Shown here in pieces: positions 1 to 64,000 of a stretch of DNA of 64,000 nucleotides. Origin of the DNA: an uncultured Anaerolineales bacterium (GTDB lineage: Bacteria; Chloroflexota; Anaerolineae; Anaerolineales; UBA11858); contig CAZLNX010000001.1 in assembly GCA_964560795.1 (NCBI GenBank), forward strand, positions 227 through 64,226. Direction: 5' to 3'. The first letter of the stretch is position 1. The number at the start of each line of letters is the position of its first letter. The notes beneath the pieces are model-generated. The model was given only the letters and a program-made list of their open reading frames with translations, ran no database searches and was not told the origin of the DNA. The position numbers and the translations under genes were made by a program.

Positions 1-356
1 GGATCGAACTCTCGCCCTTGATGATCGGAATGGCAGTCAGCGCAGCGATTCACGGACTCCATTTGGGCGTGGGTGCCGATATTCTCTGTGATCTGTTTGC
101 CGATATCTATGTGACACTTCAGGCACAAAACATCTTGGGTTGTCTCCAACGGCAGGTGACAACGTTCGCACTGAGCCTCGAACTCGGCATGAGAATTGAA
201 CCCGCCAAGCGTAACACCAGGACGCGCTTTGGCACTGACATCTCCTGGGCTAAACAGCAATCCACCCTGGGTCCAGAACATACTGCCCAAAACCAGGAAC
301 AAGGTCAAAGTCAGGCTTATACCAAGGGGCGACAGAAATGAACTATTTCGCTTCAT
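1..356 (-). CDS. multihaem c-type cytochrome, N-terminal part (partial, runs off left edge)
   Basis: Absent from the ORF track because there is no stop codon in the window. Reverse-strand translation from ATG at 356 gives MKRNSSFLSPLGISLTLTLFLVLGSMFW (basic N-terminus plus hydrophobic anchor), followed by three CxxCH haem motifs (CERCH, CLKCH, CADCH). Confidence 0.7.
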   Translation of the reverse strand, partial: MKRNSSFLSPLGISLTLTLFLVLGSMFWTQGGLLFSPGDVSAKARPGVTLGGFNSHAEFEAQCERCHLPLETTQDVLCLKCHIDIGKQITENIGTHAQMESVNRCADCHSDHQGREFD

Positions 357-485
357 AATATGGGCTAAGTTTATAAGAATTGGGCTTTTTTATGGTTAAG
401 AAGAAACTGGCTGAAGTTAAGGTTTTATTAAGGCTTGCCGATGAACCCCCTGATCTTCGGATATACTATTGTGGAAGGACATGCT

Positions 486-1184
486 ATGACCCGCATATTA
501 GTTGTTGATGATGATGAATTGATCGCGGACTCGCTCAGCTACAGTCTGACACTTGAAGGCTTTGAAGTGAGCGCAGTTGGCAACGGTTCCCAGGCATTGT
601 TAAGCATGGGAACGTACCAACCTGATCTCGTCGTGCTAGATATTATGCTCCCCGATATTTCTGGGATGGAGGTCTGTCGCCAACTCCGAGAACGCAGCCC
701 CATTCCAGTCATCATGCTTACTGCCAGAGATGAAGAGATCGACCGTGTCATGGGCTTGGAAGTCGGCGCAGACGATTATCTGGTAAAGCCATTTGCCTTC
801 CGCGAACTCCTGGCCCGCATCCGAGCATTACTGCGTCGGGTAAAACTCGACCAGCTAGATGGAACACCTCCTATCATTGAATTTGAGGATATCCGTCTGG
901 ACACCACTGCACGTCGGGTTTTCAAAGCTAAGCAGGAAATCGAGCTATCGACCCGTGAATTCGACCTACTAACGACACTGATGCACCAGGCAGGCAAGGC
1001 AGTCAGCCGGGAGGAGCTCCTAGATTCTGTTTGGGGGCAAGATTGGATTGGGGATCACAGAACCCTGAACGTCCATATCCGTTGGCTACGTCTGAAACTC
1101 GAGGAAGATCCTGCCAGCCCAAGTTTGATTCAAACTGTGCGCGGGTATGGGTATCGCTTCAACTGGGCTGAGGAATTAACATAG
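486..1184 (+). CDS. OmpR-family two-component response regulator
   Basis: The track ORF 435..1184 starts at an alternative TTG. ATG at 486 is preceded by GGAAGG and gives MTRILVVDDDE (receiver domain). C-terminal winged-helix region: LSTREFDLL, GYGYRF. Confidence 0.9.
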   Translation: MTRILVVDDDELIADSLSYSLTLEGFEVSAVGNGSQALLSMGTYQPDLVVLDIMLPDISGMEVCRQLRERSPIPVIMLTARDEEIDRVMGLEVGADDYLVKPFAFRELLARIRALLRRVKLDQLDGTPPIIEFEDIRLDTTARRVFKAKQEIELSTREFDLLTTLMHQAGKAVSREELLDSVWGQDWIGDHRTLNVHIRWLRLKLEEDPASPSLIQTVRGYGYRFNWAEELT

Positions 1185-2639
1185 ATGATCCATACCCTTA
1201 ACAAACGCCTGATTATCTCTCATTTACTGGTAGCGTTAGCCAGTGTTGCCCTGGTCTATGCTTTTGCCAGCCGCACAATATTCCAGTCGGCTGTAGAGCA
1301 GACTGAACATCGTATGGAAGATCTGGCCTTCGCAGTTAGCAATGCGCTTGAAGAACCTATGGAGGATTTGTTTGAGGGAAATGCTTCGCTGGCCTCTGTG
1401 CAGACTGTCATTGCTCATTGGCTGGCTGATGAAGAAGATCTGGACTATGCCGTTTACCTGCCCGATGGGACCCCTGTTGTCAACAATGATGGCGCATCCC
1501 TTGCCTCGCTCAGTGTTGATTCTGCACCTGAGATATTCCTTGCCCTGGAGAGCAAACTTGGCGAAGGTGATGTCATCCGGCCCAACACAGATGGCATTGA
1601 TATGATCTATGTGGCCGTTCGTATCGAACACGAAGATGAAATTCTGGGAGTGCTGCGCCTGGGAACGCCTCTTCAAATAGCCTGGGTCTCAGCACGCAAT
1701 TCTCTGATAACCCTGCTGGTCTTTGCCATCGTCATAATATTTTGCGTAGGGATTGCCGGCTGGCTGCTGGCGCGCAACCTGGCCAAGCCCATCGAACACC
1801 TTACCAGGGTAGCCCGCAAATTATCTGCTGGAGACCTGAGCGTCCGGGCGAAACCTACCGGGCCAGATGAGTTTCAACGCTTAGCTGAAACCTTCAACAA
1901 TATGGGGGCCCAACTACAAGAAAATATCAACAAGCTGCGCGATTTTGTTGCCAATGCAAGCCACGAACTGCGCACACCCCTCACCACAATCAAACTGCGC
2001 GTCGAAGCCTTGCTCGCGGGAGCCACAAATGACCCTAAGACCGCCCAACGTTTCCTAACCGACATCGACAGTGAGGTCGACCGGTTATCCCATATGGTCA
2101 ATGACTTATTAGATCTCTCGCGCATCGAGGCCGGGATGGAGAGAAAAAACCTTGCTCAAACCGATCTGGCAACGCTGGTTTCTGAAACCTGTGATATGTT
2201 CAGTGTACGGGCACAGAAATCCCGAATAAAACTGTTTTCAGAGCAAGAACCAGACATTCCTTCCATCATGGCGAATGAAGATCAACTCCGCCGCGTTTTG
2301 GACAACCTGGTTGCCAATGCCATCCACTACACGCCAGAGGGGGGCCAGGTGTGCATTCATCTCTATTTGGCTGAAAAAAGCCCTTGGGTACACGTAAATG
2401 TCAGTGATACTGGAGTTGGAATACCCCCTGTTCACGTGGAGCACATTTTCAAACGTTTCTATCGCGCTGACCGAACCCGAGCCCATGAAAAACGAGCTCA
2501 CGGGACCGGGTTGGGCCTGGCCATTGTAAAATCAATTATTGAGGCACATGAGGGAATAATCTCAGCGACCAGTGAACTGGGAAAAGGTACCACATTCCAC
2601 ATCAAACTCCCCCTGTTACAACAATCTGCGAAGGATTAA
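1185..2639 (+). CDS. sensor histidine kinase (TM, HAMP, HisKA, HATPase)
   Basis: Two hydrophobic segments. H-box ASHELRTPLT. N and G boxes DNLVANAIHYTP, DTGVGIP, GTGLGLAIV. Start directly abuts the response regulator stop. Confidence 0.9.
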   Translation: MIHTLNKRLIISHLLVALASVALVYAFASRTIFQSAVEQTEHRMEDLAFAVSNALEEPMEDLFEGNASLASVQTVIAHWLADEEDLDYAVYLPDGTPVVNNDGASLASLSVDSAPEIFLALESKLGEGDVIRPNTDGIDMIYVAVRIEHEDEILGVLRLGTPLQIAWVSARNSLITLLVFAIVIIFCVGIAGWLLARNLAKPIEHLTRVARKLSAGDLSVRAKPTGPDEFQRLAETFNNMGAQLQENINKLRDFVANASHELRTPLTTIKLRVEALLAGATNDPKTAQRFLTDIDSEVDRLSHMVNDLLDLSRIEAGMERKNLAQTDLATLVSETCDMFSVRAQKSRIKLFSEQEPDIPSIMANEDQLRRVLDNLVANAIHYTPEGGQVCIHLYLAEKSPWVHVNVSDTGVGIPPVHVEHIFKRFYRADRTRAHEKRAHGTGLGLAIVKSIIEAHEGIISATSELGKGTTFHIKLPLLQQSAKD

Positions 2640-2789
2640 TTTCAGCCCTTTTAGCCCATTTATATAGGAAGCGCTCGAATATGAGCAGACGCGTTCACAG
2701 CACAATCTATTCGACATCTATCTGAGCTATCCACGGGGTTTTTAGAGAATTTGCAAAAAGTTCATATATAATGAAGAAAGCAATGTGTA

Positions 2790-4094
2790 ATGAACATGCC
2801 ATTGCACTATTCAGACTTTCGAGATCGGTTTCTTATTTCCAGCTTTTCACACACGAGTAATGTGAGCCCAATGATCAGAACACAATCTCTAGCAGAACGC
2901 CGCCTTTCCGAAACGGGCACCGTGCGCTTTCTAAAGGAGTATTTCGGGAACACCGCCTGGTTCCCAATTGCCAATACTCTTCTCGAAATCCTGTTGGAGG
3001 GGGCATCTGCTTTCATACGAAAACCAGATTTTTACGCCATCCTGTTCGCCAGCCTGTTGCAGGCGCTTTTCCTTAGTCGCCGTAAGAGCTCTGACAGACC
3101 CATGCGTCTGCTTGGCAACTTGATTGGGCCTGCTATCTACACATTCGTAGAAATACTTTTGGAAGGTACGGAGTTTTTCCAAAGCCCCAACCACATTGCT
3201 TATTGGGGATTTTCGCTGGCAATTGGAATGTTGCAAGAAGTTCAACCTTTTGTACGCGAAAAGGTGCTTGGTGTGATCGTTATCCTGGAAAACCTGATCC
3301 GAACCAGCATACTACTGACGATGTATATTATTTTCGAGTTTATCTCCGATCCCGAAATATACTTCGACATTTCTTCATTTCTGAGTGACTCAAGCCATCA
3401 ATTCATCTCGCTTGCAATTCCTCTATTGGGGATCAGTCTGGGCGTTGCTGATTTAACAGCCCGTAGATACCTGTCTTTACTATCCCAAACATCATCACAA
3501 CTCAAAATATACGCTGAGTGGTTGCTAGGTCGCGATTTTCTTGACCGCTTGATTGTTAATCCCGATGCACTCTCGCTAACGCGTCGCGAGCGCACAGTCC
3601 TTTTTATGGATATTCGTGGTTTCACAGCTTGGAGCGAAAAGCGCACCCCTGAAGAAGTGGTTGGATTTCTCAACCGCTTTTATACACTAGGCGAGGAGAT
3701 ACTTACTCGGTGCAGCGCGATAAAGTTTAAATACAACGCAGACGAAATTATGGCGGTATTCTCAACTCCCACTGATGCTCTTCAGGCTGCTCAAGATTTG
3801 CGGGATGAGAGTATGGGTTTACTCGATGAACAAGATTTGGGAGCTGGCATTGGCGTGCACACTGGCCCATTAGTAGAAGGGCTCTTAGGCAGTACGGGGG
3901 TTCGCTTTTACGATGTCATTGGCGACACAGTCAATACGGCTCAACGACTAGAAAGTGCGGCTGCAGCAGCCGAAATTATTTGTTCAGAATCTGTACGGCA
4001 AGCTCTCCCTGATCTAAATTATGCACCATGCCGACAAATCACCGTCAAGGGAAAACAAGAAGCCCTCAAAGTTTACCCCCTATTGATAAGCTAA
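2790..4094 (+). CDS. membrane-anchored class III adenylate/guanylate cyclase
   Basis: Multi-TM N-terminal half. C-terminal cyclase domain blocks RERTVLFMDIRGFTAWSE, GIGVHTGPLVEGLLGS, YDVIGDTVNTAQRLES. Confidence 0.85.
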   Translation: MNMPLHYSDFRDRFLISSFSHTSNVSPMIRTQSLAERRLSETGTVRFLKEYFGNTAWFPIANTLLEILLEGASAFIRKPDFYAILFASLLQALFLSRRKSSDRPMRLLGNLIGPAIYTFVEILLEGTEFFQSPNHIAYWGFSLAIGMLQEVQPFVREKVLGVIVILENLIRTSILLTMYIIFEFISDPEIYFDISSFLSDSSHQFISLAIPLLGISLGVADLTARRYLSLLSQTSSQLKIYAEWLLGRDFLDRLIVNPDALSLTRRERTVLFMDIRGFTAWSEKRTPEEVVGFLNRFYTLGEEILTRCSAIKFKYNADEIMAVFSTPTDALQAAQDLRDESMGLLDEQDLGAGIGVHTGPLVEGLLGSTGVRFYDVIGDTVNTAQRLESAAAAAEIICSESVRQALPDLNYAPCRQITVKGKQEALKVYPLLIS

Positions 4095-5119
4095 GTTCCC
4101 CAATTGCGTGTCTTTACAATTTCTGCCATAACCGCCAGGGCGATCTCTTCTGGCGAACGTCCCCCTAAATCTAAACCAATAGGTGCGTGCAAACGGTCAA
4201 GCTGTTCTTCACTTATCCCAGCTTCAATGAGTCGCTGGCGACGTTTGGCATGGGTCTTACGGCTGCCCAGCGCGCCGATATAGAAAACCGGACTGTCTAA
4301 GGCAGCTTTGAGGGCAGGGTCATCGATCTTTGGATCATGGGTAAGCATGGCAATCGCCGTTGATGAAGTTAACACCACTTCCTCGAAAGCCTTATCTGGC
4401 CAGGCTTGAATGAGTTGATCGACATGGGGAAAGCGCTCCTGGCTGCCGAACATTTTACGTGGGTCGACCACGATCGTGCGATACCCCAACGTCTTGGCCA
4501 GCGATGCCAGAGGGATAGCAATGTGCACTCCACCAACCATAATCAAAGTTGGCGAGGGTTTGACAACATTGATAAACAGTTCTATAGATTCATCAATCTC
4601 AACTCGTAGTGATTTGCCTTCTTCCAGGGCGCTTTGGGCGTAGTGCAAAGCTTTCGTATCAAGATCAGGCCCAAAGGTGCCCACGGATCCACTCTCTTCA
4701 AGAACGAGCATCTCCTGACCTAGAACCGACTCCGGGGCACGGATGATCATCACCGAAGCCACCGGTTTTCCCTGATTAATTTCTTTTGTGAGATTCTTAT
4801 AAATATCGATGTCCAGGGGGCGCACAAATACTTCAATGGTTCCGCCACAGGACAAACCCACATCCCAGGCAGTCTCGTCAGCAACCCCAAAGTGCAGCAG
4901 CCGTGGTTGGGAATTCTTCAGAACTTCGATCCCAGCCTCGAGCACTGCGCCTTCAACACATCCCCCACTGACCGAGCCTGAAATGCCACCATCTGAGGTC
5001 AAAGCCATATTAGCGCCAACCGCGCGGGGAGATGATCCCCAGGTTTGGATCACCGTAGCCAGGGCAATAGATTTTCCCTGATCAGCCCATGTAGAAATAT
5101 CAGGCAGCACATCAAGCAT
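4091..5119 (-). CDS. XdhC/CoxI-family molybdenum-cofactor insertion accessory protein
   Basis: SGSVSGGCVEGAV block plus a C-terminal Rossmann-like half (TLIMVGGVHIA). Lies beside a Mo hydroxylase gene. Its stop overlaps the convergent stop of 2790..4094 (shared CTAA at 4091-4094). Confidence 0.8.
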   Translation of the reverse strand: MLDVLPDISTWADQGKSIALATVIQTWGSSPRAVGANMALTSDGGISGSVSGGCVEGAVLEAGIEVLKNSQPRLLHFGVADETAWDVGLSCGGTIEVFVRPLDIDIYKNLTKEINQGKPVASVMIIRAPESVLGQEMLVLEESGSVGTFGPDLDTKALHYAQSALEEGKSLRVEIDESIELFINVVKPSPTLIMVGGVHIAIPLASLAKTLGYRTIVVDPRKMFGSQERFPHVDQLIQAWPDKAFEEVVLTSSTAIAMLTHDPKIDDPALKAALDSPVFYIGALGSRKTHAKRRQRLIEAGISEEQLDRLHAPIGLDLGGRSPEEIALAVMAEIVKTRNWGT

Positions 5120-5121
5120 AG

Positions 5122-5556
5122 TTATAGTTTACCAATATCTTCTTGCCACAGGGTAGGATTGTTATCGACAAACTCTTTCATCATTTGTTTGCACGAGTCC
5201 AAATCAAGGTCGATGACTTCTACGCCATGCTGCTCTAAAAACTCAAGCGTTCCAGAGAACGTTGCTGATTCGCCAACGATGACCTTCTTGATACCAAACT
5301 GCACGATAGCACCAGAACAGAGATAACAAGGCATCAGGGTGGAATATAAAACTGTATCGCGGTATGAGCCAACACGACCAGCTTCCTGCAAACAATGAAT
5401 CTCCGCATGCAGTATGGGGTTATCTTGCTGGATGCGCTGATTATGACCACTTCCACATACCTGATCCCCTTTGACCAACACAGACCCAATCGGGATTCCG
5501 CCTTCCGCTAATCCTTTGCGCGCTTCTTCAATTGCCAATTCCATGAATTTGTCCAT
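5122..5556 (-). CDS. CDA-fold zinc deaminase, yeast (Fcy1)-type cytosine deaminase-like
   Basis: Zinc motifs HAEIHCL and PCYLCSGA. End-to-end resemblance, from memory, to Fcy1, including GGIPIGSVLV near the N-terminus and the C-terminal WQEDIG tail. Confidence 0.8.
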   Translation of the reverse strand: MDKFMELAIEEARKGLAEGGIPIGSVLVKGDQVCGSGHNQRIQQDNPILHAEIHCLQEAGRVGSYRDTVLYSTLMPCYLCSGAIVQFGIKKVIVGESATFSGTLEFLEQHGVEVIDLDLDSCKQMMKEFVDNNPTLWQEDIGKL

Positions 5557-5700
5557 GTACTACCTCCAATAAATTTTCACCAACACTGGTGCTACGCAGC
5601 ATAGATTTTGGATTTTATTGGTCAATTTTACTCCATTAAATACAGCAGGCCCAACCTGTATGAAATTGGACCTGCAAATTGATGAATCTCGCACCCGACG

Positions 5701-8469
5701 CTAATTTAGATTTTCCAGCGCAGCCTTTACTCGTTTCTTGTCAGCCGGGATATCATTTATTCGGATGCCCGCGGCGTCATAGATGGCATTCAGGATCGCC
5801 GGCGCGGTGGCCAACGACGGCGCTTCGGCAAAACCTTTCACTCCCAGGGGACCTTCAGGGTGCGGCACTTCTACCATGGCAGGGATAATTTCCGGGGTCA
5901 TGTCCGCGGGGGGGATCTTGCATTTGCGCAGTGTATCGGTTAAGTTGATCCCTTTTTCTACAACGAACTCTTCAGAGAGAGCATATCCTAAACCCATCAC
6001 CACGCCCCCATGGATCTGACCTTCGACAACCGTTCTGTTGAGAACATTGCCCAGGTCGTTGGCTGAGATCACGGTCAGCACTTTGACATCGCCTGTGCGC
6101 ATATTGACTTCGACCACAGCGACCTGCGTGTTATAGGCATAGCACCAGTGCGTAGCACGCGACTCAAAGCCTGGCTTGCCATAGTGGCTGGTCTCGTCTT
6201 CCAAAAGAGGGTCGGTTTTGCTGGGGTTATATTCTTTTTCAACAACAAACTTTCTGCCGATCTGACCTAGCTCGATGGAGTTCCCCGTTTCAGGATCGAC
6301 AACCAGCTTACCGTCCAATTTCAACTTGCCGGGTTCTTGCTCCAGCATCTCCGCGGCACGGCTGAAGATCTCGTCCTTCAAGGCGCGACAAACCATCACT
6401 GTGGCGTTCCCGGTCATATAGGTTTGGCGAGACGCTGTGGTGGGGCCTGTCGGCGGCGTGATGGCTGTGTCCGGTCCGACAATCTCGATATTATCGATGG
6501 GAAGGCCTAACTCCATAGAGACCAGCTTGGCAATCCCCGAATAAGCTCCCTGCCCATATTCGTGCTGACTATGCCGCAAGACCGCGTTTCCTTCGCTATC
6601 CAGCTCGATGATAGCCCCCGCCCGTTCGGTCAGGCCGTGACCGAAACCGATATTCTTGACGGCCGAAGCGACACCATAACCGATCTTCTTGTCTCCATTT
6701 GATGAAGGAAGTTGGATGTTCTGAAATTCCCTTTGGGCTGCTTCGACGGTCTCTTTGATGGATACTACGCCCGCAGGTAGGATGTGATCCGCCGCTGTCG
6801 GCAAATCCACGTCCAGGCCATTGATCAGCCGGATTGTGAAGGGGTCGATATCCAATTGTCGGGCGATCTCATCCAATTGCTGCTCAATGGCCACCGCAAC
6901 CTGGTTGACCCCAAAACCTCGCATGGCACCACACAGCACATTGTTGGTATACCAGGCCCAACCCTCCAGGCGCAAATTAGGCACATAGTAAGGACCAGCG
7001 CCGAAGACCAGGGTATTTTCGAGCACATCGAAACTAAGCGACATGTAAGCCCCGGCGTCGAGCACGACATCTGAGTCAACAGCCAAGATTTTGCCATCTT
7101 TGTCCGCACCGGTCTTGTAATGCATCCAGGCTGGGTGGCGCTTGACATGCACCCTCAGGGATTCCTCGCGATCCAGGACAATCTTGACCCTTTTACCAGA
7201 AAGTTTAGCCCCTAAAGCCAAGTGCTGCTCGATGATCAGGTCTTCTTTGCCGCCAAAGGCGCCCCCTATGGGCAACTGCACCACGCGGATCTTCTCCTCG
7301 GGCATATCCAGAATTTCTGAAAGCTGTGTGCGCACATCAAAGGCACATTGAGTGCCCATCTTCAGCACAACTCCGCCATCGGGTCTGGGATACGCGATAC
7401 CCGACTCAGGTTCCATAAAACCATGCTCAATGAAGGGCGTGGTGTAATCGCCTTCTACGATCACGGCACATTCGGCGAAAGCATCGTCAACATCGCCACG
7501 TTCGATCACCGCGTGATGAGCCAGATTGCCCTTCTCGTGAACCTTGGGCGCATCAGTTGCAGCAGCTTCTCCGGGGGTAAAGACACCAGGCAAAACCTTG
7601 TATTGCACTTTGATTTTGTTCACAGCTTGCTGCGCGATCTCAGGTGTTGTGGCAAATATTGAAGCCAGTGAGTCTCCGATGTAGCGAGTCTTATCTTCGG
7701 CAATAGCGGGTTGGTCACGGATTACAATACCAGCCAGATTCTTCCCAGTTATATCCTTAGCCGTGATCACCAGCTCGACACCTTCAATAGCTTCTGCTTC
7801 TAAGGTATCAATGCCCAAAATCTCGGCATGCGGGTGCTCCGCCCAAAGGATCTTCCCGTGCAGCATGCCCTCTTCGCGGATATCATCACCAAACAGGGTC
7901 GTTCCTGTAACTAAATCAACCGCATCGCGGGTCAACAAGGTCGACCTGACTTGATCACCTTCAGGCGCGATCGGTGGGACTTCATCACCATCACGGATCA
8001 TCTTCCCTGCCGACTCGATAGCATCAAAGATTTTCAAATAACCAGTACAGCGGCACAGACTGTTGTTCTTGGTCAGGGCAGTTTTGATCTCTTCCCGCGT
8101 CGGATCGGGATTGTTTTCCAGCAAAACCTTGGAAGCCATGATCATGCCTGGGGTACAGAATCCACACTGCACAGCGCCCTGCTCGACGAATGCATACTGC
8201 AAGGGGTGAAGATTTCCATCCTGAACCAAAGCCTCGATAGTTTCCACCTGACCCCCATCAACCTTGGACATGCGCACCAGGCAAGCTCGCCGCAGTTTGC
8301 CATTTAGGATCACCGAACAAGCCCCACAATGACCGCTGCCGCAGCCATTCTTGGTGCCTGTCAAGCCCATGTAATCCCGCAGGAAATCCATCAGGTTCAT
8401 ATCAGGAGCTACTTGAGCCTGAACAGGTTCGTTATTTACCGCTAATTGGACGTTGATCAACTCAGACAT
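5701..8469 (-). CDS. fused [2Fe-2S] plus molybdopterin-binding aldehyde oxidoreductase/xanthine dehydrogenase-family hydroxylase (MOP-type, no FAD domain)
   Basis: 922 aa. N-terminal ferredoxin modules (GCGSGHCGACSV, CRCTGY). Mo-domain block PIGGAFGGKED. C-terminal active-site Glu context GFAEAPS. Confidence 0.85.
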   Translation of the reverse strand: MSELINVQLAVNNEPVQAQVAPDMNLMDFLRDYMGLTGTKNGCGSGHCGACSVILNGKLRRACLVRMSKVDGGQVETIEALVQDGNLHPLQYAFVEQGAVQCGFCTPGMIMASKVLLENNPDPTREEIKTALTKNNSLCRCTGYLKIFDAIESAGKMIRDGDEVPPIAPEGDQVRSTLLTRDAVDLVTGTTLFGDDIREEGMLHGKILWAEHPHAEILGIDTLEAEAIEGVELVITAKDITGKNLAGIVIRDQPAIAEDKTRYIGDSLASIFATTPEIAQQAVNKIKVQYKVLPGVFTPGEAAATDAPKVHEKGNLAHHAVIERGDVDDAFAECAVIVEGDYTTPFIEHGFMEPESGIAYPRPDGGVVLKMGTQCAFDVRTQLSEILDMPEEKIRVVQLPIGGAFGGKEDLIIEQHLALGAKLSGKRVKIVLDREESLRVHVKRHPAWMHYKTGADKDGKILAVDSDVVLDAGAYMSLSFDVLENTLVFGAGPYYVPNLRLEGWAWYTNNVLCGAMRGFGVNQVAVAIEQQLDEIARQLDIDPFTIRLINGLDVDLPTAADHILPAGVVSIKETVEAAQREFQNIQLPSSNGDKKIGYGVASAVKNIGFGHGLTERAGAIIELDSEGNAVLRHSQHEYGQGAYSGIAKLVSMELGLPIDNIEIVGPDTAITPPTGPTTASRQTYMTGNATVMVCRALKDEIFSRAAEMLEQEPGKLKLDGKLVVDPETGNSIELGQIGRKFVVEKEYNPSKTDPLLEDETSHYGKPGFESRATHWCYAYNTQVAVVEVNMRTGDVKVLTVISANDLGNVLNRTVVEGQIHGGVVMGLGYALSEEFVVEKGINLTDTLRKCKIPPADMTPEIIPAMVEVPHPEGPLGVKGFAEAPSLATAPAILNAIYDAAGIRINDIPADKKRVKAALENLN

Positions 8470-8559
8470 AAGATATTCCCAATTTTTGTTATGAGGAAAG
8501 CAAGAACCCAGGAATTTGTATGCCCTTTCCTGATTTCCTGGCTTCCTTATATTATTTCT

Positions 8560-9828
8560 TCACACAGGCCATTCTTGGGTCTTCACAATTGATTGCATTT
8601 TCTCCTGATCGACCAGCTTGCCGTGGCTGATGACGTAGGCCGGGGCTTCATGGTTGCGCAGCGCTTCGAGCACGTTGGGTTCATCCAATACCACAATATT
8701 TGCGGGCGCACCAACTTTGAGCTCGAAATCTGGCAAACCGATACACTGGGCTGCTTTGGTGGTAACCATATCATAGAGAGTTTCCATGTCCTGGCGAGTA
8801 GTCATCCACAACAGGTGAGAAACTAAGAAGGCGACTTCGAGCATGTTGTTGCGACCATAGGGATAGTAGGCGTCGGAAATATCATCCATCCCTATGCAAA
8901 CCAGCACATCTTCATCTAGAAGCTCACGCACCCGGGCATGCAGGGGGCCAGTATGCGGATCGCTGACCACGCCCATCTGGGCTTTCTTCAGGAGAGCAGC
9001 AATCTTCTGCAAGTAGGGTTTGGGGTACAAGGCCATAGCCCGGGCATGATGCGCCAGGGAGCGGCCGTGCCAACCACGCTTGATCGTTTCCAACGCCATC
9101 AGTTCCAGGGAGCGCAGGCCTGGATCACCGGCGTCATCGACCAGCATGGATACCGGCTTGTCAAATTTTTCGGCGATGTCATAGCAGACTTTGACGTGCT
9201 CGGCTATATCGGCATCGGTGAACTCGATCCAGGGGATGCCACCGACCACGTCGCAGCCCAACTCCATGGCCTGTTGAACGAGATCAGCCGCGCCGGGCTC
9301 GCGCACAATACCATCCTGAGCGAAGGCTACAACCTGGATATCGACGATATCCTTAAATTCTTCGCGCGCCCGGATCAGGGCTTTGGCACCAATCAATTTG
9401 GCTTTGCTATCCACATCGGCGAAGGCGCGGATATGTGTGCCGCCATAAATTGCAGAGAGCGCTACGGCCTTGCGGACATTCTTGATGATCCAAGATTCGT
9501 CGTAGGATTCCTTTACCCGTGCAGCCAACTCAATGGCCGTCATCGCTTTGCCCATATCCGCCCCATGATAGTCTTTCATAGCTAACTCATCCATCATCGG
9601 CAGGGTGTAGACTTTACACAGGTGCAGGTGCGTATTGACGAAGGCTTCCGTTACCAGGTTGCCTTGGGCGTCGATCACGGTTTGGGCATCGCCGGACACG
9701 CTCTCATCCAAAGCTGTTAATTTCCCTCCCGAAATACCAATGTCGTAGCGTTTTTCCGGCTGACCACGCAGTTGGCAGTTTTTGATCAGAATATCAAATT
9801 TGTTGGTCATTTCTCTCCTCTCAGACAT
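8560..9828 (-). CDS. amidohydrolase-superfamily protein, cytosine deaminase (CodA)/AtzC-like
   Basis: Metal-binding HxH (NTHLHLCKV) early in the protein and later His/Asp blocks typical of Amidohydro_1. The start is ambiguous: ATG at 9828 or in-frame ATG at 9810, each preceded by AGGAGAGAA from the tandem repeat. Confidence 0.75.
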   Translation of the reverse strand: MSERREMTNKFDILIKNCQLRGQPEKRYDIGISGGKLTALDESVSGDAQTVIDAQGNLVTEAFVNTHLHLCKVYTLPMMDELAMKDYHGADMGKAMTAIELAARVKESYDESWIIKNVRKAVALSAIYGGTHIRAFADVDSKAKLIGAKALIRAREEFKDIVDIQVVAFAQDGIVREPGAADLVQQAMELGCDVVGGIPWIEFTDADIAEHVKVCYDIAEKFDKPVSMLVDDAGDPGLRSLELMALETIKRGWHGRSLAHHARAMALYPKPYLQKIAALLKKAQMGVVSDPHTGPLHARVRELLDEDVLVCIGMDDISDAYYPYGRNNMLEVAFLVSHLLWMTTRQDMETLYDMVTTKAAQCIGLPDFELKVGAPANIVVLDEPNVLEALRNHEAPAYVISHGKLVDQEKMQSIVKTQEWPV

Positions 9829-9867
9829 CTTCTCTCCTTTCAGACACCTTCTCTCCTCTCAGGCATC
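9811..9867 (-). repeat. 3 x 19-nt tandem repeat carrying a Shine-Dalgarno sequence plus a start codon
   Basis: Plus-strand units: TTCTCTCCTCTCAGACATC (9811-9829), TTCTCTCCTTTCAGACACC (9830-9848), TTCTCTCCTCTCAGGCATC (9849-9867). A degenerate remnant extends to 9880. On the coding strand each unit reads (A/G)TG(T/C)CTGA(G/A)AGGAGAGAA. Confidence 0.9.
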
Positions 9868-9941
9868 GTCTCATCTCATTGAACAAAAGACCCCGAACAA
9901 CTTGTTGTCATTCGAGGTCTTCAGAACACTCTATTTACTCA

Positions 9942-10667
9942 CTATACCATAACTTCATCAGGCAAGCGCATGGTCTCGTTGGCCTTGATGATCTCATCGG
10001 AAACATCGAAGTTCAGGTCTGCACCAACCATTTGCTGGACGTATTTTTTGATAGATACGTCCCAGTATTTTTTGGTGACGTAGTACACACGGGCGCCGCC
10101 CAACTCGTGCTGGTACTCAGGCCAGGGATAACTGGGTTGGGCCATGCCAACACCCCAACGCTTCCAGCCATTGTAGCTTTCGTAAGTGGCCCACCATTCC
10201 TGATTACCAAGGATTTCGAAGCCATAGTAAGCCTTGGCGTAGTACATGATGGCGCCAATGCGCAAACCGCGCATCAGGGCCATGGTGTGTAGGCTGATGT
10301 TGATCTCTTTGCTCATCAGGCGTCCGTTGGCAAAACCCGCCAACTGGCCATCAACGATGCCAACCAACACGTATGGATCTTTAAGTCGTTTACGATACCA
10401 ACCAGCCAGTTCAGCATAGACACGAGCGCCAACCACATCATAGAAGTCGTGTTTGGCCTGCATCACTTTCATGACATAGTCCATCATCATAGGAGCCTCT
10501 TCAAGCTTGGCTTCACGAATATATAGCTGGCGACCATCTTTCAATTCAATGGTGGCTGGGTTCCAGGGCTCTAAATCCATTGGGGGAGCTTGCAGGATCG
10601 GTTCAATTTCTTCAACATCAAAGGTAACCTGAGGTCGGGTAACTTCACATGGGGGATCGAGTCGCAT
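9942..10667 (-). CDS. hypothetical protein (possible acyltransferase-like fold, function unknown)
   Basis: 241-aa ORF on the same strand and in the same context as its neighbours, preceded by AAGGAGAAAT. I recognise no confident family signature. Confidence 0.5.
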   Translation of the reverse strand: MRLDPPCEVTRPQVTFDVEEIEPILQAPPMDLEPWNPATIELKDGRQLYIREAKLEEAPMMMDYVMKVMQAKHDFYDVVGARVYAELAGWYRKRLKDPYVLVGIVDGQLAGFANGRLMSKEINISLHTMALMRGLRIGAIMYYAKAYYGFEILGNQEWWATYESYNGWKRWGVGMAQPSYPWPEYQHELGGARVYYVTKKYWDVSIKKYVQQMVGADLNFDVSDEIIKANETMRLPDEVMV

Positions 10668-10690
10668 GATATTTCTCCTTTTAGAAACTG

Positions 10691-10710
10691 GATATTAGAT
10701 ATTAGATATT
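10691..10710. repeat. GATATTA x 3 heptamer tandem repeat
   Basis: GATATTAGATATTAGATATT lies about 25 nt upstream of the 9942..10667 start. On the coding strand it reads AATATCTAATATCTAATATC. Confidence 0.8.
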
Positions 10711-10795
10711 GGAAAACTACTCTTAAATCCCGTCACTTCGTTGAGCCTAGTGCAAGCACTGAACGCTTTATGACGGGCTTCTTAAGCAAAGTCGA

Positions 10796-11677
10796 TTATT
10801 CTAAAAGCGCAGCACTAAGCTTATCTAAACTTTCCACATGGCTGGGATCAATCGCATCGCCATGTTTTGTTTTGGGCATACCCGCTTTCTTGGCCATCAA
10901 TTCTTCATAGCGATCATCTTCGACAAAAGCCACACAGCGGCCGATGCTGGCCTCACCATCGACGAAGCGCCAGGGGAAGAAACCAATCTTGGCGCGTTGG
11001 TTGAGCAGCAGATCAATATCACCGCCCAAGCATTCGGCATGGATGATGCCATGCGGGAATAAATCAATATGCATCATCTGGTATTTGTTGTCATCGTAGA
11101 ACTCAGCCAGAGTCTTGCCAAACTTTTTCTGGAAGACCTTTTCGGCTTCTTTGGTCTGACGAGGCATCCAGTTGCGAATGATCGTGTTCATCGGGTGGTC
11201 TGCACTGCCACAATCGACGCCGATCCAGCGCAATTTCTTGGCAATGGCCCATTCTACAAATTCATAGTCTGGACCGGGATGCTTGACCATGTAGCGGATC
11301 TCATCAGCGGTGTCATGATCCCAACCAAAATGATGGTAACCGGTGTGGATGATGAGTATATCGCCCTCTTTGACTTCGACGCGTTCTTCGATCATGGCGC
11401 TGGTATAGACGTCGTAGTCGCCAGCCACATCGCTGAGATCGACAATGACACCCTCATTGACCAAGAAATCCATGTCCAGTTCAGCCATATCCTTGCCCGG
11501 TGTATAAAAATGGATCTCGCCATCCAGGTGCGTGCCCAGGTGATTGGAATGAGTCAGCAGTTGTCCGTTAGCTCCATTGGGGGCTAATCTCTTGAAATAT
11601 TTGACTTGCAGAGGTTCATATGTTGGCCAAGGGGGGGTGCCAACGCCTAAGGGAATCGTAAGATCAATTACTTTCAT
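10796..11677 (-). CDS. cyclase-family hydrolase (kynurenine/arylformamidase-like)
   Basis: HxGTHxDxxxH signature (HLGTHLDGEIHF) and length typical of the putative-cyclase family. Confidence 0.75.
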   Translation of the reverse strand: MKVIDLTIPLGVGTPPWPTYEPLQVKYFKRLAPNGANGQLLTHSNHLGTHLDGEIHFYTPGKDMAELDMDFLVNEGVIVDLSDVAGDYDVYTSAMIEERVEVKEGDILIIHTGYHHFGWDHDTADEIRYMVKHPGPDYEFVEWAIAKKLRWIGVDCGSADHPMNTIIRNWMPRQTKEAEKVFQKKFGKTLAEFYDDNKYQMMHIDLFPHGIIHAECLGGDIDLLLNQRAKIGFFPWRFVDGEASIGRCVAFVEDDRYEELMAKKAGMPKTKHGDAIDPSHVESLDKLSAALLE

Positions 11678-11753
11678 TCAACTTTCTCCTTAAATTTTTT
11701 GAGTGATGAAATGTATCCGAACAATATCAATAAAGTATAGGACTAATTTGGTC

Positions 11754-12875
11754 TTATATCATACCAGATAACAACGCCAGGACAACACCACCTGCAATCA
11801 CGCTACCCAATTGGCCAGCAGTATTTGCACCCATGGCGTGCATAAGCAAGAAATTATCAATATCGTATTCCTGCCCTACGCGTTGTACAACACGCGCCGA
11901 CATAGGAAACGCGCTGATACCAGCAGCCCCAATGAGAGGATTAAACTTACCTCCAGATAAAACGTACAGCAATTTCCCAAACAGAACGCCACCTGCCATA
12001 TCCAATACAAAGGCAAACAAACCCAAAATCAAAATATATAAAGTTTCCAGGCGAACAAAAGCGTCGCCAGTCATCGTAGAACCTACTGCCAGACCTAGAA
12101 ATATGGTCGTCACATTGGCAATTTCATTTTGAGCAGCATTGCTTAGGCGGTCCACAACTCCTGATTCACGTAATAGGTTCCCAAACATAATTGTTGCTAT
12201 CAACGGTGAGGCAACTGGCGCAATCAGAGAAACGAATATAGTTACCACTATCGGAAAGAGCACCCGCGTTGTTTTAGAAACTTCTCTTTCAGAATACGGC
12301 ATGCGAACTTTCCGTTCTGCATCGGTTGTCAGAAGGCGCATGATTGGTGGCTGAATAATTGGCACTAGCGACATGTAACTGTATGCCACCACAGTGATCG
12401 GCGCTAACATATCTGGCGCCAATCGACCCGCCACTAAGATCGCTGTGGGGCCATCCATCGTGCCGATCACACTAATAGAGCCAGCCTGTTTTATATCGAA
12501 ACCAAGAGCCAATGCTAACAACAGGGTGCCAAAAATCCCAATATGCCCGGCCGCCCCGAGCAAAGCCATCTTAGGATTTTCTAGCAACGGTCCAAAATCT
12601 GTCATTGCTCCTAATCCAATAAAGAGCAATAGAGGGAAAAGCTCGGTTTCAATTCCAATCCGATACAAAACACCCAAGAGACCATGCTCACCGGATATCC
12701 CCGTCAAAGGCAAATTGGTCAAGATTGCACCAAAACCAATGGGTAGCAGCAGCATCGGTTCATAATTTTTAGCAACGGCCAGGTAGATCAGCACACCCCC
12801 CAAAGCCATGATCACCAAATTCTTCCAGGTCAGGGCTAAAGGCGCTTGAAAAATGATTTCAGTAATATTGTCCAT
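11754..12875 (-). CDS. Na+-translocating decarboxylase beta subunit (OadB/MmdB/GcdB family)
   Basis: Polytopic membrane protein with the OAD_beta look. The track ORF extends to 12950, but ATG at 12875 (MDNITEIIFQ) follows the upstream gene's stop (12883) without overlap. Confidence 0.85.
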   Translation of the reverse strand: MDNITEIIFQAPLALTWKNLVIMALGGVLIYLAVAKNYEPMLLLPIGFGAILTNLPLTGISGEHGLLGVLYRIGIETELFPLLLFIGLGAMTDFGPLLENPKMALLGAAGHIGIFGTLLLALALGFDIKQAGSISVIGTMDGPTAILVAGRLAPDMLAPITVVAYSYMSLVPIIQPPIMRLLTTDAERKVRMPYSEREVSKTTRVLFPIVVTIFVSLIAPVASPLIATIMFGNLLRESGVVDRLSNAAQNEIANVTTIFLGLAVGSTMTGDAFVRLETLYILILGLFAFVLDMAGGVLFGKLLYVLSGGKFNPLIGAAGISAFPMSARVVQRVGQEYDIDNFLLMHAMGANTAGQLGSVIAGGVVLALLSGMI

Positions 12876-12882
12876 AAAGCCC

Positions 12883-13332
12883 CTACTCGTAGGTGAACAG
12901 CACTTCGCCGTAATCCACAGCCTGACCCACACTGACCTCAACAGTGGCAATTACCCCTTCGCGAGATGCATAGATCACGTTTTTCATCTTCATGGCATCG
13001 AGCACACAAAGCTCATCCCCTGCCCCCACAATCTGACCTTTCTGCGCATGTACTTCTACAATATCTCCGGGCATAGGCGATGTAACTACGTCTTCGCTAG
13101 AAGTGCTTGCCGAAGATATTTCAGGTTTTTTCACAACAGCAGCTGCCGCTGGCAATGGAGTTCGCTTTACTGCCTTGACCTGGGGTTTTTCAACATGACT
13201 GGATAGAACCACCTCATACGTTTTTCCATCAACAACAGCAATTATCGGAGATGCAGATAAATCCTCGATTTCGACTAAGAATTCCTGATCTTCTATTTTT
13301 ACTAAAACCCGTTGGCTTTTATCACTCATCAT
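12883..13332 (-). CDS. biotin carboxyl carrier subunit of the decarboxylase
   Basis: C-terminal biotinyl domain with LDAMKMKN (biotinylated Lys in the AMKM motif) and an Ala/Pro-rich linker. Start trimmed to ATGATG at 13332/13329, preceded by AAGGAG. Confidence 0.85.
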   Translation of the reverse strand: MMSDKSQRVLVKIEDQEFLVEIEDLSASPIIAVVDGKTYEVVLSSHVEKPQVKAVKRTPLPAAAAVVKKPEISSASTSSEDVVTSPMPGDIVEVHAQKGQIVGAGDELCVLDAMKMKNVIYASREGVIATVEVSVGQAVDYGEVLFTYE

Positions 13333-13633
13333 GGCTCCTTTGAACCCCGCTCTTGGGAGGCGGTGATTCAAGCAACGCACCCAAATTGGCAGTGTGTTTT
13401 CTTTCTCTTTGCAAAGAAGCAACCGAAACGGCAATACCGGCTGCTCTCATCCTCAAATCATCCCAATAAGGTGCTAAATCTTCTTGCGCATCTTCCGGTT
13501 CCGAGTTTTCCGTGGTTCTCACGCTGAACATCTCGCGCAAAACAACCATCACCAGTATCAACAAACCCAAAGAGGCAAAGGTGATCAATAAACCCAATAC
13601 ACTGAGTTGAAGCCCCTGTGTTAATTCACTCAT
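13322..13633 (-). CDS. small membrane anchor subunit (OadG/decarboxylase gamma/delta-like)
   Basis: 103 aa with a single N-terminal TM helix (LSVLGLLITFASLGLLILVMVVL). Position between the carboxyltransferase and BCCP genes is as in Na+-pump decarboxylase operons. Confidence 0.7.
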   Translation of the reverse strand: MSELTQGLQLSVLGLLITFASLGLLILVMVVLREMFSVRTTENSEPEDAQEDLAPYWDDLRMRAAGIAVSVASLQRERKHTANLGALLESPPPKSGVQRSHDE

Positions 13634-13643
13634 TGACTATCTC

Positions 13644-15200
13644 CTATAGCGGGATATTGCCGTGCTTTTTTGGACGCGTGGAAACTTGTTTGTCCTTGAG
13701 CAGTTCTAACGCGGCGATCAAACGCGGTCGGGTTTCTGACGGGATCAAAATCTCATCAATATGTCCACTGGCAGCCGAAGTATAGGGCTTAGAGAATTTC
13801 TCTTTGAATTCAGCCACGATCTCCTGGCGCGCTTCCTCAGGATTTTCTTCTTCCTTCAATTGCTTGGAATAAAGGATATTTACCGCTCCATCAGCTCCCA
13901 TCACGGCAACTTCAGCTGTCGGCCAGGCGAAGACCAGATCCGTGCGGATGTACTTGCTGCTCATGACGATATACGCCCCCCCATATGCCTTGCGGGTGAT
14001 CACAGCGATTTTGGGAACCGTCGCTTCTGAATAAGCATAGACGATCTTAGCCCCATGTCGGATGATACCGCCATGCTCCTGTTTGACACCCGGCATAAAC
14101 CCTGGCGTATCCACAAAGGTAAATATGGGGAAATTGAAAGCATCACAGAAGCGAATAAAACGGGCAATCTTATCCGACGCATCGATATCCAAAACACCGG
14201 CCACCGCCAATGGCTGGTTGGCAACAATTCCAACTGCGCGCCCGTGCAAACGGGCAAATCCAACGACAGCGTTAGGAGCAAAATTCTCATGGACAGGCAT
14301 AAAGCTGCCCAGGTCAAAAACTTTTTCGATAACATCGCGGATATCATAGGCTTCGCCAGGGTCAGCGGGGACGATGGTATCCAGGCTTTTATCTTGCCTC
14401 CAGGGGTCGTCCTTTGGGGTGGTTGCCGGCGGAGACTCTGCATTGCTCCCGGGCAGGTACCCAACCAATTTTCGGGCAATTTCAAGAGCGTGGGCTTCAT
14501 CAAGAGCAGCGAAATGAGCTACACCACTGACCCTACTGTGGACTTCCGTCCCACCCAAGGATTCCAGGTCAACCTTTTCACGAGTGACGGTTTCGATTAC
14601 CTTTGGCCCGGTGATGAACATATGGCTGGTATCCTGGGTCATGATCACAAAATCCGTCAGCCCCGGAGAATAAACCGAGCCACCCGCGCAGGGCCCCAAC
14701 ATCACACTGATCTGGGGGATCACGCCGCTGGCCTGGGTATTACGCCAGAACAATTCAGAAAAGGCAGCCAGGCTGTAGACACCTTCTTGAATACGGGCAC
14801 CGACAGAATCCATCAAACCAATGACCGGAACCCCAGAATCCATGGCCAGATCCAAGATTTTCGCTACTTTCTGACCGTGCACTTCTGAGAAGGAACCGCC
14901 CAGGACGGTAAAGTCTTGGGCATAAACACAAACCATACGCCCATCGATCTTACCGAAACCCACCACTACACTGTCTCCAGCGGTGCGCTTCTCGTCCATG
15001 CCAAAATCGCTGTGACGATGAGTCCAATAAGCGTCAACTTCAAGGAAACTACCTTCATCCAGCAATTGATGCACACGTTCGCGCGCCGTCTGTTTGCCCT
15101 TGGCGTGTTGCGCGTCGATACGTTTTTGGCCGCCACCTTTAGCAATCTTCTGGCGCGTTTCCTCTAGTTCATTTATCAAAGATTGGTGTTCTTCTGTCAA
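13644..15200 (-). CDS. acyl-CoA carboxyltransferase (methylmalonyl-CoA decarboxylase alpha / propionyl-CoA carboxylase beta family)
   Basis: 518 aa with two crotonase-like halves. Typical N-terminus (RIDAQHAKGKQTARERVHQLLDEGSF) and GGAYIVMSSK block. Confidence 0.9.
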   Translation of the reverse strand: MTEEHQSLINELEETRQKIAKGGGQKRIDAQHAKGKQTARERVHQLLDEGSFLEVDAYWTHRHSDFGMDEKRTAGDSVVVGFGKIDGRMVCVYAQDFTVLGGSFSEVHGQKVAKILDLAMDSGVPVIGLMDSVGARIQEGVYSLAAFSELFWRNTQASGVIPQISVMLGPCAGGSVYSPGLTDFVIMTQDTSHMFITGPKVIETVTREKVDLESLGGTEVHSRVSGVAHFAALDEAHALEIARKLVGYLPGSNAESPPATTPKDDPWRQDKSLDTIVPADPGEAYDIRDVIEKVFDLGSFMPVHENFAPNAVVGFARLHGRAVGIVANQPLAVAGVLDIDASDKIARFIRFCDAFNFPIFTFVDTPGFMPGVKQEHGGIIRHGAKIVYAYSEATVPKIAVITRKAYGGAYIVMSSKYIRTDLVFAWPTAEVAVMGADGAVNILYSKQLKEEENPEEARQEIVAEFKEKFSKPYTSAASGHIDEILIPSETRPRLIAALELLKDKQVSTRPKKHGNIPL

Positions 15201-15276
15201 AATTGCCTCCCCTGAGTTTCATATTGAATTGTCATATGGCATTCCCTTCACAAATTTGCTCTGATCATGCCGATTT

Positions 15277-15306
15277 ATTGTATTCGCCAATTGTCAGACA
15301 TGTCAA
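15277..15306 (-). promoter_or_regulatory. candidate sigma70-type promoter of the decarboxylase operon
   Basis: Coding strand reads TTGACA (15306-15301), 18 nt, TACAAT (15282-15277), about 75 nt upstream of the start at 15200. Confidence 0.35.
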
Positions 15307-15389
15307 CTTACAAATATCACTTCTCAGAATATTCTACAGCACTCAATATAGTTCTTCCAATACCTTTGCCTGACAAGAATAGCCTAAAT

Positions 15390-15416
15390 TCGAAGCCCCC
15401 AAATAGGGGGCTTCGA
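15390..15416 (-). terminator. stem-loop, candidate intrinsic terminator after the CBS gene
   Basis: Perfect 11-bp stem TCGAAGCCCCC / GGGGGCTTCGA with loop AAATA. On the coding strand it is followed by ATTTAGGCTATTCTT, which is only moderately T-rich. Confidence 0.55.
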
Positions 15417-15525
15417 TCAATCAAGTAACATCCGGAGGATGGATGCTATTTTCTACTGCTCAATACCAAGAATCAAGTGCTTCATTGGCATATATCCAGC
15501 ACTGGATTGCATTCCATGCAGAAAT

Positions 15526-15972
15526 CTAGGTGGCAAAATCTGAGCCGAGGAGATAGTTTTCTAACCCTTTGATCGTGCTTTCGCGATCAGACAACATCGT
15601 ATCAGATACATCTCGAATCGAAACCATGCCGACAAATGTGTCATTATCTATCACGGGGAGATGACGAACGTGGTACTGGTTCATCAACACCATACATTGT
15701 TCCATCGATGTATCCAGATTCACTGTTATCATTTTCCGGGTCATGATTTCACGTACGAGGGTATCAGCTGCAGACATCCCCTTTACCTCACATTTACGCG
15801 AGTAATCCCTTTCGGTAAATATACCAATGACCCTTTCATTTTCAACCACCATCACTGAACCGATGTTGGCTTCAGCCATAACTTCGAGTGCTCGAAGTAC
15901 CGTTGCTGTTCCTGTTAATATATAGTTCTCACGGTTGTCTTTTTGCTCTATCAATTGTCCTACAGTTGCCAT
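15526..15972 (-). CDS. CBS-domain pair protein
   Basis: 148 aa with two CBS repeats (GSVMVVENERVIGIFTERD and RHLPVIDNDTFVGMVSIRD). Confidence 0.85.
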   Translation of the reverse strand: MATVGQLIEQKDNRENYILTGTATVLRALEVMAEANIGSVMVVENERVIGIFTERDYSRKCEVKGMSAADTLVREIMTRKMITVNLDTSMEQCMVLMNQYHVRHLPVIDNDTFVGMVSIRDVSDTMLSDRESTIKGLENYLLGSDFAT

Positions 15973-16013
15973 AATTCAACCTCCAAAATGCTTGAATGGG
16001 TAACCAGGATTCT

Positions 16014-16868
16014 CTAGGCATCTTCTTTGGGTTTATGATCGCGCCAGTAGCTGATATAGCGGGTACCATAGGTATCGCGTCCCATCAGCAGATCGGTCGC
16101 CCGAATGGTGCTGGCCAGCTTGATGGGATCAGTGATAGCACAGGTAGCGCCCTCGCCCATCGCCAGCGACAAGAATGCCTGATTGACCGTGTGTCGGTCT
16201 GGCAGGCCAAAAGATACGTTGCTAGCTCCCAAGTTGATGTTGACTCCGAATTCCTTCTTCAATAATTGAACCGTTTGCAGCGTCACTGCGGCAGCATTGC
16301 TATCGGCGCCTACGGTGAGCACCAACGGATCGATGACGATATCTTCGATACCAATGCCCAGTTTAGCAGCTCGCTCGATGATCTTCTCAGCAATGGCGAC
16401 GCGCGTTTCGGCATCATTGGGAATACCATCATCGTCCATGGTCAGTCCTATCACCGAAACACCATGTTCACCGACCACAGGCAAGACAGCATTTAGTGAT
16501 TTCTCTTCGCCATTGACAGAGTTCACCAAAGGTTTTCCTGGAAGTACAGCCAAGGCTGCTGCTAAGGCCTCATGATTGGCAGAATCCAGGCACAGGGGTG
16601 TATCGACGGATTCAGCGACGATCTTAGCAACCTCGGGCAGCACGGCCACTTCGTCAAGGCCGGGCACGCCAACGTTGACATCCAGAATATCCGCCCCGGC
16701 TTCGACCTGTTTGATCGCTAAGCCACGGACATATTCATAGTCGCCTTCTTTTATCTTTCCGGCCAAGATCTTTCGTCCAGTAGGATTAATCTTCTCCCCG
16801 ATAATCACAAAGGGGGCATCATAACTGATGGTTACTTCTTGTTTCTCGCTTTTCAATATGGTTTTCAT
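16014..16868 (-). CDS. pterin-binding methyltransferase (methyl-corrinoid:tetrahydrofolate, MtgA/AcsE/MtrH-like)
   Basis: 284 aa TIM-barrel pterin-binding domain. Blocks IIGEKINPTG, GADILDVNVG, LCLDS, NSVNGE, GASNVSFGLP. Confidence 0.85.
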   Translation of the reverse strand: MKTILKSEKQEVTISYDAPFVIIGEKINPTGRKILAGKIKEGDYEYVRGLAIKQVEAGADILDVNVGVPGLDEVAVLPEVAKIVAESVDTPLCLDSANHEALAAALAVLPGKPLVNSVNGEEKSLNAVLPVVGEHGVSVIGLTMDDDGIPNDAETRVAIAEKIIERAAKLGIGIEDIVIDPLVLTVGADSNAAAVTLQTVQLLKKEFGVNINLGASNVSFGLPDRHTVNQAFLSLAMGEGATCAITDPIKLASTIRATDLLMGRDTYGTRYISYWRDHKPKEDA

Positions 16869-16910
16869 GGTTTATTCCTTTCTTCTAAGTGTCGAATCTG
16901 CTGTGGGGGA

Positions 16911-18284
16911 TTAGAACGTTACACCAATTTGGATAAGTTCATCTTTGACTTCGTGATACATACCCAGCCATTCAGGCGTAGGTTGCAGGGTACTCAAATC
17001 ATATACCTCTTGGAAAGGCTTACCGATTGGCTGGGATGGCAAATCATCTTCATAGATCGCCAGAAGTTTCTTGACAATCTCATCGGCTTGTTCGCGGCTC
17101 ATCCCGGCGGCGGCATGGGCGACTTCGGCGCTGAAACGAGATTCCAGGCCGCTGCAGTGGCACGAGTTGGTGCCCGTGGCAGTCATGCATGCCTGGGGAA
17201 CAGTGAGACCAGAAGCCACCCCGGAGATGATGAAGGCGGCACATTCATACAGCAAAGATTTTGTGCCCGGTCCCGCGGCAGGTTTGCAGAGCGAAGCCGT
17301 CAGCATCTTGCTGTGTCGCGAGATGGCCTGAAAAGCCAGACTCTGCGCCCAAAGCGATTCGGGAGTGGCATCGCTGTGCAGGAAGGGGTGCGCCGAACTA
17401 ACGCTGATGGTGGTGCCCATGTAATTCTGATTGACCACGATCAAACCTGCTGCCAGGCCAATGACCACACCTTCAGCACCGCCCAAAAAACCGCCATAGA
17501 TGATATTCAAATATCCTTCCATGTGTGCACCAATGCGGGTGATGTGAGCCACTTTGGAAAGTAAATCATAATTGGTTTTGAATTCACTGGGTGCTGAAAC
17601 ATGGTGCCAATCGCTGGGGCGAACACCACCCCAGGAAGCAGCCGAAATCTGAGCCAGAGCTGTAGGAGAGATCTCAATACAGCCAATAGGCATACCCGGT
17701 CTGCCAGCCCGGTTGATGGTCTCGAAAGATAACTCCGTTTCGCGCCAACCGCCCAACACTTCCCATGGTGAAGCTGCTTTAATGGGATGGCCGTAGACGC
17801 GCTCGATGGTCGGATTCTCGATGACATCGATCAACGGCTCCTGAGCATAGCTGAGCATGATGGGCACGAACATATCTTCAGGCACAGGGACACCGAAGGG
17901 ACCTCCTACAAAGGCCGGCGCACTGGGGGATTCCGGCGTGCGAGCCTTGATCGTCACTGTATCATTGCCGGTTCCTAAGACTACTTCTCCCGGGCAACTA
18001 CTCAAACCCTGCAGGTATTCATCTTCTGTCCAGGTGATGCGCCGGTTGGTATCCTGACAGAACATACCTACTTCGACGGCGAATTCCAAGCCGGCCTGAA
18101 AGATGCGATCCGCCAGATCGTCATCGGCGGGCACGATGGTGGCACGATCAAACTTGATATCATATTTTTCAATTAACCGTTTGACCGTCGAGGTGATCAA
18201 TTTGGCTTCGAACTCTTTTTCGTCAATGATAGGGCCAGTTTCTGCCCTGTGAAGGATATCTAAGAGACGTCCACGATTTTTCAT
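16911..18284 (-). CDS. MttB-superfamily methyltransferase paralog 1 (non-Pyl; subfamily A)
   Basis: 457 aa, uninterrupted. Family blocks RAETGPIIDEKEFE, DDDLADRIFQAG, SDWHH, GPGTKSLLYE, SGLESRFSAEVAHA. Its ATG overlaps the TGA of the upstream Mo subunit (ATGA at 18281-18284). Confidence 0.85.
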   Translation of the reverse strand: MKNRGRLLDILHRAETGPIIDEKEFEAKLITSTVKRLIEKYDIKFDRATIVPADDDLADRIFQAGLEFAVEVGMFCQDTNRRITWTEDEYLQGLSSCPGEVVLGTGNDTVTIKARTPESPSAPAFVGGPFGVPVPEDMFVPIMLSYAQEPLIDVIENPTIERVYGHPIKAASPWEVLGGWRETELSFETINRAGRPGMPIGCIEISPTALAQISAASWGGVRPSDWHHVSAPSEFKTNYDLLSKVAHITRIGAHMEGYLNIIYGGFLGGAEGVVIGLAAGLIVVNQNYMGTTISVSSAHPFLHSDATPESLWAQSLAFQAISRHSKMLTASLCKPAAGPGTKSLLYECAAFIISGVASGLTVPQACMTATGTNSCHCSGLESRFSAEVAHAAAGMSREQADEIVKKLLAIYEDDLPSQPIGKPFQEVYDLSTLQPTPEWLGMYHEVKDELIQIGVTF

Positions 18285-20548
18285 TGTTTTTCTCCTTCAA
18301 TTGCGGCCAACACCCGTTCAGGGGTCAGCGGGATTTGGGTCATTCGTATTCCAATGGCATCAGAGACAGCATTGGCAATAGCAGGGGCGGTGGACATCAG
18401 CGAAGGCTCGCCAATACCAACCGCACCATGGGGGCCCAGAGGTTCCGGAATTTCGAGCAGCTTCGTGACTGTCTCTGGCGCATCCAACGAGGTTGGGATC
18501 AGAAAACTTTCCAGGGAATCGCTTAATGTGCGGCCGTCTTCCACGACCAGCTCTTCCATGAGCGAGTAGCCGGTGCCCATGGTGCAGGCTCCCAGCAACT
18601 GGCCGTAGGCGCCGCCATAATTGATGATGCGACCCACGTTCTGGACAGCGTAGATCTTTTCGACGACCACTTCGCCGGTTTCGATATCCACCAGCACCTG
18701 GGCGATCTGCGTTCCAAAGGCTGAGGGACCGACGCCGACATAATCGCTCTTCCCATATATCTCTTCGGGAAATTCCATGGCATAAAAGCCATCGGCATGC
18801 ATGGGGCGGTTGGCAAAGGTGGCCTTGGCCGCCAACTGGGGGACGGTGTAATTGAGCAGTTCTCCCTCGGCATACAAACGACCACCTTTCAGGGATAACA
18901 GGTCCATGGGGAGACCGGTTTCCTCGGCAGCAGTTTCTATCAAACTGTTGCGGATCACAGCTGAGCCCCTTAGTACTGCATTCCCGGAGACGAAAGTCTG
19001 ACGAGAGGCTGCGCTGGGTCCTGCATCCAGTGTTTTGTCTGTATCCGGGCCGATCACCCGGACAGAATTCAGATCCACGCCCAGGGTTTCGGCAGCTATA
19101 CTTGCCAGGACTGTGAAGACACCCTGGCCCATATCTACCGCGGCTGTGCGCAAGACCACTGTCCCGTCTGTAGCCATCTCAGCAATCACGCTGGCATTAT
19201 CCTGGCCTCTGCCCAGGCCGATGACAAACCAGGTCGATGACAAACCCCAACCGCGCCGCAAATTGGGCGCGGGCTGGCGTTCAACCTGATCACGCCCCTG
19301 CCAATCGGCCATCTTGGCGGCATCTTCCATGCCCACTTTGATGGCTTTCACTTCGCGGATTGTGGCGCCCATAGGGGTTGGCTGATCTTTTTCTATCGCA
19401 TTGCGCATCCGAACTTCCAGGGGGTCCAGACCCAGTTCTTTTGCCAGGGCATCCATCTGGCCTTCATAGGCCAGCGCCACCTGCGGGCCGCCAAAGCCGC
19501 GCATCGCCCCGCCGATGGGGTTATTGGTTCGCACACAAAAAGCTTCAATCCGAGCATTGGGTACAAAGTAAGGGCCAGTGGAAACAGATGCCCCAAACCC
19601 CATGATATAGCGGCCAGCATTTTCGTAGGGTCCGGTGTCTCCGATGGTCTCGATTTGAACGGCTGTGAGTTTCCCGTCGGATTGCGCCCCCAGGCGGTGC
19701 TTGACGATCACCGGCACACGCTTGACATGTGTCAGGATCGACTCTTCCCGGCTGCGCATCAGGCGTACCGGCTTTCCCGTCACCCGTGCCAGTAAGGCGG
19801 CATGGATCTGAACGTGGACTTCGTCCTTGGCACCGAATCCCCCACCCACAAACGGTGTGACTACACGCACGCTGTGCTCGGGAATATTCAAAGAACGGGC
19901 AATCTGCATGCGGTCTCGATGCGGGGCTTGATTCGAAGCATAAACAACCACCGTACCATCGAGGTCAATATAGGCCAGAGCACCTTCAGGCTCTAGAAAA
20001 GCGTGCTCGATCCATTGGGTCCGATAGGTATTCTCGATGATCACATCGGCGGTATCAAAGCCCGCATCCACATCTCCAATTTCGAACAGTGCGCTGGGGA
20101 TGACATTGTCATAACCGGGCAGCGCATCTGCAGCATCGGGGCTCATCGCTTCGACGGGATCAAAAATCCCTGGCAAAGGTTCATACTCCACCGCGACGGC
20201 ATCCAAGCCTGCCTGAGCCGCGTCTTCATCTTCAGCGGCCAATGCCACGATGGCATCGCCCAGGTAATTGACGCGATCGACAGCCAGCAGCGGCATATCG
20301 GCCTCGTGGTAAAGATAACTGTTCTCGCCAGGGATATCTGCATGAGTCAACACAGCTACAACGCCGGGCACGGCGCGCGCCGCCTCAACATCGATATTGA
20401 GAATGCGGGCGCAGGGATGAGCGCTGTACAAGAGCTTGCCGATCAGCATCCCGGGCATGTGGAGATCCTTGGTGTAGCGCGCCGCGCCGGTTAGCAGTTG
20501 CTGGTTTTGAATTGCAGGAGCAGGAGCACCAATGACATCATTGGACAT
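18281..20548 (-). CDS. xanthine dehydrogenase-family molybdopterin-binding large subunit
   Basis: 755 aa. Block PFVGGGFGAKDE and C-terminal GIGEPS active-site Glu context. Its start overlaps the end of the 2Fe-2S subunit by 11 nt. Confidence 0.9.
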   Translation of the reverse strand: MSNDVIGAPAPAIQNQQLLTGAARYTKDLHMPGMLIGKLLYSAHPCARILNIDVEAARAVPGVVAVLTHADIPGENSYLYHEADMPLLAVDRVNYLGDAIVALAAEDEDAAQAGLDAVAVEYEPLPGIFDPVEAMSPDAADALPGYDNVIPSALFEIGDVDAGFDTADVIIENTYRTQWIEHAFLEPEGALAYIDLDGTVVVYASNQAPHRDRMQIARSLNIPEHSVRVVTPFVGGGFGAKDEVHVQIHAALLARVTGKPVRLMRSREESILTHVKRVPVIVKHRLGAQSDGKLTAVQIETIGDTGPYENAGRYIMGFGASVSTGPYFVPNARIEAFCVRTNNPIGGAMRGFGGPQVALAYEGQMDALAKELGLDPLEVRMRNAIEKDQPTPMGATIREVKAIKVGMEDAAKMADWQGRDQVERQPAPNLRRGWGLSSTWFVIGLGRGQDNASVIAEMATDGTVVLRTAAVDMGQGVFTVLASIAAETLGVDLNSVRVIGPDTDKTLDAGPSAASRQTFVSGNAVLRGSAVIRNSLIETAAEETGLPMDLLSLKGGRLYAEGELLNYTVPQLAAKATFANRPMHADGFYAMEFPEEIYGKSDYVGVGPSAFGTQIAQVLVDIETGEVVVEKIYAVQNVGRIINYGGAYGQLLGACTMGTGYSLMEELVVEDGRTLSDSLESFLIPTSLDAPETVTKLLEIPEPLGPHGAVGIGEPSLMSTAPAIANAVSDAIGIRMTQIPLTPERVLAAIEGEKQ

Positions 20549-21041
20549 CGCTCACCTCCTGGATCATAGCAGCGGCATGCTTCACCGAATCGATTATCGG
20601 CGCATAACCCGTACAACGACATAAATTCCCGGCGATGGCCCGTTGAATCTCCTCACGGGTGGGGTCCGGTTTCTTTTGCAATAGTGCATAACTTGACAAC
20701 AACACCCCAGGGGTGCAGAAACCGCACTGCAAACCCCACTTCTCGGCGAAGGCTTGCTGCAAAACACCCAGCTCGCCATCGGGTGCCAGCCCTTCGACGG
20801 TTAGCAATTCCTTCCCATCTGCCTGGGGTGCCAGTACGAGACAGGAATTCACGGCCCTGCCATCCATGAGAACAACGCATGCGCCACAATCCCCCTGGCT
20901 GCAGCCATCCTTTGTTCCCGTTAATCCCAGATCTTCTCGTAAAAGGTGCAAAAGGGTCTGGTGAGGAGCAGTTGTTACCTGTTTTTGCTCTCCATTCACA
21001 GTAAATTGGATTTCTACGTCGGCCATTAATTTTTCCTTCAA
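20538..21041 (-). CDS. [2Fe-2S] small subunit of Mo hydroxylase
   Basis: 167 aa with CSQGDCGACVV and CRCTGY cysteine clusters. Confidence 0.9.
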   Translation of the reverse strand: MKEKLMADVEIQFTVNGEQKQVTTAPHQTLLHLLREDLGLTGTKDGCSQGDCGACVVLMDGRAVNSCLVLAPQADGKELLTVEGLAPDGELGVLQQAFAEKWGLQCGFCTPGVLLSSYALLQKKPDPTREEIQRAIAGNLCRCTGYAPIIDSVKHAAAMIQEVSDVQ

Positions 21042-21051
21042 ATTAGCAGGA

Positions 21052-22434
21052 TTACTTTAACAACATTTTTGCACGCTGGTTATGCTTTTCAACGTGCGTC
21101 CCAAGATCGGTGGTTTGCAGGCAGCCCTCTTTAACGATGAACTTACCGCCAATTACGGTGTAATCCGCTGTCACTGGCGCACAAAAGACCAACGCTGCCA
21201 GGGGATCATGCAGCGCTCCCGTGAATGCCAGCTGATCCAGATTGACAGCAAAGAAATCAGCGCATTTACCAACTTCCAGGGAACCAATATCATCACGCCC
21301 TAACACCGCCGCGCTCCCACGGGTGGCTACACGCAGGGCCTGACGGGCAGTCATCAGCGGAGACGATTCATCTCCGGATAATGAAGCCCCTTCCAATCCG
21401 GCAGCCAAACGTGAAAGCAGCATTGCCTGACGAACTTCTCCAAGCATATGCGAGCCATCGTTGCTGGCAGAGCCATCCACACCCAGCCCCACCTTGACAC
21501 CCACCGTGAGCATCTTGAGCAGCGGTGCGATCCCCGAAGCCAAGCGCATATTCGAGCTCGGGCAGTGGGCCACCCCACAGCCCGTTTGGGCATATTGAGC
21601 AATTTCGGCGTCATTGACGTGCACCGAATGCGCAAACCAGACATCCGAGCCGATCCAATCGACCTGCTCCATATAGGCCACCGGCCGGTGACCGAACAAC
21701 TCAATGCAGAACTGCTCCTCGTCCTCGGTCTCCGCCAGGTGCGTATGCAGCTGCACACCATATTCTCTAGCCAAGGCAGCGCTGGCCTTCATCAAGTCAC
21801 CGGTGATGCTGAACGGGGAACAAGGCGCCAGCACAACCTGCGTCAGGGAGCCCGGGTTGGGGTCATGATACTGTTCGATCAGACGCTGGCTGTCTTTCAG
21901 GATGAAATCCTCGTCTTCCACCACGCTGTCCGGGGGCAGGCCGCCATCACTCTCGCCGCGGCTCATCGAACCCCGGCTGGCGTGCAGGCGCACGCCGATG
22001 TCCAACCCGGCCTGGATCTGGTCGTCCAACTTCGATCCATTGGGGAAGATATAGAGATGATCCGAAGCCGTTGTACACCCCGAGAGTGCCAATTCCGCCA
22101 GCGCTGTGATGGTCGAAACATAGATGTCTTCGGACTGCATGCGCGCCCAGATCGGATAGAGCGTTACCAGCCAGTTGAACAGGTTGGCATCCTGCGCGGC
22201 AGGCACCGCCCGGGTCAGCGTCTGGTAGAAGTGGTGATGGGTATTGATCAGGCCTGGCAGCACCACATGGCCTGACAGGTCGAGCACCTCATCGGCTGTT
22301 TCGGGCAGTTCTGATGAAACACCTACCTGCTCGATGAAGCCATCCCGAATGAACAAACCCCCATCACCAATTTCGCGTTCCTTGTCATCGAAGGTGGCCA
22401 GCAGGGTTGCATTTCGAACGAGTAAGGTTGACAT
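21052..22434 (-). CDS. amidohydrolase, 8-oxoguanine/isoxanthopterin deaminase-like
   Basis: 460 aa. Blocks PGLINTHHHFYQTLTR, LYPIWAR, SGCTTASDH, LAPCSPFS, HTHLAE, CPSSNMRLASG, GVDGSASND. From memory these match the 8-oxoguanine deaminase / hydroxyatrazine hydrolase clade. Confidence 0.8.
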   Translation of the reverse strand: MSTLLVRNATLLATFDDKEREIGDGGLFIRDGFIEQVGVSSELPETADEVLDLSGHVVLPGLINTHHHFYQTLTRAVPAAQDANLFNWLVTLYPIWARMQSEDIYVSTITALAELALSGCTTASDHLYIFPNGSKLDDQIQAGLDIGVRLHASRGSMSRGESDGGLPPDSVVEDEDFILKDSQRLIEQYHDPNPGSLTQVVLAPCSPFSITGDLMKASAALAREYGVQLHTHLAETEDEEQFCIELFGHRPVAYMEQVDWIGSDVWFAHSVHVNDAEIAQYAQTGCGVAHCPSSNMRLASGIAPLLKMLTVGVKVGLGVDGSASNDGSHMLGEVRQAMLLSRLAAGLEGASLSGDESSPLMTARQALRVATRGSAAVLGRDDIGSLEVGKCADFFAVNLDQLAFTGALHDPLAALVFCAPVTADYTVIGGKFIVKEGCLQTTDLGTHVEKHNQRAKMLLK

Positions 22435-22479
22435 GAAAATCTCCTAACAATGCAACTTACATCATCACATTCCAGATGT

Positions 22480-23862
22480 TTATAACGGTTTCCAGGGCTT
22501 GACCTGCAAGGTGCCGTTGATCAGTTCTTTCGAGATCACATTGTGGTGGCTCATGACCCTTGGCAGGTCAATTGTGGTGAGTTGGCCCTGATCTATGACT
22601 AATCGTCCGTTGATCACCGAGTAATTCACGTTGACCGGGTGACAAAAGATCAGGGAAGCGGTCAGATCAGCCGAAGTGCCGATAAACCCAATCTGATCCA
22701 GGTCATAGGCCACAAAATCTGCCGCCATGCCGGGAGCCAGATATCCAATATCATCACGGCCCAGCACCTTTGCCCCACCCCGGGTGGCCATCTCCAGCGC
22801 TTCGCGCGCTTTGAGGGCATCCGGTCCACCAAGCACCCGCTGCAGCAGCATGGCTTGTCGCGCCTCCGCCAGCAGATGTCCGGCGTCATTGGCTGCCGCG
22901 CCATCGACGCCCAGTCCGGTGGGTACGCCCGCATCCAGGAACTTACGGATCGGTGCAATACCCGCGGCCGTGCGCATATTGGAATTGGGGCAGTGGCAGA
23001 TGCCGGTTTGTGTGCGGGCAAATTGCTCGATCTCTTGATCGTCCAGCATCACACAATGTGCATGCCAGACATCATCCCCAATCCAACCCACATCCTCGGC
23101 ATATTCTCCCGGACGCATACCAAAGGTCTCCTGGCTGTACTTGATATCTTCGGGGTTTTCCGCCAGGTGGGTGTGCATCCGCACACCGTAACTGCGGGCC
23201 AATTTGGATGATTCGCGCATCAAGTCCTGGCTGACGCTGAACGGAGAACAGGGAGCCAGGCCGACTCGCATCATGGCATAGCGATCTGGATCATGGTAAC
23301 TTTCGATCAATCGGCGGGAATCTTTTAGAATTTCAGCCTCATCTTCCACGACCCGATCCGGAGGCAAACCGCCTTTGCTCTCCCCGATGCTCATACTGCC
23401 GCGCATGGCATGGAAGCGCATGCCGATCCTCTCGGCCGCTTCGATTTCATCATCCAATCGGCAATCATTGGGGTAAATATAGAGGTGGTCGCTGGCCGTA
23501 GTACAGCCGGAAAGCAGCAATTCAGCAAGTCCGGTCAAGGTGGAGTAATAGACCCCCTCGGAGGTCAGCCCAGCCCAGATGGGGTATAAGGTTTGCAGCC
23601 AGACAAACAGCGTAGAATCCTGGCACTTTGGGATCACGCGCGTCAAACCCTGGTAGAGATGATGATGGGTATTGACCAATCCGGGAATGACGATGTGGTT
23701 TTCCAGATCGAGCACACGATCCGCACTGTCAGGCAGCGCGCTCGTTGGTCCGACTTGCTCGATTACACCATCACGCACAAACAGGCCCCCACCGGGGATC
23801 TCGCGCCGCTCGTCATCCATAGTGGCGAGCATGGCCGCGTTTTTGACTAAGATTGTGCTCAT
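22480..23862 (-). CDS. amidohydrolase, 8-oxoguanine/isoxanthopterin deaminase-like (tandem paralog)
   Basis: 460 aa, colinear with 21052..22434 and carrying the same blocks (PGLVNTHHHLYQGLTR, LYPIWAG, CPNSNMRTAAG, GVDGAAAND). Confidence 0.8.
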   Translation of the reverse strand: MSTILVKNAAMLATMDDERREIPGGGLFVRDGVIEQVGPTSALPDSADRVLDLENHIVIPGLVNTHHHLYQGLTRVIPKCQDSTLFVWLQTLYPIWAGLTSEGVYYSTLTGLAELLLSGCTTASDHLYIYPNDCRLDDEIEAAERIGMRFHAMRGSMSIGESKGGLPPDRVVEDEAEILKDSRRLIESYHDPDRYAMMRVGLAPCSPFSVSQDLMRESSKLARSYGVRMHTHLAENPEDIKYSQETFGMRPGEYAEDVGWIGDDVWHAHCVMLDDQEIEQFARTQTGICHCPNSNMRTAAGIAPIRKFLDAGVPTGLGVDGAAANDAGHLLAEARQAMLLQRVLGGPDALKAREALEMATRGGAKVLGRDDIGYLAPGMAADFVAYDLDQIGFIGTSADLTASLIFCHPVNVNYSVINGRLVIDQGQLTTIDLPRVMSHHNVISKELINGTLQVKPWKPL

Positions 23863-24051
23863 TCCTGCAATCCTTCACTAAATTTGTTACTATACATCTG
23901 AATAATAGCCACAGATAAATTGGATATATTGGATGTGAAACAAAAAATCTGTATTGATCTTATTCATCTGTGGTCAATTATTAGCCAAAATAGTTCCATA
24001 TTGGTCTTCCAACGCTCAATGTACGGTAGAGAATGCAATACCAACTTTGAT

Positions 24052-25425
24052 TCAGTTAAGGCCTAGACCCATTCCAACCAGCTCATTTTTGACTTCGTCA
24101 TACATTCCCTGCCATTCAGGCTTGGGCTGGATTCTCTCGACATCATAGACCTCGTCAAAAGGCTTGCCAATCGGTTTACGCTCCAACACGGGTTCATAGT
24201 GACCGAGGAGTTGCTTCACGATTTCGTCCGCCTGGCATCTTTCCATGCCCAGCGCGGCGCGGGAAACTTCTCCGCAAATCTTTGAATCCAACCCGCTGGC
24301 ATGCTTGTGATTGACACCACTGGCAGACATACTGGACTCCACCACCGATATGCCGGAAGCCACATTTGCGATGGTCAAGGCAGCGTTTTCATAGAGAATC
24401 GACTTGGTTCCGGGCCCGCTGGCAGGTTTGTTCATCGAAGCCAGGATAAGACCTGTATTCCTGGACAGCGCCTGGAATGCTAGGCTCTGCGCCCATACTT
24501 GGGGCGTTGTAGTGCCGCAGTGCAAGTTGGGGTGCGCGGAGCTCACACTGAGGGTTGTGCCCATATAGTTTTGGTTCAGTATGATGGGTCCTGCAGTCAA
24601 GCCAATCGCCATGCCCTCTGGCCCGCCAAAGAACCCGCCGTAAATGACATTCAGGTAGGCTTCGATATTGCCGCCAATTCGGGTTGTGTGGGCTACTTTT
24701 GAGAGCAGTTCGTAATTTGTCTTGAACTCGCTGATCACCGAACAGTGATGCCAATCGCTAGGGCTGAAAGCGCCATAGGATGGGGAGATCTGCCCGGCGG
24801 CCGTAGAAGATATGGTCACACAAGCAATCCCCATCCCCGGTCTACCAGCCATGTGTACAACTTGCTTTGCCAGATCGGCTTCTTTCCAACCGCCAAGAAT
24901 TTCCCACGGGGAGCCTGCCTTGATCGGCATACCGTGGACAGAGAGTATCGATGCCGGTTCAAGCAGGTCAATGACGGGCTCCTGGGCATAGCTGAGCATC
25001 ATGGGGATAAACAATTCATCGGGAACCGATACACCCACAGCGCCTCCCGAAACCACCACGGGGCTGTCATCGTCGGGCACACGCGCCCTCAGTGTAACAG
25101 CATCGTATCCCTCACCGATCACGGCCTCGCTAGGACAAAAATGAATGCCCTGCTCATACTCCTGGCGAGACCAGGCAATTCTACGGCTGGTATCCTGGCA
25201 GAACATACCTACTTCAACGGCAAATTCCATCCCAGCTTCGAACAGGCGGTCCGCCATATCATCGTCGCTGGAAACGATCGTATTTCTATCAAAGTGGATG
25301 CCATAGTCCTTAATCAGCCTTTTTACCGTTGAGCGGATAAGCTGAGCATCAAACTCTTTTTCTTCGATCAACGGCCCAGTTTCAGCCCGGCGCAGGATTT
25401 CTGGCAGTCTGCCTCTGTGCTTCAT
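24052..25425 (-). CDS. MttB-superfamily methyltransferase paralog 2 (subfamily A)
   Basis: The track ORF runs to 25470. ATG at 25425 (MKHRGRLPEILRRAETGP) aligns with the N-termini of paralogs 1, 6 and 8 and has AAGGAAG upstream. Confidence 0.85.
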   Translation of the reverse strand: MKHRGRLPEILRRAETGPLIEEKEFDAQLIRSTVKRLIKDYGIHFDRNTIVSSDDDMADRLFEAGMEFAVEVGMFCQDTSRRIAWSRQEYEQGIHFCPSEAVIGEGYDAVTLRARVPDDDSPVVVSGGAVGVSVPDELFIPMMLSYAQEPVIDLLEPASILSVHGMPIKAGSPWEILGGWKEADLAKQVVHMAGRPGMGIACVTISSTAAGQISPSYGAFSPSDWHHCSVISEFKTNYELLSKVAHTTRIGGNIEAYLNVIYGGFFGGPEGMAIGLTAGPIILNQNYMGTTLSVSSAHPNLHCGTTTPQVWAQSLAFQALSRNTGLILASMNKPASGPGTKSILYENAALTIANVASGISVVESSMSASGVNHKHASGLDSKICGEVSRAALGMERCQADEIVKQLLGHYEPVLERKPIGKPFDEVYDVERIQPKPEWQGMYDEVKNELVGMGLGLN

Positions 25426-25548
25426 AAATTCTTCCTTTTTTTCAAGTGACTGCAATCGGCGAGAGGCCAAACGTATCGCCTGGCCTGATCGCCTATTGCA
25501 ATTTTCGTATCATGTTAGCTTTATCAATTATTGATAATGTGATCTTTC

Positions 25549-26937
25549 CTACAGCGGCATACCTAAGTCAATGGCTTCTTGCTTGACTTCATCATACATG
25601 GCATGCCACTCAGGTTTGGCTTCGAATTTTTCAAGATCATAGACATCGGTGACAATCTTGCCAACATCTGGGGTCTTGATGGCGTCTTCATATTTGGGCA
25701 ATATCACCTTGGCAATTTCGTTGACTTTCTCTAACGACATCCCCGAGGCTGCACGGGCAACCTCAGCCACCCATTTGCATTCCAAAGGCGACAGATAATC
25801 ATCCAATTTACCGCCAGCAGAGCGCGGGCCGGTAGACAATGACACACCGGATGCAGAAAGCGTCGCCTGCCCTACCAAGGTTTCATACAGCAAGGTCTTT
25901 GTGCCGGGACCAGAAACCTGGTTGGCGATGCCCTGGGTAAGGATACTGGTATTGCGGCTCAACGCTTGATGGACAACCGACAATGCCCAGATACCTTCCC
26001 GATTGACGTTGGAAAGGTAGCGGATATCATAAAGCTCACCACCGCCTACATCAGCCAGCAAAATAGGATACTGCAATAATCCTGCAGCAATACTCGACAA
26101 TGCCGCGCCTTCGGGTGGGCCGGGCATACCACCGATCATCCCTGGTGAACCGGCAAAGATTATCCCGCCCACATTCAACGTGTGCACCACTTTATGCAGC
26201 GTCTGATAGTTGACCTTCAACTCCGAAGGATAAAGAATTAATGACAAGTCTGTCGTAGGCAGCGCGCCAGCGATACCGTATCCGCCAAACTGGCCGTACT
26301 CGGTTACCGCCGAGATCTGCCCCACGCCGCCCATACCCGGTCGGCCAACTTTCGCCCGAATTTCGACATGCATCTTGGCTTGCTCAAAACCCACCAGGGT
26401 TTCTGAGGGCGCGTCGGGGATGACGTCGATGCCATGGATCGATTTCAGTGAGCCACCTTCCAGTAGATCGACTTCTTTCTGGCGGGCAATCCCTTCGGTC
26501 ACCAGCGGCCATATATCTTCAGACATGGTGATGCCCAGCGAGGCGATCATCTTCGTGGGATAGGGGTCTGAAGGCGTGCGCGCTTTGATGACCGAGGCAT
26601 CCTCCCCATAGCCCACGGTGATTTCGGACGGCGCGGCTTTGATGGCGGCATCCAGTTCCTCTTCAGAGACCTTGATAATGCGGTCGGTGGTCTCACACAA
26701 CATACCTAATTCCAGCGCGAGTTCATAGCCCGCTTTGAAAAAGCGATCCGCCAATTCACTATCCTGGTTGACAGGATTCCCCTGATCGCAGGTTTTCGCA
26801 AGATCATATTTGTTTAGCTTTTCGCGCACGGCCTTCGGAATGCGCTTGACATCCCATTCTTTGACGGTGCAGTATTCGCCGTTTTGTGAACGGTCTAAAA
26901 TTTTGATGATTTCCGGCTTATTCATTATTCTCTCCAA
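25549..26937 (-). CDS. MttB-superfamily methyltransferase paralog 3 (divergent)
   Basis: 462 aa. Blocks ELADRFFKAGYELA, GPGTKTLLYE, SPLECKWVAEVARA. Starts 3 nt after the stop of the corrinoid protein gene. Confidence 0.8.
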   Translation of the reverse strand: MERIMNKPEIIKILDRSQNGEYCTVKEWDVKRIPKAVREKLNKYDLAKTCDQGNPVNQDSELADRFFKAGYELALELGMLCETTDRIIKVSEEELDAAIKAAPSEITVGYGEDASVIKARTPSDPYPTKMIASLGITMSEDIWPLVTEGIARQKEVDLLEGGSLKSIHGIDVIPDAPSETLVGFEQAKMHVEIRAKVGRPGMGGVGQISAVTEYGQFGGYGIAGALPTTDLSLILYPSELKVNYQTLHKVVHTLNVGGIIFAGSPGMIGGMPGPPEGAALSSIAAGLLQYPILLADVGGGELYDIRYLSNVNREGIWALSVVHQALSRNTSILTQGIANQVSGPGTKTLLYETLVGQATLSASGVSLSTGPRSAGGKLDDYLSPLECKWVAEVARAASGMSLEKVNEIAKVILPKYEDAIKTPDVGKIVTDVYDLEKFEAKPEWHAMYDEVKQEAIDLGMPL

Positions 26938-26940
26938 GAA

Positions 26941-27639
26941 TTAAGTTAATGCGCCCAGCACTAGGGGTTTGTCAAAGGGTGGCTTGGCTTCACCGCTCAT
27001 CACCTGACGGGTCAGTTCGGCAGCATCGCCGGCATCGCGGCCGTAGCCATCGGCGCCGATATCGGCAGCCCATTCGGGGGTCACCGGGCCGCCGCCTACG
27101 ATGACATAGAATTTCTCACGATTGCCCGAATCCACCAGGGTCTTGAGGATTTGGCTGAATAGAGGCTGGGTGGTAGACAGCAATGTCGAGATGGCAACCA
27201 CATCGGCCTTTTCGTCGATGGCAGCGCGCACAAAATCCTTGGGGGTCACATCGGTGCCCAGATCTTTGACTTTGAAGCCAGTAGCCATCAAGTAGGCGGC
27301 GACAATATTCTTACCGATATCGTGCATGTCGCCTTGAATGGTGCCGATCACGACGGTGCCACCGGCGGAGGCATCCAGATCATCGACCGAAATATGCGGC
27401 ACAATCACGTCCGAGGCCGCCCGGGCAGCATCGCCGATCATGATCAATTCTGGCAGGAAGAGGTCACCATCCTGGAAAGCTTTGCCGATATCTTCCATGG
27501 GCTCGTTGATGGCCTGCTTGATCAGCTTTGAGGGGTCCAGGCCTGCCTCGATAGCAGCCTTGGCCTTGAGAGGGGCGGCTTCTTCGTCGCCATCTACAAT
27601 CACTTGCCTTAAGGCATCAATCAATTCTTGGTTTGTCAT
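26941..27639 (-). CDS. corrinoid (B12-binding) methyl-carrier protein 1
   Basis: Helical cap region plus Rossmann B12 domain with GDMHDIGKNIV (DxHxxG) and IVGGG. The track ORF starts at TTG 27780. ATG at 27639 (MTNQELIDAL), preceded by GGAG, gives the usual length of about 230 aa. Confidence 0.85.
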   Translation of the reverse strand: MTNQELIDALRQVIVDGDEEAAPLKAKAAIEAGLDPSKLIKQAINEPMEDIGKAFQDGDLFLPELIMIGDAARAASDVIVPHISVDDLDASAGGTVVIGTIQGDMHDIGKNIVAAYLMATGFKVKDLGTDVTPKDFVRAAIDEKADVVAISTLLSTTQPLFSQILKTLVDSGNREKFYVIVGGGPVTPEWAADIGADGYGRDAGDAAELTRQVMSGEAKPPFDKPLVLGALT

Positions 27640-27907
27640 ATCAATTCTCCGTGTATTTTTTTCTTCTTTCAAGCCTTGCGCACGGATTGTCTGTTTTAGA
27701 CTTAAGGTCTCATCCTCTGCAGGATTCGTCTTAAGGTTGCTGTCCAATGCGTCCGATTTTTTCCAATCCAAGATATTCAATCAACTCATCAATACTTCTT
27801 TGAGCTTCCACTTGGATGGAAATCTCATCAACATTTTCAATTTTTTCTACTCTTCACCTCCTTAACGGTGTTGGGCTCTCCTAATAAGATCCTCAATAAT
27901 TTGATAC

Positions 27908-29314
27908 CTATTCATTTTGCCAATGTGTTCTGAAGTGTGTTAATCCAAGTCGATCAAACAATTCATCCGCCCGGCCTTGGACTTCATCCATCACGGCTTG
28001 TTCGTCAACCAGGGTACATCGCCCATCTTCATATACAATTTGGCCGCCAATGATGGTCATCTGTACATCTGAGCCCCGGCCGTTATATACCAGGGTTCCG
28101 ATGGCATTGTTTAATGGTTTTTGTTGTGGTTCGTCCAAGCCGATGACAACCATATCGGCCTGTTTTCCAGGAATAAGTTGACCGGCATCGATGCCCGCAT
28201 ATCGAGCACCTCCGATGGTGGCCATTTCAAGGGCGCCATTAGCTTTGGCTTCAGTAGGATCGAGGGTATTGACTCGTTGTAACAACACAGCCGTGCGCAT
28301 CGCCAAAATCAGATCCTGATTCCCGCAACACGAACCATCGCTGCCCAATCCAACAACGGCACCGGATGATCGCAAATCTCGCAACCGCATGATGCCGGTG
28401 GCCAGATATTGATTACTGACCGGGCAATGGGCGATACCGGCATGCGCGTCACCGAGCATTTCGATATCTTTGTCAGCCAGCCAAATCGCATGGGCAAAGG
28501 TGCCATCATCAAGCAGCCCTTCCCGATGCAGCCACTCAACCTGTCCAACTCCATAATGTTCAAGATATTGCCCCTCTTCGGAATCATCCTCTGCCAGATG
28601 GGTATGCCAGCGAGCGCCGAACTCACGCGCCAGCTCTACAGCACGCATAAGCAAATCTTGCGGGTTGTAGGAAACGCACTCGGGTGTTGGCCAGACAGCC
28701 ACTTTGCTGCCAGGTGGACGCGCTTCCATGGCTGCCCTGGTTATGTCGATCTCGTCAGCGACGCTGTACATAAAGGTGCGTTCAAGATCATATCCATACG
28801 ATGCGGATATTTTTGTGGGATGGGCATACATCCCACGAGCGACCACCCCTCTCAAGCCAGTGCTCTCGATAGCATCTGCAACGGCGAGCGTGGTTTCCAG
28901 ATCGGTGGGCGCGTAATGGTTATCGATCACATAGGTAGTACCGTTACGGATGGCTTCCAAGGCACAATTGGTAACCGCGGCCACAACTTCATCGCGGGTA
29001 ACTTTATCTCCAAATGGCTGCAGTAGCTGACTTAACCATGGCCACAGTTTCATACCCTCACCAACACCACGCAGCAACGATTCAAAGAGATGATTGTGAC
29101 AATCGACAAAACCTGGGGTAATCAGTTTTCCCTGACAATCAATGCGACGCTTGGCTTGATAATCAACCAGTTCATCGGGCGTACCGACGGCCACGATCCG
29201 CTCACCGTCAATGGCAACCGTACCCGGATCCAAGACACGCCGCTCGTCATCGACGGTGATCACAATGCCACCCGTAAGCAGCAAATCACAGTGTTTTTCG
29301 TGGCCCATTTTCAT
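27908..29314 (-). CDS. amidohydrolase, MtaD/TrzA/chlorohydrolase-like deaminase
   Basis: Blocks PGFVDCHNHLFESLLRG, HTHLAEDD, HCPVSNQYL, GLGSDG. Start trimmed to ATG 29314 (or 29308) so that it follows the upstream gene's stop at 29331. Confidence 0.8.
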   Translation of the reverse strand: MKMGHEKHCDLLLTGGIVITVDDERRVLDPGTVAIDGERIVAVGTPDELVDYQAKRRIDCQGKLITPGFVDCHNHLFESLLRGVGEGMKLWPWLSQLLQPFGDKVTRDEVVAAVTNCALEAIRNGTTYVIDNHYAPTDLETTLAVADAIESTGLRGVVARGMYAHPTKISASYGYDLERTFMYSVADEIDITRAAMEARPPGSKVAVWPTPECVSYNPQDLLMRAVELAREFGARWHTHLAEDDSEEGQYLEHYGVGQVEWLHREGLLDDGTFAHAIWLADKDIEMLGDAHAGIAHCPVSNQYLATGIMRLRDLRSSGAVVGLGSDGSCCGNQDLILAMRTAVLLQRVNTLDPTEAKANGALEMATIGGARYAGIDAGQLIPGKQADMVVIGLDEPQQKPLNNAIGTLVYNGRGSDVQMTIIGGQIVYEDGRCTLVDEQAVMDEVQGRADELFDRLGLTHFRTHWQNE

Positions 29315-29330
29315 GATCACCTTTACACAC

Positions 29331-30563
29331 TCAAGATTCCCGCACAGCCTCAACCATCGCCTGGACATTCTCCGGTTTGGCTTCATCGGGGATACCGACG
29401 CTGCCATCCACAATCAAGCCTCCCTGGGGGCCGAAGAGGTCGATCAACTCTCTGACATCCTCTTTGACTTGCTCCGGGGTGCCAGTGGACAACAGTGCAG
29501 AAGAGATCCCACCCCAGAAACACTGCCGGTCCCCCATAATTTCCAGAGCCTGCTGACGGTCGATGCGATCATAATGGATAGGCACTTTGCCGCGCGGCAG
29601 CTCAGCCAGGTAGGGCAGCCTGGGGGTGTAATCCCCCTGGACATGCAGGATGGGAGTCAATCCGGCTTCGACCAGCGCCAGGATGATTTTATGAATACTG
29701 GGCCAGTAGAACTTTTTAAAATGCTCGTCAGACATGAAGCCAGCCGCGCCGCGATGCAACCAGAAGAAGACACGCGGGTTATCGATGGCTGCGGCCCAGT
29801 CAATGGCAGCCTGGATCTGCGGCTCGACATACAGATCGACTGCTGCTAAGAGTTTATCGGGGACACGGAACATATCCAGCATCACGCCGCGCATGCCGCG
29901 CAGAAAATCGGCGACCATATCGAAGGGCGGCGTGAAGTTGGCGCCATAAGAAACTGGATAGCCAAGTTCTACCATTTCTGCGAAATAATCCGCTTCTGCT
30001 TGCATAGATGCCTGGGATGCCTCAGCCAGCTTTTTGAGGGTTTCCAGCATCTCGAGTTGTTCTTCGTAGGCAAAGGCCGGACCCAGGAAAATCGGGTCGG
30101 GGCCGATGGCGAAAAATGGCTGCATATCCGCCAGAGGCTCGAGACCCGCGGTCATGCGCGGCCACAGCACCCGCATGGTGAAATCGTTGGGATTGGCCAG
30201 GAACTGATCGTATTCATCAGCCAGGAGATATTCCTTTTCAACAAACTGGAAAGTCATATCGTCCGGCAACCCACCACCGGGCCATTTATAGTGTTTGGCC
30301 CCCAAAATCGAATACCACTGGGCCGGGTACACGCCAGACTGCAGTGCAATGTCAAAATCGAAGCGCAGCAGCGATTCTTTCAGTGCTGCATAGCGCCTGG
30401 GGTGATCCAGCATGGCGTCTTTATTCGAAATTCCGGCCATCCTGGTCGAGAAGAAGTGATCCGAACTGGGGCCAATCAACACTCGATCTGGAGATTCGAG
30501 CCGTAATGCTTTATTAAAATGATCCAATCGAAATTGATAGTCTGATTGCTTTTCTTTTGTCAT
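29331..30563 (-). CDS. URO-D-family (MtaA/MtbA/O-demethylase MT-like) methyltransferase
   Basis: 410 aa. Blocks FLRGMRGVMLDMFRVPDKLLAAVD and C-terminal GGLIVDGSVGIPDEAKPENVQAMVEAV, typical of the uroporphyrinogen-decarboxylase-like methyltransferase family. Its ATG overlaps the TGA of the Mo subunit (ATGA at 30560-30563). Confidence 0.65.
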   Translation of the reverse strand: MTKEKQSDYQFRLDHFNKALRLESPDRVLIGPSSDHFFSTRMAGISNKDAMLDHPRRYAALKESLLRFDFDIALQSGVYPAQWYSILGAKHYKWPGGGLPDDMTFQFVEKEYLLADEYDQFLANPNDFTMRVLWPRMTAGLEPLADMQPFFAIGPDPIFLGPAFAYEEQLEMLETLKKLAEASQASMQAEADYFAEMVELGYPVSYGANFTPPFDMVADFLRGMRGVMLDMFRVPDKLLAAVDLYVEPQIQAAIDWAAAIDNPRVFFWLHRGAAGFMSDEHFKKFYWPSIHKIILALVEAGLTPILHVQGDYTPRLPYLAELPRGKVPIHYDRIDRQQALEIMGDRQCFWGGISSALLSTGTPEQVKEDVRELIDLFGPQGGLIVDGSVGIPDEAKPENVQAMVEAVRES

Positions 30564-32836
30564 GACGTGCTCTTAATCTCAAGGATTTCTAGAATTCGCT
30601 CGGGTGTTATAGGTAACTGTGTAACAGGCGCGCCGATGGCATCTGCCACAGCATTGGCGATCGCAGCCGGTGCAATATTCATGGGTGGCTCGCCAATCGG
30701 TTTTGCACCCAGGGGCGCTTCATCTTCTGGGAGTTCAACCACATCTGCGACGATTTGTGGAGAATCGAACGCCGTCGGTACCAAGTAACTCTCTAAGGAA
30801 GTGTTTTGGATCACCCCCTGATGGACAAGTAATTCCTCCATCAGGCTGTATCCAGAAGCCATGGTCACGGCCCCCTCGATTTGCCCCCGTACGCCTTTGG
30901 GATTAACCACCTGGCCAATATCGTGCACGGCAACCACCTTTTCAACAGTCACCTGCCCGGTTTCGATATCGACCAACACCTGAGCAATATGCGCACCGAA
31001 GTCCGCGAGATGCTCGTATCCTGTAGAACCATCAGGCAATTCGACTTCGGGATAATCCATGGCATAAAAGCCACTGGCCTGCATGGGCAGGTTCTTCTCA
31101 TAAGCCTTGGCAGCTAGATCGGCCACCTGGAGGCTTAGGCGTTCTCCTTCCGCATAAACAAAACCCTGGCGCAAATCCATTAAATCTGTATCAGCACCTG
31201 TTTCCTGAGCGGCCAGATCCAACAACACTTGACGGATCGGCTCAGCGGCTCGCAGCACCGCATTGCCTGAAAAAACGGTTGCTCGGCTGGCGACAGAGGC
31301 TCCAGCATCTGCGGCCAGCGTGGTATCCGGTTTGAAAACCTTGACATCCGCAGGCGTGATCCCTAATTGTTCTGCCACAAACTGAGCGATGACCGTATGG
31401 GCTCCCTGACCCATGTCTGCTGCGCCGGTACGCACCAAAACCGAACCATCGGGTGCCATGTTGACCGCCGCCGAGGCGTGGTCTGTGACACCGCAACCGA
31501 ATCCGATTTTATGAAATCCGGTCGCTACGCCCCACCCCCGGCGAAGATGGGCTTCTGGATGACGGGGTATTTTTTCCCGGTCCTTCCAGTTAGCAAGTTG
31601 CGCAACTTTCTCAAGACAGGCCTGCATCCCATCCCCCTTGCTTATAACGTACTGGGCCTGAAATTGCTGCCCAGTCTTCAAGCCGTTCAATAATCGCAGT
31701 TCCAGGGGATCCATTTCTAATTTTCGGGCCAGTTCATCCATCTGCCGCTCAAATGCGAAGGTGCACTGCGTGACTCCAAAACCTCGAAATGCCCCGCAGA
31801 TGGGATTATTGGTGAGCACAGTGTACGCTTCTGAGCGTGCATTGGGAACGTAATACGGACTGACTCCGTAACCCGCCATCACCATCATGACCTCTTCGCC
31901 GGCGTTGACATATGGACCGGTATCGCCAATCCCGACCATATGAACCGCGGTTAGCTTTCCATCTTTGGTCGCCCCAGTGCGATAACGGATTTTTGTCGGA
32001 TGCCGCTTGACATGAGTCCGAATTGACTCCTCTCGAGTACGCACGACTTTGACAGGCCGACCGGTTTTCTGAGCCAGCAAAGCGGCATGGATCTGGATGT
32101 GAGCCTCGTCCTTGGCCCCAAATGCCCCACCAATATGAGGCGTGATTTCACGGACCATCATTTCCGGCACACCCAATGCACGCGCAATTTGCATACGGTC
32201 ACGATGGGGGGCCTGCGCCGAGGCATAGACCACCATGGTGCCATCGAAATCGACATAGGCCACCGCCGACTCGGTCTCCAGCATGGCATGCTCTTCGAAG
32301 GGAGTGATATAGGTGTTTTCGATGATCAAATCAGCGGAATTGAAACCCGCCTCGATATCGCCCCATTCTTCCACGTGATGGCTTTGTGTATTTTCTTTGT
32401 CAGCCCAAACCCTTGTTGCATCCGGCTTCATAGCCTCTTCGGGATCGAAGACACCATTTAGGGGTTCGTACTCCACTTCGATGGCATTCAGGGCAGCCAG
32501 GGCAATTTCCTCCGTCTCTGCTGCCACCGCTGCGACCGCATCCCCGATATAGCGGACATAATCCTCAACCAAAAGAGGCTGATCGGGATACCAATACAGG
32601 TAGCTATTCTCTCCGGGGATATCCGCACCGGTCATCACAGCCGCCACCCCAGGGATGGCGCGCGCTTCTGTCACATCCAACCGCAGAATGCGGGCACAGG
32701 CATGGGGGCTGTAGAGCAATTTCCCGATTAGCATATTGGGAAATTCAAGGTCTGGGCTGTAAACCGCTTTGCCCGTAACTACATCCCGGGCACCCACGGC
32801 TGCTAGATCTTTTCCAACGACATCGAACTCTGGCAT
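30560..32836 (-). CDS. xanthine dehydrogenase-family molybdopterin-binding large subunit
   Basis: 758 aa. Block PHIGGAFGAKDE and C-terminal PIGEPP Glu context. Colinear with 18281..20548. Confidence 0.9.
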   Translation of the reverse strand: MPEFDVVGKDLAAVGARDVVTGKAVYSPDLEFPNMLIGKLLYSPHACARILRLDVTEARAIPGVAAVMTGADIPGENSYLYWYPDQPLLVEDYVRYIGDAVAAVAAETEEIALAALNAIEVEYEPLNGVFDPEEAMKPDATRVWADKENTQSHHVEEWGDIEAGFNSADLIIENTYITPFEEHAMLETESAVAYVDFDGTMVVYASAQAPHRDRMQIARALGVPEMMVREITPHIGGAFGAKDEAHIQIHAALLAQKTGRPVKVVRTREESIRTHVKRHPTKIRYRTGATKDGKLTAVHMVGIGDTGPYVNAGEEVMMVMAGYGVSPYYVPNARSEAYTVLTNNPICGAFRGFGVTQCTFAFERQMDELARKLEMDPLELRLLNGLKTGQQFQAQYVISKGDGMQACLEKVAQLANWKDREKIPRHPEAHLRRGWGVATGFHKIGFGCGVTDHASAAVNMAPDGSVLVRTGAADMGQGAHTVIAQFVAEQLGITPADVKVFKPDTTLAADAGASVASRATVFSGNAVLRAAEPIRQVLLDLAAQETGADTDLMDLRQGFVYAEGERLSLQVADLAAKAYEKNLPMQASGFYAMDYPEVELPDGSTGYEHLADFGAHIAQVLVDIETGQVTVEKVVAVHDIGQVVNPKGVRGQIEGAVTMASGYSLMEELLVHQGVIQNTSLESYLVPTAFDSPQIVADVVELPEDEAPLGAKPIGEPPMNIAPAAIANAVADAIGAPVTQLPITPERILEILEIKSTS

Positions 32837-32845
32837 AAACTCTCC

Positions 32846-33304
32846 TTATCCTTGGCGAGGCAGCACAAGATATACACCTACAACCATCAGCACCAAACCA
32901 ACAATACGAGGCAAGGTCAAAGGGACTCTTTCATAGCCACCGATTCCGATCGTGTCGATCAAAATTGCTAGAGCCATCTGGCCAAATAGCATGGCCATGT
33001 TTCCTGCAGCCACACCAATCCGGGGCATGGCATAGGCCACCCCAGCAACGGCCACAATGATCAAGACAGCCACCACCGCCGAGGCAGGCAAAACACCTTT
33101 GGTGTTATCCCAAGTCAAGGTGCCGCGCATGAAAAGAAAGACAATCGCTGGAACAGCGATCAGTGCAGCGACAGCATGCTCAAGCAAACTGGCACTGATG
33201 GCGCCAACAGAACGCCCGATAAAACCCTCAATCGAAGTCACAATACCGAATACGCCACCGCTGAGCGCGGCCACAATCACACCCATGTTAAATCGCTGAC
33301 TCAT
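32846..33304 (-). CDS. small DMT-superfamily membrane protein (DUF606/YdcZ-like half transporter)
   Basis: 152 aa with about 4-5 hydrophobic helices and a glycine-rich TM pattern. The family assignment is tentative. Confidence 0.55.
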   Translation of the reverse strand: MSQRFNMGVIVAALSGGVFGIVTSIEGFIGRSVGAISASLLEHAVAALIAVPAIVFLFMRGTLTWDNTKGVLPASAVVAVLIIVAVAGVAYAMPRIGVAAGNMAMLFGQMALAILIDTIGIGGYERVPLTLPRIVGLVLMVVGVYLVLPRQG

Positions 33305-33384
33305 TTGAATCTCCTTTGCCAGTCATGACGTACCGATTTAGAGATATGAACAGGTTACAAGTTCAAACCTCTCAGAAGCCAAAC

Positions 33385-34059
33385 TTAGAGCTTTCCCAGC
33401 AGCATCTTGCATTTTTCAACGCCATCGGCAGCAGAGCTGCCGTAGGCATTGGCGCCCATCTCTTCGGTGATATCTGGGGTGGTAGCTGCGCCGCCGATGA
33501 TCACGGCGAATTTCTCGCGGATACTCTTGCCAACCAGCATGTCACCCACATCCTTCATATAGGGCAAGCAAGTGGTCAGCAGTGCAGACATGCCGATGAT
33601 GTCAACATTCTCCTGCTCTGCGCGGGCGATGATGTCCGATGGGGAGACATTGGTGCCCATGTCGATCACGTCGAATCCGTTGACCTTGAGCATCAAGCCG
33701 ACCATATTCTTGCCGATATCGTGCAAATCGCCCTGGACAGTTGCCAGAAGAACTTTTCCTAAGGACATACTGGCACCGCCTTGAGCACCCGCCACAGCAG
33801 GGTTGATCACTTCGGTGTTGACCTTCTCAACAGTGTCCGCGGCGGTGACCATCTCGGGCAGGAAGATATCCAGGGTCTCGAAACGCTTGCCGACATCTTG
33901 CAGAGAGGGAGCGATGCAGTTCTCGAAGAACTCCACCGGGGTAGCGCCACCATCCAATGTCTCGCGCGCCATAGTAACGGCGGCATCTTCATCGCCAGCC
34001 AACATAAATTCAATAAATTTCGGTTGCAGGGTTTCCCAGTTACTCATAGCTTTCTCCAT
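33385..34059 (-). CDS. corrinoid (B12-binding) methyl-carrier protein 2
   Basis: 224 aa with GDLHDIGKNMV (DxHxxG), SALLTT and IIGGA. Confidence 0.9.
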   Translation of the reverse strand: MEKAMSNWETLQPKFIEFMLAGDEDAAVTMARETLDGGATPVEFFENCIAPSLQDVGKRFETLDIFLPEMVTAADTVEKVNTEVINPAVAGAQGGASMSLGKVLLATVQGDLHDIGKNMVGLMLKVNGFDVIDMGTNVSPSDIIARAEQENVDIIGMSALLTTCLPYMKDVGDMLVGKSIREKFAVIIGGAATTPDITEEMGANAYGSSAADGVEKCKMLLGKL

Positions 34060-34080
34060 TTAATTTCTAGGTTTATTTTG

Positions 34081-34174
34081 ATCACGAATGAAGACGAATT
34101 TTTCGAATACCATGAATTCCTATAAAATATTATTCCTATTCGTACCATTGGTGATATTCGTTTTCATTCGTGAT
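34081..34174. repeat. R1 palindromic element (phased CGAAT / ATTCG words), copy a
   Basis: Outer arms ATCACGAATGAAGACGAAT (34081-34099) and ATTCGTTTTCATTCGTGAT (34156-34174) are reverse complements with one mismatch. (C/T)GAAT words sit at 34085, 34095, 34104 and 34113, mirrored on the right arm. Confidence 0.85.
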
Positions 34175-34177
34175 TTT

Positions 34178-34651
34178 TTATATATTCATCTCAGCAGCGG
34201 TTGCTTCGATGGCTTCGGTGATTTCATGGTAGCCAGTACAGCGACACAAATTTCCAGCCACAGCTGCTTTGATCTCAGCCTGGGTGGGCTCTGGATTCTT
34301 CATCAGTAGCGCATAGGCCGACATCAACATCCCGGCGGTGCAATAGCCGCATTGGAATGCCCACTTATCGATGAAATTCTGCTGCAATGGGTGCAGCTTA
34401 CCAGCCTCTTCAAGACCCTCAACCGTCATCAGCTCAGCACCATCGGCCTGGGGAGCCAGGACCAAACAGGAATTGACTGCTTCTCCGTCCATTAGGATCA
34501 CGCAGGCTCCACAATCTCCCTGGCCGCAGGCCTCTTTGGCACCTTTTAATTTGAGATCATCGCGCAGCACGCTGAGCAAGGTGCGGCTAGGTTCGGTTTC
34601 GATCGCAACCGGGTTACCATTCACAGCAAAACGCACAGTGCTTTTTGCCAT
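34178..34651 (-). CDS. [2Fe-2S] small subunit of Mo hydroxylase
   Basis: 157 aa with CGQGDCGACVI and CRCTGY clusters. Starts immediately after the FAD subunit stop. Confidence 0.9.
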   Translation of the reverse strand: MAKSTVRFAVNGNPVAIETEPSRTLLSVLRDDLKLKGAKEACGQGDCGACVILMDGEAVNSCLVLAPQADGAELMTVEGLEEAGKLHPLQQNFIDKWAFQCGYCTAGMLMSAYALLMKNPEPTQAEIKAAVAGNLCRCTGYHEITEAIEATAAEMNI

Positions 34652-35521
34652 CTACACCCCCTCCTCGATCTGCTTCCAGGCCGCAGCCAAAGCCCTGCGG
34701 GTCAGCACACTGACCATTTTCGCCCGGTACTCCCCGCTAGCGCGAATATCTGAAATAGGCGAAGCTTCTGTTCTGGCAACATTTCCAGCCTCGATGAAAA
34801 CTTCAACACTCGGGGATTGCCCCATGAGCACTGCCTCCGCTTTGACAGCGCGGATTGGTGTGGGTGCAACGGACCCTAAGGCGATCCTGGCCTGGGGTAT
34901 TTTTCCTGATTCGTCCAGCGTCAGCCGGGCAGCGGCGCTCACGACAGCTATCGCCATGGCCCTGCGCTTGCCTAACTTGATAAAGGCCGATGATGTGTTT
35001 TTTGGAGCGAACGGGATGCGAATTTCGGTCAGGATCTCGTCGGCTGCCAGAACTGTGGACCCTGGGCCTGTGAAGAAATCCGCCAGGGGCACATCACGTT
35101 GAGTGTCGGCTTTCGCCAGAACAATCACAGCATCATAGACCAACAGCGGCGGTGCCAAATCTGCCGCAGGTGAAGCATTGACCAGGTTGCCGCCTACCGT
35201 CCCACGATTGCGGATTGGAGGGCCAGCAATATCCCAGGCGGCTTCGATCAGCGCGGGACAGTGCTCCGCCAACAATTCGGATTCCAGGACTTCGGTATGG
35301 GTGGTACTGGCTCCGAGGTGAATCCCGTCTCCAAGCATTTCAATGCCACCCAAACCGAGCAGTCGTAAATCGACCAGCAGAGAAGGTTCGATCATCCTGG
35401 AGCGCATGCGCGGGATCAGGTCCGTACCCCCAGCAATGATCTGCACCCCTTCAGCTTGTTTTCCCAAGGTTTTCAATGCTTCAGATAAAGATTGTGGCGC
35501 AAGATAATCAGGTTTGTTCAT
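34652..35521 (-). CDS. FAD-binding medium subunit of Mo hydroxylase (CoxM/XdhB-like)
   Basis: 289 aa. Blocks IIAGGTDLIP and GTVGGNLVNASPAAD, plus a CO-dehydrogenase flavoprotein C-terminal-like tail. Confidence 0.85.
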   Translation of the reverse strand: MNKPDYLAPQSLSEALKTLGKQAEGVQIIAGGTDLIPRMRSRMIEPSLLVDLRLLGLGGIEMLGDGIHLGASTTHTEVLESELLAEHCPALIEAAWDIAGPPIRNRGTVGGNLVNASPAADLAPPLLVYDAVIVLAKADTQRDVPLADFFTGPGSTVLAADEILTEIRIPFAPKNTSSAFIKLGKRRAMAIAVVSAAARLTLDESGKIPQARIALGSVAPTPIRAVKAEAVLMGQSPSVEVFIEAGNVARTEASPISDIRASGEYRAKMVSVLTRRALAAAWKQIEEGV

Positions 35522-35539
35522 ATATCTCCTCTAACAAAA

Positions 35540-36919
35540 TCAGAGTACGAGTCCAAGTTCTTTTAATTCCTTGATGACTTCTTCATAGACGGCCTGCCAT
35601 TCCGGGTCAGGTTCCAGGGTATCCAGGTTGTAGGTTTCACGGAAATGCTTGCCAATATCTGCCGTGGGTATTTTTTCGGCATATTTGGCAACCAACTTTT
35701 GAACCAAGGCATTTCCCTCAGTACGGCTCATGCCCTCAACAGCATGGGCTACCTGGGCGCAGAAGCGCGCTTCCAATGGTGAAGTGTGCCCCATATTGCG
35801 TCCGGTGGCCGATTGCACCGACTTGATATAATCCACCCCGGAAGTGACACCGACAATGGCCATGGTAGCAACTTCATAGAGGATTTCCTTCACGCCAGGG
35901 CCATGAGCCGGGCGGATGTGAATACCATTCAGTAGATGGGTATTGCGGGCCAGGGCCTGGAAGCTGAGCGCCTGGGCTGCCAGCATATCCGGATGCGTAT
36001 CGCAGCTCAGATGAGCATGGCTGGGTCCGGCGTTGACGGTATCGCCGAACAGGCAGGCTCGCAGCATGATACACCCGGCAGCATTGCCAATAGCTACGCC
36101 AGCCTTGCCTCCCAGATAACCGCCGTAAATCGGGTCGCAGAAGGTGTGCGCCACGGATCCGGTCTGAAAGAAATGGGTCGCCCGGGTCAGGTCGGCATAG
36201 GATACTTTCAACTCGCTGACAAAAGAGGCGTGATGCCAATCGCTGCGCCGATAGGCGCCATAGCTGGTAGCTGCCAACTCGATGATCTCACTGCCCGAAG
36301 TGGCTGCGGCCCCGATGCATATATCCGGCCTCCCAGCGCGTGCCACAGCCGCCCGTGCCAGGTCGGCCTCGCGTTTGGCGGCCACCGCCTCCCAAGGGGA
36401 TTGAATGCGGATGGTACGTCCCAACGCAGTGGGAATGGAGGGCGGCTCGATAATATCCAGCAGGCGTTCTTTGGCATAAGCTTCCACCATGGCGCCGAAG
36501 AGTTCTTCTTCGATCAGGGTGCCGTAGGCCCCGCCAAGGATAGTGACTCGCGCCGCTTCTTCCGGTTTGCGGAACTTGATGACCACCTGATCAGCACCCT
36601 CACCGACAGACAACGCATCGGGAGCAGAATCAACCGCCTTCTGGAGTTCATCCTGGCTCCAGACCATCTGGCGCTTGGTGTTAAGGCAGAGCACCCCGCT
36701 CTCCAGAGCCAATTCCCAACCGGCCTGAAATAAGCGATCAGCCAGATCATCATCGGAAGGGATCAGCACTTCATCATCCCAGGTGATATCGTATTTTGAA
36801 ATTAATTCTTTAACTTTGGCCCCGATATACTGTCGATCCCAATCCTTCTCATCGATGATGGGTCCCGTATCAGCCTTCTCCAGAACGGATGCCATATATT
36901 CAAAATCATTTTTTTCCAT
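35540..36919 (-). CDS. MttB-superfamily methyltransferase paralog 4 (subfamily B)
   Basis: 459 aa. Blocks KADTGPIIDEKDWD, DDDLADRLFQAG, SDWHHASFVSELKVSY, GPGVKEILYE, SPLEARFCAQVAHA. Confidence 0.85.
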   Translation of the reverse strand: MEKNDFEYMASVLEKADTGPIIDEKDWDRQYIGAKVKELISKYDITWDDEVLIPSDDDLADRLFQAGWELALESGVLCLNTKRQMVWSQDELQKAVDSAPDALSVGEGADQVVIKFRKPEEAARVTILGGAYGTLIEEELFGAMVEAYAKERLLDIIEPPSIPTALGRTIRIQSPWEAVAAKREADLARAAVARAGRPDICIGAAATSGSEIIELAATSYGAYRRSDWHHASFVSELKVSYADLTRATHFFQTGSVAHTFCDPIYGGYLGGKAGVAIGNAAGCIMLRACLFGDTVNAGPSHAHLSCDTHPDMLAAQALSFQALARNTHLLNGIHIRPAHGPGVKEILYEVATMAIVGVTSGVDYIKSVQSATGRNMGHTSPLEARFCAQVAHAVEGMSRTEGNALVQKLVAKYAEKIPTADIGKHFRETYNLDTLEPDPEWQAVYEEVIKELKELGLVL

Positions 36920-36963
36920 GTGCTACTCCTAAAGATGATGTTTCTAAAAAGAGAGTAATATTC

Positions 36964-37037
36964 ACCACGAAGTCGCGAAGATCGCAAAGATTAATTGAAT
37001 ATTTCTCTAAGCTTAGCGACCTTGGTGCCTTTGCGGT
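36964..37037. repeat. R2 palindromic element (CGNNAAG words), copy c
   Basis: Left arm ACCACGAAGTCGCGAAGATCGCAAAG (36964-36989). Right arm CTTAGCGACCTTGGTGCCTTTGCGGT (37012-37037). The two 26-nt arms form an imperfect inverted repeat. Confidence 0.8.
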
Positions 37038-37049
37038 TCAAAAATAATA

Positions 37050-38426
37050 TCAACCTAATACATGATCTTCCGGAACGAGCTTTTCATAACGCTCCCAAAA
37101 AGAGGGGACAATCTCCCGGGACCTGGCCTTGATTTCATCTTCATCTAGGGTGGTTAAGATGCGATCTTTCATCAAAACCTGGCCGTTGACAATCGTGGTG
37201 GTGATCATGGATTCGTTGAAGCCAAAGACAAAGTGTCCAGCCAAGTTTTCGACCGTCATCGGCGTTGTCGGTTTGTAATCGACAAAAATCAGATCCGCTA
37301 AAGCCCCTGGCTCGATGACACCCACCCGGCCATCAGGGAAATAGGCTGAAGCCAGGGCAGCGTTGTTGTGTATCGCCATCTGCAGTAATTGATCGCCGGG
37401 CAAACGCCGGCTGTCGCGGTGTTTGATCTTCTGCAAGAGATAAGCAGCTTCTGCTTCGCGCCACATGGTATTCGTCAGGCCATCATTTCCCAGGCAAACG
37501 GGTATACCAGCCCGTAAATAGGATTCGACTTCGGCAATACCGTCAGCGGCATTCTGATTATTGCGCGGCTGATGGCTGACCCAAGAATTGCTCTCGGCAA
37601 TTAGCTGCACTTCGCGTGCATCCAGGTGAATGGCATGGGCCAGAATGGATTTATCCCCAAGAATACCGTGCTTCAGCAAACGATCCACAGAGCGTATCCC
37701 GGACATAGCCTGGCTGCGGACCTGGTCATATTCGTGTTCTGCCACATGCAGGTGGAATCCAGTTCCCTCGGGCACAGCCTCCCGGCAGGCAGCCAGGGTT
37801 TCTTCGGAAACCGTCATGGGCGCGTGAATGCCAAAATTGGCTGCCACACGTCCCTCAGAAATCTGATCCTGGTTGCAGCGGCGCACGAAACGGGCATTCT
37901 CAGCAATTCCAGCCTTGGCGCGTTCGGGGCCATCGCGGTCGGTGACTTCAAAACACAACACTGAGCGCAGTCCGGATTCGTCCATCGCTTCGGCAATCAC
38001 ATCCAAAACACCATCGATAAAGTTGGGGGAAGAATGATGATCGAACAAGGTGGTTGTACCGTGCTTGATAGCATCAATGGCTCCCACCAACGCGGAATAG
38101 CGCACATCTTCCTCGCTGAGCGCTTTATCAAAGGGCCACCATAACTTATGTAAGATAGTGGGCAACGTAATCGGCGCGTCACCCGGAACCGATATTCCGA
38201 CCGCGAATGCACTGTAATAATGACCATGAGCGTTGATATTTCCGGGCATCACATATTGGCCGCGGGCGTCCATCCATTCTTCACCCGAATATCGTTTGGC
38301 CAATTCCGTAGAGGGACCAATTTCAGTGATCATTCCATTGCGAATAAACACAGCCTGATTCTCTATAATCTGGTTAGGGGTTCCCCAGGTGATCAAGTGT
38401 GCATTCGTAATTAACATAACTATCAA
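37050..38426 (-). CDS. ssnA: amidohydrolase, SsnA-like putative aminohydrolase
   Basis: 458 aa. Blocks PGNINAHGHYYSAF, LWWPFDKALSEEDV, KHGTTTLFDHHSSP, CFEVTDRDG and HLHVAEHEYD follow the E. coli SsnA pattern as I recall it. Confidence 0.7.
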   Translation of the reverse strand: MIVMLITNAHLITWGTPNQIIENQAVFIRNGMITEIGPSTELAKRYSGEEWMDARGQYVMPGNINAHGHYYSAFAVGISVPGDAPITLPTILHKLWWPFDKALSEEDVRYSALVGAIDAIKHGTTTLFDHHSSPNFIDGVLDVIAEAMDESGLRSVLCFEVTDRDGPERAKAGIAENARFVRRCNQDQISEGRVAANFGIHAPMTVSEETLAACREAVPEGTGFHLHVAEHEYDQVRSQAMSGIRSVDRLLKHGILGDKSILAHAIHLDAREVQLIAESNSWVSHQPRNNQNAADGIAEVESYLRAGIPVCLGNDGLTNTMWREAEAAYLLQKIKHRDSRRLPGDQLLQMAIHNNAALASAYFPDGRVGVIEPGALADLIFVDYKPTTPMTVENLAGHFVFGFNESMITTTIVNGQVLMKDRILTTLDEDEIKARSREIVPSFWERYEKLVPEDHVLG

Positions 38427-38439
38427 TCCTTTAAAGCCA

Positions 38440-39606
38440 CTAAACTTCTATCTGGCTCAATCGTTGGGCAATGCCCATGAATCCACTCACTGAACGCACC
38501 AGTTCAGGGATTTCAATATATTCATCGGTTACGTGAGCCACAAGGACAGAACCTGGCCCAAAAACAATTGTGGGGATACCCCGCTCTCCAGCACTGCCAG
38601 ACCCATTGGTGCAATAAGGTGTGCCATAGGTGATCGGGGGGATACCCGCCCCTTCTAAACCTTCCAGGCTGAGCCTGACCCAATCCGAATCAGGCTCTAC
38701 GGCCCAGGCGGGGTGGAAATCTTTTCGTGTAATGTGTACCCCCGTATAGCAATCAAACGAGAGCTCATCATAGTCAACATCCCAGCCTGTAAGATCATCG
38801 AGAGCCTTGCGATGGATCTCAAGCACTGTTTCGCGTGTCTCACCACGCACCATACGCCGATCAAAAATGACCTGGCACTCATAGGGTATAGTCGAGAAGC
38901 TCGGGTTTGGTTTGGAACTAATATGGATGGGTTCCATCACGCTGCGCCCCAATAGAGGATCTTCAACAAGGGGGATCTGGCGCACCCGGCGAATTACTTC
39001 AACAGCTTTCTCGATGGCATTCTCGCCGACTTCAGGTGAGGAGCTGTGGGCGGATTTCCCTTTGACAGAAAAGATCACCCGGCAGCGACCTTTGTGGCCA
39101 ATCCCAAGGCGACAGTCGGTCGGCTCTCCAATCACAACGCCATCGGGTTGGACGGCATCTAAGACACTTTCTAAAGCAGCACCTTCCAGAAGCTCTTCCC
39201 CAACTGTGCCCACTGCGTAAACTTCACCTGAGAATGAGTCGCGCTGCAAAGCCGCCAAAGCGATTGTAAAAGCAGCCAAGCTGCCCCGATCATCTGTTGA
39301 TCCGCGCCCCCAGAGCTTTCCATCAACGACTTCACCCCCAAAGGGATCATGAACCCAGGCATCTCGGTCACCCACCTCGACAGTATCCATATGGGCATCG
39401 AAGACAAGTTTGGGACCAGGTTTACTCCCCACGCGCCGGCCAATTACATTGCCAACTTCATCACGCCAGACATCATCGAAGCCCAAGGCGCGCATCTTGT
39501 TAAGGGCAACGTCAGCTACGGCTTCCAAATCGCCAGCCAGGCCGGGTGCCCGCACCAATTCCTGTAAGTATTCAACAACTTCGTTTTCGATGTCCATAGT
39601 AGGCAT
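38440..39606 (-). CDS. M20-family metallohydrolase (ArgE/DapE/YgeY-like)
   Basis: Blocks FDAHMDTV, GRGSTDDRG and GEE, plus a dimerisation-domain layout. Start trimmed to ATG 39606 (MPTMDIEN), after the upstream stop at 39612. Confidence 0.8.
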   Translation of the reverse strand: MPTMDIENEVVEYLQELVRAPGLAGDLEAVADVALNKMRALGFDDVWRDEVGNVIGRRVGSKPGPKLVFDAHMDTVEVGDRDAWVHDPFGGEVVDGKLWGRGSTDDRGSLAAFTIALAALQRDSFSGEVYAVGTVGEELLEGAALESVLDAVQPDGVVIGEPTDCRLGIGHKGRCRVIFSVKGKSAHSSSPEVGENAIEKAVEVIRRVRQIPLVEDPLLGRSVMEPIHISSKPNPSFSTIPYECQVIFDRRMVRGETRETVLEIHRKALDDLTGWDVDYDELSFDCYTGVHITRKDFHPAWAVEPDSDWVRLSLEGLEGAGIPPITYGTPYCTNGSGSAGERGIPTIVFGPGSVLVAHVTDEYIEIPELVRSVSGFMGIAQRLSQIEV

Positions 39607-39611
39607 AAAAT

Positions 39612-40631
39612 CTAAACGCCATCGGCAAAGGCATCGATGACGTCTCTGATATTGCCGCGCAGAGGATACAAAATCGGGCAAGTGACTCCAGCATCGATAT
39701 ACTCTTTGACCTTAGCGCGGCAATCTGCGGCAGTACCAACAGCCATGATGTCACGCACAATCTCCTCGGGGATCACGGCGCTGGCGCGCTCGTAATCTTC
39801 CTCGGTGGCGGGCCAGCCCATCAGGGCTTTGGCCTTGTCAGCGATCTCTTCGCTAACGCCGCTGGCCTTCATGATATGGGGCTCTGTGGCGAAATAGTAG
39901 GCGGCCAACTTTTTACCCGAGTGCAGGGCGGCATCCGGGTCTTCATCGGACATAGAGACCACCATCAATTCGGGCAGGTCGACATCTTTGATCGTCTTGC
40001 CCGCTTTCTGCGCACCTTTCTCCACCAGGGCAATGGCGCGTTTGACATAGTCAACGGAGACGCCGTAATTCAGGCAAACTCCATCACAAATCTCTCCAGC
40101 CAACTCAAGCATTTTCGGGCCGGTAGCGCCCAAGTAAATAGGAATATCGCGGGGTGACGTATCCCCATAAACCACATCCAGGCTGACGTTTTCCAGGTTG
40201 ACGAATTCGCCCTGATAGGTGATGGTCTCCATAGTCAGCAACTGACGCACAGCTTCGATATTTTCACGCATAGCCTTGAGAGGTTTGCTCATCTTCACAC
40301 CAACCCGGCTGGCGATAGGCTCCCACCAGGCACCCAGACCGAGCATCACCCGGCCACGGCCATCCACCTTGCCACCCAGTTCCCACATGGTGCTGAAACT
40401 GGCTGCAATCACTGCCGGATTCCGGGTCCAGATGGGCAATACACCTGACGCTACACGAAGGCGTTTGGTATGCGTAAGGAAAGCGCTCATCAAGACAATA
40501 CAATCCCTGGCCAGGCGGTTGTCGCCCTGCCAGATCTCACTGAAACCGCGCTCTTCCATATAGCGCGCCAGTTCTAGCTCTTCACGGATGTCAACCACAT
40601 CCTGCATGTAGATGGCCATTCGGTTAGTCAT
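39612..40631 (-). CDS. luciferase-like (LLM) flavin/F420-dependent oxidoreductase, Mer-like
   Basis: 339 aa TIM-barrel LLM pattern ([35 protein letters not shown]). Confidence 0.75.
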
Positions 40632-40660
40632 AGTTCACTCCAATAAAAAACGCATACCTG

Positions 40661-40754
40661 TCCTTGCGAAGGCGCCTCAGCGATTGAAACAATCTCTTCA
40701 ATCAACGCGGGAGACTGCCATGTCGCACGCTAATTGCGTGCTCATCGCAGTGAC
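40661..40754. repeat. degenerate R3-like palindromic element
   Basis: Contains GCGAAGGCGCCTCAGCGATTG, the hairpin GCACGC-TAATT-GCGTGC and the terminal GCTCATCGCAGTGAC. Resembles the R3 termini but is incomplete. Confidence 0.4.
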
Positions 40755-40758
40755 ATCA

Positions 40759-42150
40759 TCATAATGTCAGGCCCAATAAATCTTCCATCTCCTGGCAGAC
40801 TTCTTCGTACATTGCCTGCCACTCCGCTGTGGGTTGGAGGGACTCGACATCATAGGCTTCGGTGAAATGTTTACCTGCCATGGCGACACCCAGTTTTTGC
40901 GATTCAGCATAGAGAGGGGTCAGCTTCCTTACCAGAGGGTCAGCCTCGGCTCGTGTTAATCCTACGCTAGCACGCCCGACCTGGGCCAGGAATTTAGCTT
41001 CCAGGCCGGTGACATGCCCCTCGATGCGCCCGGCGGCGGATTGGACCCCTTCCAGGATCGAACAACCCGCCGGGACCGTAGCCACAGCCATAGCGGCAGC
41101 CTCATAGAGAAGTTCCTTGGTGACAGGTCCAGCGACCGGGCGCGGAAAGGAGGAAGTCAGCAATTTGGAGTTGCGGCTGATAGCCTGGAAACCCAGCGAC
41201 AAAGCCGGGATCATGGCGGGGAAGGTGCTGCAGCTGAGATGGGCATGGCTGGGACCGGGATTGAAGGTTGTCCCGTTGAGGGTGGCTTTCATCAAAATCA
41301 CACCAGCCACAATCGCAACGGCCAAACCATCTGCACCACCGACATATCCACCATAGATAGTGTTATAGAAATTGTGCGCAAATGCACCGGTATGCTGATA
41401 ATGCATCGCTTTGGTCAACTCGGCATAGGCGACTTTCAACTCAGAGATGAAGGAAGCATGATGCCAATCGGTGAGTCGGAAACCACCGTATGTACACGTA
41501 GCTAACTCGCCGATCTCTGATGGAGAATCTTCTGCACAGCCAATGGGCATCCCAGGGCGGCCAACCAGCTCAAGCACTTCGAAGGAGAGCTGCGCTTCTT
41601 GCCAACAGCCCACGGCTTCCCAGGGAGAGCCGGCTTTGATCGGCCGTCCATGTGTAGTGCTCAGGGTGGCGTTATCGATATAGTCAAGCACCCGCTCCTG
41701 AGCATAGCTGGCCATGATGGGGACAAATAATTCTTCAGGGACTGGGGTTCCATAGGGGCCACCGATGGTGGTTATGGGCGAATCCTGATCAGGAAGGCGA
41801 TGACGGATGGTGACACTATCATCGCCCAAACCGATGGTCTCCTCCTCTGGCGCCGTCGACAAGATCCAATCCAGCTCGTCCTGTGTCCACTTCATCTGGC
41901 GCTTGGTCTCCAGGCAATACACGCCCGTCTCGCGGGCCAGCTCCATTCCCGCTTCGAAAAGACGATCCGCTAAAGCGTCATCAGCGGGCACCATCGTTTC
42001 GGCATCCCATTGGATATCGTACTTCTGAATCAGACCTTTGATCGCCTGATGGATATACTTGAGATCCCAATCTTTCTCTTCCACCACAGGGCCATTTTCT
42101 GCTTTGTCCAGAACGGACAGCATGTATTGATAGGTTTCGCTAAGTTCCAT
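40759..42150 (-). CDS. MttB-superfamily methyltransferase paralog 5 (subfamily B)
   Basis: 463 aa. Blocks KAENGPVVEEKDWD, DDALADRLFEAG, TDWHHASFISELKVAY, TGLEAKFLAQVGRA. Confidence 0.85.
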   Translation of the reverse strand: MELSETYQYMLSVLDKAENGPVVEEKDWDLKYIHQAIKGLIQKYDIQWDAETMVPADDALADRLFEAGMELARETGVYCLETKRQMKWTQDELDWILSTAPEEETIGLGDDSVTIRHRLPDQDSPITTIGGPYGTPVPEELFVPIMASYAQERVLDYIDNATLSTTHGRPIKAGSPWEAVGCWQEAQLSFEVLELVGRPGMPIGCAEDSPSEIGELATCTYGGFRLTDWHHASFISELKVAYAELTKAMHYQHTGAFAHNFYNTIYGGYVGGADGLAVAIVAGVILMKATLNGTTFNPGPSHAHLSCSTFPAMIPALSLGFQAISRNSKLLTSSFPRPVAGPVTKELLYEAAAMAVATVPAGCSILEGVQSAAGRIEGHVTGLEAKFLAQVGRASVGLTRAEADPLVRKLTPLYAESQKLGVAMAGKHFTEAYDVESLQPTAEWQAMYEEVCQEMEDLLGLTL

Positions 42151-42185
42151 GAATATAACTCCTGATATTTTTGTCTTTATTATTT

Positions 42186-42302
42186 ACCGCGAAGACGCCA
42201 AGAGCGCTAAGATTGATCATTAGGGACAGATTCGGTAACGATTTAGTTGATTCTCTTTGCATTCCAAATATTATTTCTTCGCGAGCTTTGCGCCTTGGCG
42301 TT
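42186..42302. repeat. R2 palindromic element, copy d
   Basis: Left arm ACCGCGAAGACGCCAAGAGCGCTAAG (42186-42211). Right arm CTTCGCGAGCTTTGCGCCTTGGCGTT (42277-42302). The core between the arms is 65 nt and variable. Confidence 0.8.
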
Positions 42303-42315
42303 TCAATTACCGCCT

Positions 42316-43563
42316 TTACGCAGGTACCTGGGGAGAGAACTCAGTGCGCAATTCGTTCTGAACCAATATCTCGCCTTCCCGAATTACATACAGCCGCTCG
42401 GGTTTGCGGCGCAGGGCGTCTACGGCCGATGTGGCATTCAGCAAGATTAAATTGGCATCGGCGCCTACATGGACGCCGTAATCCTCCAGGCCGATATTAC
42501 GGGCGGCGTTATAGCGCGGCATATCGAAGGCCACCTGGATCTGATCGGGCGAGGTGAGATGCCCGGCGTGGGCGGCAATATTGGCGACTTCCAGGGGGTC
42601 CATTTGCCCAAAGGGGTAGAACATATTCATCAGGTCATCCTGCCCACAGCAGACGTTGACCCCGGCTTCGATCAGTTCAGCGATGCGCGCAATTCCGCGG
42701 CGCACAGGGATCTCATCAAGGCGTCCCTGCAGCAGCAGGTTGATGGGCGTATTGCTGACCACGGTGATATCGGCTTCTTTGACCTTGTCAATCACCCGGT
42801 TCAGGGTAGCCTTATCCCAGGCGGCCATGGAGGTACAGTGACCGGCGGTCACCCTGCCCTGGTAGCCTTCTTCGGTGGTCTTTTCGGCCAGCAGCTCTAG
42901 CGAGCGCCAATAGGGATCATCGGTCTCGTCTATATGCATATCGATATTGACATCCTTGGCCTTGGCGATCTCAAAGACGATCTCGATCTGCCGGGCGCCG
43001 TCTTCCATATTCTTCTCATGATGAGGAATCCCCCCTACCAACGTGGCACCGTTTTCCATGGCCTGCCACATCAGGTCAACCGATTCAGGATTGCGGGCCA
43101 GACCATGCTGGGGGAAAGCGATCAGTTGCAGGTCAAAAACATGTTTGAATTTCTCGCGAGCCGCGACGACAGCATAAAGTAGATCTAACTTGGCATACTG
43201 GTCGATATCGACATGGTTGCGCATCCACAAGGTGCCGTGGGCGATAGCTTCATGGATGGTCTGCGTGGCCCGTTGCAGGATATCCTCAGGGGTCAAATTG
43301 ACTTTGACCTCCGCATAAATGTCGATGGCCTCGCGCAGGGTGCCGCTCTGATTGAGATTATCTGTATCCCAAATCAGGGAATTTTCGATGTGGAAATGCG
43401 TCTCGATCAAAGCTGGGGAGATCATCGCCCCCTGTGCGTCAATGGATTTCTCCCCGGGTGAAATTTCATCCGAAGAAACCAGGATGATCTTTCCATCCTG
43501 TATGCCCACATGGACAATTTCAAGCGTTTTATCATGGAGTGCATTATGAAGGGTTAAATCCAT
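42316..43563 (-). CDS. amidohydrolase, cytosine deaminase (CodA)-like
   Basis: 415 aa. Blocks IETHFHIEN, GGIPHHE, NIDMHIDETDD, GHCTS. Paralog of 44465..45703. Confidence 0.8.
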   Translation of the reverse strand: MDLTLHNALHDKTLEIVHVGIQDGKIILVSSDEISPGEKSIDAQGAMISPALIETHFHIENSLIWDTDNLNQSGTLREAIDIYAEVKVNLTPEDILQRATQTIHEAIAHGTLWMRNHVDIDQYAKLDLLYAVVAAREKFKHVFDLQLIAFPQHGLARNPESVDLMWQAMENGATLVGGIPHHEKNMEDGARQIEIVFEIAKAKDVNIDMHIDETDDPYWRSLELLAEKTTEEGYQGRVTAGHCTSMAAWDKATLNRVIDKVKEADITVVSNTPINLLLQGRLDEIPVRRGIARIAELIEAGVNVCCGQDDLMNMFYPFGQMDPLEVANIAAHAGHLTSPDQIQVAFDMPRYNAARNIGLEDYGVHVGADANLILLNATSAVDALRRKPERLYVIREGEILVQNELRTEFSPQVPA

Positions 43564-43581
43564 GTAGATACCTTTCGTTTG

Positions 43582-44346
43582 CTATTTCGATCGTCGTGCT
43601 GCCCGCCGGGTAATGTAGAAGCGGAAGTTATCGGTCACAAAATAGATATAGCCTATCCCCAGGATTTCCCCTGTAGCAGCAAAGTACGTTTCTTCCATAT
43701 GGAAAACCGGCTTTCCTGCCGGGATACCCAACTTGCTGGCAATCTCCTCGGTGGCTTCGATGGCAAAAATCTCCGAGCGAGTGTGAGATAGCGGCGGATC
43801 ACGATCGTCAAGAAAATAAATAAATACGGAATCCTGGTATGAAGTCAACTTATCATAAAGTCCTGCGGTACCAATGAAATAATCATCGAAATACATACAG
43901 CGCTTATCATCAATGGCATCGATTGTTTGAATTCGCACCAGGTCCACTCCCTGCTCGACATTCAACATCGCCGCCAGTTCTGGTGTAGCTGCTACTGTAT
44001 CGATCGATTTTTCAACATTGGCGTGTTCCACGCCCGCGGCCTGTGCCAATTCCTGCAGAGGTTCCAAACGCTGCAAGCCGCCGAAAAATCCTGGGCCGGT
44101 TGGGATAGTAACAAAGGTCCCGATGCCCTGCCTGCGGGCAATCAAGCCATGCGATTCCAAATGTCCCAGCGCTTCCCGTAGCGTGGATCTTGAAATGCCT
44201 AACTTCCTGGCCAACTCATCTTCTGGTGGAAGTTGATCACCAGGTTCCAGTTGACCCGTTTCGATCATATTGGTGAGCGCATCGATGGCCTGAACATATA
44301 AAGGCCTGCGATCCCTCAAACCGAGTGAGTTTCCGTTATCGGTCAT
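43582..44346 (-). CDS. GntR-family transcriptional regulator (HutC-like, UTRA effector domain)
   Basis: N-terminal winged helix (LPPEDELARKLGISRSTLREAL) and a C-terminal domain of about 150 aa. Confidence 0.85.
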   Translation of the reverse strand: MTDNGNSLGLRDRRPLYVQAIDALTNMIETGQLEPGDQLPPEDELARKLGISRSTLREALGHLESHGLIARRQGIGTFVTIPTGPGFFGGLQRLEPLQELAQAAGVEHANVEKSIDTVAATPELAAMLNVEQGVDLVRIQTIDAIDDKRCMYFDDYFIGTAGLYDKLTSYQDSVFIYFLDDRDPPLSHTRSEIFAIEATEEIASKLGIPAGKPVFHMEETYFAATGEILGIGYIYFVTDNFRFYITRRAARRSK

Positions 44347-44368
44347 AATTCACCTCTAGTTGTAAGTC

Positions 44369-44382
44369 GTCAAACGTTTGAC
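44369..44382. promoter_or_regulatory. perfect 14-bp palindrome GTCAAACGTTTGAC (candidate GntR operator, site 1)
   Basis: Lies within the 18-mer AGTCGTCAAACGTTTGAC (44365-44382), which is identical to 50854-50871. Sits 22 nt upstream of the GntR start codon. Confidence 0.7.
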
Positions 44383-44388
44383 AATATA

Positions 44389-44417
44389 AAAATATCAGGA
44401 TTCGTACAAAGAGTCAA
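44389..44417 (-). promoter_or_regulatory. candidate promoter P1 (TTGACT-17-TATTTT)
   Basis: Coding strand reads ATTTGACT, 17 nt, TATTTT, 6 nt, then the palindrome. The spacing is the same as at 50878..50906. Confidence 0.55.
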
Positions 44418-44464
44418 ATAATCTGACCCTTATGGGGAGAATTGTCACCTCCAACATGTGACAA

Positions 44465-45703
44465 TCAAGCCCAATGCAGTTTCTGTTCGACCCTATTTTC
44501 CGCTAGGATCCGCCCTCCCCTGACCACGTACCGGCGAGGGGGCTGCAGCCGCAGGGCATCCTGGGCGTTGTCGGCTTCGAAGAGGGTAAAGTCGGCTGGA
44601 TTCCCGATCTCAAGACCGTAATCTGACAATCTCAAAGCTCTCGCTGCCCGCCAGCGCGGCATATCAAAAGCCGTTTGGATTTCATCAGGAGTCGAGAGAT
44701 GGGCTGTCAGCGCCGTGACCAACGCCACCTCGAGCATATCCATGCGCCCAAAGGGGAAGAAGATATTCTTGACATCGTCGAGGCCGCAGGAGACATTGAC
44801 ACCCGTTTCCAACAATTCCTTAACGCGCGTGATACCGCGGCGCACAGGTTGGGCATCGCCGCGCCCCTGCAGGTACAGGTTGATCATCGGATTGGTAACC
44901 ACGGTGATTTCCGCCTCGGCGACCTTCTCGATGACGCGTTTTGCATAATCATCTGGATAGGCTGCCAGGGCACAGCAGTGTCCTGCGATCACCCGCCCCT
45001 GGTAGCCCTCGCGGATGGTGGTCTCAGCCAGCTGTTCCAGGGTTCGGGAGTCGGGATCGTCGGTCTCGTCGATGTGCATGTCGACATCGGCGTCGAACTC
45101 TTTGGCAATTTCGAAGGCGATGTCGATGTGTTCCTGGGCGTCAGCGCGGTTGGCCTCGGCATGGGGCATACCACCGACCACATCTGCACCCTGTCGCATG
45201 GATTCTCGCATCCAGGGCACGCTCTCGGGGTCGCGCACCAGACCCAGCTGCGGAAAGCAGACTATCTGCACATCGACTACACCGGCAAATTTTCCCTTCG
45301 CTTCAACGATGGGATACAGCAGCTTCAAACCAGAAACCGAGTCGACATCGACATGATTACGTATCCAACCGGTGCCATTTACCAACGCTTCGGTCAGCGC
45401 CCGGCAGGCTTTCGTGTAAATTTCTTTTGCGGGTCGGTCATCCTTGATGCGGGCGTTGATCTCGATGGCCTCATCGAGGGTGCCTGAATGATTAACATAT
45501 TCATCGAGATAAGCGCAATCGAGGTGGTGGTGTGGATCGATGAATAGCGGCGAGGCCAGCAATCCCGAGGCCTGGATATCGTTTTCAGGATTTGTCGGGG
45601 CTGGCAGGTCAGGCCCAATGGCCGCGATGACACCTGCCTGGACGCCAATATCCAGCGGTTTGTCGTGGCCTTCAATGAGTACATTGCGAAAGGCAAGATC
45701 CAT
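44465..45703 (-). CDS. amidohydrolase, cytosine deaminase (CodA)-like
   Basis: 412 aa. Blocks IDPHHHLDC, GGMPHAE, DVDMHIDETDD, GHCCA. Confidence 0.8.
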   Translation of the reverse strand: MDLAFRNVLIEGHDKPLDIGVQAGVIAAIGPDLPAPTNPENDIQASGLLASPLFIDPHHHLDCAYLDEYVNHSGTLDEAIEINARIKDDRPAKEIYTKACRALTEALVNGTGWIRNHVDVDSVSGLKLLYPIVEAKGKFAGVVDVQIVCFPQLGLVRDPESVPWMRESMRQGADVVGGMPHAEANRADAQEHIDIAFEIAKEFDADVDMHIDETDDPDSRTLEQLAETTIREGYQGRVIAGHCCALAAYPDDYAKRVIEKVAEAEITVVTNPMINLYLQGRGDAQPVRRGITRVKELLETGVNVSCGLDDVKNIFFPFGRMDMLEVALVTALTAHLSTPDEIQTAFDMPRWRAARALRLSDYGLEIGNPADFTLFEADNAQDALRLQPPRRYVVRGGRILAENRVEQKLHWA

Positions 45704-45753
45704 AGTTATTTGTCACTACAATAAATATCTAGTAACCAAAATGGGCAGATAAA

Positions 45754-45861
45754 ACCGCCAAGACACGAAGTTCGCGAAGACATATCATTTATGTCTGATG
45801 TTGATCTCAACATCAGGAGAATTTATTAAATATCTCTTTGCGCCCTTTGCGCCTTAGCGGT
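45754..45861. repeat. R2 palindromic element, copy e
   Basis: Left arm ACCGCCAAGACACGAAGTTCGCGAAG (45754-45779). Right arm CTTTGCGCCCTTTGCGCCTTAGCGGT (45836-45861). The core contains the hairpin CTGATGTTGA / TCAACATCAG. Confidence 0.8.
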
Positions 45862-45880
45862 AATAATCATATTTTCGAAA

Positions 45881-47269
45881 CTAAACCAATCTGTCCAAAG
45901 GAAGTCCGAGGTCGATCAGTTCTTGGCGAACTTCGTCGTACATGCCCTGCCATTCAGGCGTCGGCTCGACGTTATCGATGTCGTAGACCTCTTCGAAAGG
46001 CTTGCCGATGGGCTTCTTGTCCAGGTCATCCACGTAGAGCGGGATGATCTGCTTGACGATCTCGTCCGCTTCGGCACGGCTCATGCCGCGCACGGCTCGG
46101 GTGACCTCGCCACAGATCTTGGAGTCCAGACCGCTGGCGTGGCGGGGGATGCTGCCACCGGAAGCCGAGTGGCAGGAGGTCATCAGTGATTGACCGGAAA
46201 CGGTGGTCGCAGCGACGAAAGCCGCGTTCTCGTATAACATGGTCTTGGTGCCAGGCCCGCCAGCGGGACCTACCAGGGTATCCACCAACATGTTGGTATT
46301 GCGGGTCAGCCCTTGCACGCCCAGGGCAATTGCCCAGATCATCTCGGGGGTGGTGTCGCAGTTGTAGAAGGGATGATTGGGGCGGGTGTTATACGTATGC
46401 CCAGGATGACATTGGTTGAGCAGGATCAGGCCGCCAACTACAGCGATGGCAATGCCTTCACCGCCGCCCACGTACCCACCATAGATGGGGTTGTAATAGG
46501 CCTCGAGCAGGGTTCCCGTGCGCACAGAGTGGGTGACAATGGAGAGCATATCGTAGTTGGTCTTCAGCTCGCTCATGATGGGCGCGTGCAACCAATCGGT
46601 AGTACGATAACCACCATAGGATACGCCCGAAAGGCCGCCTAAAGCTGTGGCGGACAGTTCGACGCAACCCAGGCACATGCCGGGGCGTCCTGCAATTTCG
46701 GCTGCCTGAAGGGCCAGTTCGGCCTCGCGGCGAGCAGCCAGCACTTCCCAGGGTGAGCCGGCCTTGACCGGGTGCCCGTAGACAGACTCCAGCGAGGGGT
46801 TGTCGATAACGTCGATGACACCCTCTTTGAGATAGCTGAGGCTCATGGGGATGTACATGTACTCGGGAACAGGCACACCATAGGCCCCACCGGCCACCAC
46901 TACCCGCTCATCATCATCGGGCACGCGCGCCTTGCACACCACGGCGTCCGCCCCTGCCCCCATGACGATCTCCGATGGCACGTGGCGCAGCCCCTCCAGC
47001 AGTTCTTCTTTTGTCCAGACAATGCGGCGGCTGGTGTTCTGGCAGAACATACCTGCCTCTGTCGCCAGATCCAGGCCAGCCTGGAAGACGCGGTCGGCCA
47101 GGTCATCATCGCTGTTAACAATCACGGATTCGTCAAACTTGATATCGTAATCTTCGATCAGCTTTTTTACAGTGGGCGCGATCAATTTGCGCTCAAAGTC
47201 TTCCTCCTCCATGATCGGTCCTGTTTCCGCCCGGTGAAGAACCTCAACAATTCTTGCTCGGTGTCCCAT
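45881..47269 (-). CDS. MttB-superfamily methyltransferase paralog 6 (subfamily A)
   Basis: 462 aa. Blocks RAETGPIMEEEDFE, DDDLADRVFQAG, GPGTKTMLYE, SGLDSKICGEVTRA. Confidence 0.85.
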   Translation of the reverse strand: MGHRARIVEVLHRAETGPIMEEEDFERKLIAPTVKKLIEDYDIKFDESVIVNSDDDLADRVFQAGLDLATEAGMFCQNTSRRIVWTKEELLEGLRHVPSEIVMGAGADAVVCKARVPDDDERVVVAGGAYGVPVPEYMYIPMSLSYLKEGVIDVIDNPSLESVYGHPVKAGSPWEVLAARREAELALQAAEIAGRPGMCLGCVELSATALGGLSGVSYGGYRTTDWLHAPIMSELKTNYDMLSIVTHSVRTGTLLEAYYNPIYGGYVGGGEGIAIAVVGGLILLNQCHPGHTYNTRPNHPFYNCDTTPEMIWAIALGVQGLTRNTNMLVDTLVGPAGGPGTKTMLYENAAFVAATTVSGQSLMTSCHSASGGSIPRHASGLDSKICGEVTRAVRGMSRAEADEIVKQIIPLYVDDLDKKPIGKPFEEVYDIDNVEPTPEWQGMYDEVRQELIDLGLPLDRLV

Positions 47270-47326
47270 GACAAACTCTCCTTTCCAAATATTGGTTTTG
47301 GTCTTCTACTTCCTCTTAATGGCAAT

Positions 47327-48721
47327 TCAATCAAGTGGGATTCCTAATTCAATCATCTCTTGCCGCGCAACCTCATACACCGCTTGCCACTCGGCCGTCG
47401 GCTCGAGCGTTTCAAGGTCAAAGCACTCGTCAAAGGGTTGTCCTTTTTTGAGCAGATTTTGTTCATCCTTGAACATGCCGATCAGCTTGTTGACGATTGG
47501 GTGAGCCTCGGCGCGTCTCATACCGCTGGCAGCATGCGCTACTTCGGCGGCGAAACGGGCTTCGAGCGGCGAGCAGTGCCCTTCAAATCGGCCGGTGGCG
47601 GTCTGCACACCCTGTCCCAACCACACGCCAGATGTGACCGTGGCCAGTTGGTAGGCGGCAATTTCGTACAGCATGTCTATCTCTGTCGGGCCCGCAGCCG
47701 GGCGAGTAAAGTTGGCGATGCAAATATTGGAATTGCGCGAGAGCGCCTGCATAGCTACGGCTTGAGAGACGATAAGCGGGGGGAAGGTATTGAAACTGTG
47801 ATGTGCGTGACTGATGCCTGTATTGAAATAATCGCCAAAAAGCGTGGCCTTCATCAAGATGAAACCAGCCACGGTGGCGATGGCCGTACCTTCAACACCC
47901 CCAGCGAAACCACCAAAGATGGGGTTGTAGAAATTATGCACAAACGAATTGGTTTCAATAAAATGAGAGGTGCGGATAAGGTCTTCATAGGGCACTTTTA
48001 GCTCGCTCATAAACGAGGCGTTCTGCACATCAGTCCGGCGCATGCCCCCATAAGATTGCACACTGACAGTGCCGATTGCGGAAGCAGAAGTGTTCGGTGC
48101 ACAAACCGCCATCCCTGGGCGCCCGACATCTTCAATGGCCTGCATGGTCATGCGGACCTCATGCCAACAGCCAGCGGTATCCCAGGGTGATCCAGCCCGC
48201 ACCGGTCTACCGTGGACAGTCTTGAGCGCACCGGTGGTGAAATAGTTAAAAAGCGGTTCCTTGACATAGGCCTTGTTCAGGCGCAAGAAGTACTCCTCGG
48301 GGATCACCACCCCCCATGGCCCGCCGCCAAAAGGCACTTTTCCTGAAGAATCCGGGGTGCGTTTGTTAATCACAAAAGCATCTTCACCTGTCCCGGCAGT
48401 TAACGTATCAGGTATCCGGTCGAGCACGCCCTGGATTTCCTCTTCCGTCCAGATCATTCGGCGGCCGGTATCCGTGCAGTACACACCAGCATCCACGCAA
48501 AGCTGGATGGCAGCGGCAAACAAGCGGTCCGCCAGGTCATCATCATCTGGCACGCCTGGCTCGGCAACTGGAAAGCTTAGATCATATTTTTCAACCAACT
48601 CTTTGATCTTGGCATAGATATAGACGTTGTCCCATTCCTTAAGATCGATCATGGGGCCATTCTCGGCCTTGTCGAGTACAGCTAGGAACTCTTCGTGCGG
48701 AACTTTGGGCTCAAACGGCAT
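47327..48721 (-). CDS. MttB-superfamily methyltransferase paralog 7 (subfamily B)
   Basis: Start trimmed from 48757 to ATG 48721 (MPFEPKV), preceded by AAGGAG. This removes the overlap with paralog 8. Blocks KAENGPMIDLKEWD, SFMSELKVPY, SPLEARFAAEVAHA. Confidence 0.85.
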   Translation of the reverse strand: MPFEPKVPHEEFLAVLDKAENGPMIDLKEWDNVYIYAKIKELVEKYDLSFPVAEPGVPDDDDLADRLFAAAIQLCVDAGVYCTDTGRRMIWTEEEIQGVLDRIPDTLTAGTGEDAFVINKRTPDSSGKVPFGGGPWGVVIPEEYFLRLNKAYVKEPLFNYFTTGALKTVHGRPVRAGSPWDTAGCWHEVRMTMQAIEDVGRPGMAVCAPNTSASAIGTVSVQSYGGMRRTDVQNASFMSELKVPYEDLIRTSHFIETNSFVHNFYNPIFGGFAGGVEGTAIATVAGFILMKATLFGDYFNTGISHAHHSFNTFPPLIVSQAVAMQALSRNSNICIANFTRPAAGPTEIDMLYEIAAYQLATVTSGVWLGQGVQTATGRFEGHCSPLEARFAAEVAHAASGMRRAEAHPIVNKLIGMFKDEQNLLKKGQPFDECFDLETLEPTAEWQAVYEVARQEMIELGIPLD

Positions 48722-48734
48722 ACTTGTATCTCCT

Positions 48735-50126
48735 TTAATTCTGTCCAAATTGATCAAGCGGCATCCCCATGGCGATCAACTCACCCCTGACCTCATCGTA
48801 GATTCCCTGCCATTCGGCAGTCGGCTCCACGGTTTCAATATCGTAAACTTGTTCAAAGGGTTTTCCGATGGGTTTTTTCTCTAAATCAGATTGATAGAGT
48901 GGCACGATTTGAGTGAGCAGCTCGTTGGCATGTTCACGCGTCAACCCTGGCATCGTTCGAGCAACCTCGGCACAAATCCGGGCATCAAGACCGCTGCCAT
49001 GACGCGGTACAGCCCCTCCAGCAGAGTGGCTAGCCAGCAGTTCAGACACCCCTGAAGCCATTGACATCAATGCGAATGCAGCGTTTTCATAGACAATGGT
49101 CTTGGTTCCTGGCCCACCAGCTGGACCAGCCAGCGTAGCGATCATCAGATCACTATTGCGGGTTAATGCCTGTACGCCCAGGCTTGTGGCCCACAAGATT
49201 TCCGGTGTGGTGTCGCAGCCATAAAATGGATGGGTAGGACGAGTGCAAAAAGTATGGCCAATAGAAATCTGATTGAGTAAGATCATCCCCGCCGCCACGG
49301 CAATTGCAGTGCCTTCGGCCCCTCCAACATGGCCTCCATAGATTGGGTTGTAATAAGCCCCGATAAATCCATTCAAATTATGGATGTGAGTAATGATGGC
49401 CAGCAAATCGTTGTTGGTTTTGAATTCACTGGTGGTTGCAACATGGTGGCGGTCAAAGGTGCGATAGCCACCCCAGGTAACCCCGGCCAATCCGCCCAGC
49501 GCCGTCGGAGCCAATTCGACAGCGGAAAATGGGGTTCCCATCTTTCCAACAAGGGATAGTGCTTCCTGGGCCAATTCGGCTTTCCTCCAGGCCCCTAATA
49601 CTTCCCAACCTGTACCAGCCTTTATGGGATAGCCATAGGCCGTTTCAAGAGAAACGCTATCAATAGAATCAAAAATTCCCTGCTTGAGAAAACTCAATGT
49701 CAGGGGAAGATGCAAATCTTCTGGGAAAGGTATACCAACTACGCCTCCCAGGAGCGCAACGCGCTGTGAATCCTCGGGCATGCGGGCAACAACAGTGAAC
49801 TGTTCGTCCCTCTCTCCTAGTGAGGCCTGATTATGGCAAGTTTGTATGGCTTCTTCAATTTCATCACGAGTCCAGGTGATGCGACGGCTGGTGCTCTGAT
49901 TGAACATCCCAACTTCACTGGCAAAATCTACTCCGGCTTGGAACACCCGATCAGCAAGATCGTCGTCGGAATTGACATAGGATTCACCCGTATACTGAAT
50001 ATCGTATTTTTCGACCAGACGTTTGATCGTTGGTCCCACCAGCTTACGCTCAAAATCGACCTCGTCCATGATAGGCCCAGACTCAGAGCGCTCGAGGACT
50101 TCGAAAAGCCTAGGATGCTGCTTCAT
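48735..50126 (-). CDS. MttB-superfamily methyltransferase paralog 8 (subfamily A)
   Basis: Start trimmed from 50279 to ATG 50126 (MKQHPRLFEVLERSESGP), preceded by AAGGAG and lying downstream of the corrinoid gene stop at 50152. Confidence 0.85.
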   Translation of the reverse strand: MKQHPRLFEVLERSESGPIMDEVDFERKLVGPTIKRLVEKYDIQYTGESYVNSDDDLADRVFQAGVDFASEVGMFNQSTSRRITWTRDEIEEAIQTCHNQASLGERDEQFTVVARMPEDSQRVALLGGVVGIPFPEDLHLPLTLSFLKQGIFDSIDSVSLETAYGYPIKAGTGWEVLGAWRKAELAQEALSLVGKMGTPFSAVELAPTALGGLAGVTWGGYRTFDRHHVATTSEFKTNNDLLAIITHIHNLNGFIGAYYNPIYGGHVGGAEGTAIAVAAGMILLNQISIGHTFCTRPTHPFYGCDTTPEILWATSLGVQALTRNSDLMIATLAGPAGGPGTKTIVYENAAFALMSMASGVSELLASHSAGGAVPRHGSGLDARICAEVARTMPGLTREHANELLTQIVPLYQSDLEKKPIGKPFEQVYDIETVEPTAEWQGIYDEVRGELIAMGMPLDQFGQN

Positions 50127-50151
50127 TGCTAGTCTCCTTTTATTGTTCCGA

Positions 50152-50829
50152 CTACGCAGGTCGATCCAGCAATGCCAGGCATTTCTCCACAGCTTCGACA
50201 GCATCCTTGCCAAAGGCATCGGCGCCAATTTCAGCGGTGTATTCGGCCGTGATCGGTGCTCCACCGACGATGACGACAAAATCGTTCTTTAGGCCAAAGC
50301 CATCCCGGAGTTCGACACATTCCTTCATGTAGGGCATCGAGGTGGTCATCAAGGATGATAAGCCGACAATATCAGCGCCCACTTCTTTGGCCTTATCAAG
50401 CATATCGCGCGGCGGCACATCAACACCCATATCGAAGACTTCGAAGCCGTTCACCCGCAGCATCAGCACGACCATGTTCTTGCCAATATCATGCAGATCA
50501 CCCTTGACTGAGCCGATAACGATCTTGCCCCGGATCACTTCTTGATCCGAATCGGAGGCCGCCAACATAGGCTGTACCACCTGATCGCTGATAGCCTGGG
50601 CGCGGTCTGCGGCATCCATCAATTCAGGCAAAAAGATCTCCATGCGACCAAATTTGTCACCGACTGCTGCCATAGCGGGAGTAAAGATCATATTGAAGAA
50701 ATCCGTGACACCGATATCACCAGCCAAAGTTTCTTTGGCCCAATCCAGACCGGCATCCGGTTCATCTCCTAATAACAATTCCATGAGTTCTTTCTGCAGT
50801 GCTTTAAAATCAGACATAGGGACCTCCAA
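50152..50829 (-). CDS. corrinoid (B12-binding) methyl-carrier protein 3
   Basis: 225 aa with GDLHDIGKNMV, SSLMTT and IVGGA. The start may instead be ATG 50817. Confidence 0.9.
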   Translation of the reverse strand: MEVPMSDFKALQKELMELLLGDEPDAGLDWAKETLAGDIGVTDFFNMIFTPAMAAVGDKFGRMEIFLPELMDAADRAQAISDQVVQPMLAASDSDQEVIRGKIVIGSVKGDLHDIGKNMVVLMLRVNGFEVFDMGVDVPPRDMLDKAKEVGADIVGLSSLMTTSMPYMKECVELRDGFGLKNDFVVIVGGAPITAEYTAEIGADAFGKDAVEAVEKCLALLDRPA

Positions 50830-50857
50830 GGCATATTCGCGGAATTAGTTGTCAGTC

Positions 50858-50871
50858 GTCAAACGTTTGAC
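50858..50871. promoter_or_regulatory. perfect 14-bp palindrome GTCAAACGTTTGAC (candidate GntR operator, site 2)
   Basis: Lies within AGTCGTCAAACGTTTGAC (50854-50871), identical to site 1. Sits 28 nt upstream of the corrinoid protein ORF. Confidence 0.7.
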
Positions 50872-50877
50872 GTTTAG

Positions 50878-50906
50878 AGATTAGCATATTTTTTCACAAA
50901 AGTCAA
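50878..50906 (-). promoter_or_regulatory. candidate promoter P2 (TTGACT-17-TAATCT)
   Basis: Coding strand reads ATTTGACT, 17 nt, TAATCT, 6 nt, then the palindrome. The geometry equals that of P1. Confidence 0.55.
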
Positions 50907-50933
50907 ATTTTCATAATTTTTTGAATTAAGGAT

Positions 50934-51039
50934 GTCATCCTGAGCGGAGCGAAGGATCTGAATCGTATTTTTTTGAGAGATTCTTCGCCCCTCGCCGTAG
51001 GCGGACCTTGCCGTAGGCACGTCTTAGACAGGCCATGAC
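50934..51039. repeat. R3 REP-like palindromic element, copy f
   Basis: GTCATCCTGAGCGGAGCGAAGGATCT ... AGATTCTTCGCC ... GGCCATGAC. The right half carries a direct duplication of GCCGTAGGC. Confidence 0.75.
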
Positions 51040-51067
51040 AGTTCAACTGGAAAACTTTCAAAATACG

Positions 51068-52441
51068 TTAACTAATCTGCAACCCCCACCCACCAACTTC
51101 TTCTTTGACTTTGTTGTAAATATCCATCCATTCAGGCTTCGGCTGCATATTCTCAAGGTCATAGGCCTCGGAGAAGGCAATCCCAACAGGTTTTTGATCC
51201 ATCACCGGTTGATATTGGGCGATGGCCTTTTGTACGATCTCGTCGGCCTGCTCCCGGCTCAGGCCCGCGGCGGCGTGAGCGACTTTTCCATTGAAGCGCG
51301 TCTCCAGCCCGGTGCAGTGGTTCTCGACCACCCCCACCCCAGAGCGCACGCCCAGGGCGCGCGAACCACCACAAACCGAGATTGTCATGGCCATAGCTAC
51401 ACACTCGTACAGCAGCGACTCGGTTCCAGGCCCACTGACCGGCGAGGTCATGAATTCAGACAGCAAATGCGAATTGCGTGATGTAGCCGCAGCCACCACG
51501 CTGATCGCCCGCATGATATCCGGGAAAGTGGAGTTAGCCAGGAAAGGATGTGTGGGGCACGACTCGACACTATCAGGCATGTAGATCAGATGCATGGCCA
51601 TCCAACCGGCAAGGATCAGGATCGCAACGCCTTCGGCGCCACCGCCCAGGCCGCCCATAATGGGGTTATAGAAACCCAGAATGACTCCCTCTTGACGCAG
51701 GCTGTGAGCCACTTTGTTCAGCAATTCATTATTGGTCTTCATCTCACTGATCAAAGCGACGATATGTGTATCCGTTGGTCGATAGCCGCCGCGGCTGATG
51801 GCCGAGAGATGCCCCAAATCGCTCATGGCCATCTCTACGCCCATGACCGACAACCCGGCTCGATCTGCACGCGCGGCAGCTTCCTGCACCAGGTCAACTT
51901 CCTGCCAGGAAGAGATCACTTCCAGGGGGGATTTGGCGCGCACTTTGCGGCCATAGCTGGTGGCTAGAGTTCCGGGGACGACAATATCTAAGATCGGCTC
52001 CTGAAAATAGGACTGCATGATGGGCACATACATATCTTCAGAAAGCGGCGTACCAATGGGACCACCACCCACCAAAGGGGGCTGCGGATCTTCGACCTGG
52101 CGTGGTCTGAATGCCCGAGCATCAACACCGTCTCCAATGGTGACCTGGGAAGGCGCAGCTTCCAGGGCAGCTTCAATTTCATCTTTGCTGAATTGGATCA
52201 CGCGCTGCGTGTCGGTATGGTAAACGCCACACTCCACCAGGAAATCCAGGGCGGCCTGCCAGACCCGATCGATCATATTGTCATCGCGCTGGAGTATGAG
52301 ATCTTTGTTGAAGGTGATCTCATACTCCTTGATCACGCGCGAAACGCCCGCGGACACAGATTTATCGAATTCCTTTTCGTCCACGATGGGGCCGGTGTAT
52401 ATTTTGTCGATTACGTCTAAAAGTCGCTGAATTTTATGCAT
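51068..52441 (-). CDS. MttB-superfamily methyltransferase paralog 9 (A-like, divergent)
   Basis: 457 aa. Blocks YTGPIVDEKEFD, GPGTESLLYE, TGLETRFNGKVAHA. Confidence 0.85.
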   Translation of the reverse strand: MHKIQRLLDVIDKIYTGPIVDEKEFDKSVSAGVSRVIKEYEITFNKDLILQRDDNMIDRVWQAALDFLVECGVYHTDTQRVIQFSKDEIEAALEAAPSQVTIGDGVDARAFRPRQVEDPQPPLVGGGPIGTPLSEDMYVPIMQSYFQEPILDIVVPGTLATSYGRKVRAKSPLEVISSWQEVDLVQEAAARADRAGLSVMGVEMAMSDLGHLSAISRGGYRPTDTHIVALISEMKTNNELLNKVAHSLRQEGVILGFYNPIMGGLGGGAEGVAILILAGWMAMHLIYMPDSVESCPTHPFLANSTFPDIMRAISVVAAATSRNSHLLSEFMTSPVSGPGTESLLYECVAMAMTISVCGGSRALGVRSGVGVVENHCTGLETRFNGKVAHAAAGLSREQADEIVQKAIAQYQPVMDQKPVGIAFSEAYDLENMQPKPEWMDIYNKVKEEVGGWGLQIS

Positions 52442-52471
52442 TATTGAGCCTCGAAAATCTCATTACTAATT

Positions 52472-52583
52472 GTCACTCTGAGCTTCATCCGGAGCAAAGT
52501 CGAAGGAAAAGCGAAGAGTCTCCCGCCCTCCGGGCGGAGATTCTTCACTTCGTTCACGTCAAAGGCGGGCCTATAGCCATGAC
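52472..52583. repeat. R3 REP-like palindromic element, copy g
   Basis: GTCACTCTGAGC ... GCGAAGAGTCTCCCGCCCTCCGGGCGGAGATTCTTCAC ... GCCATGAC. Confidence 0.7.
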
Positions 52584-52593
52584 AATACACTAA

Positions 52594-53226
52594 TTACACA
52601 GCCACCCACTCCTTCGCCAAACGCACGGCGCTCATGGCATCGGGACCCCAGGCATCGGCGTTGGCGTATTCGCAAGCGTAATCATCGACCTGACCGCCGC
52701 CGATCATCACTTTGACTTTCTCATCTAGTCCAGCTTCCCCCATTGCTTCCACAGTCGCTTTCATGGGGTCATAGGCCAGGGTCAAGAAACCGCTCAAAGC
52801 CAGGATCGAAGCGCCAGTCTCTTTTATTTTTTCCACAAATACGCCTGGGGGCACGTCCACACCTAAATCGAAAACTTCAAACCCATTGATATCCAGCATG
52901 AAGACCACGATATCTTTGGCGATATCGTGGATATCCCCCTGCACCGTGCCGATGACCACATTGCCGATTCGTTCCTGTTGGGATCCAGATGTCATCTTGG
53001 GTTTGACCAATTCAGAGATCGTCTTCAAGATCTCACCGGCCATCATCAGTTCAGGCAAGAAAGCTTCTTCACGCTCAAAGCGCCCCCCGATGATGGTCAT
53101 AGCTTCACGGCAGTCGCTGAGGATATCTAAGGGATCGACTCCCTCATCGAGCAACTGCGTTGTAATTTGTGCGGCCTCCCCTTCGGCCATATTTACGATT
53201 GCATTAACGAGTTCATTGTTGGGCAT
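52594..53226 (-). CDS. corrinoid (B12-binding) methyl-carrier protein 4 (DxHxxA variant)
   Basis: 210 aa. The B12 loop reads GDIHDIAKDIV, with Ala where the other three copies have Gly. Also LSGFLT and MIGGG. Confidence 0.85.
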   Translation of the reverse strand: MPNNELVNAIVNMAEGEAAQITTQLLDEGVDPLDILSDCREAMTIIGGRFEREEAFLPELMMAGEILKTISELVKPKMTSGSQQERIGNVVIGTVQGDIHDIAKDIVVFMLDINGFEVFDLGVDVPPGVFVEKIKETGASILALSGFLTLAYDPMKATVEAMGEAGLDEKVKVMIGGGQVDDYACEYANADAWGPDAMSAVRLAKEWVAV

Positions 53227-53289
53227 AATACTCTACTTTCAATGGATTCTTGCTACCTGCATTTTGTATGGGAGTTGATCCTTTTCTCA

Positions 53290-53392
53290 ATCACGAATTA
53301 GAGCGAATGTCCCGAATTACACGAATATTTAGTGATAATTTGTAAAAATTATTGTATTCGTGCAATTCGTAGTATTCGGATTCATTCGTGAT
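53290..53392. repeat. R1 palindromic element, copy b
   Basis: CGAAT words at 53294, 53304, 53313 and 53322 are mirrored exactly by ATTCG words at 53356, 53365, 53374 and 53384. Outer arms are ATCACGAAT and ATTCGTGAT. Confidence 0.85.
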
Positions 53393-53412
53393 AAGGATCT
53401 TAGCTGTTCGTG

Positions 53413-53823
53413 TTATGTCGAAATCAGATAGATCGCCACCACAGACAGGCCAATCCCAATACCCTGCCTTGGGGTCACGACCTCATTGAGAAAGATCATT
53501 CCCATCAGGATGGCGAGCATAGGGTACAGCGCGGATATTGGCGCGACCAACGTCAAAGGTCCTTTGGAAACGGCAATCAGGTATGCAAACGCACCCAAGA
53601 ATCCAAATACGCCAACCGCCAAACCATAAGAAAACCCTGGGATATTAAATTGCACTTTGAATTTCATGGATATCAGCACTCCCAATCCAACCAGTATCCC
53701 TCCCAAAACCTGGTAGATCATGGCGCTGTTGTAATCGATATAGCGAGTGGCAATTTTGGGAAGGAATGCCCAAAAACCCCAGGCAAGTAGAGTCAGGATC
53801 GTAGGTACGAGCCAATCTTTCAT
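53413..53823 (-). CDS. small EamA/DMT-type membrane protein (single EamA domain)
   Basis: 136 aa with 4-5 TM helices and an EamA-like pattern (LAWGFWAFLPK, PISALYPMLAILMGMIFLNE). Confidence 0.65.
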   Translation of the reverse strand: MKDWLVPTILTLLAWGFWAFLPKIATRYIDYNSAMIYQVLGGILVGLGVLISMKFKVQFNIPGFSYGLAVGVFGFLGAFAYLIAVSKGPLTLVAPISALYPMLAILMGMIFLNEVVTPRQGIGIGLSVVAIYLIST

Positions 53824-53880
53824 GGCGGTTTCCAGCCTCCCAAGGATTAGCAGATTCTAGTTACAAGGATTTTTTTGACT

Positions 53881-53974
53881 GTAATTCTGAGCCGCCAGGG
53901 GCGCGCCTGCGGCGAGCGAAGAATCTGAGATGCTGCTAACCTAGATTCTTCGCCCCAATGGGGCTCAGAATGAC
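53881..53974. repeat. R3 REP-like palindromic element, copy h
   Basis: GTAATTCTGAGCC ... GAGCGAAGAATCT - loop - AGATTCTTCGCCCCAATGGGGCTCAGAATGAC. Confidence 0.8.
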
Positions 53975-54035
53975 AATTGTATTGAAGAAATTTGAACATC
54001 AGGCTAGCCAATTCGTTTTGGTTTTGAATTTTGAA

Positions 54036-54986
54036 TCACTCTCTCGAATAGGGCACACCCAGTTTAGCCGGTTGGGCAGAACGAACCCTTGAGAGCGCCA
54101 GCGCCACCAATGCCAGCACGTAGGGCATGACCAAAAAGACTTCATAAGGAACGGCAATCTCAAAGGTTGTCAACGTAACTTGTAAAGCACCCAGGAAGGC
54201 AAAGAGCAGCGTGGCAATCACCATACGAATTGGATTCCAGTTTCCCGCGATGACGACGATAATTGCCAGCCAGCCTCGACCCGCAGTAAGATTCGGCAGA
54301 TAGCGAGAGGTCACAGACATCAGAAATGCGCCGCCAAGGCCTGCCATCATGCCCGCAAACACTGTAGCAGACAGGCGAACCCGATTGACATTAATGCCGC
54401 GTGTATCTACTGCCCGCGGATTTTCACCAGCGCTGCGGATCGTCAGGCCATACTTCGTCCGGCGCAAGAACCAGGCAATCGCAATAACGCTTATGCCGGC
54501 CAAATAGGTATAAGGACTCTGCTGGAATAGGATTTCCCCAATATAGGGAATATCCGCTAAAAGTGGGATATGAAAATCAGGTAGTATCACTACCTGCACC
54601 GATTCCATTTCTGCGTTGAGCATGCGGTGGAAATATTCGCCAACACCGACTGCCAGCAGGTTGATCGAAAGTCCCGAAACAGTCTGGTCTACTTTTAGGT
54701 AGATCACCAGCAAACCCAGCAGCAGGCCCAAAAGGGCGCCGACGATCAAGGCCACGCCTCCACCCATGATCGTAGTGCCGCCAAGGGAGGTAACCAACCA
54801 GACTGCGAAAACACCAAACAGCATCATCCCTTCAAGGCCCATGTTCATAATCCCTGAGCGCTCGGCGACCAGTTCACCCATAGCGCCCAACAGCAACGGT
54901 GTCGAAATGCGGATGGTCGCCGCCAGGACATTAATGATTATGGCTGCCTGTAAAATATCATCTAACATGGGGAATCCTCCGGACAC
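54036..54986 (-). CDS. ABC transporter permease (BMP/nucleoside-type system)
   Basis: 316 aa polytopic protein. The start may be ATG 54968. Overlaps the end of the upstream permease. Confidence 0.8.
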   Translation of the reverse strand: MSGGFPMLDDILQAAIIINVLAATIRISTPLLLGAMGELVAERSGIMNMGLEGMMLFGVFAVWLVTSLGGTTIMGGGVALIVGALLGLLLGLLVIYLKVDQTVSGLSINLLAVGVGEYFHRMLNAEMESVQVVILPDFHIPLLADIPYIGEILFQQSPYTYLAGISVIAIAWFLRRTKYGLTIRSAGENPRAVDTRGINVNRVRLSATVFAGMMAGLGGAFLMSVTSRYLPNLTAGRGWLAIIVVIAGNWNPIRMVIATLLFAFLGALQVTLTTFEIAVPYEVFLVMPYVLALVALALSRVRSAQPAKLGVPYSRE

Positions 54987-56046
54987 GATATTTCATCAAC
55001 GCTCGGCTGACCAGCACTGAGATGAGAACAAGAGCCTGTATTACGAAGGTAATTGAGGAATGTACACCGGTTGAAGTGGCCATAACTACGGATCCGTTGA
55101 TCAAGCCCCCGAAGAATATCGCCGTTATGATCACGAATATTGGGTTTAATTCCGCCAGCATGGCCACAATGATTCCCGTGTAGCCATAGCCGGGTGAAAT
55201 ATCCAAATTGACATTGTGGTGGACCCCAAATAATTCACCCACTCCTGCCAACCCGGCCAGACCACCACTGAGGAACATGGTGATTAGCGTTAATTTTTTG
55301 ACATCGATGCCTTTGAACTGGGTGGCGACAGGATTGGCGCCTAAGGCACGTAAATCAAAACCATAAGGGGTCCTTTTCATTACCCAGTAGATTAGGATCG
55401 CTAGGCCAATGGCGATCAGGAAACCCATATGCAGCCTGGAACCTTCGATCAGCACCGGGTACCAGGCATCCTTGGGGATGATGGCTGAACGCGGATAAAA
55501 GTGGTTAGGGTCCATCCAATATTTATGGTCATAGAGCAGGAATTGCAGCGCGGTGACAATAATGTAATTCAACAACACCGTACTGATGATAATATCGACA
55601 TTGAAACGCGTTCGTAGCCAACCTGCCAGCCATCCCAGCAATGCCCCACCAAAAAATCCGGCTATTACTAGTATTGGTAGAAGTGCAATAGGAAGTAAAA
55701 ATGGGTAAAGTATCTGATATATAGCATACGAAAGCATCGCCCCAGCGAACAACTGACCTTCCTGGCCGATCGACCAGATCTGCGCCCGAAAAGCGATCAC
55801 CGTCGCCAGCGCGGTGAGCAACAAGGGAGATGAGCGCATCAGCGTGTTCAATATCTTTCGTTGCTCGCCAAAAGCGCCGTCGAACATCGCGGTGAAAGAT
55901 TCAATCGGGTCATGGCCAGTCAGGCTGATGACCCACCCAGAGATTGCAATTGCAACCAAGAGACCTACAATCACCACCACAATTTGAATGAGAGGGTGGA
56001 CTTCACGCCTCTTAACTATCTCAATACCCAGAGCTTTTAGCATCAT
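54958..56046 (-). CDS. ABC transporter permease (BMP/nucleoside-type system)
   Basis: 362 aa polytopic protein. There is a 4-nt overlap with the ATPase gene. Confidence 0.8.
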   Translation of the reverse strand: MMLKALGIEIVKRREVHPLIQIVVVIVGLLVAIAISGWVISLTGHDPIESFTAMFDGAFGEQRKILNTLMRSSPLLLTALATVIAFRAQIWSIGQEGQLFAGAMLSYAIYQILYPFLLPIALLPILVIAGFFGGALLGWLAGWLRTRFNVDIIISTVLLNYIIVTALQFLLYDHKYWMDPNHFYPRSAIIPKDAWYPVLIEGSRLHMGFLIAIGLAILIYWVMKRTPYGFDLRALGANPVATQFKGIDVKKLTLITMFLSGGLAGLAGVGELFGVHHNVNLDISPGYGYTGIIVAMLAELNPIFVIITAIFFGGLINGSVVMATSTGVHSSITFVIQALVLISVLVSRALMKYRVRRIPHVR

Positions 56047-57587
56047 GGACCTTCCTTGACTCCGGCCATCAAGAGACCGATCTTATCAATATCTGCATCG
56101 GCAGCGTCAAAAATACCTAGAATCTCGCCCTGGAAAACTACAGCAATGTGATCTGAGAGGGTCAGGATCTCATCCAGGTCTTCTGAAAACAACAGGATAC
56201 CCACTCCTTCACCACGTAACTTAAGAAACTGATTGTGTACGTACTCGATCACACCTACATCCAGCCCACGGGTGGGTTGGCTAGCGATGAGTACTTTCGG
56301 GCTGCTACCGATCTCGCGTGCCAAAACTACCTTTTGCAGGTTTCCGCCTGAAAGATTACCTGTGACGTGATCAATGGAAGGCGCTGCGATTTCATAGTCT
56401 TCTAAACCCTCATTCGCAAATGAACGGATAGCTTTGTTGTTTAACTGCGTTCCCTTGCGGAAAGGTTCATTCCATTCACGGCCCAGAATCATATTTTCGG
56501 CAATGGTGAAATCCATCACCAAGCCTTCCTTGATACGATCGCTGGGCACATGCGCCATGCCCATCGATTGAATGTGTCCGACGCTCTTGCCGGTGATGTT
56601 GTCACCGTTCAACATAACCTGGCCACTCTCTAACTGGCGCATTCCGATCAGCACTTCAAAGAGTTCTTTCTGGCCATTGCCCGCCACACCGGCAACACCG
56701 ACGATTTCACTTTGATGCAAATACAGGTCAATACCACGGACGCATTCCAAGCCAATGTCGTTACAAGCCTGAACACCTTTGATCTCAAGCACCGGTTTTC
56801 CCCGATCGATTTGTTCCCTTTTTACACGGAAGACCACATCGCGCCCGACCATCATGCGCGCCAGCCCAGCCTTGGATACTTCCCATGAGTTAACGGTATC
56901 GATCTTCTTACCTTTTCTCAGCACAGTCACGCGATCTGAAACCTGCACCACCTCATTTAACTTATGGGTGATGAAGATTATTGAGAGATCATCAAAACTC
57001 ATCTTCTTCAAGATCGAAAAAAGACGTTCACTTTCCTGGGGTGTCAGCACGGCAGTTGGCTCATCCATGATCAGCAAATCCACGCCGTCATAGAGCGCCT
57101 TGAGGATTTCCACCCACTGCTGCTCCCCCACGGAAAGCTGCCAAATGAGGGAGTCGGGATCCATATTGACATTGTACTGCTCGCACAGCTCGGTGATGCG
57201 CTCCCGGGCAGCTTTTTCATCGAGGAGCATCCCCGGTGTGTCACGACCCAGCAAGATGTTTTCCAGTACGCTGTGCGTATCCACCAGCATGAAGTGCTGG
57301 TGCACCATGCCGATGCCCAGATCCATGGCTGCCGCAGGAGAGGATATGTCGACTTTCTCCCCTTTCCAATAGATCTCACCAGCATCGGGTGAATAGAAAC
57401 CAAACAGTGATTCAGCCAGTGTGGATTTCCCAGCGCCGTTCTCCCCAAGCAAACAGTGGATTTCTCCTTCGCGCACTTCGAAATCAACCGCGTCGTTAGC
57501 CAACACTAAGGGGAATTGTTTGGTCAGTTTTCTTGTTTCCAGCAATATTGGGCCATGCCCTGTTGGAGTTTCGACCGTACGGTCCAA
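56043..57587 (-). CDS. ABC transporter ATP-binding protein with two ABC domains
   Basis: 514 aa. Walker A GENGAGKST, signature LSVGEQQ, and a second degenerate domain (LSGGNLQK). TTG start preceded by AGGAGG. Confidence 0.9.
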   Translation of the reverse strand: MDRTVETPTGHGPILLETRKLTKQFPLVLANDAVDFEVREGEIHCLLGENGAGKSTLAESLFGFYSPDAGEIYWKGEKVDISSPAAAMDLGIGMVHQHFMLVDTHSVLENILLGRDTPGMLLDEKAARERITELCEQYNVNMDPDSLIWQLSVGEQQWVEILKALYDGVDLLIMDEPTAVLTPQESERLFSILKKMSFDDLSIIFITHKLNEVVQVSDRVTVLRKGKKIDTVNSWEVSKAGLARMMVGRDVVFRVKREQIDRGKPVLEIKGVQACNDIGLECVRGIDLYLHQSEIVGVAGVAGNGQKELFEVLIGMRQLESGQVMLNGDNITGKSVGHIQSMGMAHVPSDRIKEGLVMDFTIAENMILGREWNEPFRKGTQLNNKAIRSFANEGLEDYEIAAPSIDHVTGNLSGGNLQKVVLAREIGSSPKVLIASQPTRGLDVGVIEYVHNQFLKLRGEGVGILLFSEDLDEILTLSDHIAVVFQGEILGIFDAADADIDKIGLLMAGVKEGP

Positions 57588-57605
57588 GGCTTCCTCCTCT
57601 TATTC

Positions 57606-57638
57606 GGGTGTGCCTCTAACAAGTAGAGAGGCACACCC
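57606..57638 (-). promoter_or_regulatory. intercistronic stem-loop between the binding-protein and ATPase genes
   Basis: Perfect 12-bp stem GGGTGTGCCTCT / AGAGGCACACCC with a 9-nt loop. No T-tract follows on the coding strand. Confidence 0.6.
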
Positions 57639-57721
57639 AATTTGAAATTGAAAACCCAAGGTTTTGTTCTTTGATAGCTCAGCGTTTGTCAAAAACCTTT
57701 TAGGTTATCACCTAGTAAGAA

Positions 57722-58864
57722 CTACTCTGATGCGGGCTCCTCGATATTGAGTTCAGGAACAATCGAGCCATCCATGATTCCCGCGATGGTGGCGTTAAAC
57801 TGCTCGAGTACATCAGCAGGCAAGGTCTCTTCAATGCCTTCCCCGAGTTTCACAGTGCAAGCGCCAGTAGCCATGTTGTTCTCGAAGCCATTTCGAATAC
57901 CACCGTTCCATTCACCGGTTGTCTTGTACTTCAGCCACTCCTGCAAGGCCCACTCATAGCCAGGTTCCCAGGTAGCCAGGTAACTGGCCATCACATTGCC
58001 AGGGTATAGTTCACTGAAATCGATATAGGGGCCGTAGCACATCGCGCCAGTACCAGGGCCACATACGTCGAAGTTCTCAGCGGCCATGAAGAGCTGGTCG
58101 GCACCAGCAGCTTTCTGGGCCTCGGCTAACTCGCCGGCAGCAACAGGGTCGTACCAGGAGTTAATGAAGCCAACCTTCTGCTTCAATTCAGGCTTAACCG
58201 ATTTTGCGCCCTCGAAGAAGGAGTTGAGCACATCATTAACATCTTCTGCGGGGAAGCCGGCAGCAGCACCGATAACAGTGCCTTCAGTCACCAAGCCCGC
58301 CAGAACGCCCATGGCGTAGACGCCGTCGTAACAACGGTACATGTAGTGATAGTTGTTTTCGACGCCATCGATCCAACCCGAACCTACCTCAATGAACATC
58401 ACATCTGGATAGTCTGGAGCGACGTTGAGAACGATGTCATTGTAACCGCCGTGCATCCACATGACATCACAGCCACTCTCGGCGTATTCCCGCATGGCAG
58501 CTTCGGCCTCATCTCCCCACAATCCTTCGACGAAGCGCAGCTCGAGCACTTCGATGTCCGCACCGGGGTTCTCAGCAAAGCGCAAGAAACTCTCATGACC
58601 AGAGCGGTCCCAGCCGTTGTCGGTGATGGAGGTCGAGTATATGGTGCAGAACTGCACCTGGGTGGGGGCTTCCATGGCCTCTTCTTCGGCCGGTTCTTCT
58701 ACCACTTCTTCTTCAGCCTCTTCCACTTCCTCGACGGGTTCTTCGGCAACCGCTTCCTCAGCAGCAGGTTCTTCTGCGGCCGGCTCAGGAGCTGGCTTGC
58801 AGGCTGCAAAGAGCATGCCAAAGACCACCAGCAGACTTAATACAAGCATAAATTTTTTAGACAT
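57722..58864 (-). CDS. BMP-family (PnrA/Med-like) ABC substrate-binding lipoprotein
   Basis: Start trimmed to ATG 58864 (MSKKFMLVLSLLVVFGMLFAAC: signal peptide plus lipobox Cys). An E/A/P-rich linker is followed by a periplasmic-binding-protein fold. The family call is tentative. Confidence 0.7.
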   Translation of the reverse strand: MSKKFMLVLSLLVVFGMLFAACKPAPEPAAEEPAAEEAVAEEPVEEVEEAEEEVVEEPAEEEAMEAPTQVQFCTIYSTSITDNGWDRSGHESFLRFAENPGADIEVLELRFVEGLWGDEAEAAMREYAESGCDVMWMHGGYNDIVLNVAPDYPDVMFIEVGSGWIDGVENNYHYMYRCYDGVYAMGVLAGLVTEGTVIGAAAGFPAEDVNDVLNSFFEGAKSVKPELKQKVGFINSWYDPVAAGELAEAQKAAGADQLFMAAENFDVCGPGTGAMCYGPYIDFSELYPGNVMASYLATWEPGYEWALQEWLKYKTTGEWNGGIRNGFENNMATGACTVKLGEGIEETLPADVLEQFNATIAGIMDGSIVPELNIEEPASE

Positions 58865-58985
58865 CTTTACTCTCCTCTTGGTATCAACTTTGTAATTAGT
58901 TTGATTCTGGTAACCAAATCTCATTTACGTTCCATCTTCCTCCTTTCGATCTCAAAAAGATACAACTACAATCAGCCACTCTCCT

Positions 58986-59744
58986 TCATAATATCCGCCG
59001 TATAGTTTCATATTTACTTGCAACTCCAAATAAATGCTCCAGGGAGTGAAATACGGGCTTCCCATCGCTGGTGAATCCTACATCCTCGATGACCAACACA
59101 GGGGTATTCAGTGCATAATCTGAAAACTCTTCTGGCAGATTGCAGCTCTCAACGGTTTGGGGATAAAGGCATGATGTCAAATGATCTATCGGTGTATTAC
59201 ATTTTTGCCTGAAAAATTGAAAGAATGGCTCGGTAATTCCTGGTTGGGTAATTTGATCCTGGGAAAAATAATTTTCGAATACCCAAAGGGGGATATGGTT
59301 GATGATGTAAATGATGGGTTTGTTGTCGGCCGTCCAGATTTTCTTGATCTGCAGAGACTTTCCACCCTTTTCGATCTCCAGCTTTTCGGTGATCCCGGCA
59401 TCCGTATTGACGATATCTGCCCCCAACTGCTCAAAACCCGACTCGAATCCCTGCATGGCAATGCGGTCATCGAAATCGATCATCTGAAAAAGCGGGTTCG
59501 CAATACTGAGCTGCTTGCTGACAAAGGTGCCAATGCCCTGGCGGCGTTGGATCAATTTGCGCTCTTCGAGCTTGGCATAGGCGCTGCGCAGCGTGGCCCT
59601 GCTGACATTGAACTCTTCAATTAACTCATTTTCAGTGGGGAGCTGGCTTCCTGGATGATAGACACCTTCCTTGATCCGATCAATGAGAATTCGCAGCACT
59701 TGATCGGCAAGGGAAGGTTGACGGACCAGTTTTAACTCATCCAT
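58986..59744 (-). CDS. GntR-family transcriptional regulator (HutC-like)
   Basis: Start trimmed to ATG 59744 (MDELKLVRQPSLADQV). Winged helix LPTENELIEEFNVSRATLRSA plus a UTRA-like C-terminal domain. Confidence 0.85.
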   Translation of the reverse strand: MDELKLVRQPSLADQVLRILIDRIKEGVYHPGSQLPTENELIEEFNVSRATLRSAYAKLEERKLIQRRQGIGTFVSKQLSIANPLFQMIDFDDRIAMQGFESGFEQLGADIVNTDAGITEKLEIEKGGKSLQIKKIWTADNKPIIYIINHIPLWVFENYFSQDQITQPGITEPFFQFFRQKCNTPIDHLTSCLYPQTVESCNLPEEFSDYALNTPVLVIEDVGFTSDGKPVFHSLEHLFGVASKYETIRRIL

Positions 59745-59812
59745 GGTACAGGATCCTTTCGGGACACTTTGAAACCAGGTCGAGCACGCGCACGTTGAAA
59801 CATCATTCGTCA

Positions 59813-59839
59813 ATCATCAGTTGGTAGCCATCTGATGAT
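59813..59839. promoter_or_regulatory. inverted repeat ATCATCAG-N11-CTGATGAT (candidate operator)
   Basis: Perfect 8-bp arms. The spacer TTGGTAGCCAT contains the half-palindrome TGG...CCA. Starts 3 nt downstream of the -10 element of the promoter at 59843..59871. Confidence 0.5.
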
Positions 59840-59842
59840 CAA

Positions 59843-59871
59843 ACTATACACGAATACTATTCCCCTGTCAA
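59843..59871 (-). promoter_or_regulatory. near-consensus sigma70-type promoter (TTGACA-17-TATAGT)
   Basis: Coding strand reads TTGACA (59871-59866), 17 nt, TATAGT (59848-59843), about 100 nt upstream of the GntR start at 59744. Confidence 0.6.
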
Positions 59872-60112
59872 TATAAGACAATTGCCCAAAGTACTTACCC
59901 TGGACTATTTATGTGATCGCTCAATTTTTAAGGTACAGATCGAATCCAATTGTATTGATCGACGAATTCCACTCTACAGCAGACTCAATCGTCATGTGAT
60001 CCTAAACCGGCTCAAAAGGCTTGCCGATCGAATGTGCATTGAGCCTATGCGCACAAATCGATACCAACGTAGCAACTATTTCATTTACTTCGATACGAAT
60101 CATTCCTAGTGA

Positions 60113-61546
60113 TTATGCTCCAAGGGTATTGTTCCTGCGCTTGAGAGCCTTTTTCCAGCCGTCATCCATATCCAGGCCCATGCCTGTCAATGCTTCTTTG
60201 ACCTTCAAGTAAGGTTCCAGCCACTCCTGAGTGGGTTCAAGGGTATCCAGATCATACAGTTTCGGGAAAGGTTTTCCTAAATCTGGCTCGGCCAGCTTAT
60301 CCTGGTATTTCTCGAGACAGGTCAAAACCAGCTCATTGACCTCCCTGCGGGGCTTTCCCAATGTGGCATGGGCAACCTCTGCCTGGAAGCGCGCTTCCAA
60401 TCCGCTGGTGTGATCCAGTTCATTGCCACAGGTAGCCCCAATGCCGTGTTGGTGCAGCCCGCACACGGCCCCAATCATGGCGCCAGCGGCGATCTCCCAG
60501 AAAATATCCTCGGTGCCCAAACCCGACCGAGTGTAAAGATCGTTAATGGATACGACGGGAGTATTGCGCGCCAACGCTTGCCCGGCCACAGCCTGCACCC
60601 ACAACCCCAAGGGGTCAGTATTGTGTGACCACTGTAGGGACATATGCCCCATAAAATGGTAGGAAACACCATAGCACAGCACACCCAAAAGGTGACTGGC
60701 CACAGTCACCATGGCCGTGCCCTGGGCACCGCCACCCAGCCCCCCAATCAGCGGCGTCATTAGATCGACGATGTGCATGCCCACGGACTGCATATAGGCC
60801 ACCCTAGAAAGCTGGTCATAATCCGTCTTAAGTTCCGGAAGCTGCGAAACCAACAACCCATCGGAAGGGCGCATACCGTTTTCCGGCATGAACGTAGAAA
60901 TCTTGCCCGCGCAGGTCAGCGGCAAGGCCATATCTTCGATATGCATACCTGGTCGGCCGGCTTTGCGAATGGCTTCTCGAGCCTGAACCGCATCCCGCTG
61001 CGCCGCCATAATCTCTAACGGCGTGCCCGGGATGATCATGTCCCCGTGATATGTAGCTACAGAACCATGCCCTAGACAATCCACCAGGGGTTCTTGGGCG
61101 CAGCTCTGCAGGATCAAGCCGTGGTATGCTTCACTGGTTGGCGTACCCGTGGGTCCGCTGTGCATGCAGCAAGGTTCCATATCCTCCACGCCGCGATGGC
61201 GCTCGATAACGGCATCCTTGCCCGTCCCCAATACCACCGTATTTGGTGCTGCAGCGACAGCGTCTTCAACCTCTTCTCTACTAAATAATATGCGCCGCTG
61301 CGTGGATTGGTTGTAAACGCCCATTTCAAGGAACAGGTCGACGCTGGCCTGGTAAAGGCGGTCGGCCAGATCATCATCACTGGGTACGAGAACCTGCGGA
61401 TCATAGGTCAGCTCATATTCACCCACCAGCTTCATCACAGTTTTCGCCAGGGTCAGATCATATTCTGACTCTTTCATATAGGGTCCATTTTCCGATCGTC
61501 GCACGATATCTGGGAGCCAGTTAGTTTGCATAGTAAGGCCTTTCAA
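60113..61546 (-). CDS. MttB-superfamily methyltransferase paralog 10 (divergent)
   Basis: 477 aa. Blocks RSENGPYMKESEYD, DDDLADRLYQAS, SGLEARFQAEVAHA. The start may be ATG 61531. Confidence 0.8.
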   Translation of the reverse strand: MKGLTMQTNWLPDIVRRSENGPYMKESEYDLTLAKTVMKLVGEYELTYDPQVLVPSDDDLADRLYQASVDLFLEMGVYNQSTQRRILFSREEVEDAVAAAPNTVVLGTGKDAVIERHRGVEDMEPCCMHSGPTGTPTSEAYHGLILQSCAQEPLVDCLGHGSVATYHGDMIIPGTPLEIMAAQRDAVQAREAIRKAGRPGMHIEDMALPLTCAGKISTFMPENGMRPSDGLLVSQLPELKTDYDQLSRVAYMQSVGMHIVDLMTPLIGGLGGGAQGTAMVTVASHLLGVLCYGVSYHFMGHMSLQWSHNTDPLGLWVQAVAGQALARNTPVVSINDLYTRSGLGTEDIFWEIAAGAMIGAVCGLHQHGIGATCGNELDHTSGLEARFQAEVAHATLGKPRREVNELVLTCLEKYQDKLAEPDLGKPFPKLYDLDTLEPTQEWLEPYLKVKEALTGMGLDMDDGWKKALKRRNNTLGA

Positions 61547-61564
61547 GTTCTGATACTACAAATC

Positions 61565-62143
61565 TCAGCTTTCTTGGTCCTGAGCGAGGGCAAGTTTGCG
61601 GCCCAAATCGAAAGCTCGCTGCATTAATTCTGGTTCTTTCTCTGCATCACCAATTTTGTCTGCAGTGCCATGGACGATCTCTTCGAAATCAAACCCGACA
61701 TAGCGGCTGAAGCGGTCTACTGTGTAGATGACGGTATCGCCTCCCGATGAGTAAAGGTCCTCTGCTGCATAGACCATCAGCAGTGCCAGCTGTTTTCCGG
61801 CCAATTCGAAACCATCGGGGAGTTCCATAGCGTACCAGCGATCGATGCACAGCTTGGCCTGGGCAGTAAGACTACACCAATACACTGGGGATGCAATCAC
61901 GATGGCATCGGCGGCGCGCAGCTTCGGATACAGCTGCTGCATATCATCGCTAACCACACAGCCATCTCCATTCTCCTGGCAAAAATCGCAGGCATCACAC
62001 GGTCGGATATCCATGTCATGGAGGTAAACGCTTTCTACAGCTGCGCCAACTTCTTCAGCACCCGCCGTTAGTTGGTTGGCCAGAGTCACTGTATTGCCAT
62101 TTTCACGGGGACTGCCGTTCAAAATCAAGATCGATTTGCTCAT
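61565..62143 (-). CDS. iron-sulfur flavoprotein (Isf-like, NADPH-dependent FMN reductase fold)
   Basis: 192 aa flavodoxin-like fold (ILILNGSPRENGNT) with the compact cysteine motif CDACDFCQENGDGC (C-x2-C-x2-C-x6-C). Confidence 0.75.
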   Translation of the reverse strand: MSKSILILNGSPRENGNTVTLANQLTAGAEEVGAAVESVYLHDMDIRPCDACDFCQENGDGCVVSDDMQQLYPKLRAADAIVIASPVYWCSLTAQAKLCIDRWYAMELPDGFELAGKQLALLMVYAAEDLYSSGGDTVIYTVDRFSRYVGFDFEEIVHGTADKIGDAEKEPELMQRAFDLGRKLALAQDQES

Positions 62144-62215
62144 TAGGTATTCTCCTAGAAATTATTGAGTTAGCAAATTATCAATCAGGCTCAGGAATTG
62201 GTCGCAGCATATCTC

Positions 62216-63640
62216 TTAGACAACTATTTTTAGACCGAATTCTTGATTGACTTCAGCAATGGCATCGATATACATCTGGTTCCACTCCGGGGTTGGATCG
62301 AGCGTCTCAAGGTCGTGCAGTTCCTGGAAGGGTTTACCCACCAGGGCTTTATCTTGTACATCTTTGTAGCGTTCGATCATCCAGGCTACAAGGGGGGCAG
62401 CCTCTGCACGCGACATACCCTGAACAGCATGCGTCAACTTGGCGACAAATAACACCTCCAGAGGCGAAGCATGCGCCGCGCTGACCCCGCATGCCGACTG
62501 GGCTGCATCGGTGTAGGAACACCCCGCCACCGCGCTGGCCACAGCCAGTCCGCCGCACTCGTAGAAGATCTCCTTCGTTCCTGGTCCGGTGGTCGGCCGG
62601 ATGAAAGGAGACGTGAGGAAATTTCCGTGGCGCGCCAGGGCTTGAATACCCAACTGCAGGGCGCGCAGCACATCCGGATAGGTGCTGGTACTGATGTGGA
62701 CATGGGTAGGACCCATGTTATTCAGCGTGCCCTGATAGCAAGCCCGCATGACGATCGAGCCCGAAACGCAGGCCAATGCCACGCCTGCCCCTCCACCAAC
62801 ATAGCCTCCGAACATGGGGTTGAAGTAGGACTCGGAAAAGGCATCGATATGGGCATAATGTGCCGCTTCCGTTAGATGATGGTAAGCCGTTTTCTGCTCA
62901 CTGATGAAATTGATCTTGTGGCAGTCGGTGGGGCGGTAGCCGCCATAGGTTGTACCGGCCAGTTCGCCCACCTCTGTCGTAGCGATCTCCACGCAGCCCA
63001 TAGCCATCCCAGGACGGCCGACGCGTTCGAGGATCTCGAAGGCTAGTTCTTTCTCCTGCCAGGCAGCGATAGCCTCTAAAGGCGACCCGGCGCGGATCTT
63101 GCGGCCACGGGTGGAAAGCAAGGTGCCCATATTGAAGATCTCGATAAGCGGCTCGCGGGCATAGGCTTCGTGGAAGGGGATAAACAGTTCTTCAGAAACC
63201 GGGATGCCAAAGGGGCCGCCGTAAATGACCACATGGCTGTCTTCCTCGGGTCTGCGGCGGACAATGGTAACTTTATCGTCACCAGTGCCAACGGTCACAT
63301 CCGGGGGCATGGCAGCGACGATCTTTTCCAATTCGTCCTTCGACCAGACCATGCGGCGCTTGGTATCGATGCAGTAGACCCCGGTCTTGGCGGCCAGTTC
63401 CATCCCAGCTTCCCAAAGCCGGTCCGCTAAGGCGTCGTCGTTTGTGACAAAGGGATCATCCTTGTCCAGCTTGATATCATATTTTTGAATGGTCTCGCGA
63501 AAGTTTTTCCCGATTACGTCTTTGTCCCAATCCTTCTCGTCCAGGACAGGGCCATTCTCAGCACGGTCCAATGCTGTCAGTAGTAATTCATAATCCATGC
63601 CATTTTTCATAGAATGCTTCCTCTCGTAATTTGTTCGCAT
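62216..63640 (-). CDS. MttB-superfamily methyltransferase paralog 11 (subfamily B)
   Basis: 474 aa. Blocks RAENGPVLDEKDWD, NDDALADRLWEAG, TDCHKINFISEQKTAY, SPLEVLFVAKLTHA. The start is probably ATG 63610 or 63598. Confidence 0.85.
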   Translation of the reverse strand: MRTNYERKHSMKNGMDYELLLTALDRAENGPVLDEKDWDKDVIGKNFRETIQKYDIKLDKDDPFVTNDDALADRLWEAGMELAAKTGVYCIDTKRRMVWSKDELEKIVAAMPPDVTVGTGDDKVTIVRRRPEEDSHVVIYGGPFGIPVSEELFIPFHEAYAREPLIEIFNMGTLLSTRGRKIRAGSPLEAIAAWQEKELAFEILERVGRPGMAMGCVEIATTEVGELAGTTYGGYRPTDCHKINFISEQKTAYHHLTEAAHYAHIDAFSESYFNPMFGGYVGGGAGVALACVSGSIVMRACYQGTLNNMGPTHVHISTSTYPDVLRALQLGIQALARHGNFLTSPFIRPTTGPGTKEIFYECGGLAVASAVAGCSYTDAAQSACGVSAAHASPLEVLFVAKLTHAVQGMSRAEAAPLVAWMIERYKDVQDKALVGKPFQELHDLETLDPTPEWNQMYIDAIAEVNQEFGLKIVV

Positions 63641-63647
63641 TACATTG

Positions 63648-64000
63648 TCAGGTCAGTTCGATCCCGAATTGCGCTTCAATTTCCTTACAAACGTTGTCGT
63701 ACTCTTGGTACCATTTGTTCGTGGGCTGAAGCGTGTCTAGGTCATAGAGCTCTGGAAAGGGTTGACCAACCAACCCCTCACTCTGAATATGCCTATATTT
63801 TTCTACCAACCAGGTAACAATTGGATCGGCGTCTTTACGTGTCATTCCTTCTGCGGCATGGGCGAGCTCACCGCAGAAACGCGCTTCCAGGGGTGTTGCA
63901 TGCATTTGATTGTTGCCCGTTGCAGATTGGACACAATCGATCAGCGCCGCGCCCGATACAACCGCGGCTAAGGTCAACGCGCCGCTCTCGTAGAAAATCT
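63648..64000 (-). CDS. MttB-superfamily methyltransferase paralog 12, C-terminal part (partial, runs off right edge)
   Basis: The frame stays open to position 64000 (IFYESGALTLAAVVSGAALIDCVQSATG ... TPLEARFCGELAHAAEGM). Aligns with the C-terminal third of subfamily B paralogs. Confidence 0.85.
   Translation of the reverse strand, partial: IFYESGALTLAAVVSGAALIDCVQSATGNNQMHATPLEARFCGELAHAAEGMTRKDADPIVTWLVEKYRHIQSEGLVGQPFPELYDLDTLQPTNKWYQEYDNVCKEIEAQFGIELT

Follow-up and report, generated by a model that had tools for sequence, protein, structure and literature searches.

The window analysed here, 64,000 nucleotides from an uncultured Anaerolineales bacterium, carries two palindromes built from regularly spaced CGAAT words, and each lies directly upstream of a gene for a corrinoid protein. 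The question raised by this arrangement is whether the palindromes serve the corrinoid genes, as leaders or operators, or are elements of another kind.

Structure of the two palindromes

The imperfect palindromes that the earlier note had placed at 34081-34174 (element a) and 53290-53392 (element b) were both confirmed, and a repeat search resolved each into two arms around an A+T-rich loop. The arms of element a (34081-34117 on the + strand and 34138-34174 on the - strand) are 37 nt each and 76% complementary, and they enclose a loop of 20 nt (34118-34137) at the position that a gene, described below, occupies in full units. Arm 1 reads ATCACGAAT-N5-CGAAT-N4-CGAAT-N4-TGAAT, with words at 34085, 34095, 34104 and 34113, and arm 2, read on the - strand, is ATCACGAAT-N5-CGAAT-N4-CCAAT-N4-CGAAT. 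The ATTGG at 34147, which had been taken for a degenerate word, is this CCAAT third word; it recurs in Anaerolineales copies and does not represent decay. The arms of element b (53290-53327 on the + strand and 53355-53392 on the - strand) are 38 nt each, likewise 76% complementary, and are separated by a loop of 27 nt (53328-53354); CGAAT occurs four times in the first arm (53294, 53304, 53313 and 53322), and ATTCG occurs four times on the + strand of the second (53356, 53365, 53374 and 53384). All four arms share the consensus ATCACGAAT-N5-CGAAT-N4-C(G/C)AAT-N4-(C/T)GAAT, and the 10/9/9 phasing of the words is therefore exact.

The pattern CGAAT-N5-CGAAT-N4-CSAAT has four matches in the window, compared with 0.01 expected from shuffles. 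The 129 CGAAT/ATTCG words of the window are at about the chance total, with no overall enrichment, and they form two clusters only, elements a and b. The region at 59872-60112, which had been listed as holding further words, contains four unphased words, a chance level given that 91 of 200 simulated sequences had stretches of 241 nt with at least five words. Alignment of the window elements bore out the claim that the words are kept between copies and the spacers are not: over their full length, elements a and b have the words only in common, and the spacers of opposing arms are 47% complementary, compared with 40% in the control. That all spacers differ while the words are kept speaks against the solo-cassette explanation developed below; it points either to words still under selection or to copies of independent origin, and not to one recent insertion that decayed neutrally. 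The predicted folding of both elements is much more stable than that of shuffled sequences (z -4.7 to -6.8). As far as the sequence goes, an array of sites for protein binding would fit better than a simple hairpin, given that the words of an arm are identical and in helical phase and that the spacers are nearly free; with about one word per helical turn, the words would lie on one face of the DNA.

Corrinoid genes beside the palindromes

All genes near both elements are encoded on the - strand. Element a is a solo, that is, gene-less, palindrome in the intercistronic spacer of a shared operon, between an upstream gene for a CoxS-like [2Fe-2S] subunit (34178-34651, with its stop at 34178) and a downstream gene for a corrinoid (B12-binding) protein (33385-34047). 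Element b, also a solo, lies in a 186-nt spacer between an EamA-family gene of 136 aa (53413-53823) and the second corrinoid protein gene (52594-53226). The location of the elements 5' of two corrinoid genes thus stands as first described, and the start given for the first of these genes, 34059, does not; translation more probably begins at the second ATG, at 34047, where ATGAGTAACTGG is conserved in orthologues and the ribosome-binding site (RBS) GGAGA lies immediately upstream. Both elements are intergenic and leave the downstream RBS intact. A scan for intrinsic terminators (on the transcribed strand, a stem rich in G+C with a run of U behind it) found none at either element; element a does have a run of T after it, but on the + strand, which is not transcribed. 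Rfam covariance models, including those for cobalamin, gave no match at the gathering score, with noise-level matches alone at E<=10.

A role as host operator array or 5' leader for corrinoid genes, bound by a regulator such as the GntR/UTRA proteins of the window, would account for the position of both copies, and phased words with free spacers do look like cooperative operator arrays; moreover, the window encodes two GntR/UTRA regulators. This explanation is nevertheless already contradicted, and we regard it as highly improbable. Syntenic orthologous loci with 81-87% identical corrinoid proteins are without the elements: at the three orthologues of the first locus (L206, L208 and L210) element a is absent and the CoxS-like/corrinoid spacers are 22-38 nt, and element b is absent from its three orthologous spacers (L212, L213 and L214). 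Across the two sets, the spacers either are empty or contain other sequence. Within the window, the third corrinoid gene is also without the element and has another promoter and another palindrome. A pattern search found the window's phased words at at least 118 loci elsewhere, and among the matches listed 0 of 118 have corrinoid, MtmB or URO-D genes. In a tally of neighbours, further copies showed no bias toward corrinoid or methyltransferase genes, the outcome that the earlier note had named as refuting its proposal; the neighbours are unrelated housekeeping genes, among them those for NADH dehydrogenase, LpxL, a sigma factor, RNase H, gmd/fcl and ABC transporters. With corrinoid genes making up 3 of about 50, the chance that both copies would lie in front of one is ~0.004, a figure reckoned post hoc, and it speaks against the solo-cassette explanation developed below; the location ahead of corrinoid genes is taken to be incidental. 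A tempting but wrong regulatory story is thereby removed for the corrinoid and methyltransferase genes of the window.

Phased words, the GxxExxY gene and insertion states in other genomes

The window elements belong to a family whose arrays occur in Anaerolineae, Bacteroidota, Methanosarcinales, Desulfobacterota, Elusimicrobiota and Calditrichia. Many of the listed arrays are palindromes with the identical 10/9/9 spacing, and the commonest word spacings at the other loci are (10,9), (10,9,9) and (9,10,9). The arrays are mostly intergenic, with 13% within open frames of at least 200 codons compared with 70% of random positions. Word variants (CACGGAT, CACAGAT, CACTGTG and CACTAAT) are each common to both arms of their unit, and one arm repeats an identical word throughout, although base pairing would not demand such identity. 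The number of words ranges from 1 to 14 across units; some arms consist of tandem-identical units (L127 carries CGAATTGTA three times), and direct-only arrays and divergent arms occur in addition to palindromes (L021, L078, L114 and L020). In a related Anaerolineales MAG, a solo family ~190 nt long is amplified to at least six near-identical copies, whose similarity extends to the spacers, the loop and the outer flanks.

The sole gene family that recurs at the arrays, among the matches listed, is GxxExxY (TIGR04256/PF13366), which encodes proteins of ~125 aa with a PD-(D/E)XK nuclease fold. For an unbiased test, 70 GxxExxY genes were picked by protein alone and their flanks scanned for CGAAT/ATTCG. 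At least three words lay within ~120 nt on some side in 56 of the 70, with a background of 0.2 words per 135 nt; at least three CGAAT words lay upstream in 36 and at least three ATTCG words downstream in 43. The gap between arms is bimodal, at about 5-157 nt or 377-484 nt, with one case at 241 nt. Every gap of at least 377 nt contains a GxxExxY gene or pseudogene, and no gene relics were detectable in the gaps of 5-157 nt. The gene is always exactly central in the palindrome, and at 41 of 43 loci it runs in the same direction as the genes on either side, an arrangement that would also suit arms acting in RNA. The catalytic D...ExK motif is invariant across the GxxExxY proteins compared. An AF2 model (pLDDT 89.9) resembles the nuclease cores of lambda exonuclease and Cas4, and a Foldseek search with the model gave weak matches to tRNA-splicing endonucleases. 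PF13366/TIGR04256 is a large family, with at least 7980 matches at E<=1e-10 from one query, and is spread over Bacteria, Archaea and viruses; in the one survey to mention the family, the function is entered as 'unknown' (PMC3424549). Two observations count against deriving the window copies from such a cassette: there is no GxxExxY gene within the 64-kb window, both copies in it being therefore solos, and the GxxExxY unit of the nearest relative sampled, MAG GCA_964438295.1, has CACGGAT and not CACGAAT words.

Insertion polymorphism is directly visible at a dtd|mazG-like junction, where three genomes present three states, empty (L074), solo (L063) and full unit (L069), with identical boundaries and with R-arm spacers common to states. 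A presence/absence difference also occurs beside window positions 15526-15984 in comparison with L115. When filled and empty sites were compared, no clear target-site duplication was found at the dtd|mazG-like junction, and an A-rich ambiguity alone was seen at element a, which tells against the mobile-cassette explanation below. The window elements have terminal inverted repeats and zero coding capacity, as is asked of MITEs, and a gene-bearing partner with matching ends exists for the solos, with GxxExxY as the candidate mobilising enzyme. Among the four readings offered in the earlier note, the evidence favours a mobile palindrome of the REP/MITE type.

Gene-less copies of a nuclease cassette as the favoured explanation

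Altogether, these data make it somewhat probable that the window elements are non-autonomous, MITE-like solo copies of a widespread GxxExxY cassette, and that the phased words are binding sites of its nuclease. The full cassette consists of a phased CACRRAT arm (here (CA)CGAAT, 9-10 nt apart), the GxxExxY gene and a second arm with these words inverted, arranged co-directionally inside operons. Solos retain both arms, with a loop of 5-160 nt in place of the gene, and would behave like MITEs; in this Anaerolineales-like genome, two of them appear to have inserted, one between the CoxS-like and first corrinoid genes and one between the EamA-family and second corrinoid genes. The GxxExxY nuclease, acting in trans, would bind the words, and the inverted arms would be paired up or extruded and then cut, allowing the element to move. 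In polycistronic mRNA each solo would form a stable interrupted hairpin that may change message stability or translation in a REP-like manner and would be dispensable. A broader proposal, offered tentatively, is that GxxExxY genes and inverted CACRRAT arrays constitute an undescribed class of minimal mobile cassette in Bacteria and Archaea, in which the nuclease would be both word reader and mobilising enzyme, and whose gene-less derivatives would form a cross-phylum MITE-like family with two members in the window. The cassette appears to be undescribed; no published description or name was found for the arm-repeat family. For GxxExxY, this simple and countable DNA architecture is its first clear DNA partner, and the function of the protein thereby becomes directly testable, by binding and cleavage, on an array of a 7-nt word. 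For the very large family PF13366/TIGR04256, empty, solo and filled states are now seen at one site, which suggests an unusually small mobile unit living within operons. Annotators gain a rule for a class of palindromes between genes that might, without it, be taken for operators, leaders or terminators.

Three other explanations were weighed against the mobile cassette. The arms could act in RNA: in a read-through transcript, 5' (CACGAAU)n and 3' (AUUCGUG)n would pair as an interrupted stem that is processed, e.g., by RNase III or the nuclease, or that shields the message. The co-orientation of the gene with its neighbours, the intercistronic location with an intact downstream RBS, the folding of the window elements, the word variant always common to both arms and the matches to tRNA-splicing endonucleases all agree with such a role. 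However, pairing needs neither identical words in each arm nor one word from Archaea to Bacteroidota, the spacers have almost no compensatory complementarity, direct-only arrays and divergent arms exist, no Rfam model matches and a D-ExK site is typical of metal-dependent DNases; nor would a role in RNA explain how solos spread to new sites. We therefore consider an RNA-level element unlikely, and to the same degree its version for solos, an interrupted hairpin that tunes stability or translation of the flanking cistrons like REP/BIME or Correia elements.

Homing endonucleases of the PD-(D/E)XK type are known, and the empty palindrome could instead be a landing pad whose centre is cut by the GxxExxY endonuclease, repair then copying the gene in from a filled copy via arm homology, so that solos would be unfilled targets and not deletion derivatives. 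Such a process would account for the exact central position of the gene, for the identical outer boundaries of solo and filled states at one orthologous site and for the bimodal gap sizes free of partial-gene relics. It does not explain how solos came to lie at previously vacant positions, the CoxS|corrinoid spacer among them, or how a ~190-nt solo is amplified in one genome, and arms of 20-40 nt offer very little homology for repair; this account seems to us rather doubtful, and somewhat more so than a role in RNA. Arrays without a dedicated reader, arising and kept in place by replication slippage of a 9-10-nt unit and palindrome formation, with a historical link to GxxExxY, would fit the tandem-identical units of L127 and the variable word number. 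Slippage cannot account for one word recurring in different phyla and domains or for its 80% association with a single protein family; a word variant common to both arms and insertion polymorphism in which the boundaries are identical are likewise beyond it, and we regard it as extremely improbable.

The cassette and its solos, which we continue to favour, share traits with several known systems. Like bacterial MITEs (Correia of Neisseria, ERIC/IRU, RUP and cyanobacterial Nezha), they are non-coding imperfect palindromes of about 90-190 nt in intergenic or intercistronic positions, differ in presence at orthologous sites, can form multi-copy families in one genome (as in the related MAG), would be transcribed together with adjacent genes and have a counterpart in which matching ends enclose a gene. 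Unlike MITEs, their arms are 1-8 copies of a 5-7-nt word in helical phase with nearly free spacers and not one long terminal repeat, the word is common to several phyla and domains, the partner is a ~125-aa PD-(D/E)XK protein and not a DDE or HUH transposase, and no clear target-site duplication was found (element a, dtd|mazG-like junction). REP/BIME with RAYT (TnpA_REP) and IS200/IS605 are comparable in the very small size of the protein proposed to mobilise them (about 125-150 aa), the gene between inverted repeat copies, the many scattered gene-less palindromes and the likely effects on mRNA stability; the D...ExK nuclease core and the phased direct words of each arm, in place of a single hairpin, set the present elements apart. 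Assignment to RAYT-dependent REP/BIME was rejected, as there is no GTAG-headed consensus (the ends are ATCACGAAT) and no HUH/Y1 protein, the linked gene being PD-(D/E)XK PF13366.

Free-standing homing endonuclease genes likewise place a small, co-oriented nuclease gene between conserved genes, present or absent at orthologous sites, but without repeated-word inverted arms and without abundant gene-less palindromes left behind. ParR-parC iterons, omega repressor heptads and MetJ boxes also consist of identical short words in fixed phase, direct or inverted, read by sequence and not by pairing; in contrast, these are plasmid partition or repressor sites that are not mobile, have periods of 7, 8 or 11 bp and are bound by ribbon-helix-helix proteins, none of which is linked to the arrays here. 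The subterminal arrays of large transposons (En/Spm 'CACTA', Mu and Tn7 ends) are similar in having several short words bound by the element's own protein, direct within an end and inverted between ends, an arrangement that probably builds a paired-end complex; those transposons are kilobases long with large DDE transposases, whereas the whole unit here is about 0.5 kb.

Phased-word palindromes upstream of two corrinoid genes

The earlier note had described two long palindromes, each 5' of a corrinoid protein gene and built from conserved CGAAT words with free spacers, and both parts of this description were borne out: a repeat search returned both arm pairs, at 34081-34174 (element a) and 53290-53392 (element b), and an alignment of the two copies in both orientations revealed invariant words and variable spacers. 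Element a consists of 37-nt arms (34081-34117 and 34138-34174) around a 20-nt loop, and element b of 38-nt arms (53290-53327 and 53355-53392) around a 27-nt loop, with 76% complementarity between the arms of each. One formula, ATCACGAAT-N5-CGAAT-N4-C(G/C)AAT-N4-(C/T)GAAT, fits all four arms, and the phased pattern was observed four times in the window against 0.01 expected. The bare word CGAAT and its mirror ATTCG occur 63 and 66 times in the window, approximately as expected by chance, and elements a and b are their sole clusters; the CGAAT words at 59872-60112, which the earlier note had also mentioned, number four, are unphased and at chance level, and that region is outside the family. Both elements fold much more stably than shuffled sequences (z -4.7 to -6.8), and spacer complementarity is 47% between the arms of one element versus 40% between arms of different elements.

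All genes around the two elements are on the minus strand; element a lies between the CoxS-like stop (34178) and the corrinoid gene, and element b in the spacer that separates the second corrinoid gene from a 136-aa EamA-family gene. At syntenic loci (MtmB-CoxM-CoxS-corrinoid-YdcZ-CoxL) whose corrinoid proteins are 84-87% identical, the CoxS-corrinoid gap is only 22-38 nt, the ribosome-binding site alone; the same gap in the window is approximately 130 nt, 94 of which are the palindrome. A 92%-identical homologue carries a different insert, of 340 nt, at the spot of element a. The EamA-corrinoid spacers of two orthologues (84% and 81% identity) contain other repeats instead of a CGAAT array, and that of a third is equal in length, length alone being compared. 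Because orthologous spacers lack them, the sequence comparison indicates that elements a and b are lineage-specific insertions. In the corrinoid orthologues, which are 220 rather than 224 aa, translation begins at the second ATG (34047, ATGAGTAACTGG), preceded by a GGAGA ribosome-binding site; the alignment thus points to 34047 as probably the true start, the longest-ORF start adopted previously (34059) probably being wrong.

Spread of the phased arms

With one genome scanned per species, the pattern TCACGAAT-N5-CGAAT-N4-CSAAT matched at least 118 loci, compared to roughly 35 expected by chance according to our own estimate. Among the matches listed, judged by their titles, approximately 23 are from Anaerolineae or other Chloroflexota, approximately 56 from Bacteroidota (18 of them Mucilaginibacter) and 10 from Methanosarcinales or other archaea; the rest belong to various phyla, and part of these are probably chance matches. 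Carriers of the arrays with a complete genome include Mucilaginibacter sp. X5P1 (NZ_CP183230.1), SMC90 (NZ_CP094527.1) and Prolixibacter denitrificans. Many of the listed loci are palindromes with the same spacing as in the window, and others are direct-only or have outward-facing arms. Arrays fall within long open frames in 13% of cases versus 70% of random positions, and their neighbours are unrelated housekeeping genes. Direct-only arrays reach 14 words, the long ones being located in related loci L021 (5203-5323), L078 (954-1077), L065 (~350-720) and L006 (~730-870); some are 44-nt tandem units, and some have hairpin repeats of other kinds set between their words. Such arrays are clearly unstable in length, and slippage is the probable cause.

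None of the 118 matches listed codes for a corrinoid protein or for a homologue of MtmB or URO-D. The proposed bias toward corrinoid or methyltransferase genes therefore did not hold, given the unrelated neighbours, and 5' control of corrinoid genes was rejected, as syntenic orthologues are without the elements and the listed loci elsewhere are without such genes. The placement of both copies before corrinoid genes (chance approximately 0.004, reckoned after the fact) is unexpected and is left as a coincidence. Two other candidates were set aside: a larger flanked unit, suggested by palindromes spaced ~2.1 kb apart in L067, L105 and L106, was dropped because the enclosed genes (SdrD-like, SIS and sigma factor) are unrelated, and the response-regulator, ABC-ATPase and epimerase clusters near arrays are merely common families.

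The GxxExxY gene and the states of the element

Clustering of all ORFs in the array loci identified the gene of a ~125-aa protein, located precisely between one CGAAT arm and one ATTCG arm. The protein is TIGR04256 'GxxExxY', equivalent to Pfam PF13366 PDDEXK_3, with invariant D...ExK residues. As a repeat-independent test, 80 metagenome loci were picked solely for encoding a GxxExxY protein, 70 of which had both flanks; this sample leans to Bacteroidota because the query was an alignment of five closer sequences. At least three CGAAT words were present within 120 nt upstream of the gene in 36 of the 70 loci and at least three ATTCG words within 120 nt downstream in 43; 56 (80%) had at least three words on some side, against a background of 0.2 words per 135 nt. 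At some of the remaining loci the gene is flanked on either side by variant words (CGGAT/ATCCG or CACTAAT/ATTAGTG), Chloroflexota units have CACGGAT or CACAGAT words, and a Treponema unit has one CACGGAT...ATCCGTG pair. In L215 (~860-1500), CACAGAT words make up two complete palindromes, one to either side of the gene, and the Bacteroidota unit L073 (~4330-5100) has CACTGTG/CACAGTG words, which spell the heptamer of the V(D)J recombination signal. Within a unit the variant is common to both arms, and from these variants the general word is CACRRAT.

In 41 of 43 cases the GxxExxY gene has the same orientation as the genes on either side of it; it occupies intercistronic gaps, e.g., gmd-fcl, wzm-wzt and rfbB-rfbA; the 64-kb window itself contains no GxxExxY gene. 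Only 8 of 72,556 plasmid records carry the gene, and the element is therefore not plasmid-borne. An AlphaFold model of the protein (pLDDT 89.9) displays a minimal PD-(D/E)XK core nearest to lambda exonuclease/LHK-Exo and Cas4 (E about 1e-4, TM about 0.5), with a weaker likeness to Hjc and tRNA-splicing endonucleases; the GxxExxY profile, searched against PDB sequences, returned noise only.

Arm-to-arm gaps are bimodal: the short ones, of 5-157 nt, show no detectable trace of a gene, the long ones measure 377-484 nt, and a single gap is 241 nt. Each gap of at least 377 nt contains a GxxExxY gene or pseudogene. A search for relics of this gene inside the loops of the gene-less palindromes (solos) found none. 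At the junction of dtd and a MazG-like gene in three related Bacteroidota genomes, one locus is empty (L074), one has a solo (L063) and one a full unit with the gene (L069), with identical outer boundaries and R-arm spacers in common. The empty junction (reverse complement of L074, ~6438-6449) contains a lone word-like AATCACTAAT, which differs from the terminal ATCACGAAT at one position and may reflect a target preference, be a footprint or have arisen by chance. In one Anaerolineales MAG, a solo family of ~190 nt is present in at least six copies, which resemble each other in spacers, loop and an outer inverted-repeat extension; a different repeat interrupts one of the copies, and the family has its CCAAT third word in common with element a. 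At L115 an arm adjoins a gene whose 80%-identical counterpart in the window has no arm. No target-site duplication was found. We infer that a single mobile element exists in two states, as a solo and as a full unit, and the mobile palindrome, one of the readings first offered, is favoured by the three states at one junction and the like copies in one MAG.

Possible function of the arms and their setting in the window

The words are identical, are repeated once per helical turn and are the same from Archaea to Bacteroidota; this conservation, together with the nearly free spacers, argues for a sequence-specific reader rather than base pairing alone, and on sequence grounds protein-binding words are the favoured reading. 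The GxxExxY protein, whose model has a nuclease core, is the sole candidate reader that travels with the words, and is therefore proposed as the binder and mobiliser: it would bind the phased words of both arms, pair or extrude the bound arms and cut them, thereby moving the cassette, and solos would be mobilised in trans. In a possible homing variant, the palindrome would be the landing pad. The main rival is an RNA-level role of the arms, through which a read-through transcript would be processed or protected; this role is kept alive by the strong co-orientation of the GxxExxY gene with its neighbours and is also favoured by the folding of elements a and b. Each solo would form a stable interrupted hairpin in the operon transcript just upstream of the ribosome-binding site of the corrinoid gene, and by analogy with REP-like elements, which likewise do so, this hairpin may shift message stability or translation; the solos are dispensable, as the corrinoid orthologues manage without them. 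The locus was present in none of three metatranscriptome runs of one study.

An intergenic palindrome resembling a MITE or REP with a small gene-bearing partner is of a familiar kind; arms of phased words with a PD-(D/E)XK partner are unfamiliar among such palindromes. GxxExxY/PDDEXK_3 has been listed with function unknown and multiple horizontal transfers (PMC3424549), and the searchable literature on GxxExxY, PDDEXK_3, PF13366 and TIGR04256, which excludes subscription journals and database family notes, held passing mentions only. Rfam gave no match at the gathering score for the window and ten related loci and nothing meaningful at E<=10 for element a; PADLOC and PHROGs gave no match. The finding merits pursuit because a very large family of unknown function gains a concrete, testable DNA partner.

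The window DNA is from marine metagenomes. The names of close homologues, together with an Anaerolineales MAG that is 80% identical in nucleotides over one gene, assign it to an Anaerolineales-like lineage of Chloroflexota. A gene island at 16911-63640 encodes approximately ten MtmB-family (PF05369) homologues, whose ~460-aa ORFs are uninterrupted and hence without an in-frame amber/pyrrolysine codon, along with three corrinoid proteins, a URO-D/MtaA-like gene, several amidohydrolases and a CoxSML-like molybdenum hydroxylase; two GntR/UTRA regulators and a Bmp-type ABC transporter are also encoded in the window. To our knowledge, no substrates of non-Pyl MtmB homologues are known. No tRNA was detected in the window and no terminator at the elements, and a promoter scan returned two 9/12 hexamer pairs, near element b only, approximately as many as in shuffles. 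One is a weak promoter-like pair (TTGAGA, 18 nt, CAAAAT; 9/12) across the outer end of element b and its flank (53261-53290, minus strand), with a -35 hexamer that begins at the element's last base (53290) and extends into the flank; as the pair is no better than shuffles, a junction promoter is a mere hint.

The third corrinoid gene (50152-50829) has neither CGAAT element. Upstream of it, at 50857-50906 on the minus strand, is a good sigma-70-like promoter (TTGACT at 50906-50901, 17 nt, TAATCT at 50883-50878), and immediately after it comes a perfect 16-nt palindrome, CGTCAAACGTTTGACG (50872-50857). This palindrome has no relation to the CGAAT elements and is likely an operator for another regulator. 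Hairpin repeats of a second intergenic family, G+C-rich and with GTCAYYCTGAGCGGAGC-like ends, are present in the window (~50935-51035, minus strand), in L203 (~1870-1990), in L212 (~1860-1960) and in L081 (~4720-4900). Versions of these repeats fill orthologous spacers that are empty of CGAAT elements, and in L081 one is nested within a CGAAT element.

Follow-up and report, generated by a model that had tools for sequence, protein, structure and literature searches.

Two intergenic regions in a 64-kb stretch of DNA from an uncultured Anaerolineales bacterium (the window) contain the same short sequence, AGTCGTCAAACGTTTGAC, and the question arises which protein might recognize it and which genes would thereby be regulated together. 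The window represents nearly the entire 64.5-kb source contig, and the repeat counts hold for this span. An exact search of the whole window revealed two copies of AGTCGTCAAACGTTTGAC, at 44365-44382 and 50854-50871, as had been reported in the first-pass annotation. A scan with up to three mismatches agreed with this result: it yielded four matches, compared with 0.05 expected by shuffling (none of 100 shuffles reached four), and the additional matches were only these two palindromes read on the opposite strand. The mismatch scan for the 14-nt palindrome, which the annotation had proposed, was run on the window and gave no further match with up to two mismatches. Three exact repeats of at least 18 nt were present in the window; two of them were located inside paralogous coding genes, and AGTCGTCAAACGTTTGAC was the sole intergenic one. 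The observation of the shared 18-mer was confirmed, and the repeat is non-random.

Both copies are embedded in the architecture that had been described before, i.e., TTGACT, 17 nt, TAnnnT, 6 nt, palindrome, which was read at both sites (Table 1). The -35 box, the spacing and the -10 box are kept across orthologues, and the operator would start at about +1 of the predicted transcript. The distances of 22 nt between operator 1 and the downstream GntR start codon and of 18 nt between the GntR gene and the amidohydrolase gene had been given correctly. Site 2 had been placed 28 nt upstream of the corrinoid gene on the assumption that translation begins at TTG 50829; more likely it begins at the ATG at 50817, which is preceded by GGAGG and at which the orthologues align from residue 1, so that the distance is 40 nt. 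A plain 18-nt operator, as initially assumed, was not borne out. On the coding strand the two sites have the block GTCAAACGTTTGACGACT[T/G]ACAACTA in common (25 of 26 positions identical), and the conserved element comprises about 27 nt, TTGTCAAACGTwTGAC GACTGACAAC. It is built from three 7-nt units, GTCAAAC, GTwTGAC and GACTGAC. The palindrome consists of the first two units, to which the third adds another half-site in 7-nt phase. The palindrome is indeed perfect in the window, but most relatives have an imperfect one (GTCAAACGTATGAC).

Table 1. Features around the two predicted operators (positions in the window).
Feature	Position	Strand	Basis and details
MtmB-family methyltransferase, non-pyrrolysine	40759..42150	-	Pfam MtmB 2.1e-93
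CodA/AtzC-like amidohydrolase	42316..43563	-	Pfam Amidohydro_3/1; 18 nt past regulator gene
GntR-family HutC-subfamily regulator, 254 aa	43582..44346	-	Pfam GntR 9.7e-24, UTRA 8.8e-18
Operator 1 (predicted)	44357..44384	-	Coding strand TTGTCAAACGTTTGAC GACTTACAACTA; 14-nt palindrome 44369-44382 plus third heptad/box GACTTACAAC
Promoter 1, GntR operon (predicted sigma-70-type)	44389..44417	-	Consensus scan, 9/12 matches, TG present; -35 TTGACT 44417-44412, 17-nt spacer, extended -10 TGaTATTTT (TATTTT 44394-44389)
Perfect 8-nt inverted repeat	44441..44465	.	ATTGTCAC-N9-GTGACAAT
Second CodA-like amidohydrolase	44465..45703	-	Pfam; last gene of corrinoid/MtmB array
Three tandem MtmB-family genes, non-pyrrolysine	45881..50126	-	
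MtmB-family	45881-47269	-	Pfam MtmB 2.9e-93
MtmB-family	47327-48721	-	Pfam MtmB 6.6e-95
MtmB-family	48735-50126	-	Pfam MtmB 2.7e-79
Corrinoid (B12-binding) protein	50152..50817	-	Pfam B12-binding, B12-binding_2; first gene behind operator 2
Operator 2 (predicted)	50846..50873	-	Coding strand ACGTCAAACGTTTGAC GACTGACAACTA; palindrome perfect across 16 nt, 50857-50872
Promoter 2, corrinoid/MtmB operon (predicted)	50878..50906	-	Read and aligned with site 1 and orthologues; -35 TTGACT 50906-50901, 17-nt spacer, extended -10 TGcTAATCT (TAATCT 50883-50878)

Judged by sequence comparison, the element is a clear phylogenetic footprint. Over eight independent orthologous sites (group A), the palindrome had a mean pairwise identity of 0.86 and the third box one of 0.91, whereas the flanks (far upstream, spacer, downstream) gave 0.29-0.34. 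The real sites scored 39-49 bits on a 30-nt matrix and the best match in 1.2 Mb of unrelated loci scored 16 bits; the site scores are partly circular, because the matrix was built from nine of the scored sites. Immediately ahead of the regulator gene, the element is present in the window and in the loci L001, L003, L048, L049, L050 and L051/L052/L131. In L134 and L136 it is inverted and lies over the -35 box of a TTGACA-17-TATGAT/TATTAT promoter facing the regulator, and in L002/L054 and L132 it is found at the head of an EamA-corrinoid-MtmB-...-GntR operon. An equivalent of operator 2 is present at the matching position in L001. From genome to genome, the location of the element shifts between the regulator gene, the corrinoid/methyltransferase operon and the EamA-corrinoid-methyltransferase-regulator operon. 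A paralogous regulator clade (group B, 47-49% identity) also has a matching core palindrome upstream: L137 contains GTCAAACGTTTGAC twice, 31 bp apart, and L138 has TTGACA-17-TATATT, followed after 6 nt by the three heptads GTCAAAC GTTTGAC GTTTGAC. Because all comparison loci were gathered by homology to this regulator, site and regulator are to some extent bound to occur together. The orthologues with 62-65% identity (L056/L135, L057, L058, L133) have the same winged helix but for one residue, yet the sequence available for them yielded no such site; the first gene of their operon is a second GntR gene, which has a different inverted repeat.

The window is rich in paralogous genes and duplication is common, and the identity of the two sites might be a functionless relic of a recent promoter-segment duplication, or due to chance. 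However, the comparative data contradict this explanation, because the element is kept between loci whose flanking sequences retain only about 30% identity, and it is also present in the paralogous clade. The two promoters themselves are at background identity beyond the -35 box and the operator, and the former designation as paralogous promoters is not supported: outside of the functional boxes their likeness is at chance level, since the spacers agree at 7 of 17 positions and the discriminators at 1 of 6. A functionless origin is extremely improbable.

The regulator encoded next to operator 1 consists of a winged helix-turn-helix and a UTRA effector domain. The nearest solved structures are 2RA5 and NagR/YvoA, and it resembles the repressors NagR/YvoA and DasR. 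No equivalog model reached its cut-off, the best one being PhnF with 89.6 bits (cut-off 156.8). The recognition helix reads GISRSTLREAL in 13 of 14 aligned orthologous sequences as well as in three paralogous proteins of group B, and DISRSTLREAL in three further orthologues (a total of four sequences, one of which appears in two alignments). This protein is presumed to be the repressor that binds the operator. Taken together, the conserved sequence elements, placed as they are relative to promoter-like boxes and linked to this regulator clade, most likely reflect that one GntR-type regulator governs itself and B12-dependent methyltransferase/deaminase-like genes. It is probably an autoregulated HutC-type repressor, the operator of which would cover about +1 to +27. 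The small regulon of the first-pass annotation, with autoregulation and control of the corrinoid operon, is backed by the footprint, its shifting position and the core in the paralogous clade, while the proposed operator shape and the label MttB did not hold.

For the binding protein, the repression, its stoichiometry, the effector and the extents of the operons we infer the following model. Without inducer, a regulator dimer would occupy the operator and would block two transcription units, with a second dimer or an extra subunit perhaps on the third heptad. The first unit would comprise the genes for GntR, a CodA-like amidohydrolase, an MtmB-like methyltransferase and possibly more genes, the second unit those for the corrinoid protein, three MtmB-like methyltransferases and the second CodA-like amidohydrolase. 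A small molecule bound to the UTRA domain, most likely the pathway substrate or an early intermediate, would free the regulator from the operator. Binding of the regulator as an activator or a dual regulator is quite unlikely. The position of the operator differs by genome, +1 versus over the -35 box, and a TTGTCA-type inverted repeat about 78 bp from the centre of operator 1 could signal a complex architecture, but positions just past the -10 box and over the -35 box are both classic for repressors. In addition, the promoters should not need activation because they have good -35 and extended -10 boxes, and the nearest characterised relatives, NagR/YvoA and DasR, are annotated as repressors. 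The inverted repeat lies about 25 nt upstream of the -35 box of promoter 1 and shares the TTGTCA motif of the operator. Its arms are kept in L001, with a variable spacer, but L003, L049 and L050 lack it. A role as an auxiliary operator is possible, as is an RNA hairpin that ends the upstream operon.

It was also considered that the element is a true operator of another factor, either a LacI-family protein (PurR/Cra-like) encoded elsewhere or the second GntR/UTRA protein of the island (58986-59813), which is unlikely. Its central 10 bp, CAAACGTTTG, coincide with the core of LacI-family PurR/Cra boxes, the outer positions being different, and the N-heterocycle/purine-type look of the island would fit such a factor. 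However, the third direct heptad is foreign to LacI-type sites, and the central CpG, which is required by LacI-type hinge helices, is lost at two orthologous sites (TG in L048, CA in L049). No LacI-family gene was found among the window ORFs scanned or recorded, a set that covers the plus strand in part (8560-9828, 10796-11677 and 2790-4094 via precomputed Pfam records of the source contig only), or within 10 kb on either side in L131-L138. The second GntR protein resembles the regulator in its recognition helix and is identical to it in the wing, and its promoter element in L133 agrees with the operator at 18 of 27 positions (ungapped), yet it reached only 13 bits on the 30-nt matrix. Against this candidate, its gene has a TTGACA-17-TATAGT promoter that is immediately followed by a different inverted repeat, CATCAGaTGG-CT-aCCAaCTGATG, and L051/L131 have the site, yet no homologue of the second GntR within 10 kb.

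A role at the RNA level was considered as well, i.e., a 5′ leader involved in stability, translation or ligand sensing. The block would be situated at the extreme 5′ end of both transcripts, and the palindrome could form a short hairpin. In contrast, an Rfam search with the element matched no family, and the RNA fold energy was no better than that of shuffled sequences (z -0.4 to -1.25). The imperfect palindrome of most orthologues weakens the hairpin without compensatory change, and the inverted element over the -35 box in L134 and L136 is outside of the transcript. An RNA leader is very improbable.

The autoregulated repressor would control two sets of similar genes. The amidohydrolase downstream of the regulator gene scored 393 bits with the NCBIfam cytosine deaminase subfamily, below the cut-off of 438, and matched CodA (PDB 1K6W, 1.6e-79) and AtzC (about 1e-52). 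The gap ahead of the following MtmB gene is 165 nt, compared with 34-90 nt in relatives, and this gene probably belongs to the operon of the regulator. Behind operator 2, the corrinoid protein matched NCBIfam models for methyltransferase-cognate corrinoid proteins below their cut-offs, and the starts of the three tandem methyltransferase genes were moved to ATG codons with AAGGAG ahead. These genes had been named MttB paralogs; Pfam assigned them to MtmB (PF05369), non-pyrrolysine, and the pyrrolysine position of M. barkeri MtmB aligned to Gly in the paralogue that was checked (45881). The corrinoid operon has its own CodA-like gene, which was absent from the first-pass account (342 bits with the cytosine deaminase subfamily, below cut-off). 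This gene ends 47 nt upstream of the -35 box of promoter 1, and its counterpart in L003 follows only 13 nt after the MtmB gene. A CodA-like amidohydrolase was next after GntR in all 18 orthologous loci that extend past the regulator, and the order GntR-amidohydrolase-MtmB was present in all 15 that reach that far; a sixteenth, L136, has an unannotated cut gene at the MtmB position and is outside of this count. The methyltransferase-deaminase link, for which the operator had been taken as support, draws more support from this gene order than from the operator. The window contains 12 complete MtmB paralogues and one that is cut by its end. With its xanthine-dehydrogenase-family enzymes, SsnA, YgeY and a transporter of the Bmp type, the island has the look of a catabolic cluster for N-heterocycles or purine-type compounds, and no pointers to tetramethylammonium or choline as a substrate were found here.

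Like NagR/YvoA of Bacillus subtilis and DasR of Streptomyces, the regulator combines a GntR winged helix with a UTRA domain, and its similarity to the proteins of solved structure is significant. Further likenesses are the location of its gene inside the catabolic cluster it is predicted to control and a palindromic operator of about 14-16 bp at the promoter. In contrast to these systems, the operator sequence is different, and the putative targets, i.e., corrinoid, non-pyrrolysine MtmB and CodA-like proteins, are unrelated to amino-sugar use. Palindromic GT...AC operators, the type that had been proposed here, are documented for the GntR family (Suvorova, Korostelev and Gelfand, 2015; PMC4494728). 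This precedent stands, but the usual HutC-subfamily geometry of GT-N4-AC (PMC4494728) is not matched, since 10 nt separate GT from AC, with ACGT at the centre. A palindrome with an extra box in the same orientation, proposed to bind additional subunits, was described for FadR, HutC and YtrA orthologous groups (PMC4494728). The third heptad, oriented like one half-site, corresponds to such a box, but it is conserved at least as well as the palindrome, not weaker, and it is in strict 7-nt phase. None of the HutC-subfamily regulons in the table of that study is from Chloroflexi (PMC4494728).

MtqB/MtqC of Methanococcoides methylutens represents the only non-pyrrolysine MtmB homologue of demonstrated function (PMC13044021). 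The methyltransferases of the window likewise belong to PF05369, without pyrrolysine in the paralogue checked, and adjoin a gene for a cognate-type corrinoid protein. In contrast to MtqB, they occur in a bacterial host, in many paralogues within 64 kb, and they are accompanied by a Bmp-type transporter and by enzymes of two kinds, CodA/AtzC-like amidohydrolases and members of the xanthine dehydrogenase family. As a regulatory design this is ordinary, but the shared operator offers a handle on an enzyme family with very little functional characterisation.

The 18-mer AGTCGTCAAACGTTTGAC was present in exactly two exact copies in the window, in accordance with the first-pass annotation, which had reported it twice and nowhere else; exact and mismatch searches agreed. 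At up to 3 mismatches the 18-mer gave 4 matches versus 0.05 expected, a number reached by 0 of 100 shuffles, and the extra matches were solely reverse-strand readings of the same two palindromes. The 14-nt palindrome alone had no further match in the window at up to 2 mismatches; at 3 mismatches it matched at 14568, 18172, 19713 and 47429, which is not above chance. Matrix scans with the full element (the palindrome plus a third 7-nt unit), with the core and with the third box revealed no additional site of at least 12 bits in the window, which is essentially all of the source contig, a 64,463-bp JGI metagenome contig. The window contains three exact repeats of at least 18 nt, two of which are located inside paralogous coding genes, and the 18-mer is the sole intergenic one.

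The genes concerned all lie on the minus strand, and read on this strand both copies have the layout described at first pass, i.e., -35, 17 nt, -10, 6 nt, palindrome. Both promoters also have a TG one base ahead of the -10. Two details had to be revised. The start codon of the first gene behind site 2 was reassigned (see the table), and the operator was found to extend beyond the 18 nt originally given, as the block common to both sites, GTCAAACGTTTGACGACT[T/G]ACAACTA, is identical at 25 of 26 positions. Outside this block the two sites are identical at 7 of 17 spacer and 1 of 6 discriminator positions, which is background level. Chance and a remnant of a duplication were rejected as explanations of the shared sequence on account of these flank identities, the flank identities among related sites (see below) and the exact-repeat count.

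Positions of predicted promoters, genes and repeats in the window
Feature	Position	Strand	Remarks
18-mer, site 1	44365-44382	-	sequence
18-mer, site 2	50854-50871	-	sequence
Promoter 1	44417-44412 (-35)	-	TTGACT, 17 nt, TATTTT, 6 nt, palindrome; sequence
Promoter 2	50906-50901 (-35)	-	TTGACT, 17 nt, TAATCT, 6 nt, palindrome; sequence
GntR/UTRA regulator	43582-44346	-	first behind site 1; Pfam
CodA-like amidohydrolase	42316-43563	-	behind site 1, 18 nt past regulator
Methyltransferase	40759-42150	-	third behind site 1, after 165-nt gap (42151-42315); MtmB
F420/LLM-type oxidoreductase		-	further behind site 1
YgeY-type M20 hydrolase	38440-39681	-	further behind site 1; over NCBIfam cut-off
SsnA	37050-38426	-	further behind site 1; over NCBIfam cut-off
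Corrinoid protein	50152-50817	-	first behind site 2; likely start ATG 50817 after GGAGG
MtmB-family methyltransferase	48735-50126	-	behind site 2; Pfam
MtmB-family methyltransferase	47327-48721	-	behind site 2; Pfam
MtmB-family methyltransferase	45881-47269	-	behind site 2; Pfam
CodA-like amidohydrolase	44465-45703	-	last behind site 2, after 177-nt gap (45704-45880)
Pterin-binding methyl carrier	16014-16868	-	island
URO-D-type methyl carrier	29331-30563	-	island
Second GntR/UTRA regulator	58986-59813	-	island
13th MtmB paralogue	63648-63977	-	island; cut at window end
Inverted repeat CATCAGATGG-CT-ACCAACTGATG	59815-59837		5' of second GntR/UTRA gene
Inverted repeat ATTGTCAC-N9-GTGACAAT	44441-44465		perfect, 8 nt; about 25 nt 5' of promoter 1 -35
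Inverted repeat CCTGATGTTGA-GA-TCAACATCAGA	45794-45817		10 bp; in 177-nt gap between last MtmB and amidohydrolase
GC-rich hairpins	50948-50989, 52510-52549, 53915-53954		intergenic; share GGCGAAGAATCT ... AGATTCTTCGC

The methyltransferases, which had been labelled MttB, were revealed by Pfam to be MtmB proteins. They matched MtmB (PF05369) over their full length with E values from 1e-67 to 1e-100, and no non-MtmB family was found at E ≤1e-3 (≤1e-5 in part of the scans); MttB was absent. The paralogue starting at 45881 matched the Methanosarcina barkeri MtmB (1L2Q) at 1.6e-66, and in this one paralogue checked, a Gly within GMCLGCVELS stands opposite the pyrrolysine, the X of GMGVXGPETS. All methyltransferase ORFs are uninterrupted and devoid of in-frame UAG codons.

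The 254-aa regulator encoded behind site 1 has a GntR winged helix-turn-helix domain (PF00392, E 9.7e-24, 83.2 bits with a cut-off of 27, residues 16-79, full model) and a UTRA effector-binding domain (PF07702, E 8.8e-18, 64.9 bits with a cut-off of 23.8, residues 114-242). It did not reach any NCBIfam equivalog (PhnF, HutC, TreR, PhnR, NagR and others), all scores being far under the cut-offs, e.g., 89.6 versus 156.8 bits for PhnF, 85.9 versus 220 for HutC, and 63.6 versus 212 for TreR. Genome and metagenome scans with the regulator protein yielded about a dozen orthologous loci with 58-80% identity, and the nearest genomes were those of uncultured Anaerolineales. A protein search retrieved 148 relatives at E ≤1e-40, comprising orthologous regulators (group A, at least 62% identity) and paralogous regulators (group B, 43-54%), and additional gene neighbourhoods from both groups were included in the comparison. 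The gene order is well conserved: the regulator gene is followed by the gene for the CodA-like amidohydrolase in each of the 18 orthologous loci whose sequence continues beyond the regulator gene, with an MtmB gene next in all 15 that extend further; in one locus (L136) the gene at this position is cut and unannotated.

The element was found directly 5' of the regulator gene in several related loci (L001, L003, L048, L049, L050 and L051/L052/L131), in L001 also 5' of the corrinoid gene, and in L002/L054 and L132 5' of an EamA-corrinoid-MtmB-...-GntR-amidohydrolase-MtmB array. Two further loci, L134 and L136, carry the element in the opposite orientation, and there its TTGACA half makes up the -35 of a TTGACA-17-TATGAT/TATTAT promoter facing the regulator gene. 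Eight independent group-A sites were compared, and the mean pairwise identity was 0.86 for the palindrome and 0.91 for the 11-nt box that follows it, versus 0.57 for the -35 hexamer, 0.48 for the -10 hexamer, and 0.29-0.34 for the far upstream, spacer and downstream sequences. The strong sites scored 39-49 bits on a 30-nt matrix, values that are partly circular because the matrix was made from nine of these same sites. Sites outside the matrix reached 39.0 (L132), 35.8 (L134) and 34.6 bits (L136), and the palindrome-only site of L051 reached 19.7 bits; the top score in 1.2 Mb of unrelated loci was 16.2 bits. No site was found 5' of the regulator gene in L053, L055, L056, L057 and L058; the L053 contig stops short of the expected position, and the L055 upstream sequence is the same as that of L132, where the site stands 5' of EamA. 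Orthologues with 62-65% identity had no recognizable site in the available sequence.

The consensus of the element is (T)TGTCAAACGTwTGAy G(A/T)CTGACAAC. It can be divided into three 7-nt units that follow one another in phase: GTCAAAC, GTwTGAC and G(A/T)CTGAC. The first unit has the opposite orientation to the second and third. The palindrome of the window, GTCAAACGTTTGAC, begins with GT and ends with AC, with the centre ACGT and a GT-to-AC distance of 10 nt, while a single 7-nt unit reads GT-N3-AC. The orthologue consensus is GTCAwACGTwTGAy, and the perfect palindrome is a special case, as the majority of the relatives carry GTCAAACGTATGAC. The extra half-site next to the palindrome, at a 7-nt offset, is G(A/T)CTGAC in group A and GTTTGAC in the paralogous locus L138. 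L051/L131 have kept the palindrome without the third unit, and therefore the palindrome is regarded as the core and the third unit as an auxiliary part.

GntR-family operators are NyGTNxACNy palindromes located at promoters of the operons under their control, and additional half-site boxes beside them have been documented (PMC4494728). As is typical of the family, the GT...AC palindrome described here is located upstream of the operon of the presumed regulator and is conserved among orthologues. In contrast to the usual HutC-subfamily operator, which is GT-N4-AC (GTMTAKAC; PMC4494728), it has the form GT-N10-AC with the centre ACGT. The comparative survey of 2015 did not contain a HutC regulon from Chloroflexi/Chloroflexota (PMC4494728); the present set of sites adds a HutC-type motif from this phylum, and it illustrates clearly what an operator of three heptads looks like.

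The core palindrome was also found with two group-B regulators (L137 and L138), which have the same recognition helix as the regulator, GISRSTLREAL. L137 contains two copies of GTCAAACGTTTGAC at 9908-9956, 31 bp apart, and L138 has a TTGACA-17-TATATT promoter, 6 nt, and then the three tandem heptads GTCAAAC GTTTGAC GTTTGAC (9944-9964). This paralogous clade (47-49% identity) heads operons of its own with GntR, CodA-like, corrinoid, MtmB and Bmp/ABC genes. The corrinoid gene is located between the amidohydrolase and MtmB genes in L137 and L138, and in the group-B locus P0080 the amidohydrolase gene is upstream of the regulator gene. L137 and L003 belong to one genome, and one may ask what keeps the two regulators in it from cross-talk. 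A 313-kb contig, CAZUMA010000001.1, carries both the orthologue and the paralogue.

Taken together, the element is almost certainly a functional operator, as judged from sequence comparison. The regulator is proposed to be an autoregulated HutC-type repressor, because the element is located 6 nt past the -10, or over the -35 in two genomes, which is a repressor position, because the promoters look strong enough unaided, and because the nearest solved relatives, NagR/YvoA and DasR, are annotated repressors. Release from the operators would be brought about by a pathway metabolite bound in the UTRA domain. The comparative data back the initial idea of a small regulon in which one regulator would control both units. 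The predicted logic is ordinary: a GntR-type repressor that acts on its own promoter and on a second one is a textbook arrangement. The core CAAACGTTTG resembles that of the PurR/Cra-type operators of the LacI family and might suggest, as a less likely alternative, that a LacI-type factor encoded elsewhere binds the element. However, no LacI-family gene was found among the scanned and recorded ORFs of the window or within 10 kb on either side in L131-L138, the central CpG, kept in most sites, is lost in L048 and L049, and LacI-type operators do not have a third direct heptad. In addition, the site is tightly associated with the regulator gene, although this co-occurrence is partly built in because the comparison loci were collected via the regulator. 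A role at the RNA level was rejected: the whole window had no Rfam match, four folded leaders were no better than shuffled sequences, and the inverted copies over the -35 in L134 and L136 argue against it.

The second GntR protein of the window is a minor rival for binding the element, since its own promoter bears a distinct inverted repeat. This repeat (59815-59837) occurs once in the window, right after a TTGACA-17-TATAGT promoter, and probably serves the second regulator as its operator. A related sequence, TGTCwGTCAACTrAyGTATAAA, follows a TATAAT box 5' of the orthologues of the second GntR gene in L056/L135 and L133.

Several further repeats were observed. The repeat upstream of promoter 1 overlaps the last base (44465) of the amidohydrolase stop codon and contains the TTGTCA motif of the operator, and L001 has conserved its arms; in L056/L135, GTGACAA-tacc-TTGTCAC stands 5' of the regulator gene. 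The repeat in the 177-nt gap is not followed by a T-run and may act in regulation or form a hairpin for processing or termination. The three GC-rich hairpins, one of which stands just 5' of promoter 2, look like a small REP-like repeat family or like terminator-like insulators between transcription units.

Both units are part of a minus-strand island (16000-64000) with 12 complete non-pyrrolysine MtmB paralogues and a truncated 13th one, at least four corrinoid proteins, the two methyl carriers listed in the table, three xanthine-dehydrogenase-family enzymes, SsnA, YgeY, several further amidohydrolases, a Bmp-type ABC transporter and the second GntR/UTRA regulator. The gene content suggests that methylated N-heterocycles are demethylated and broken down anaerobically. 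At the far contig end (1-5600), a group of genes adjoins one xanthine-dehydrogenase-family gene; it encodes a histidine kinase with its response regulator, a guanylate/adenylate cyclase-domain protein, a maturation factor of the XdhC type and a small deaminase of the cytidine/deoxycytidylate type. The literature searches did not yield a paper on this palindrome or gene combination, nor any on anaerobic methylxanthine demethylation or a monomethylamine methyltransferase in Anaerolineae, and the mlp gene-cluster preprint does not mention the module components (PMC10418091).

A single joint reading of these observations is doubtful as a whole. It would comprise a module conserved in Anaerolineales, and possibly undescribed, of a HutC-type GntR regulator, a CodA/AtzC-like amidohydrolase, a corrinoid protein, non-pyrrolysine MtmB methyltransferases and a Bmp-type ABC transporter, marked by the operator and surrounded by xanthine-dehydrogenase-family enzymes, SsnA, YgeY, and the pterin-binding and URO-D-type methyl carriers. 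An anaerobic corrinoid-dependent pathway would take the N-methyl groups off methylated N-heterocycles (nucleobases or similar) and transfer them to tetrahydrofolate, the ring would then be deaminated and oxidized, and the substrate itself would be the effector of the regulator.

Among the non-pyrrolysine MtmB homologues, only the tetramethylammonium/choline enzyme MtqB has been assigned a function, which leaves about a thousand orphans (PMC13044021, 2026). The results tie one regulator clade to operons that combine non-pyrrolysine MtmB, its corrinoid partner and cytosine-deaminase/AtzC-like hydrolases. Their value lies in what the regulator is predicted to bind and control, which offers a practical means of finding out what these orphan methyltransferases act on. 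If the joint reading were true, it would be the first route to a physiological substrate of bacterial non-pyrrolysine MtmB proteins.
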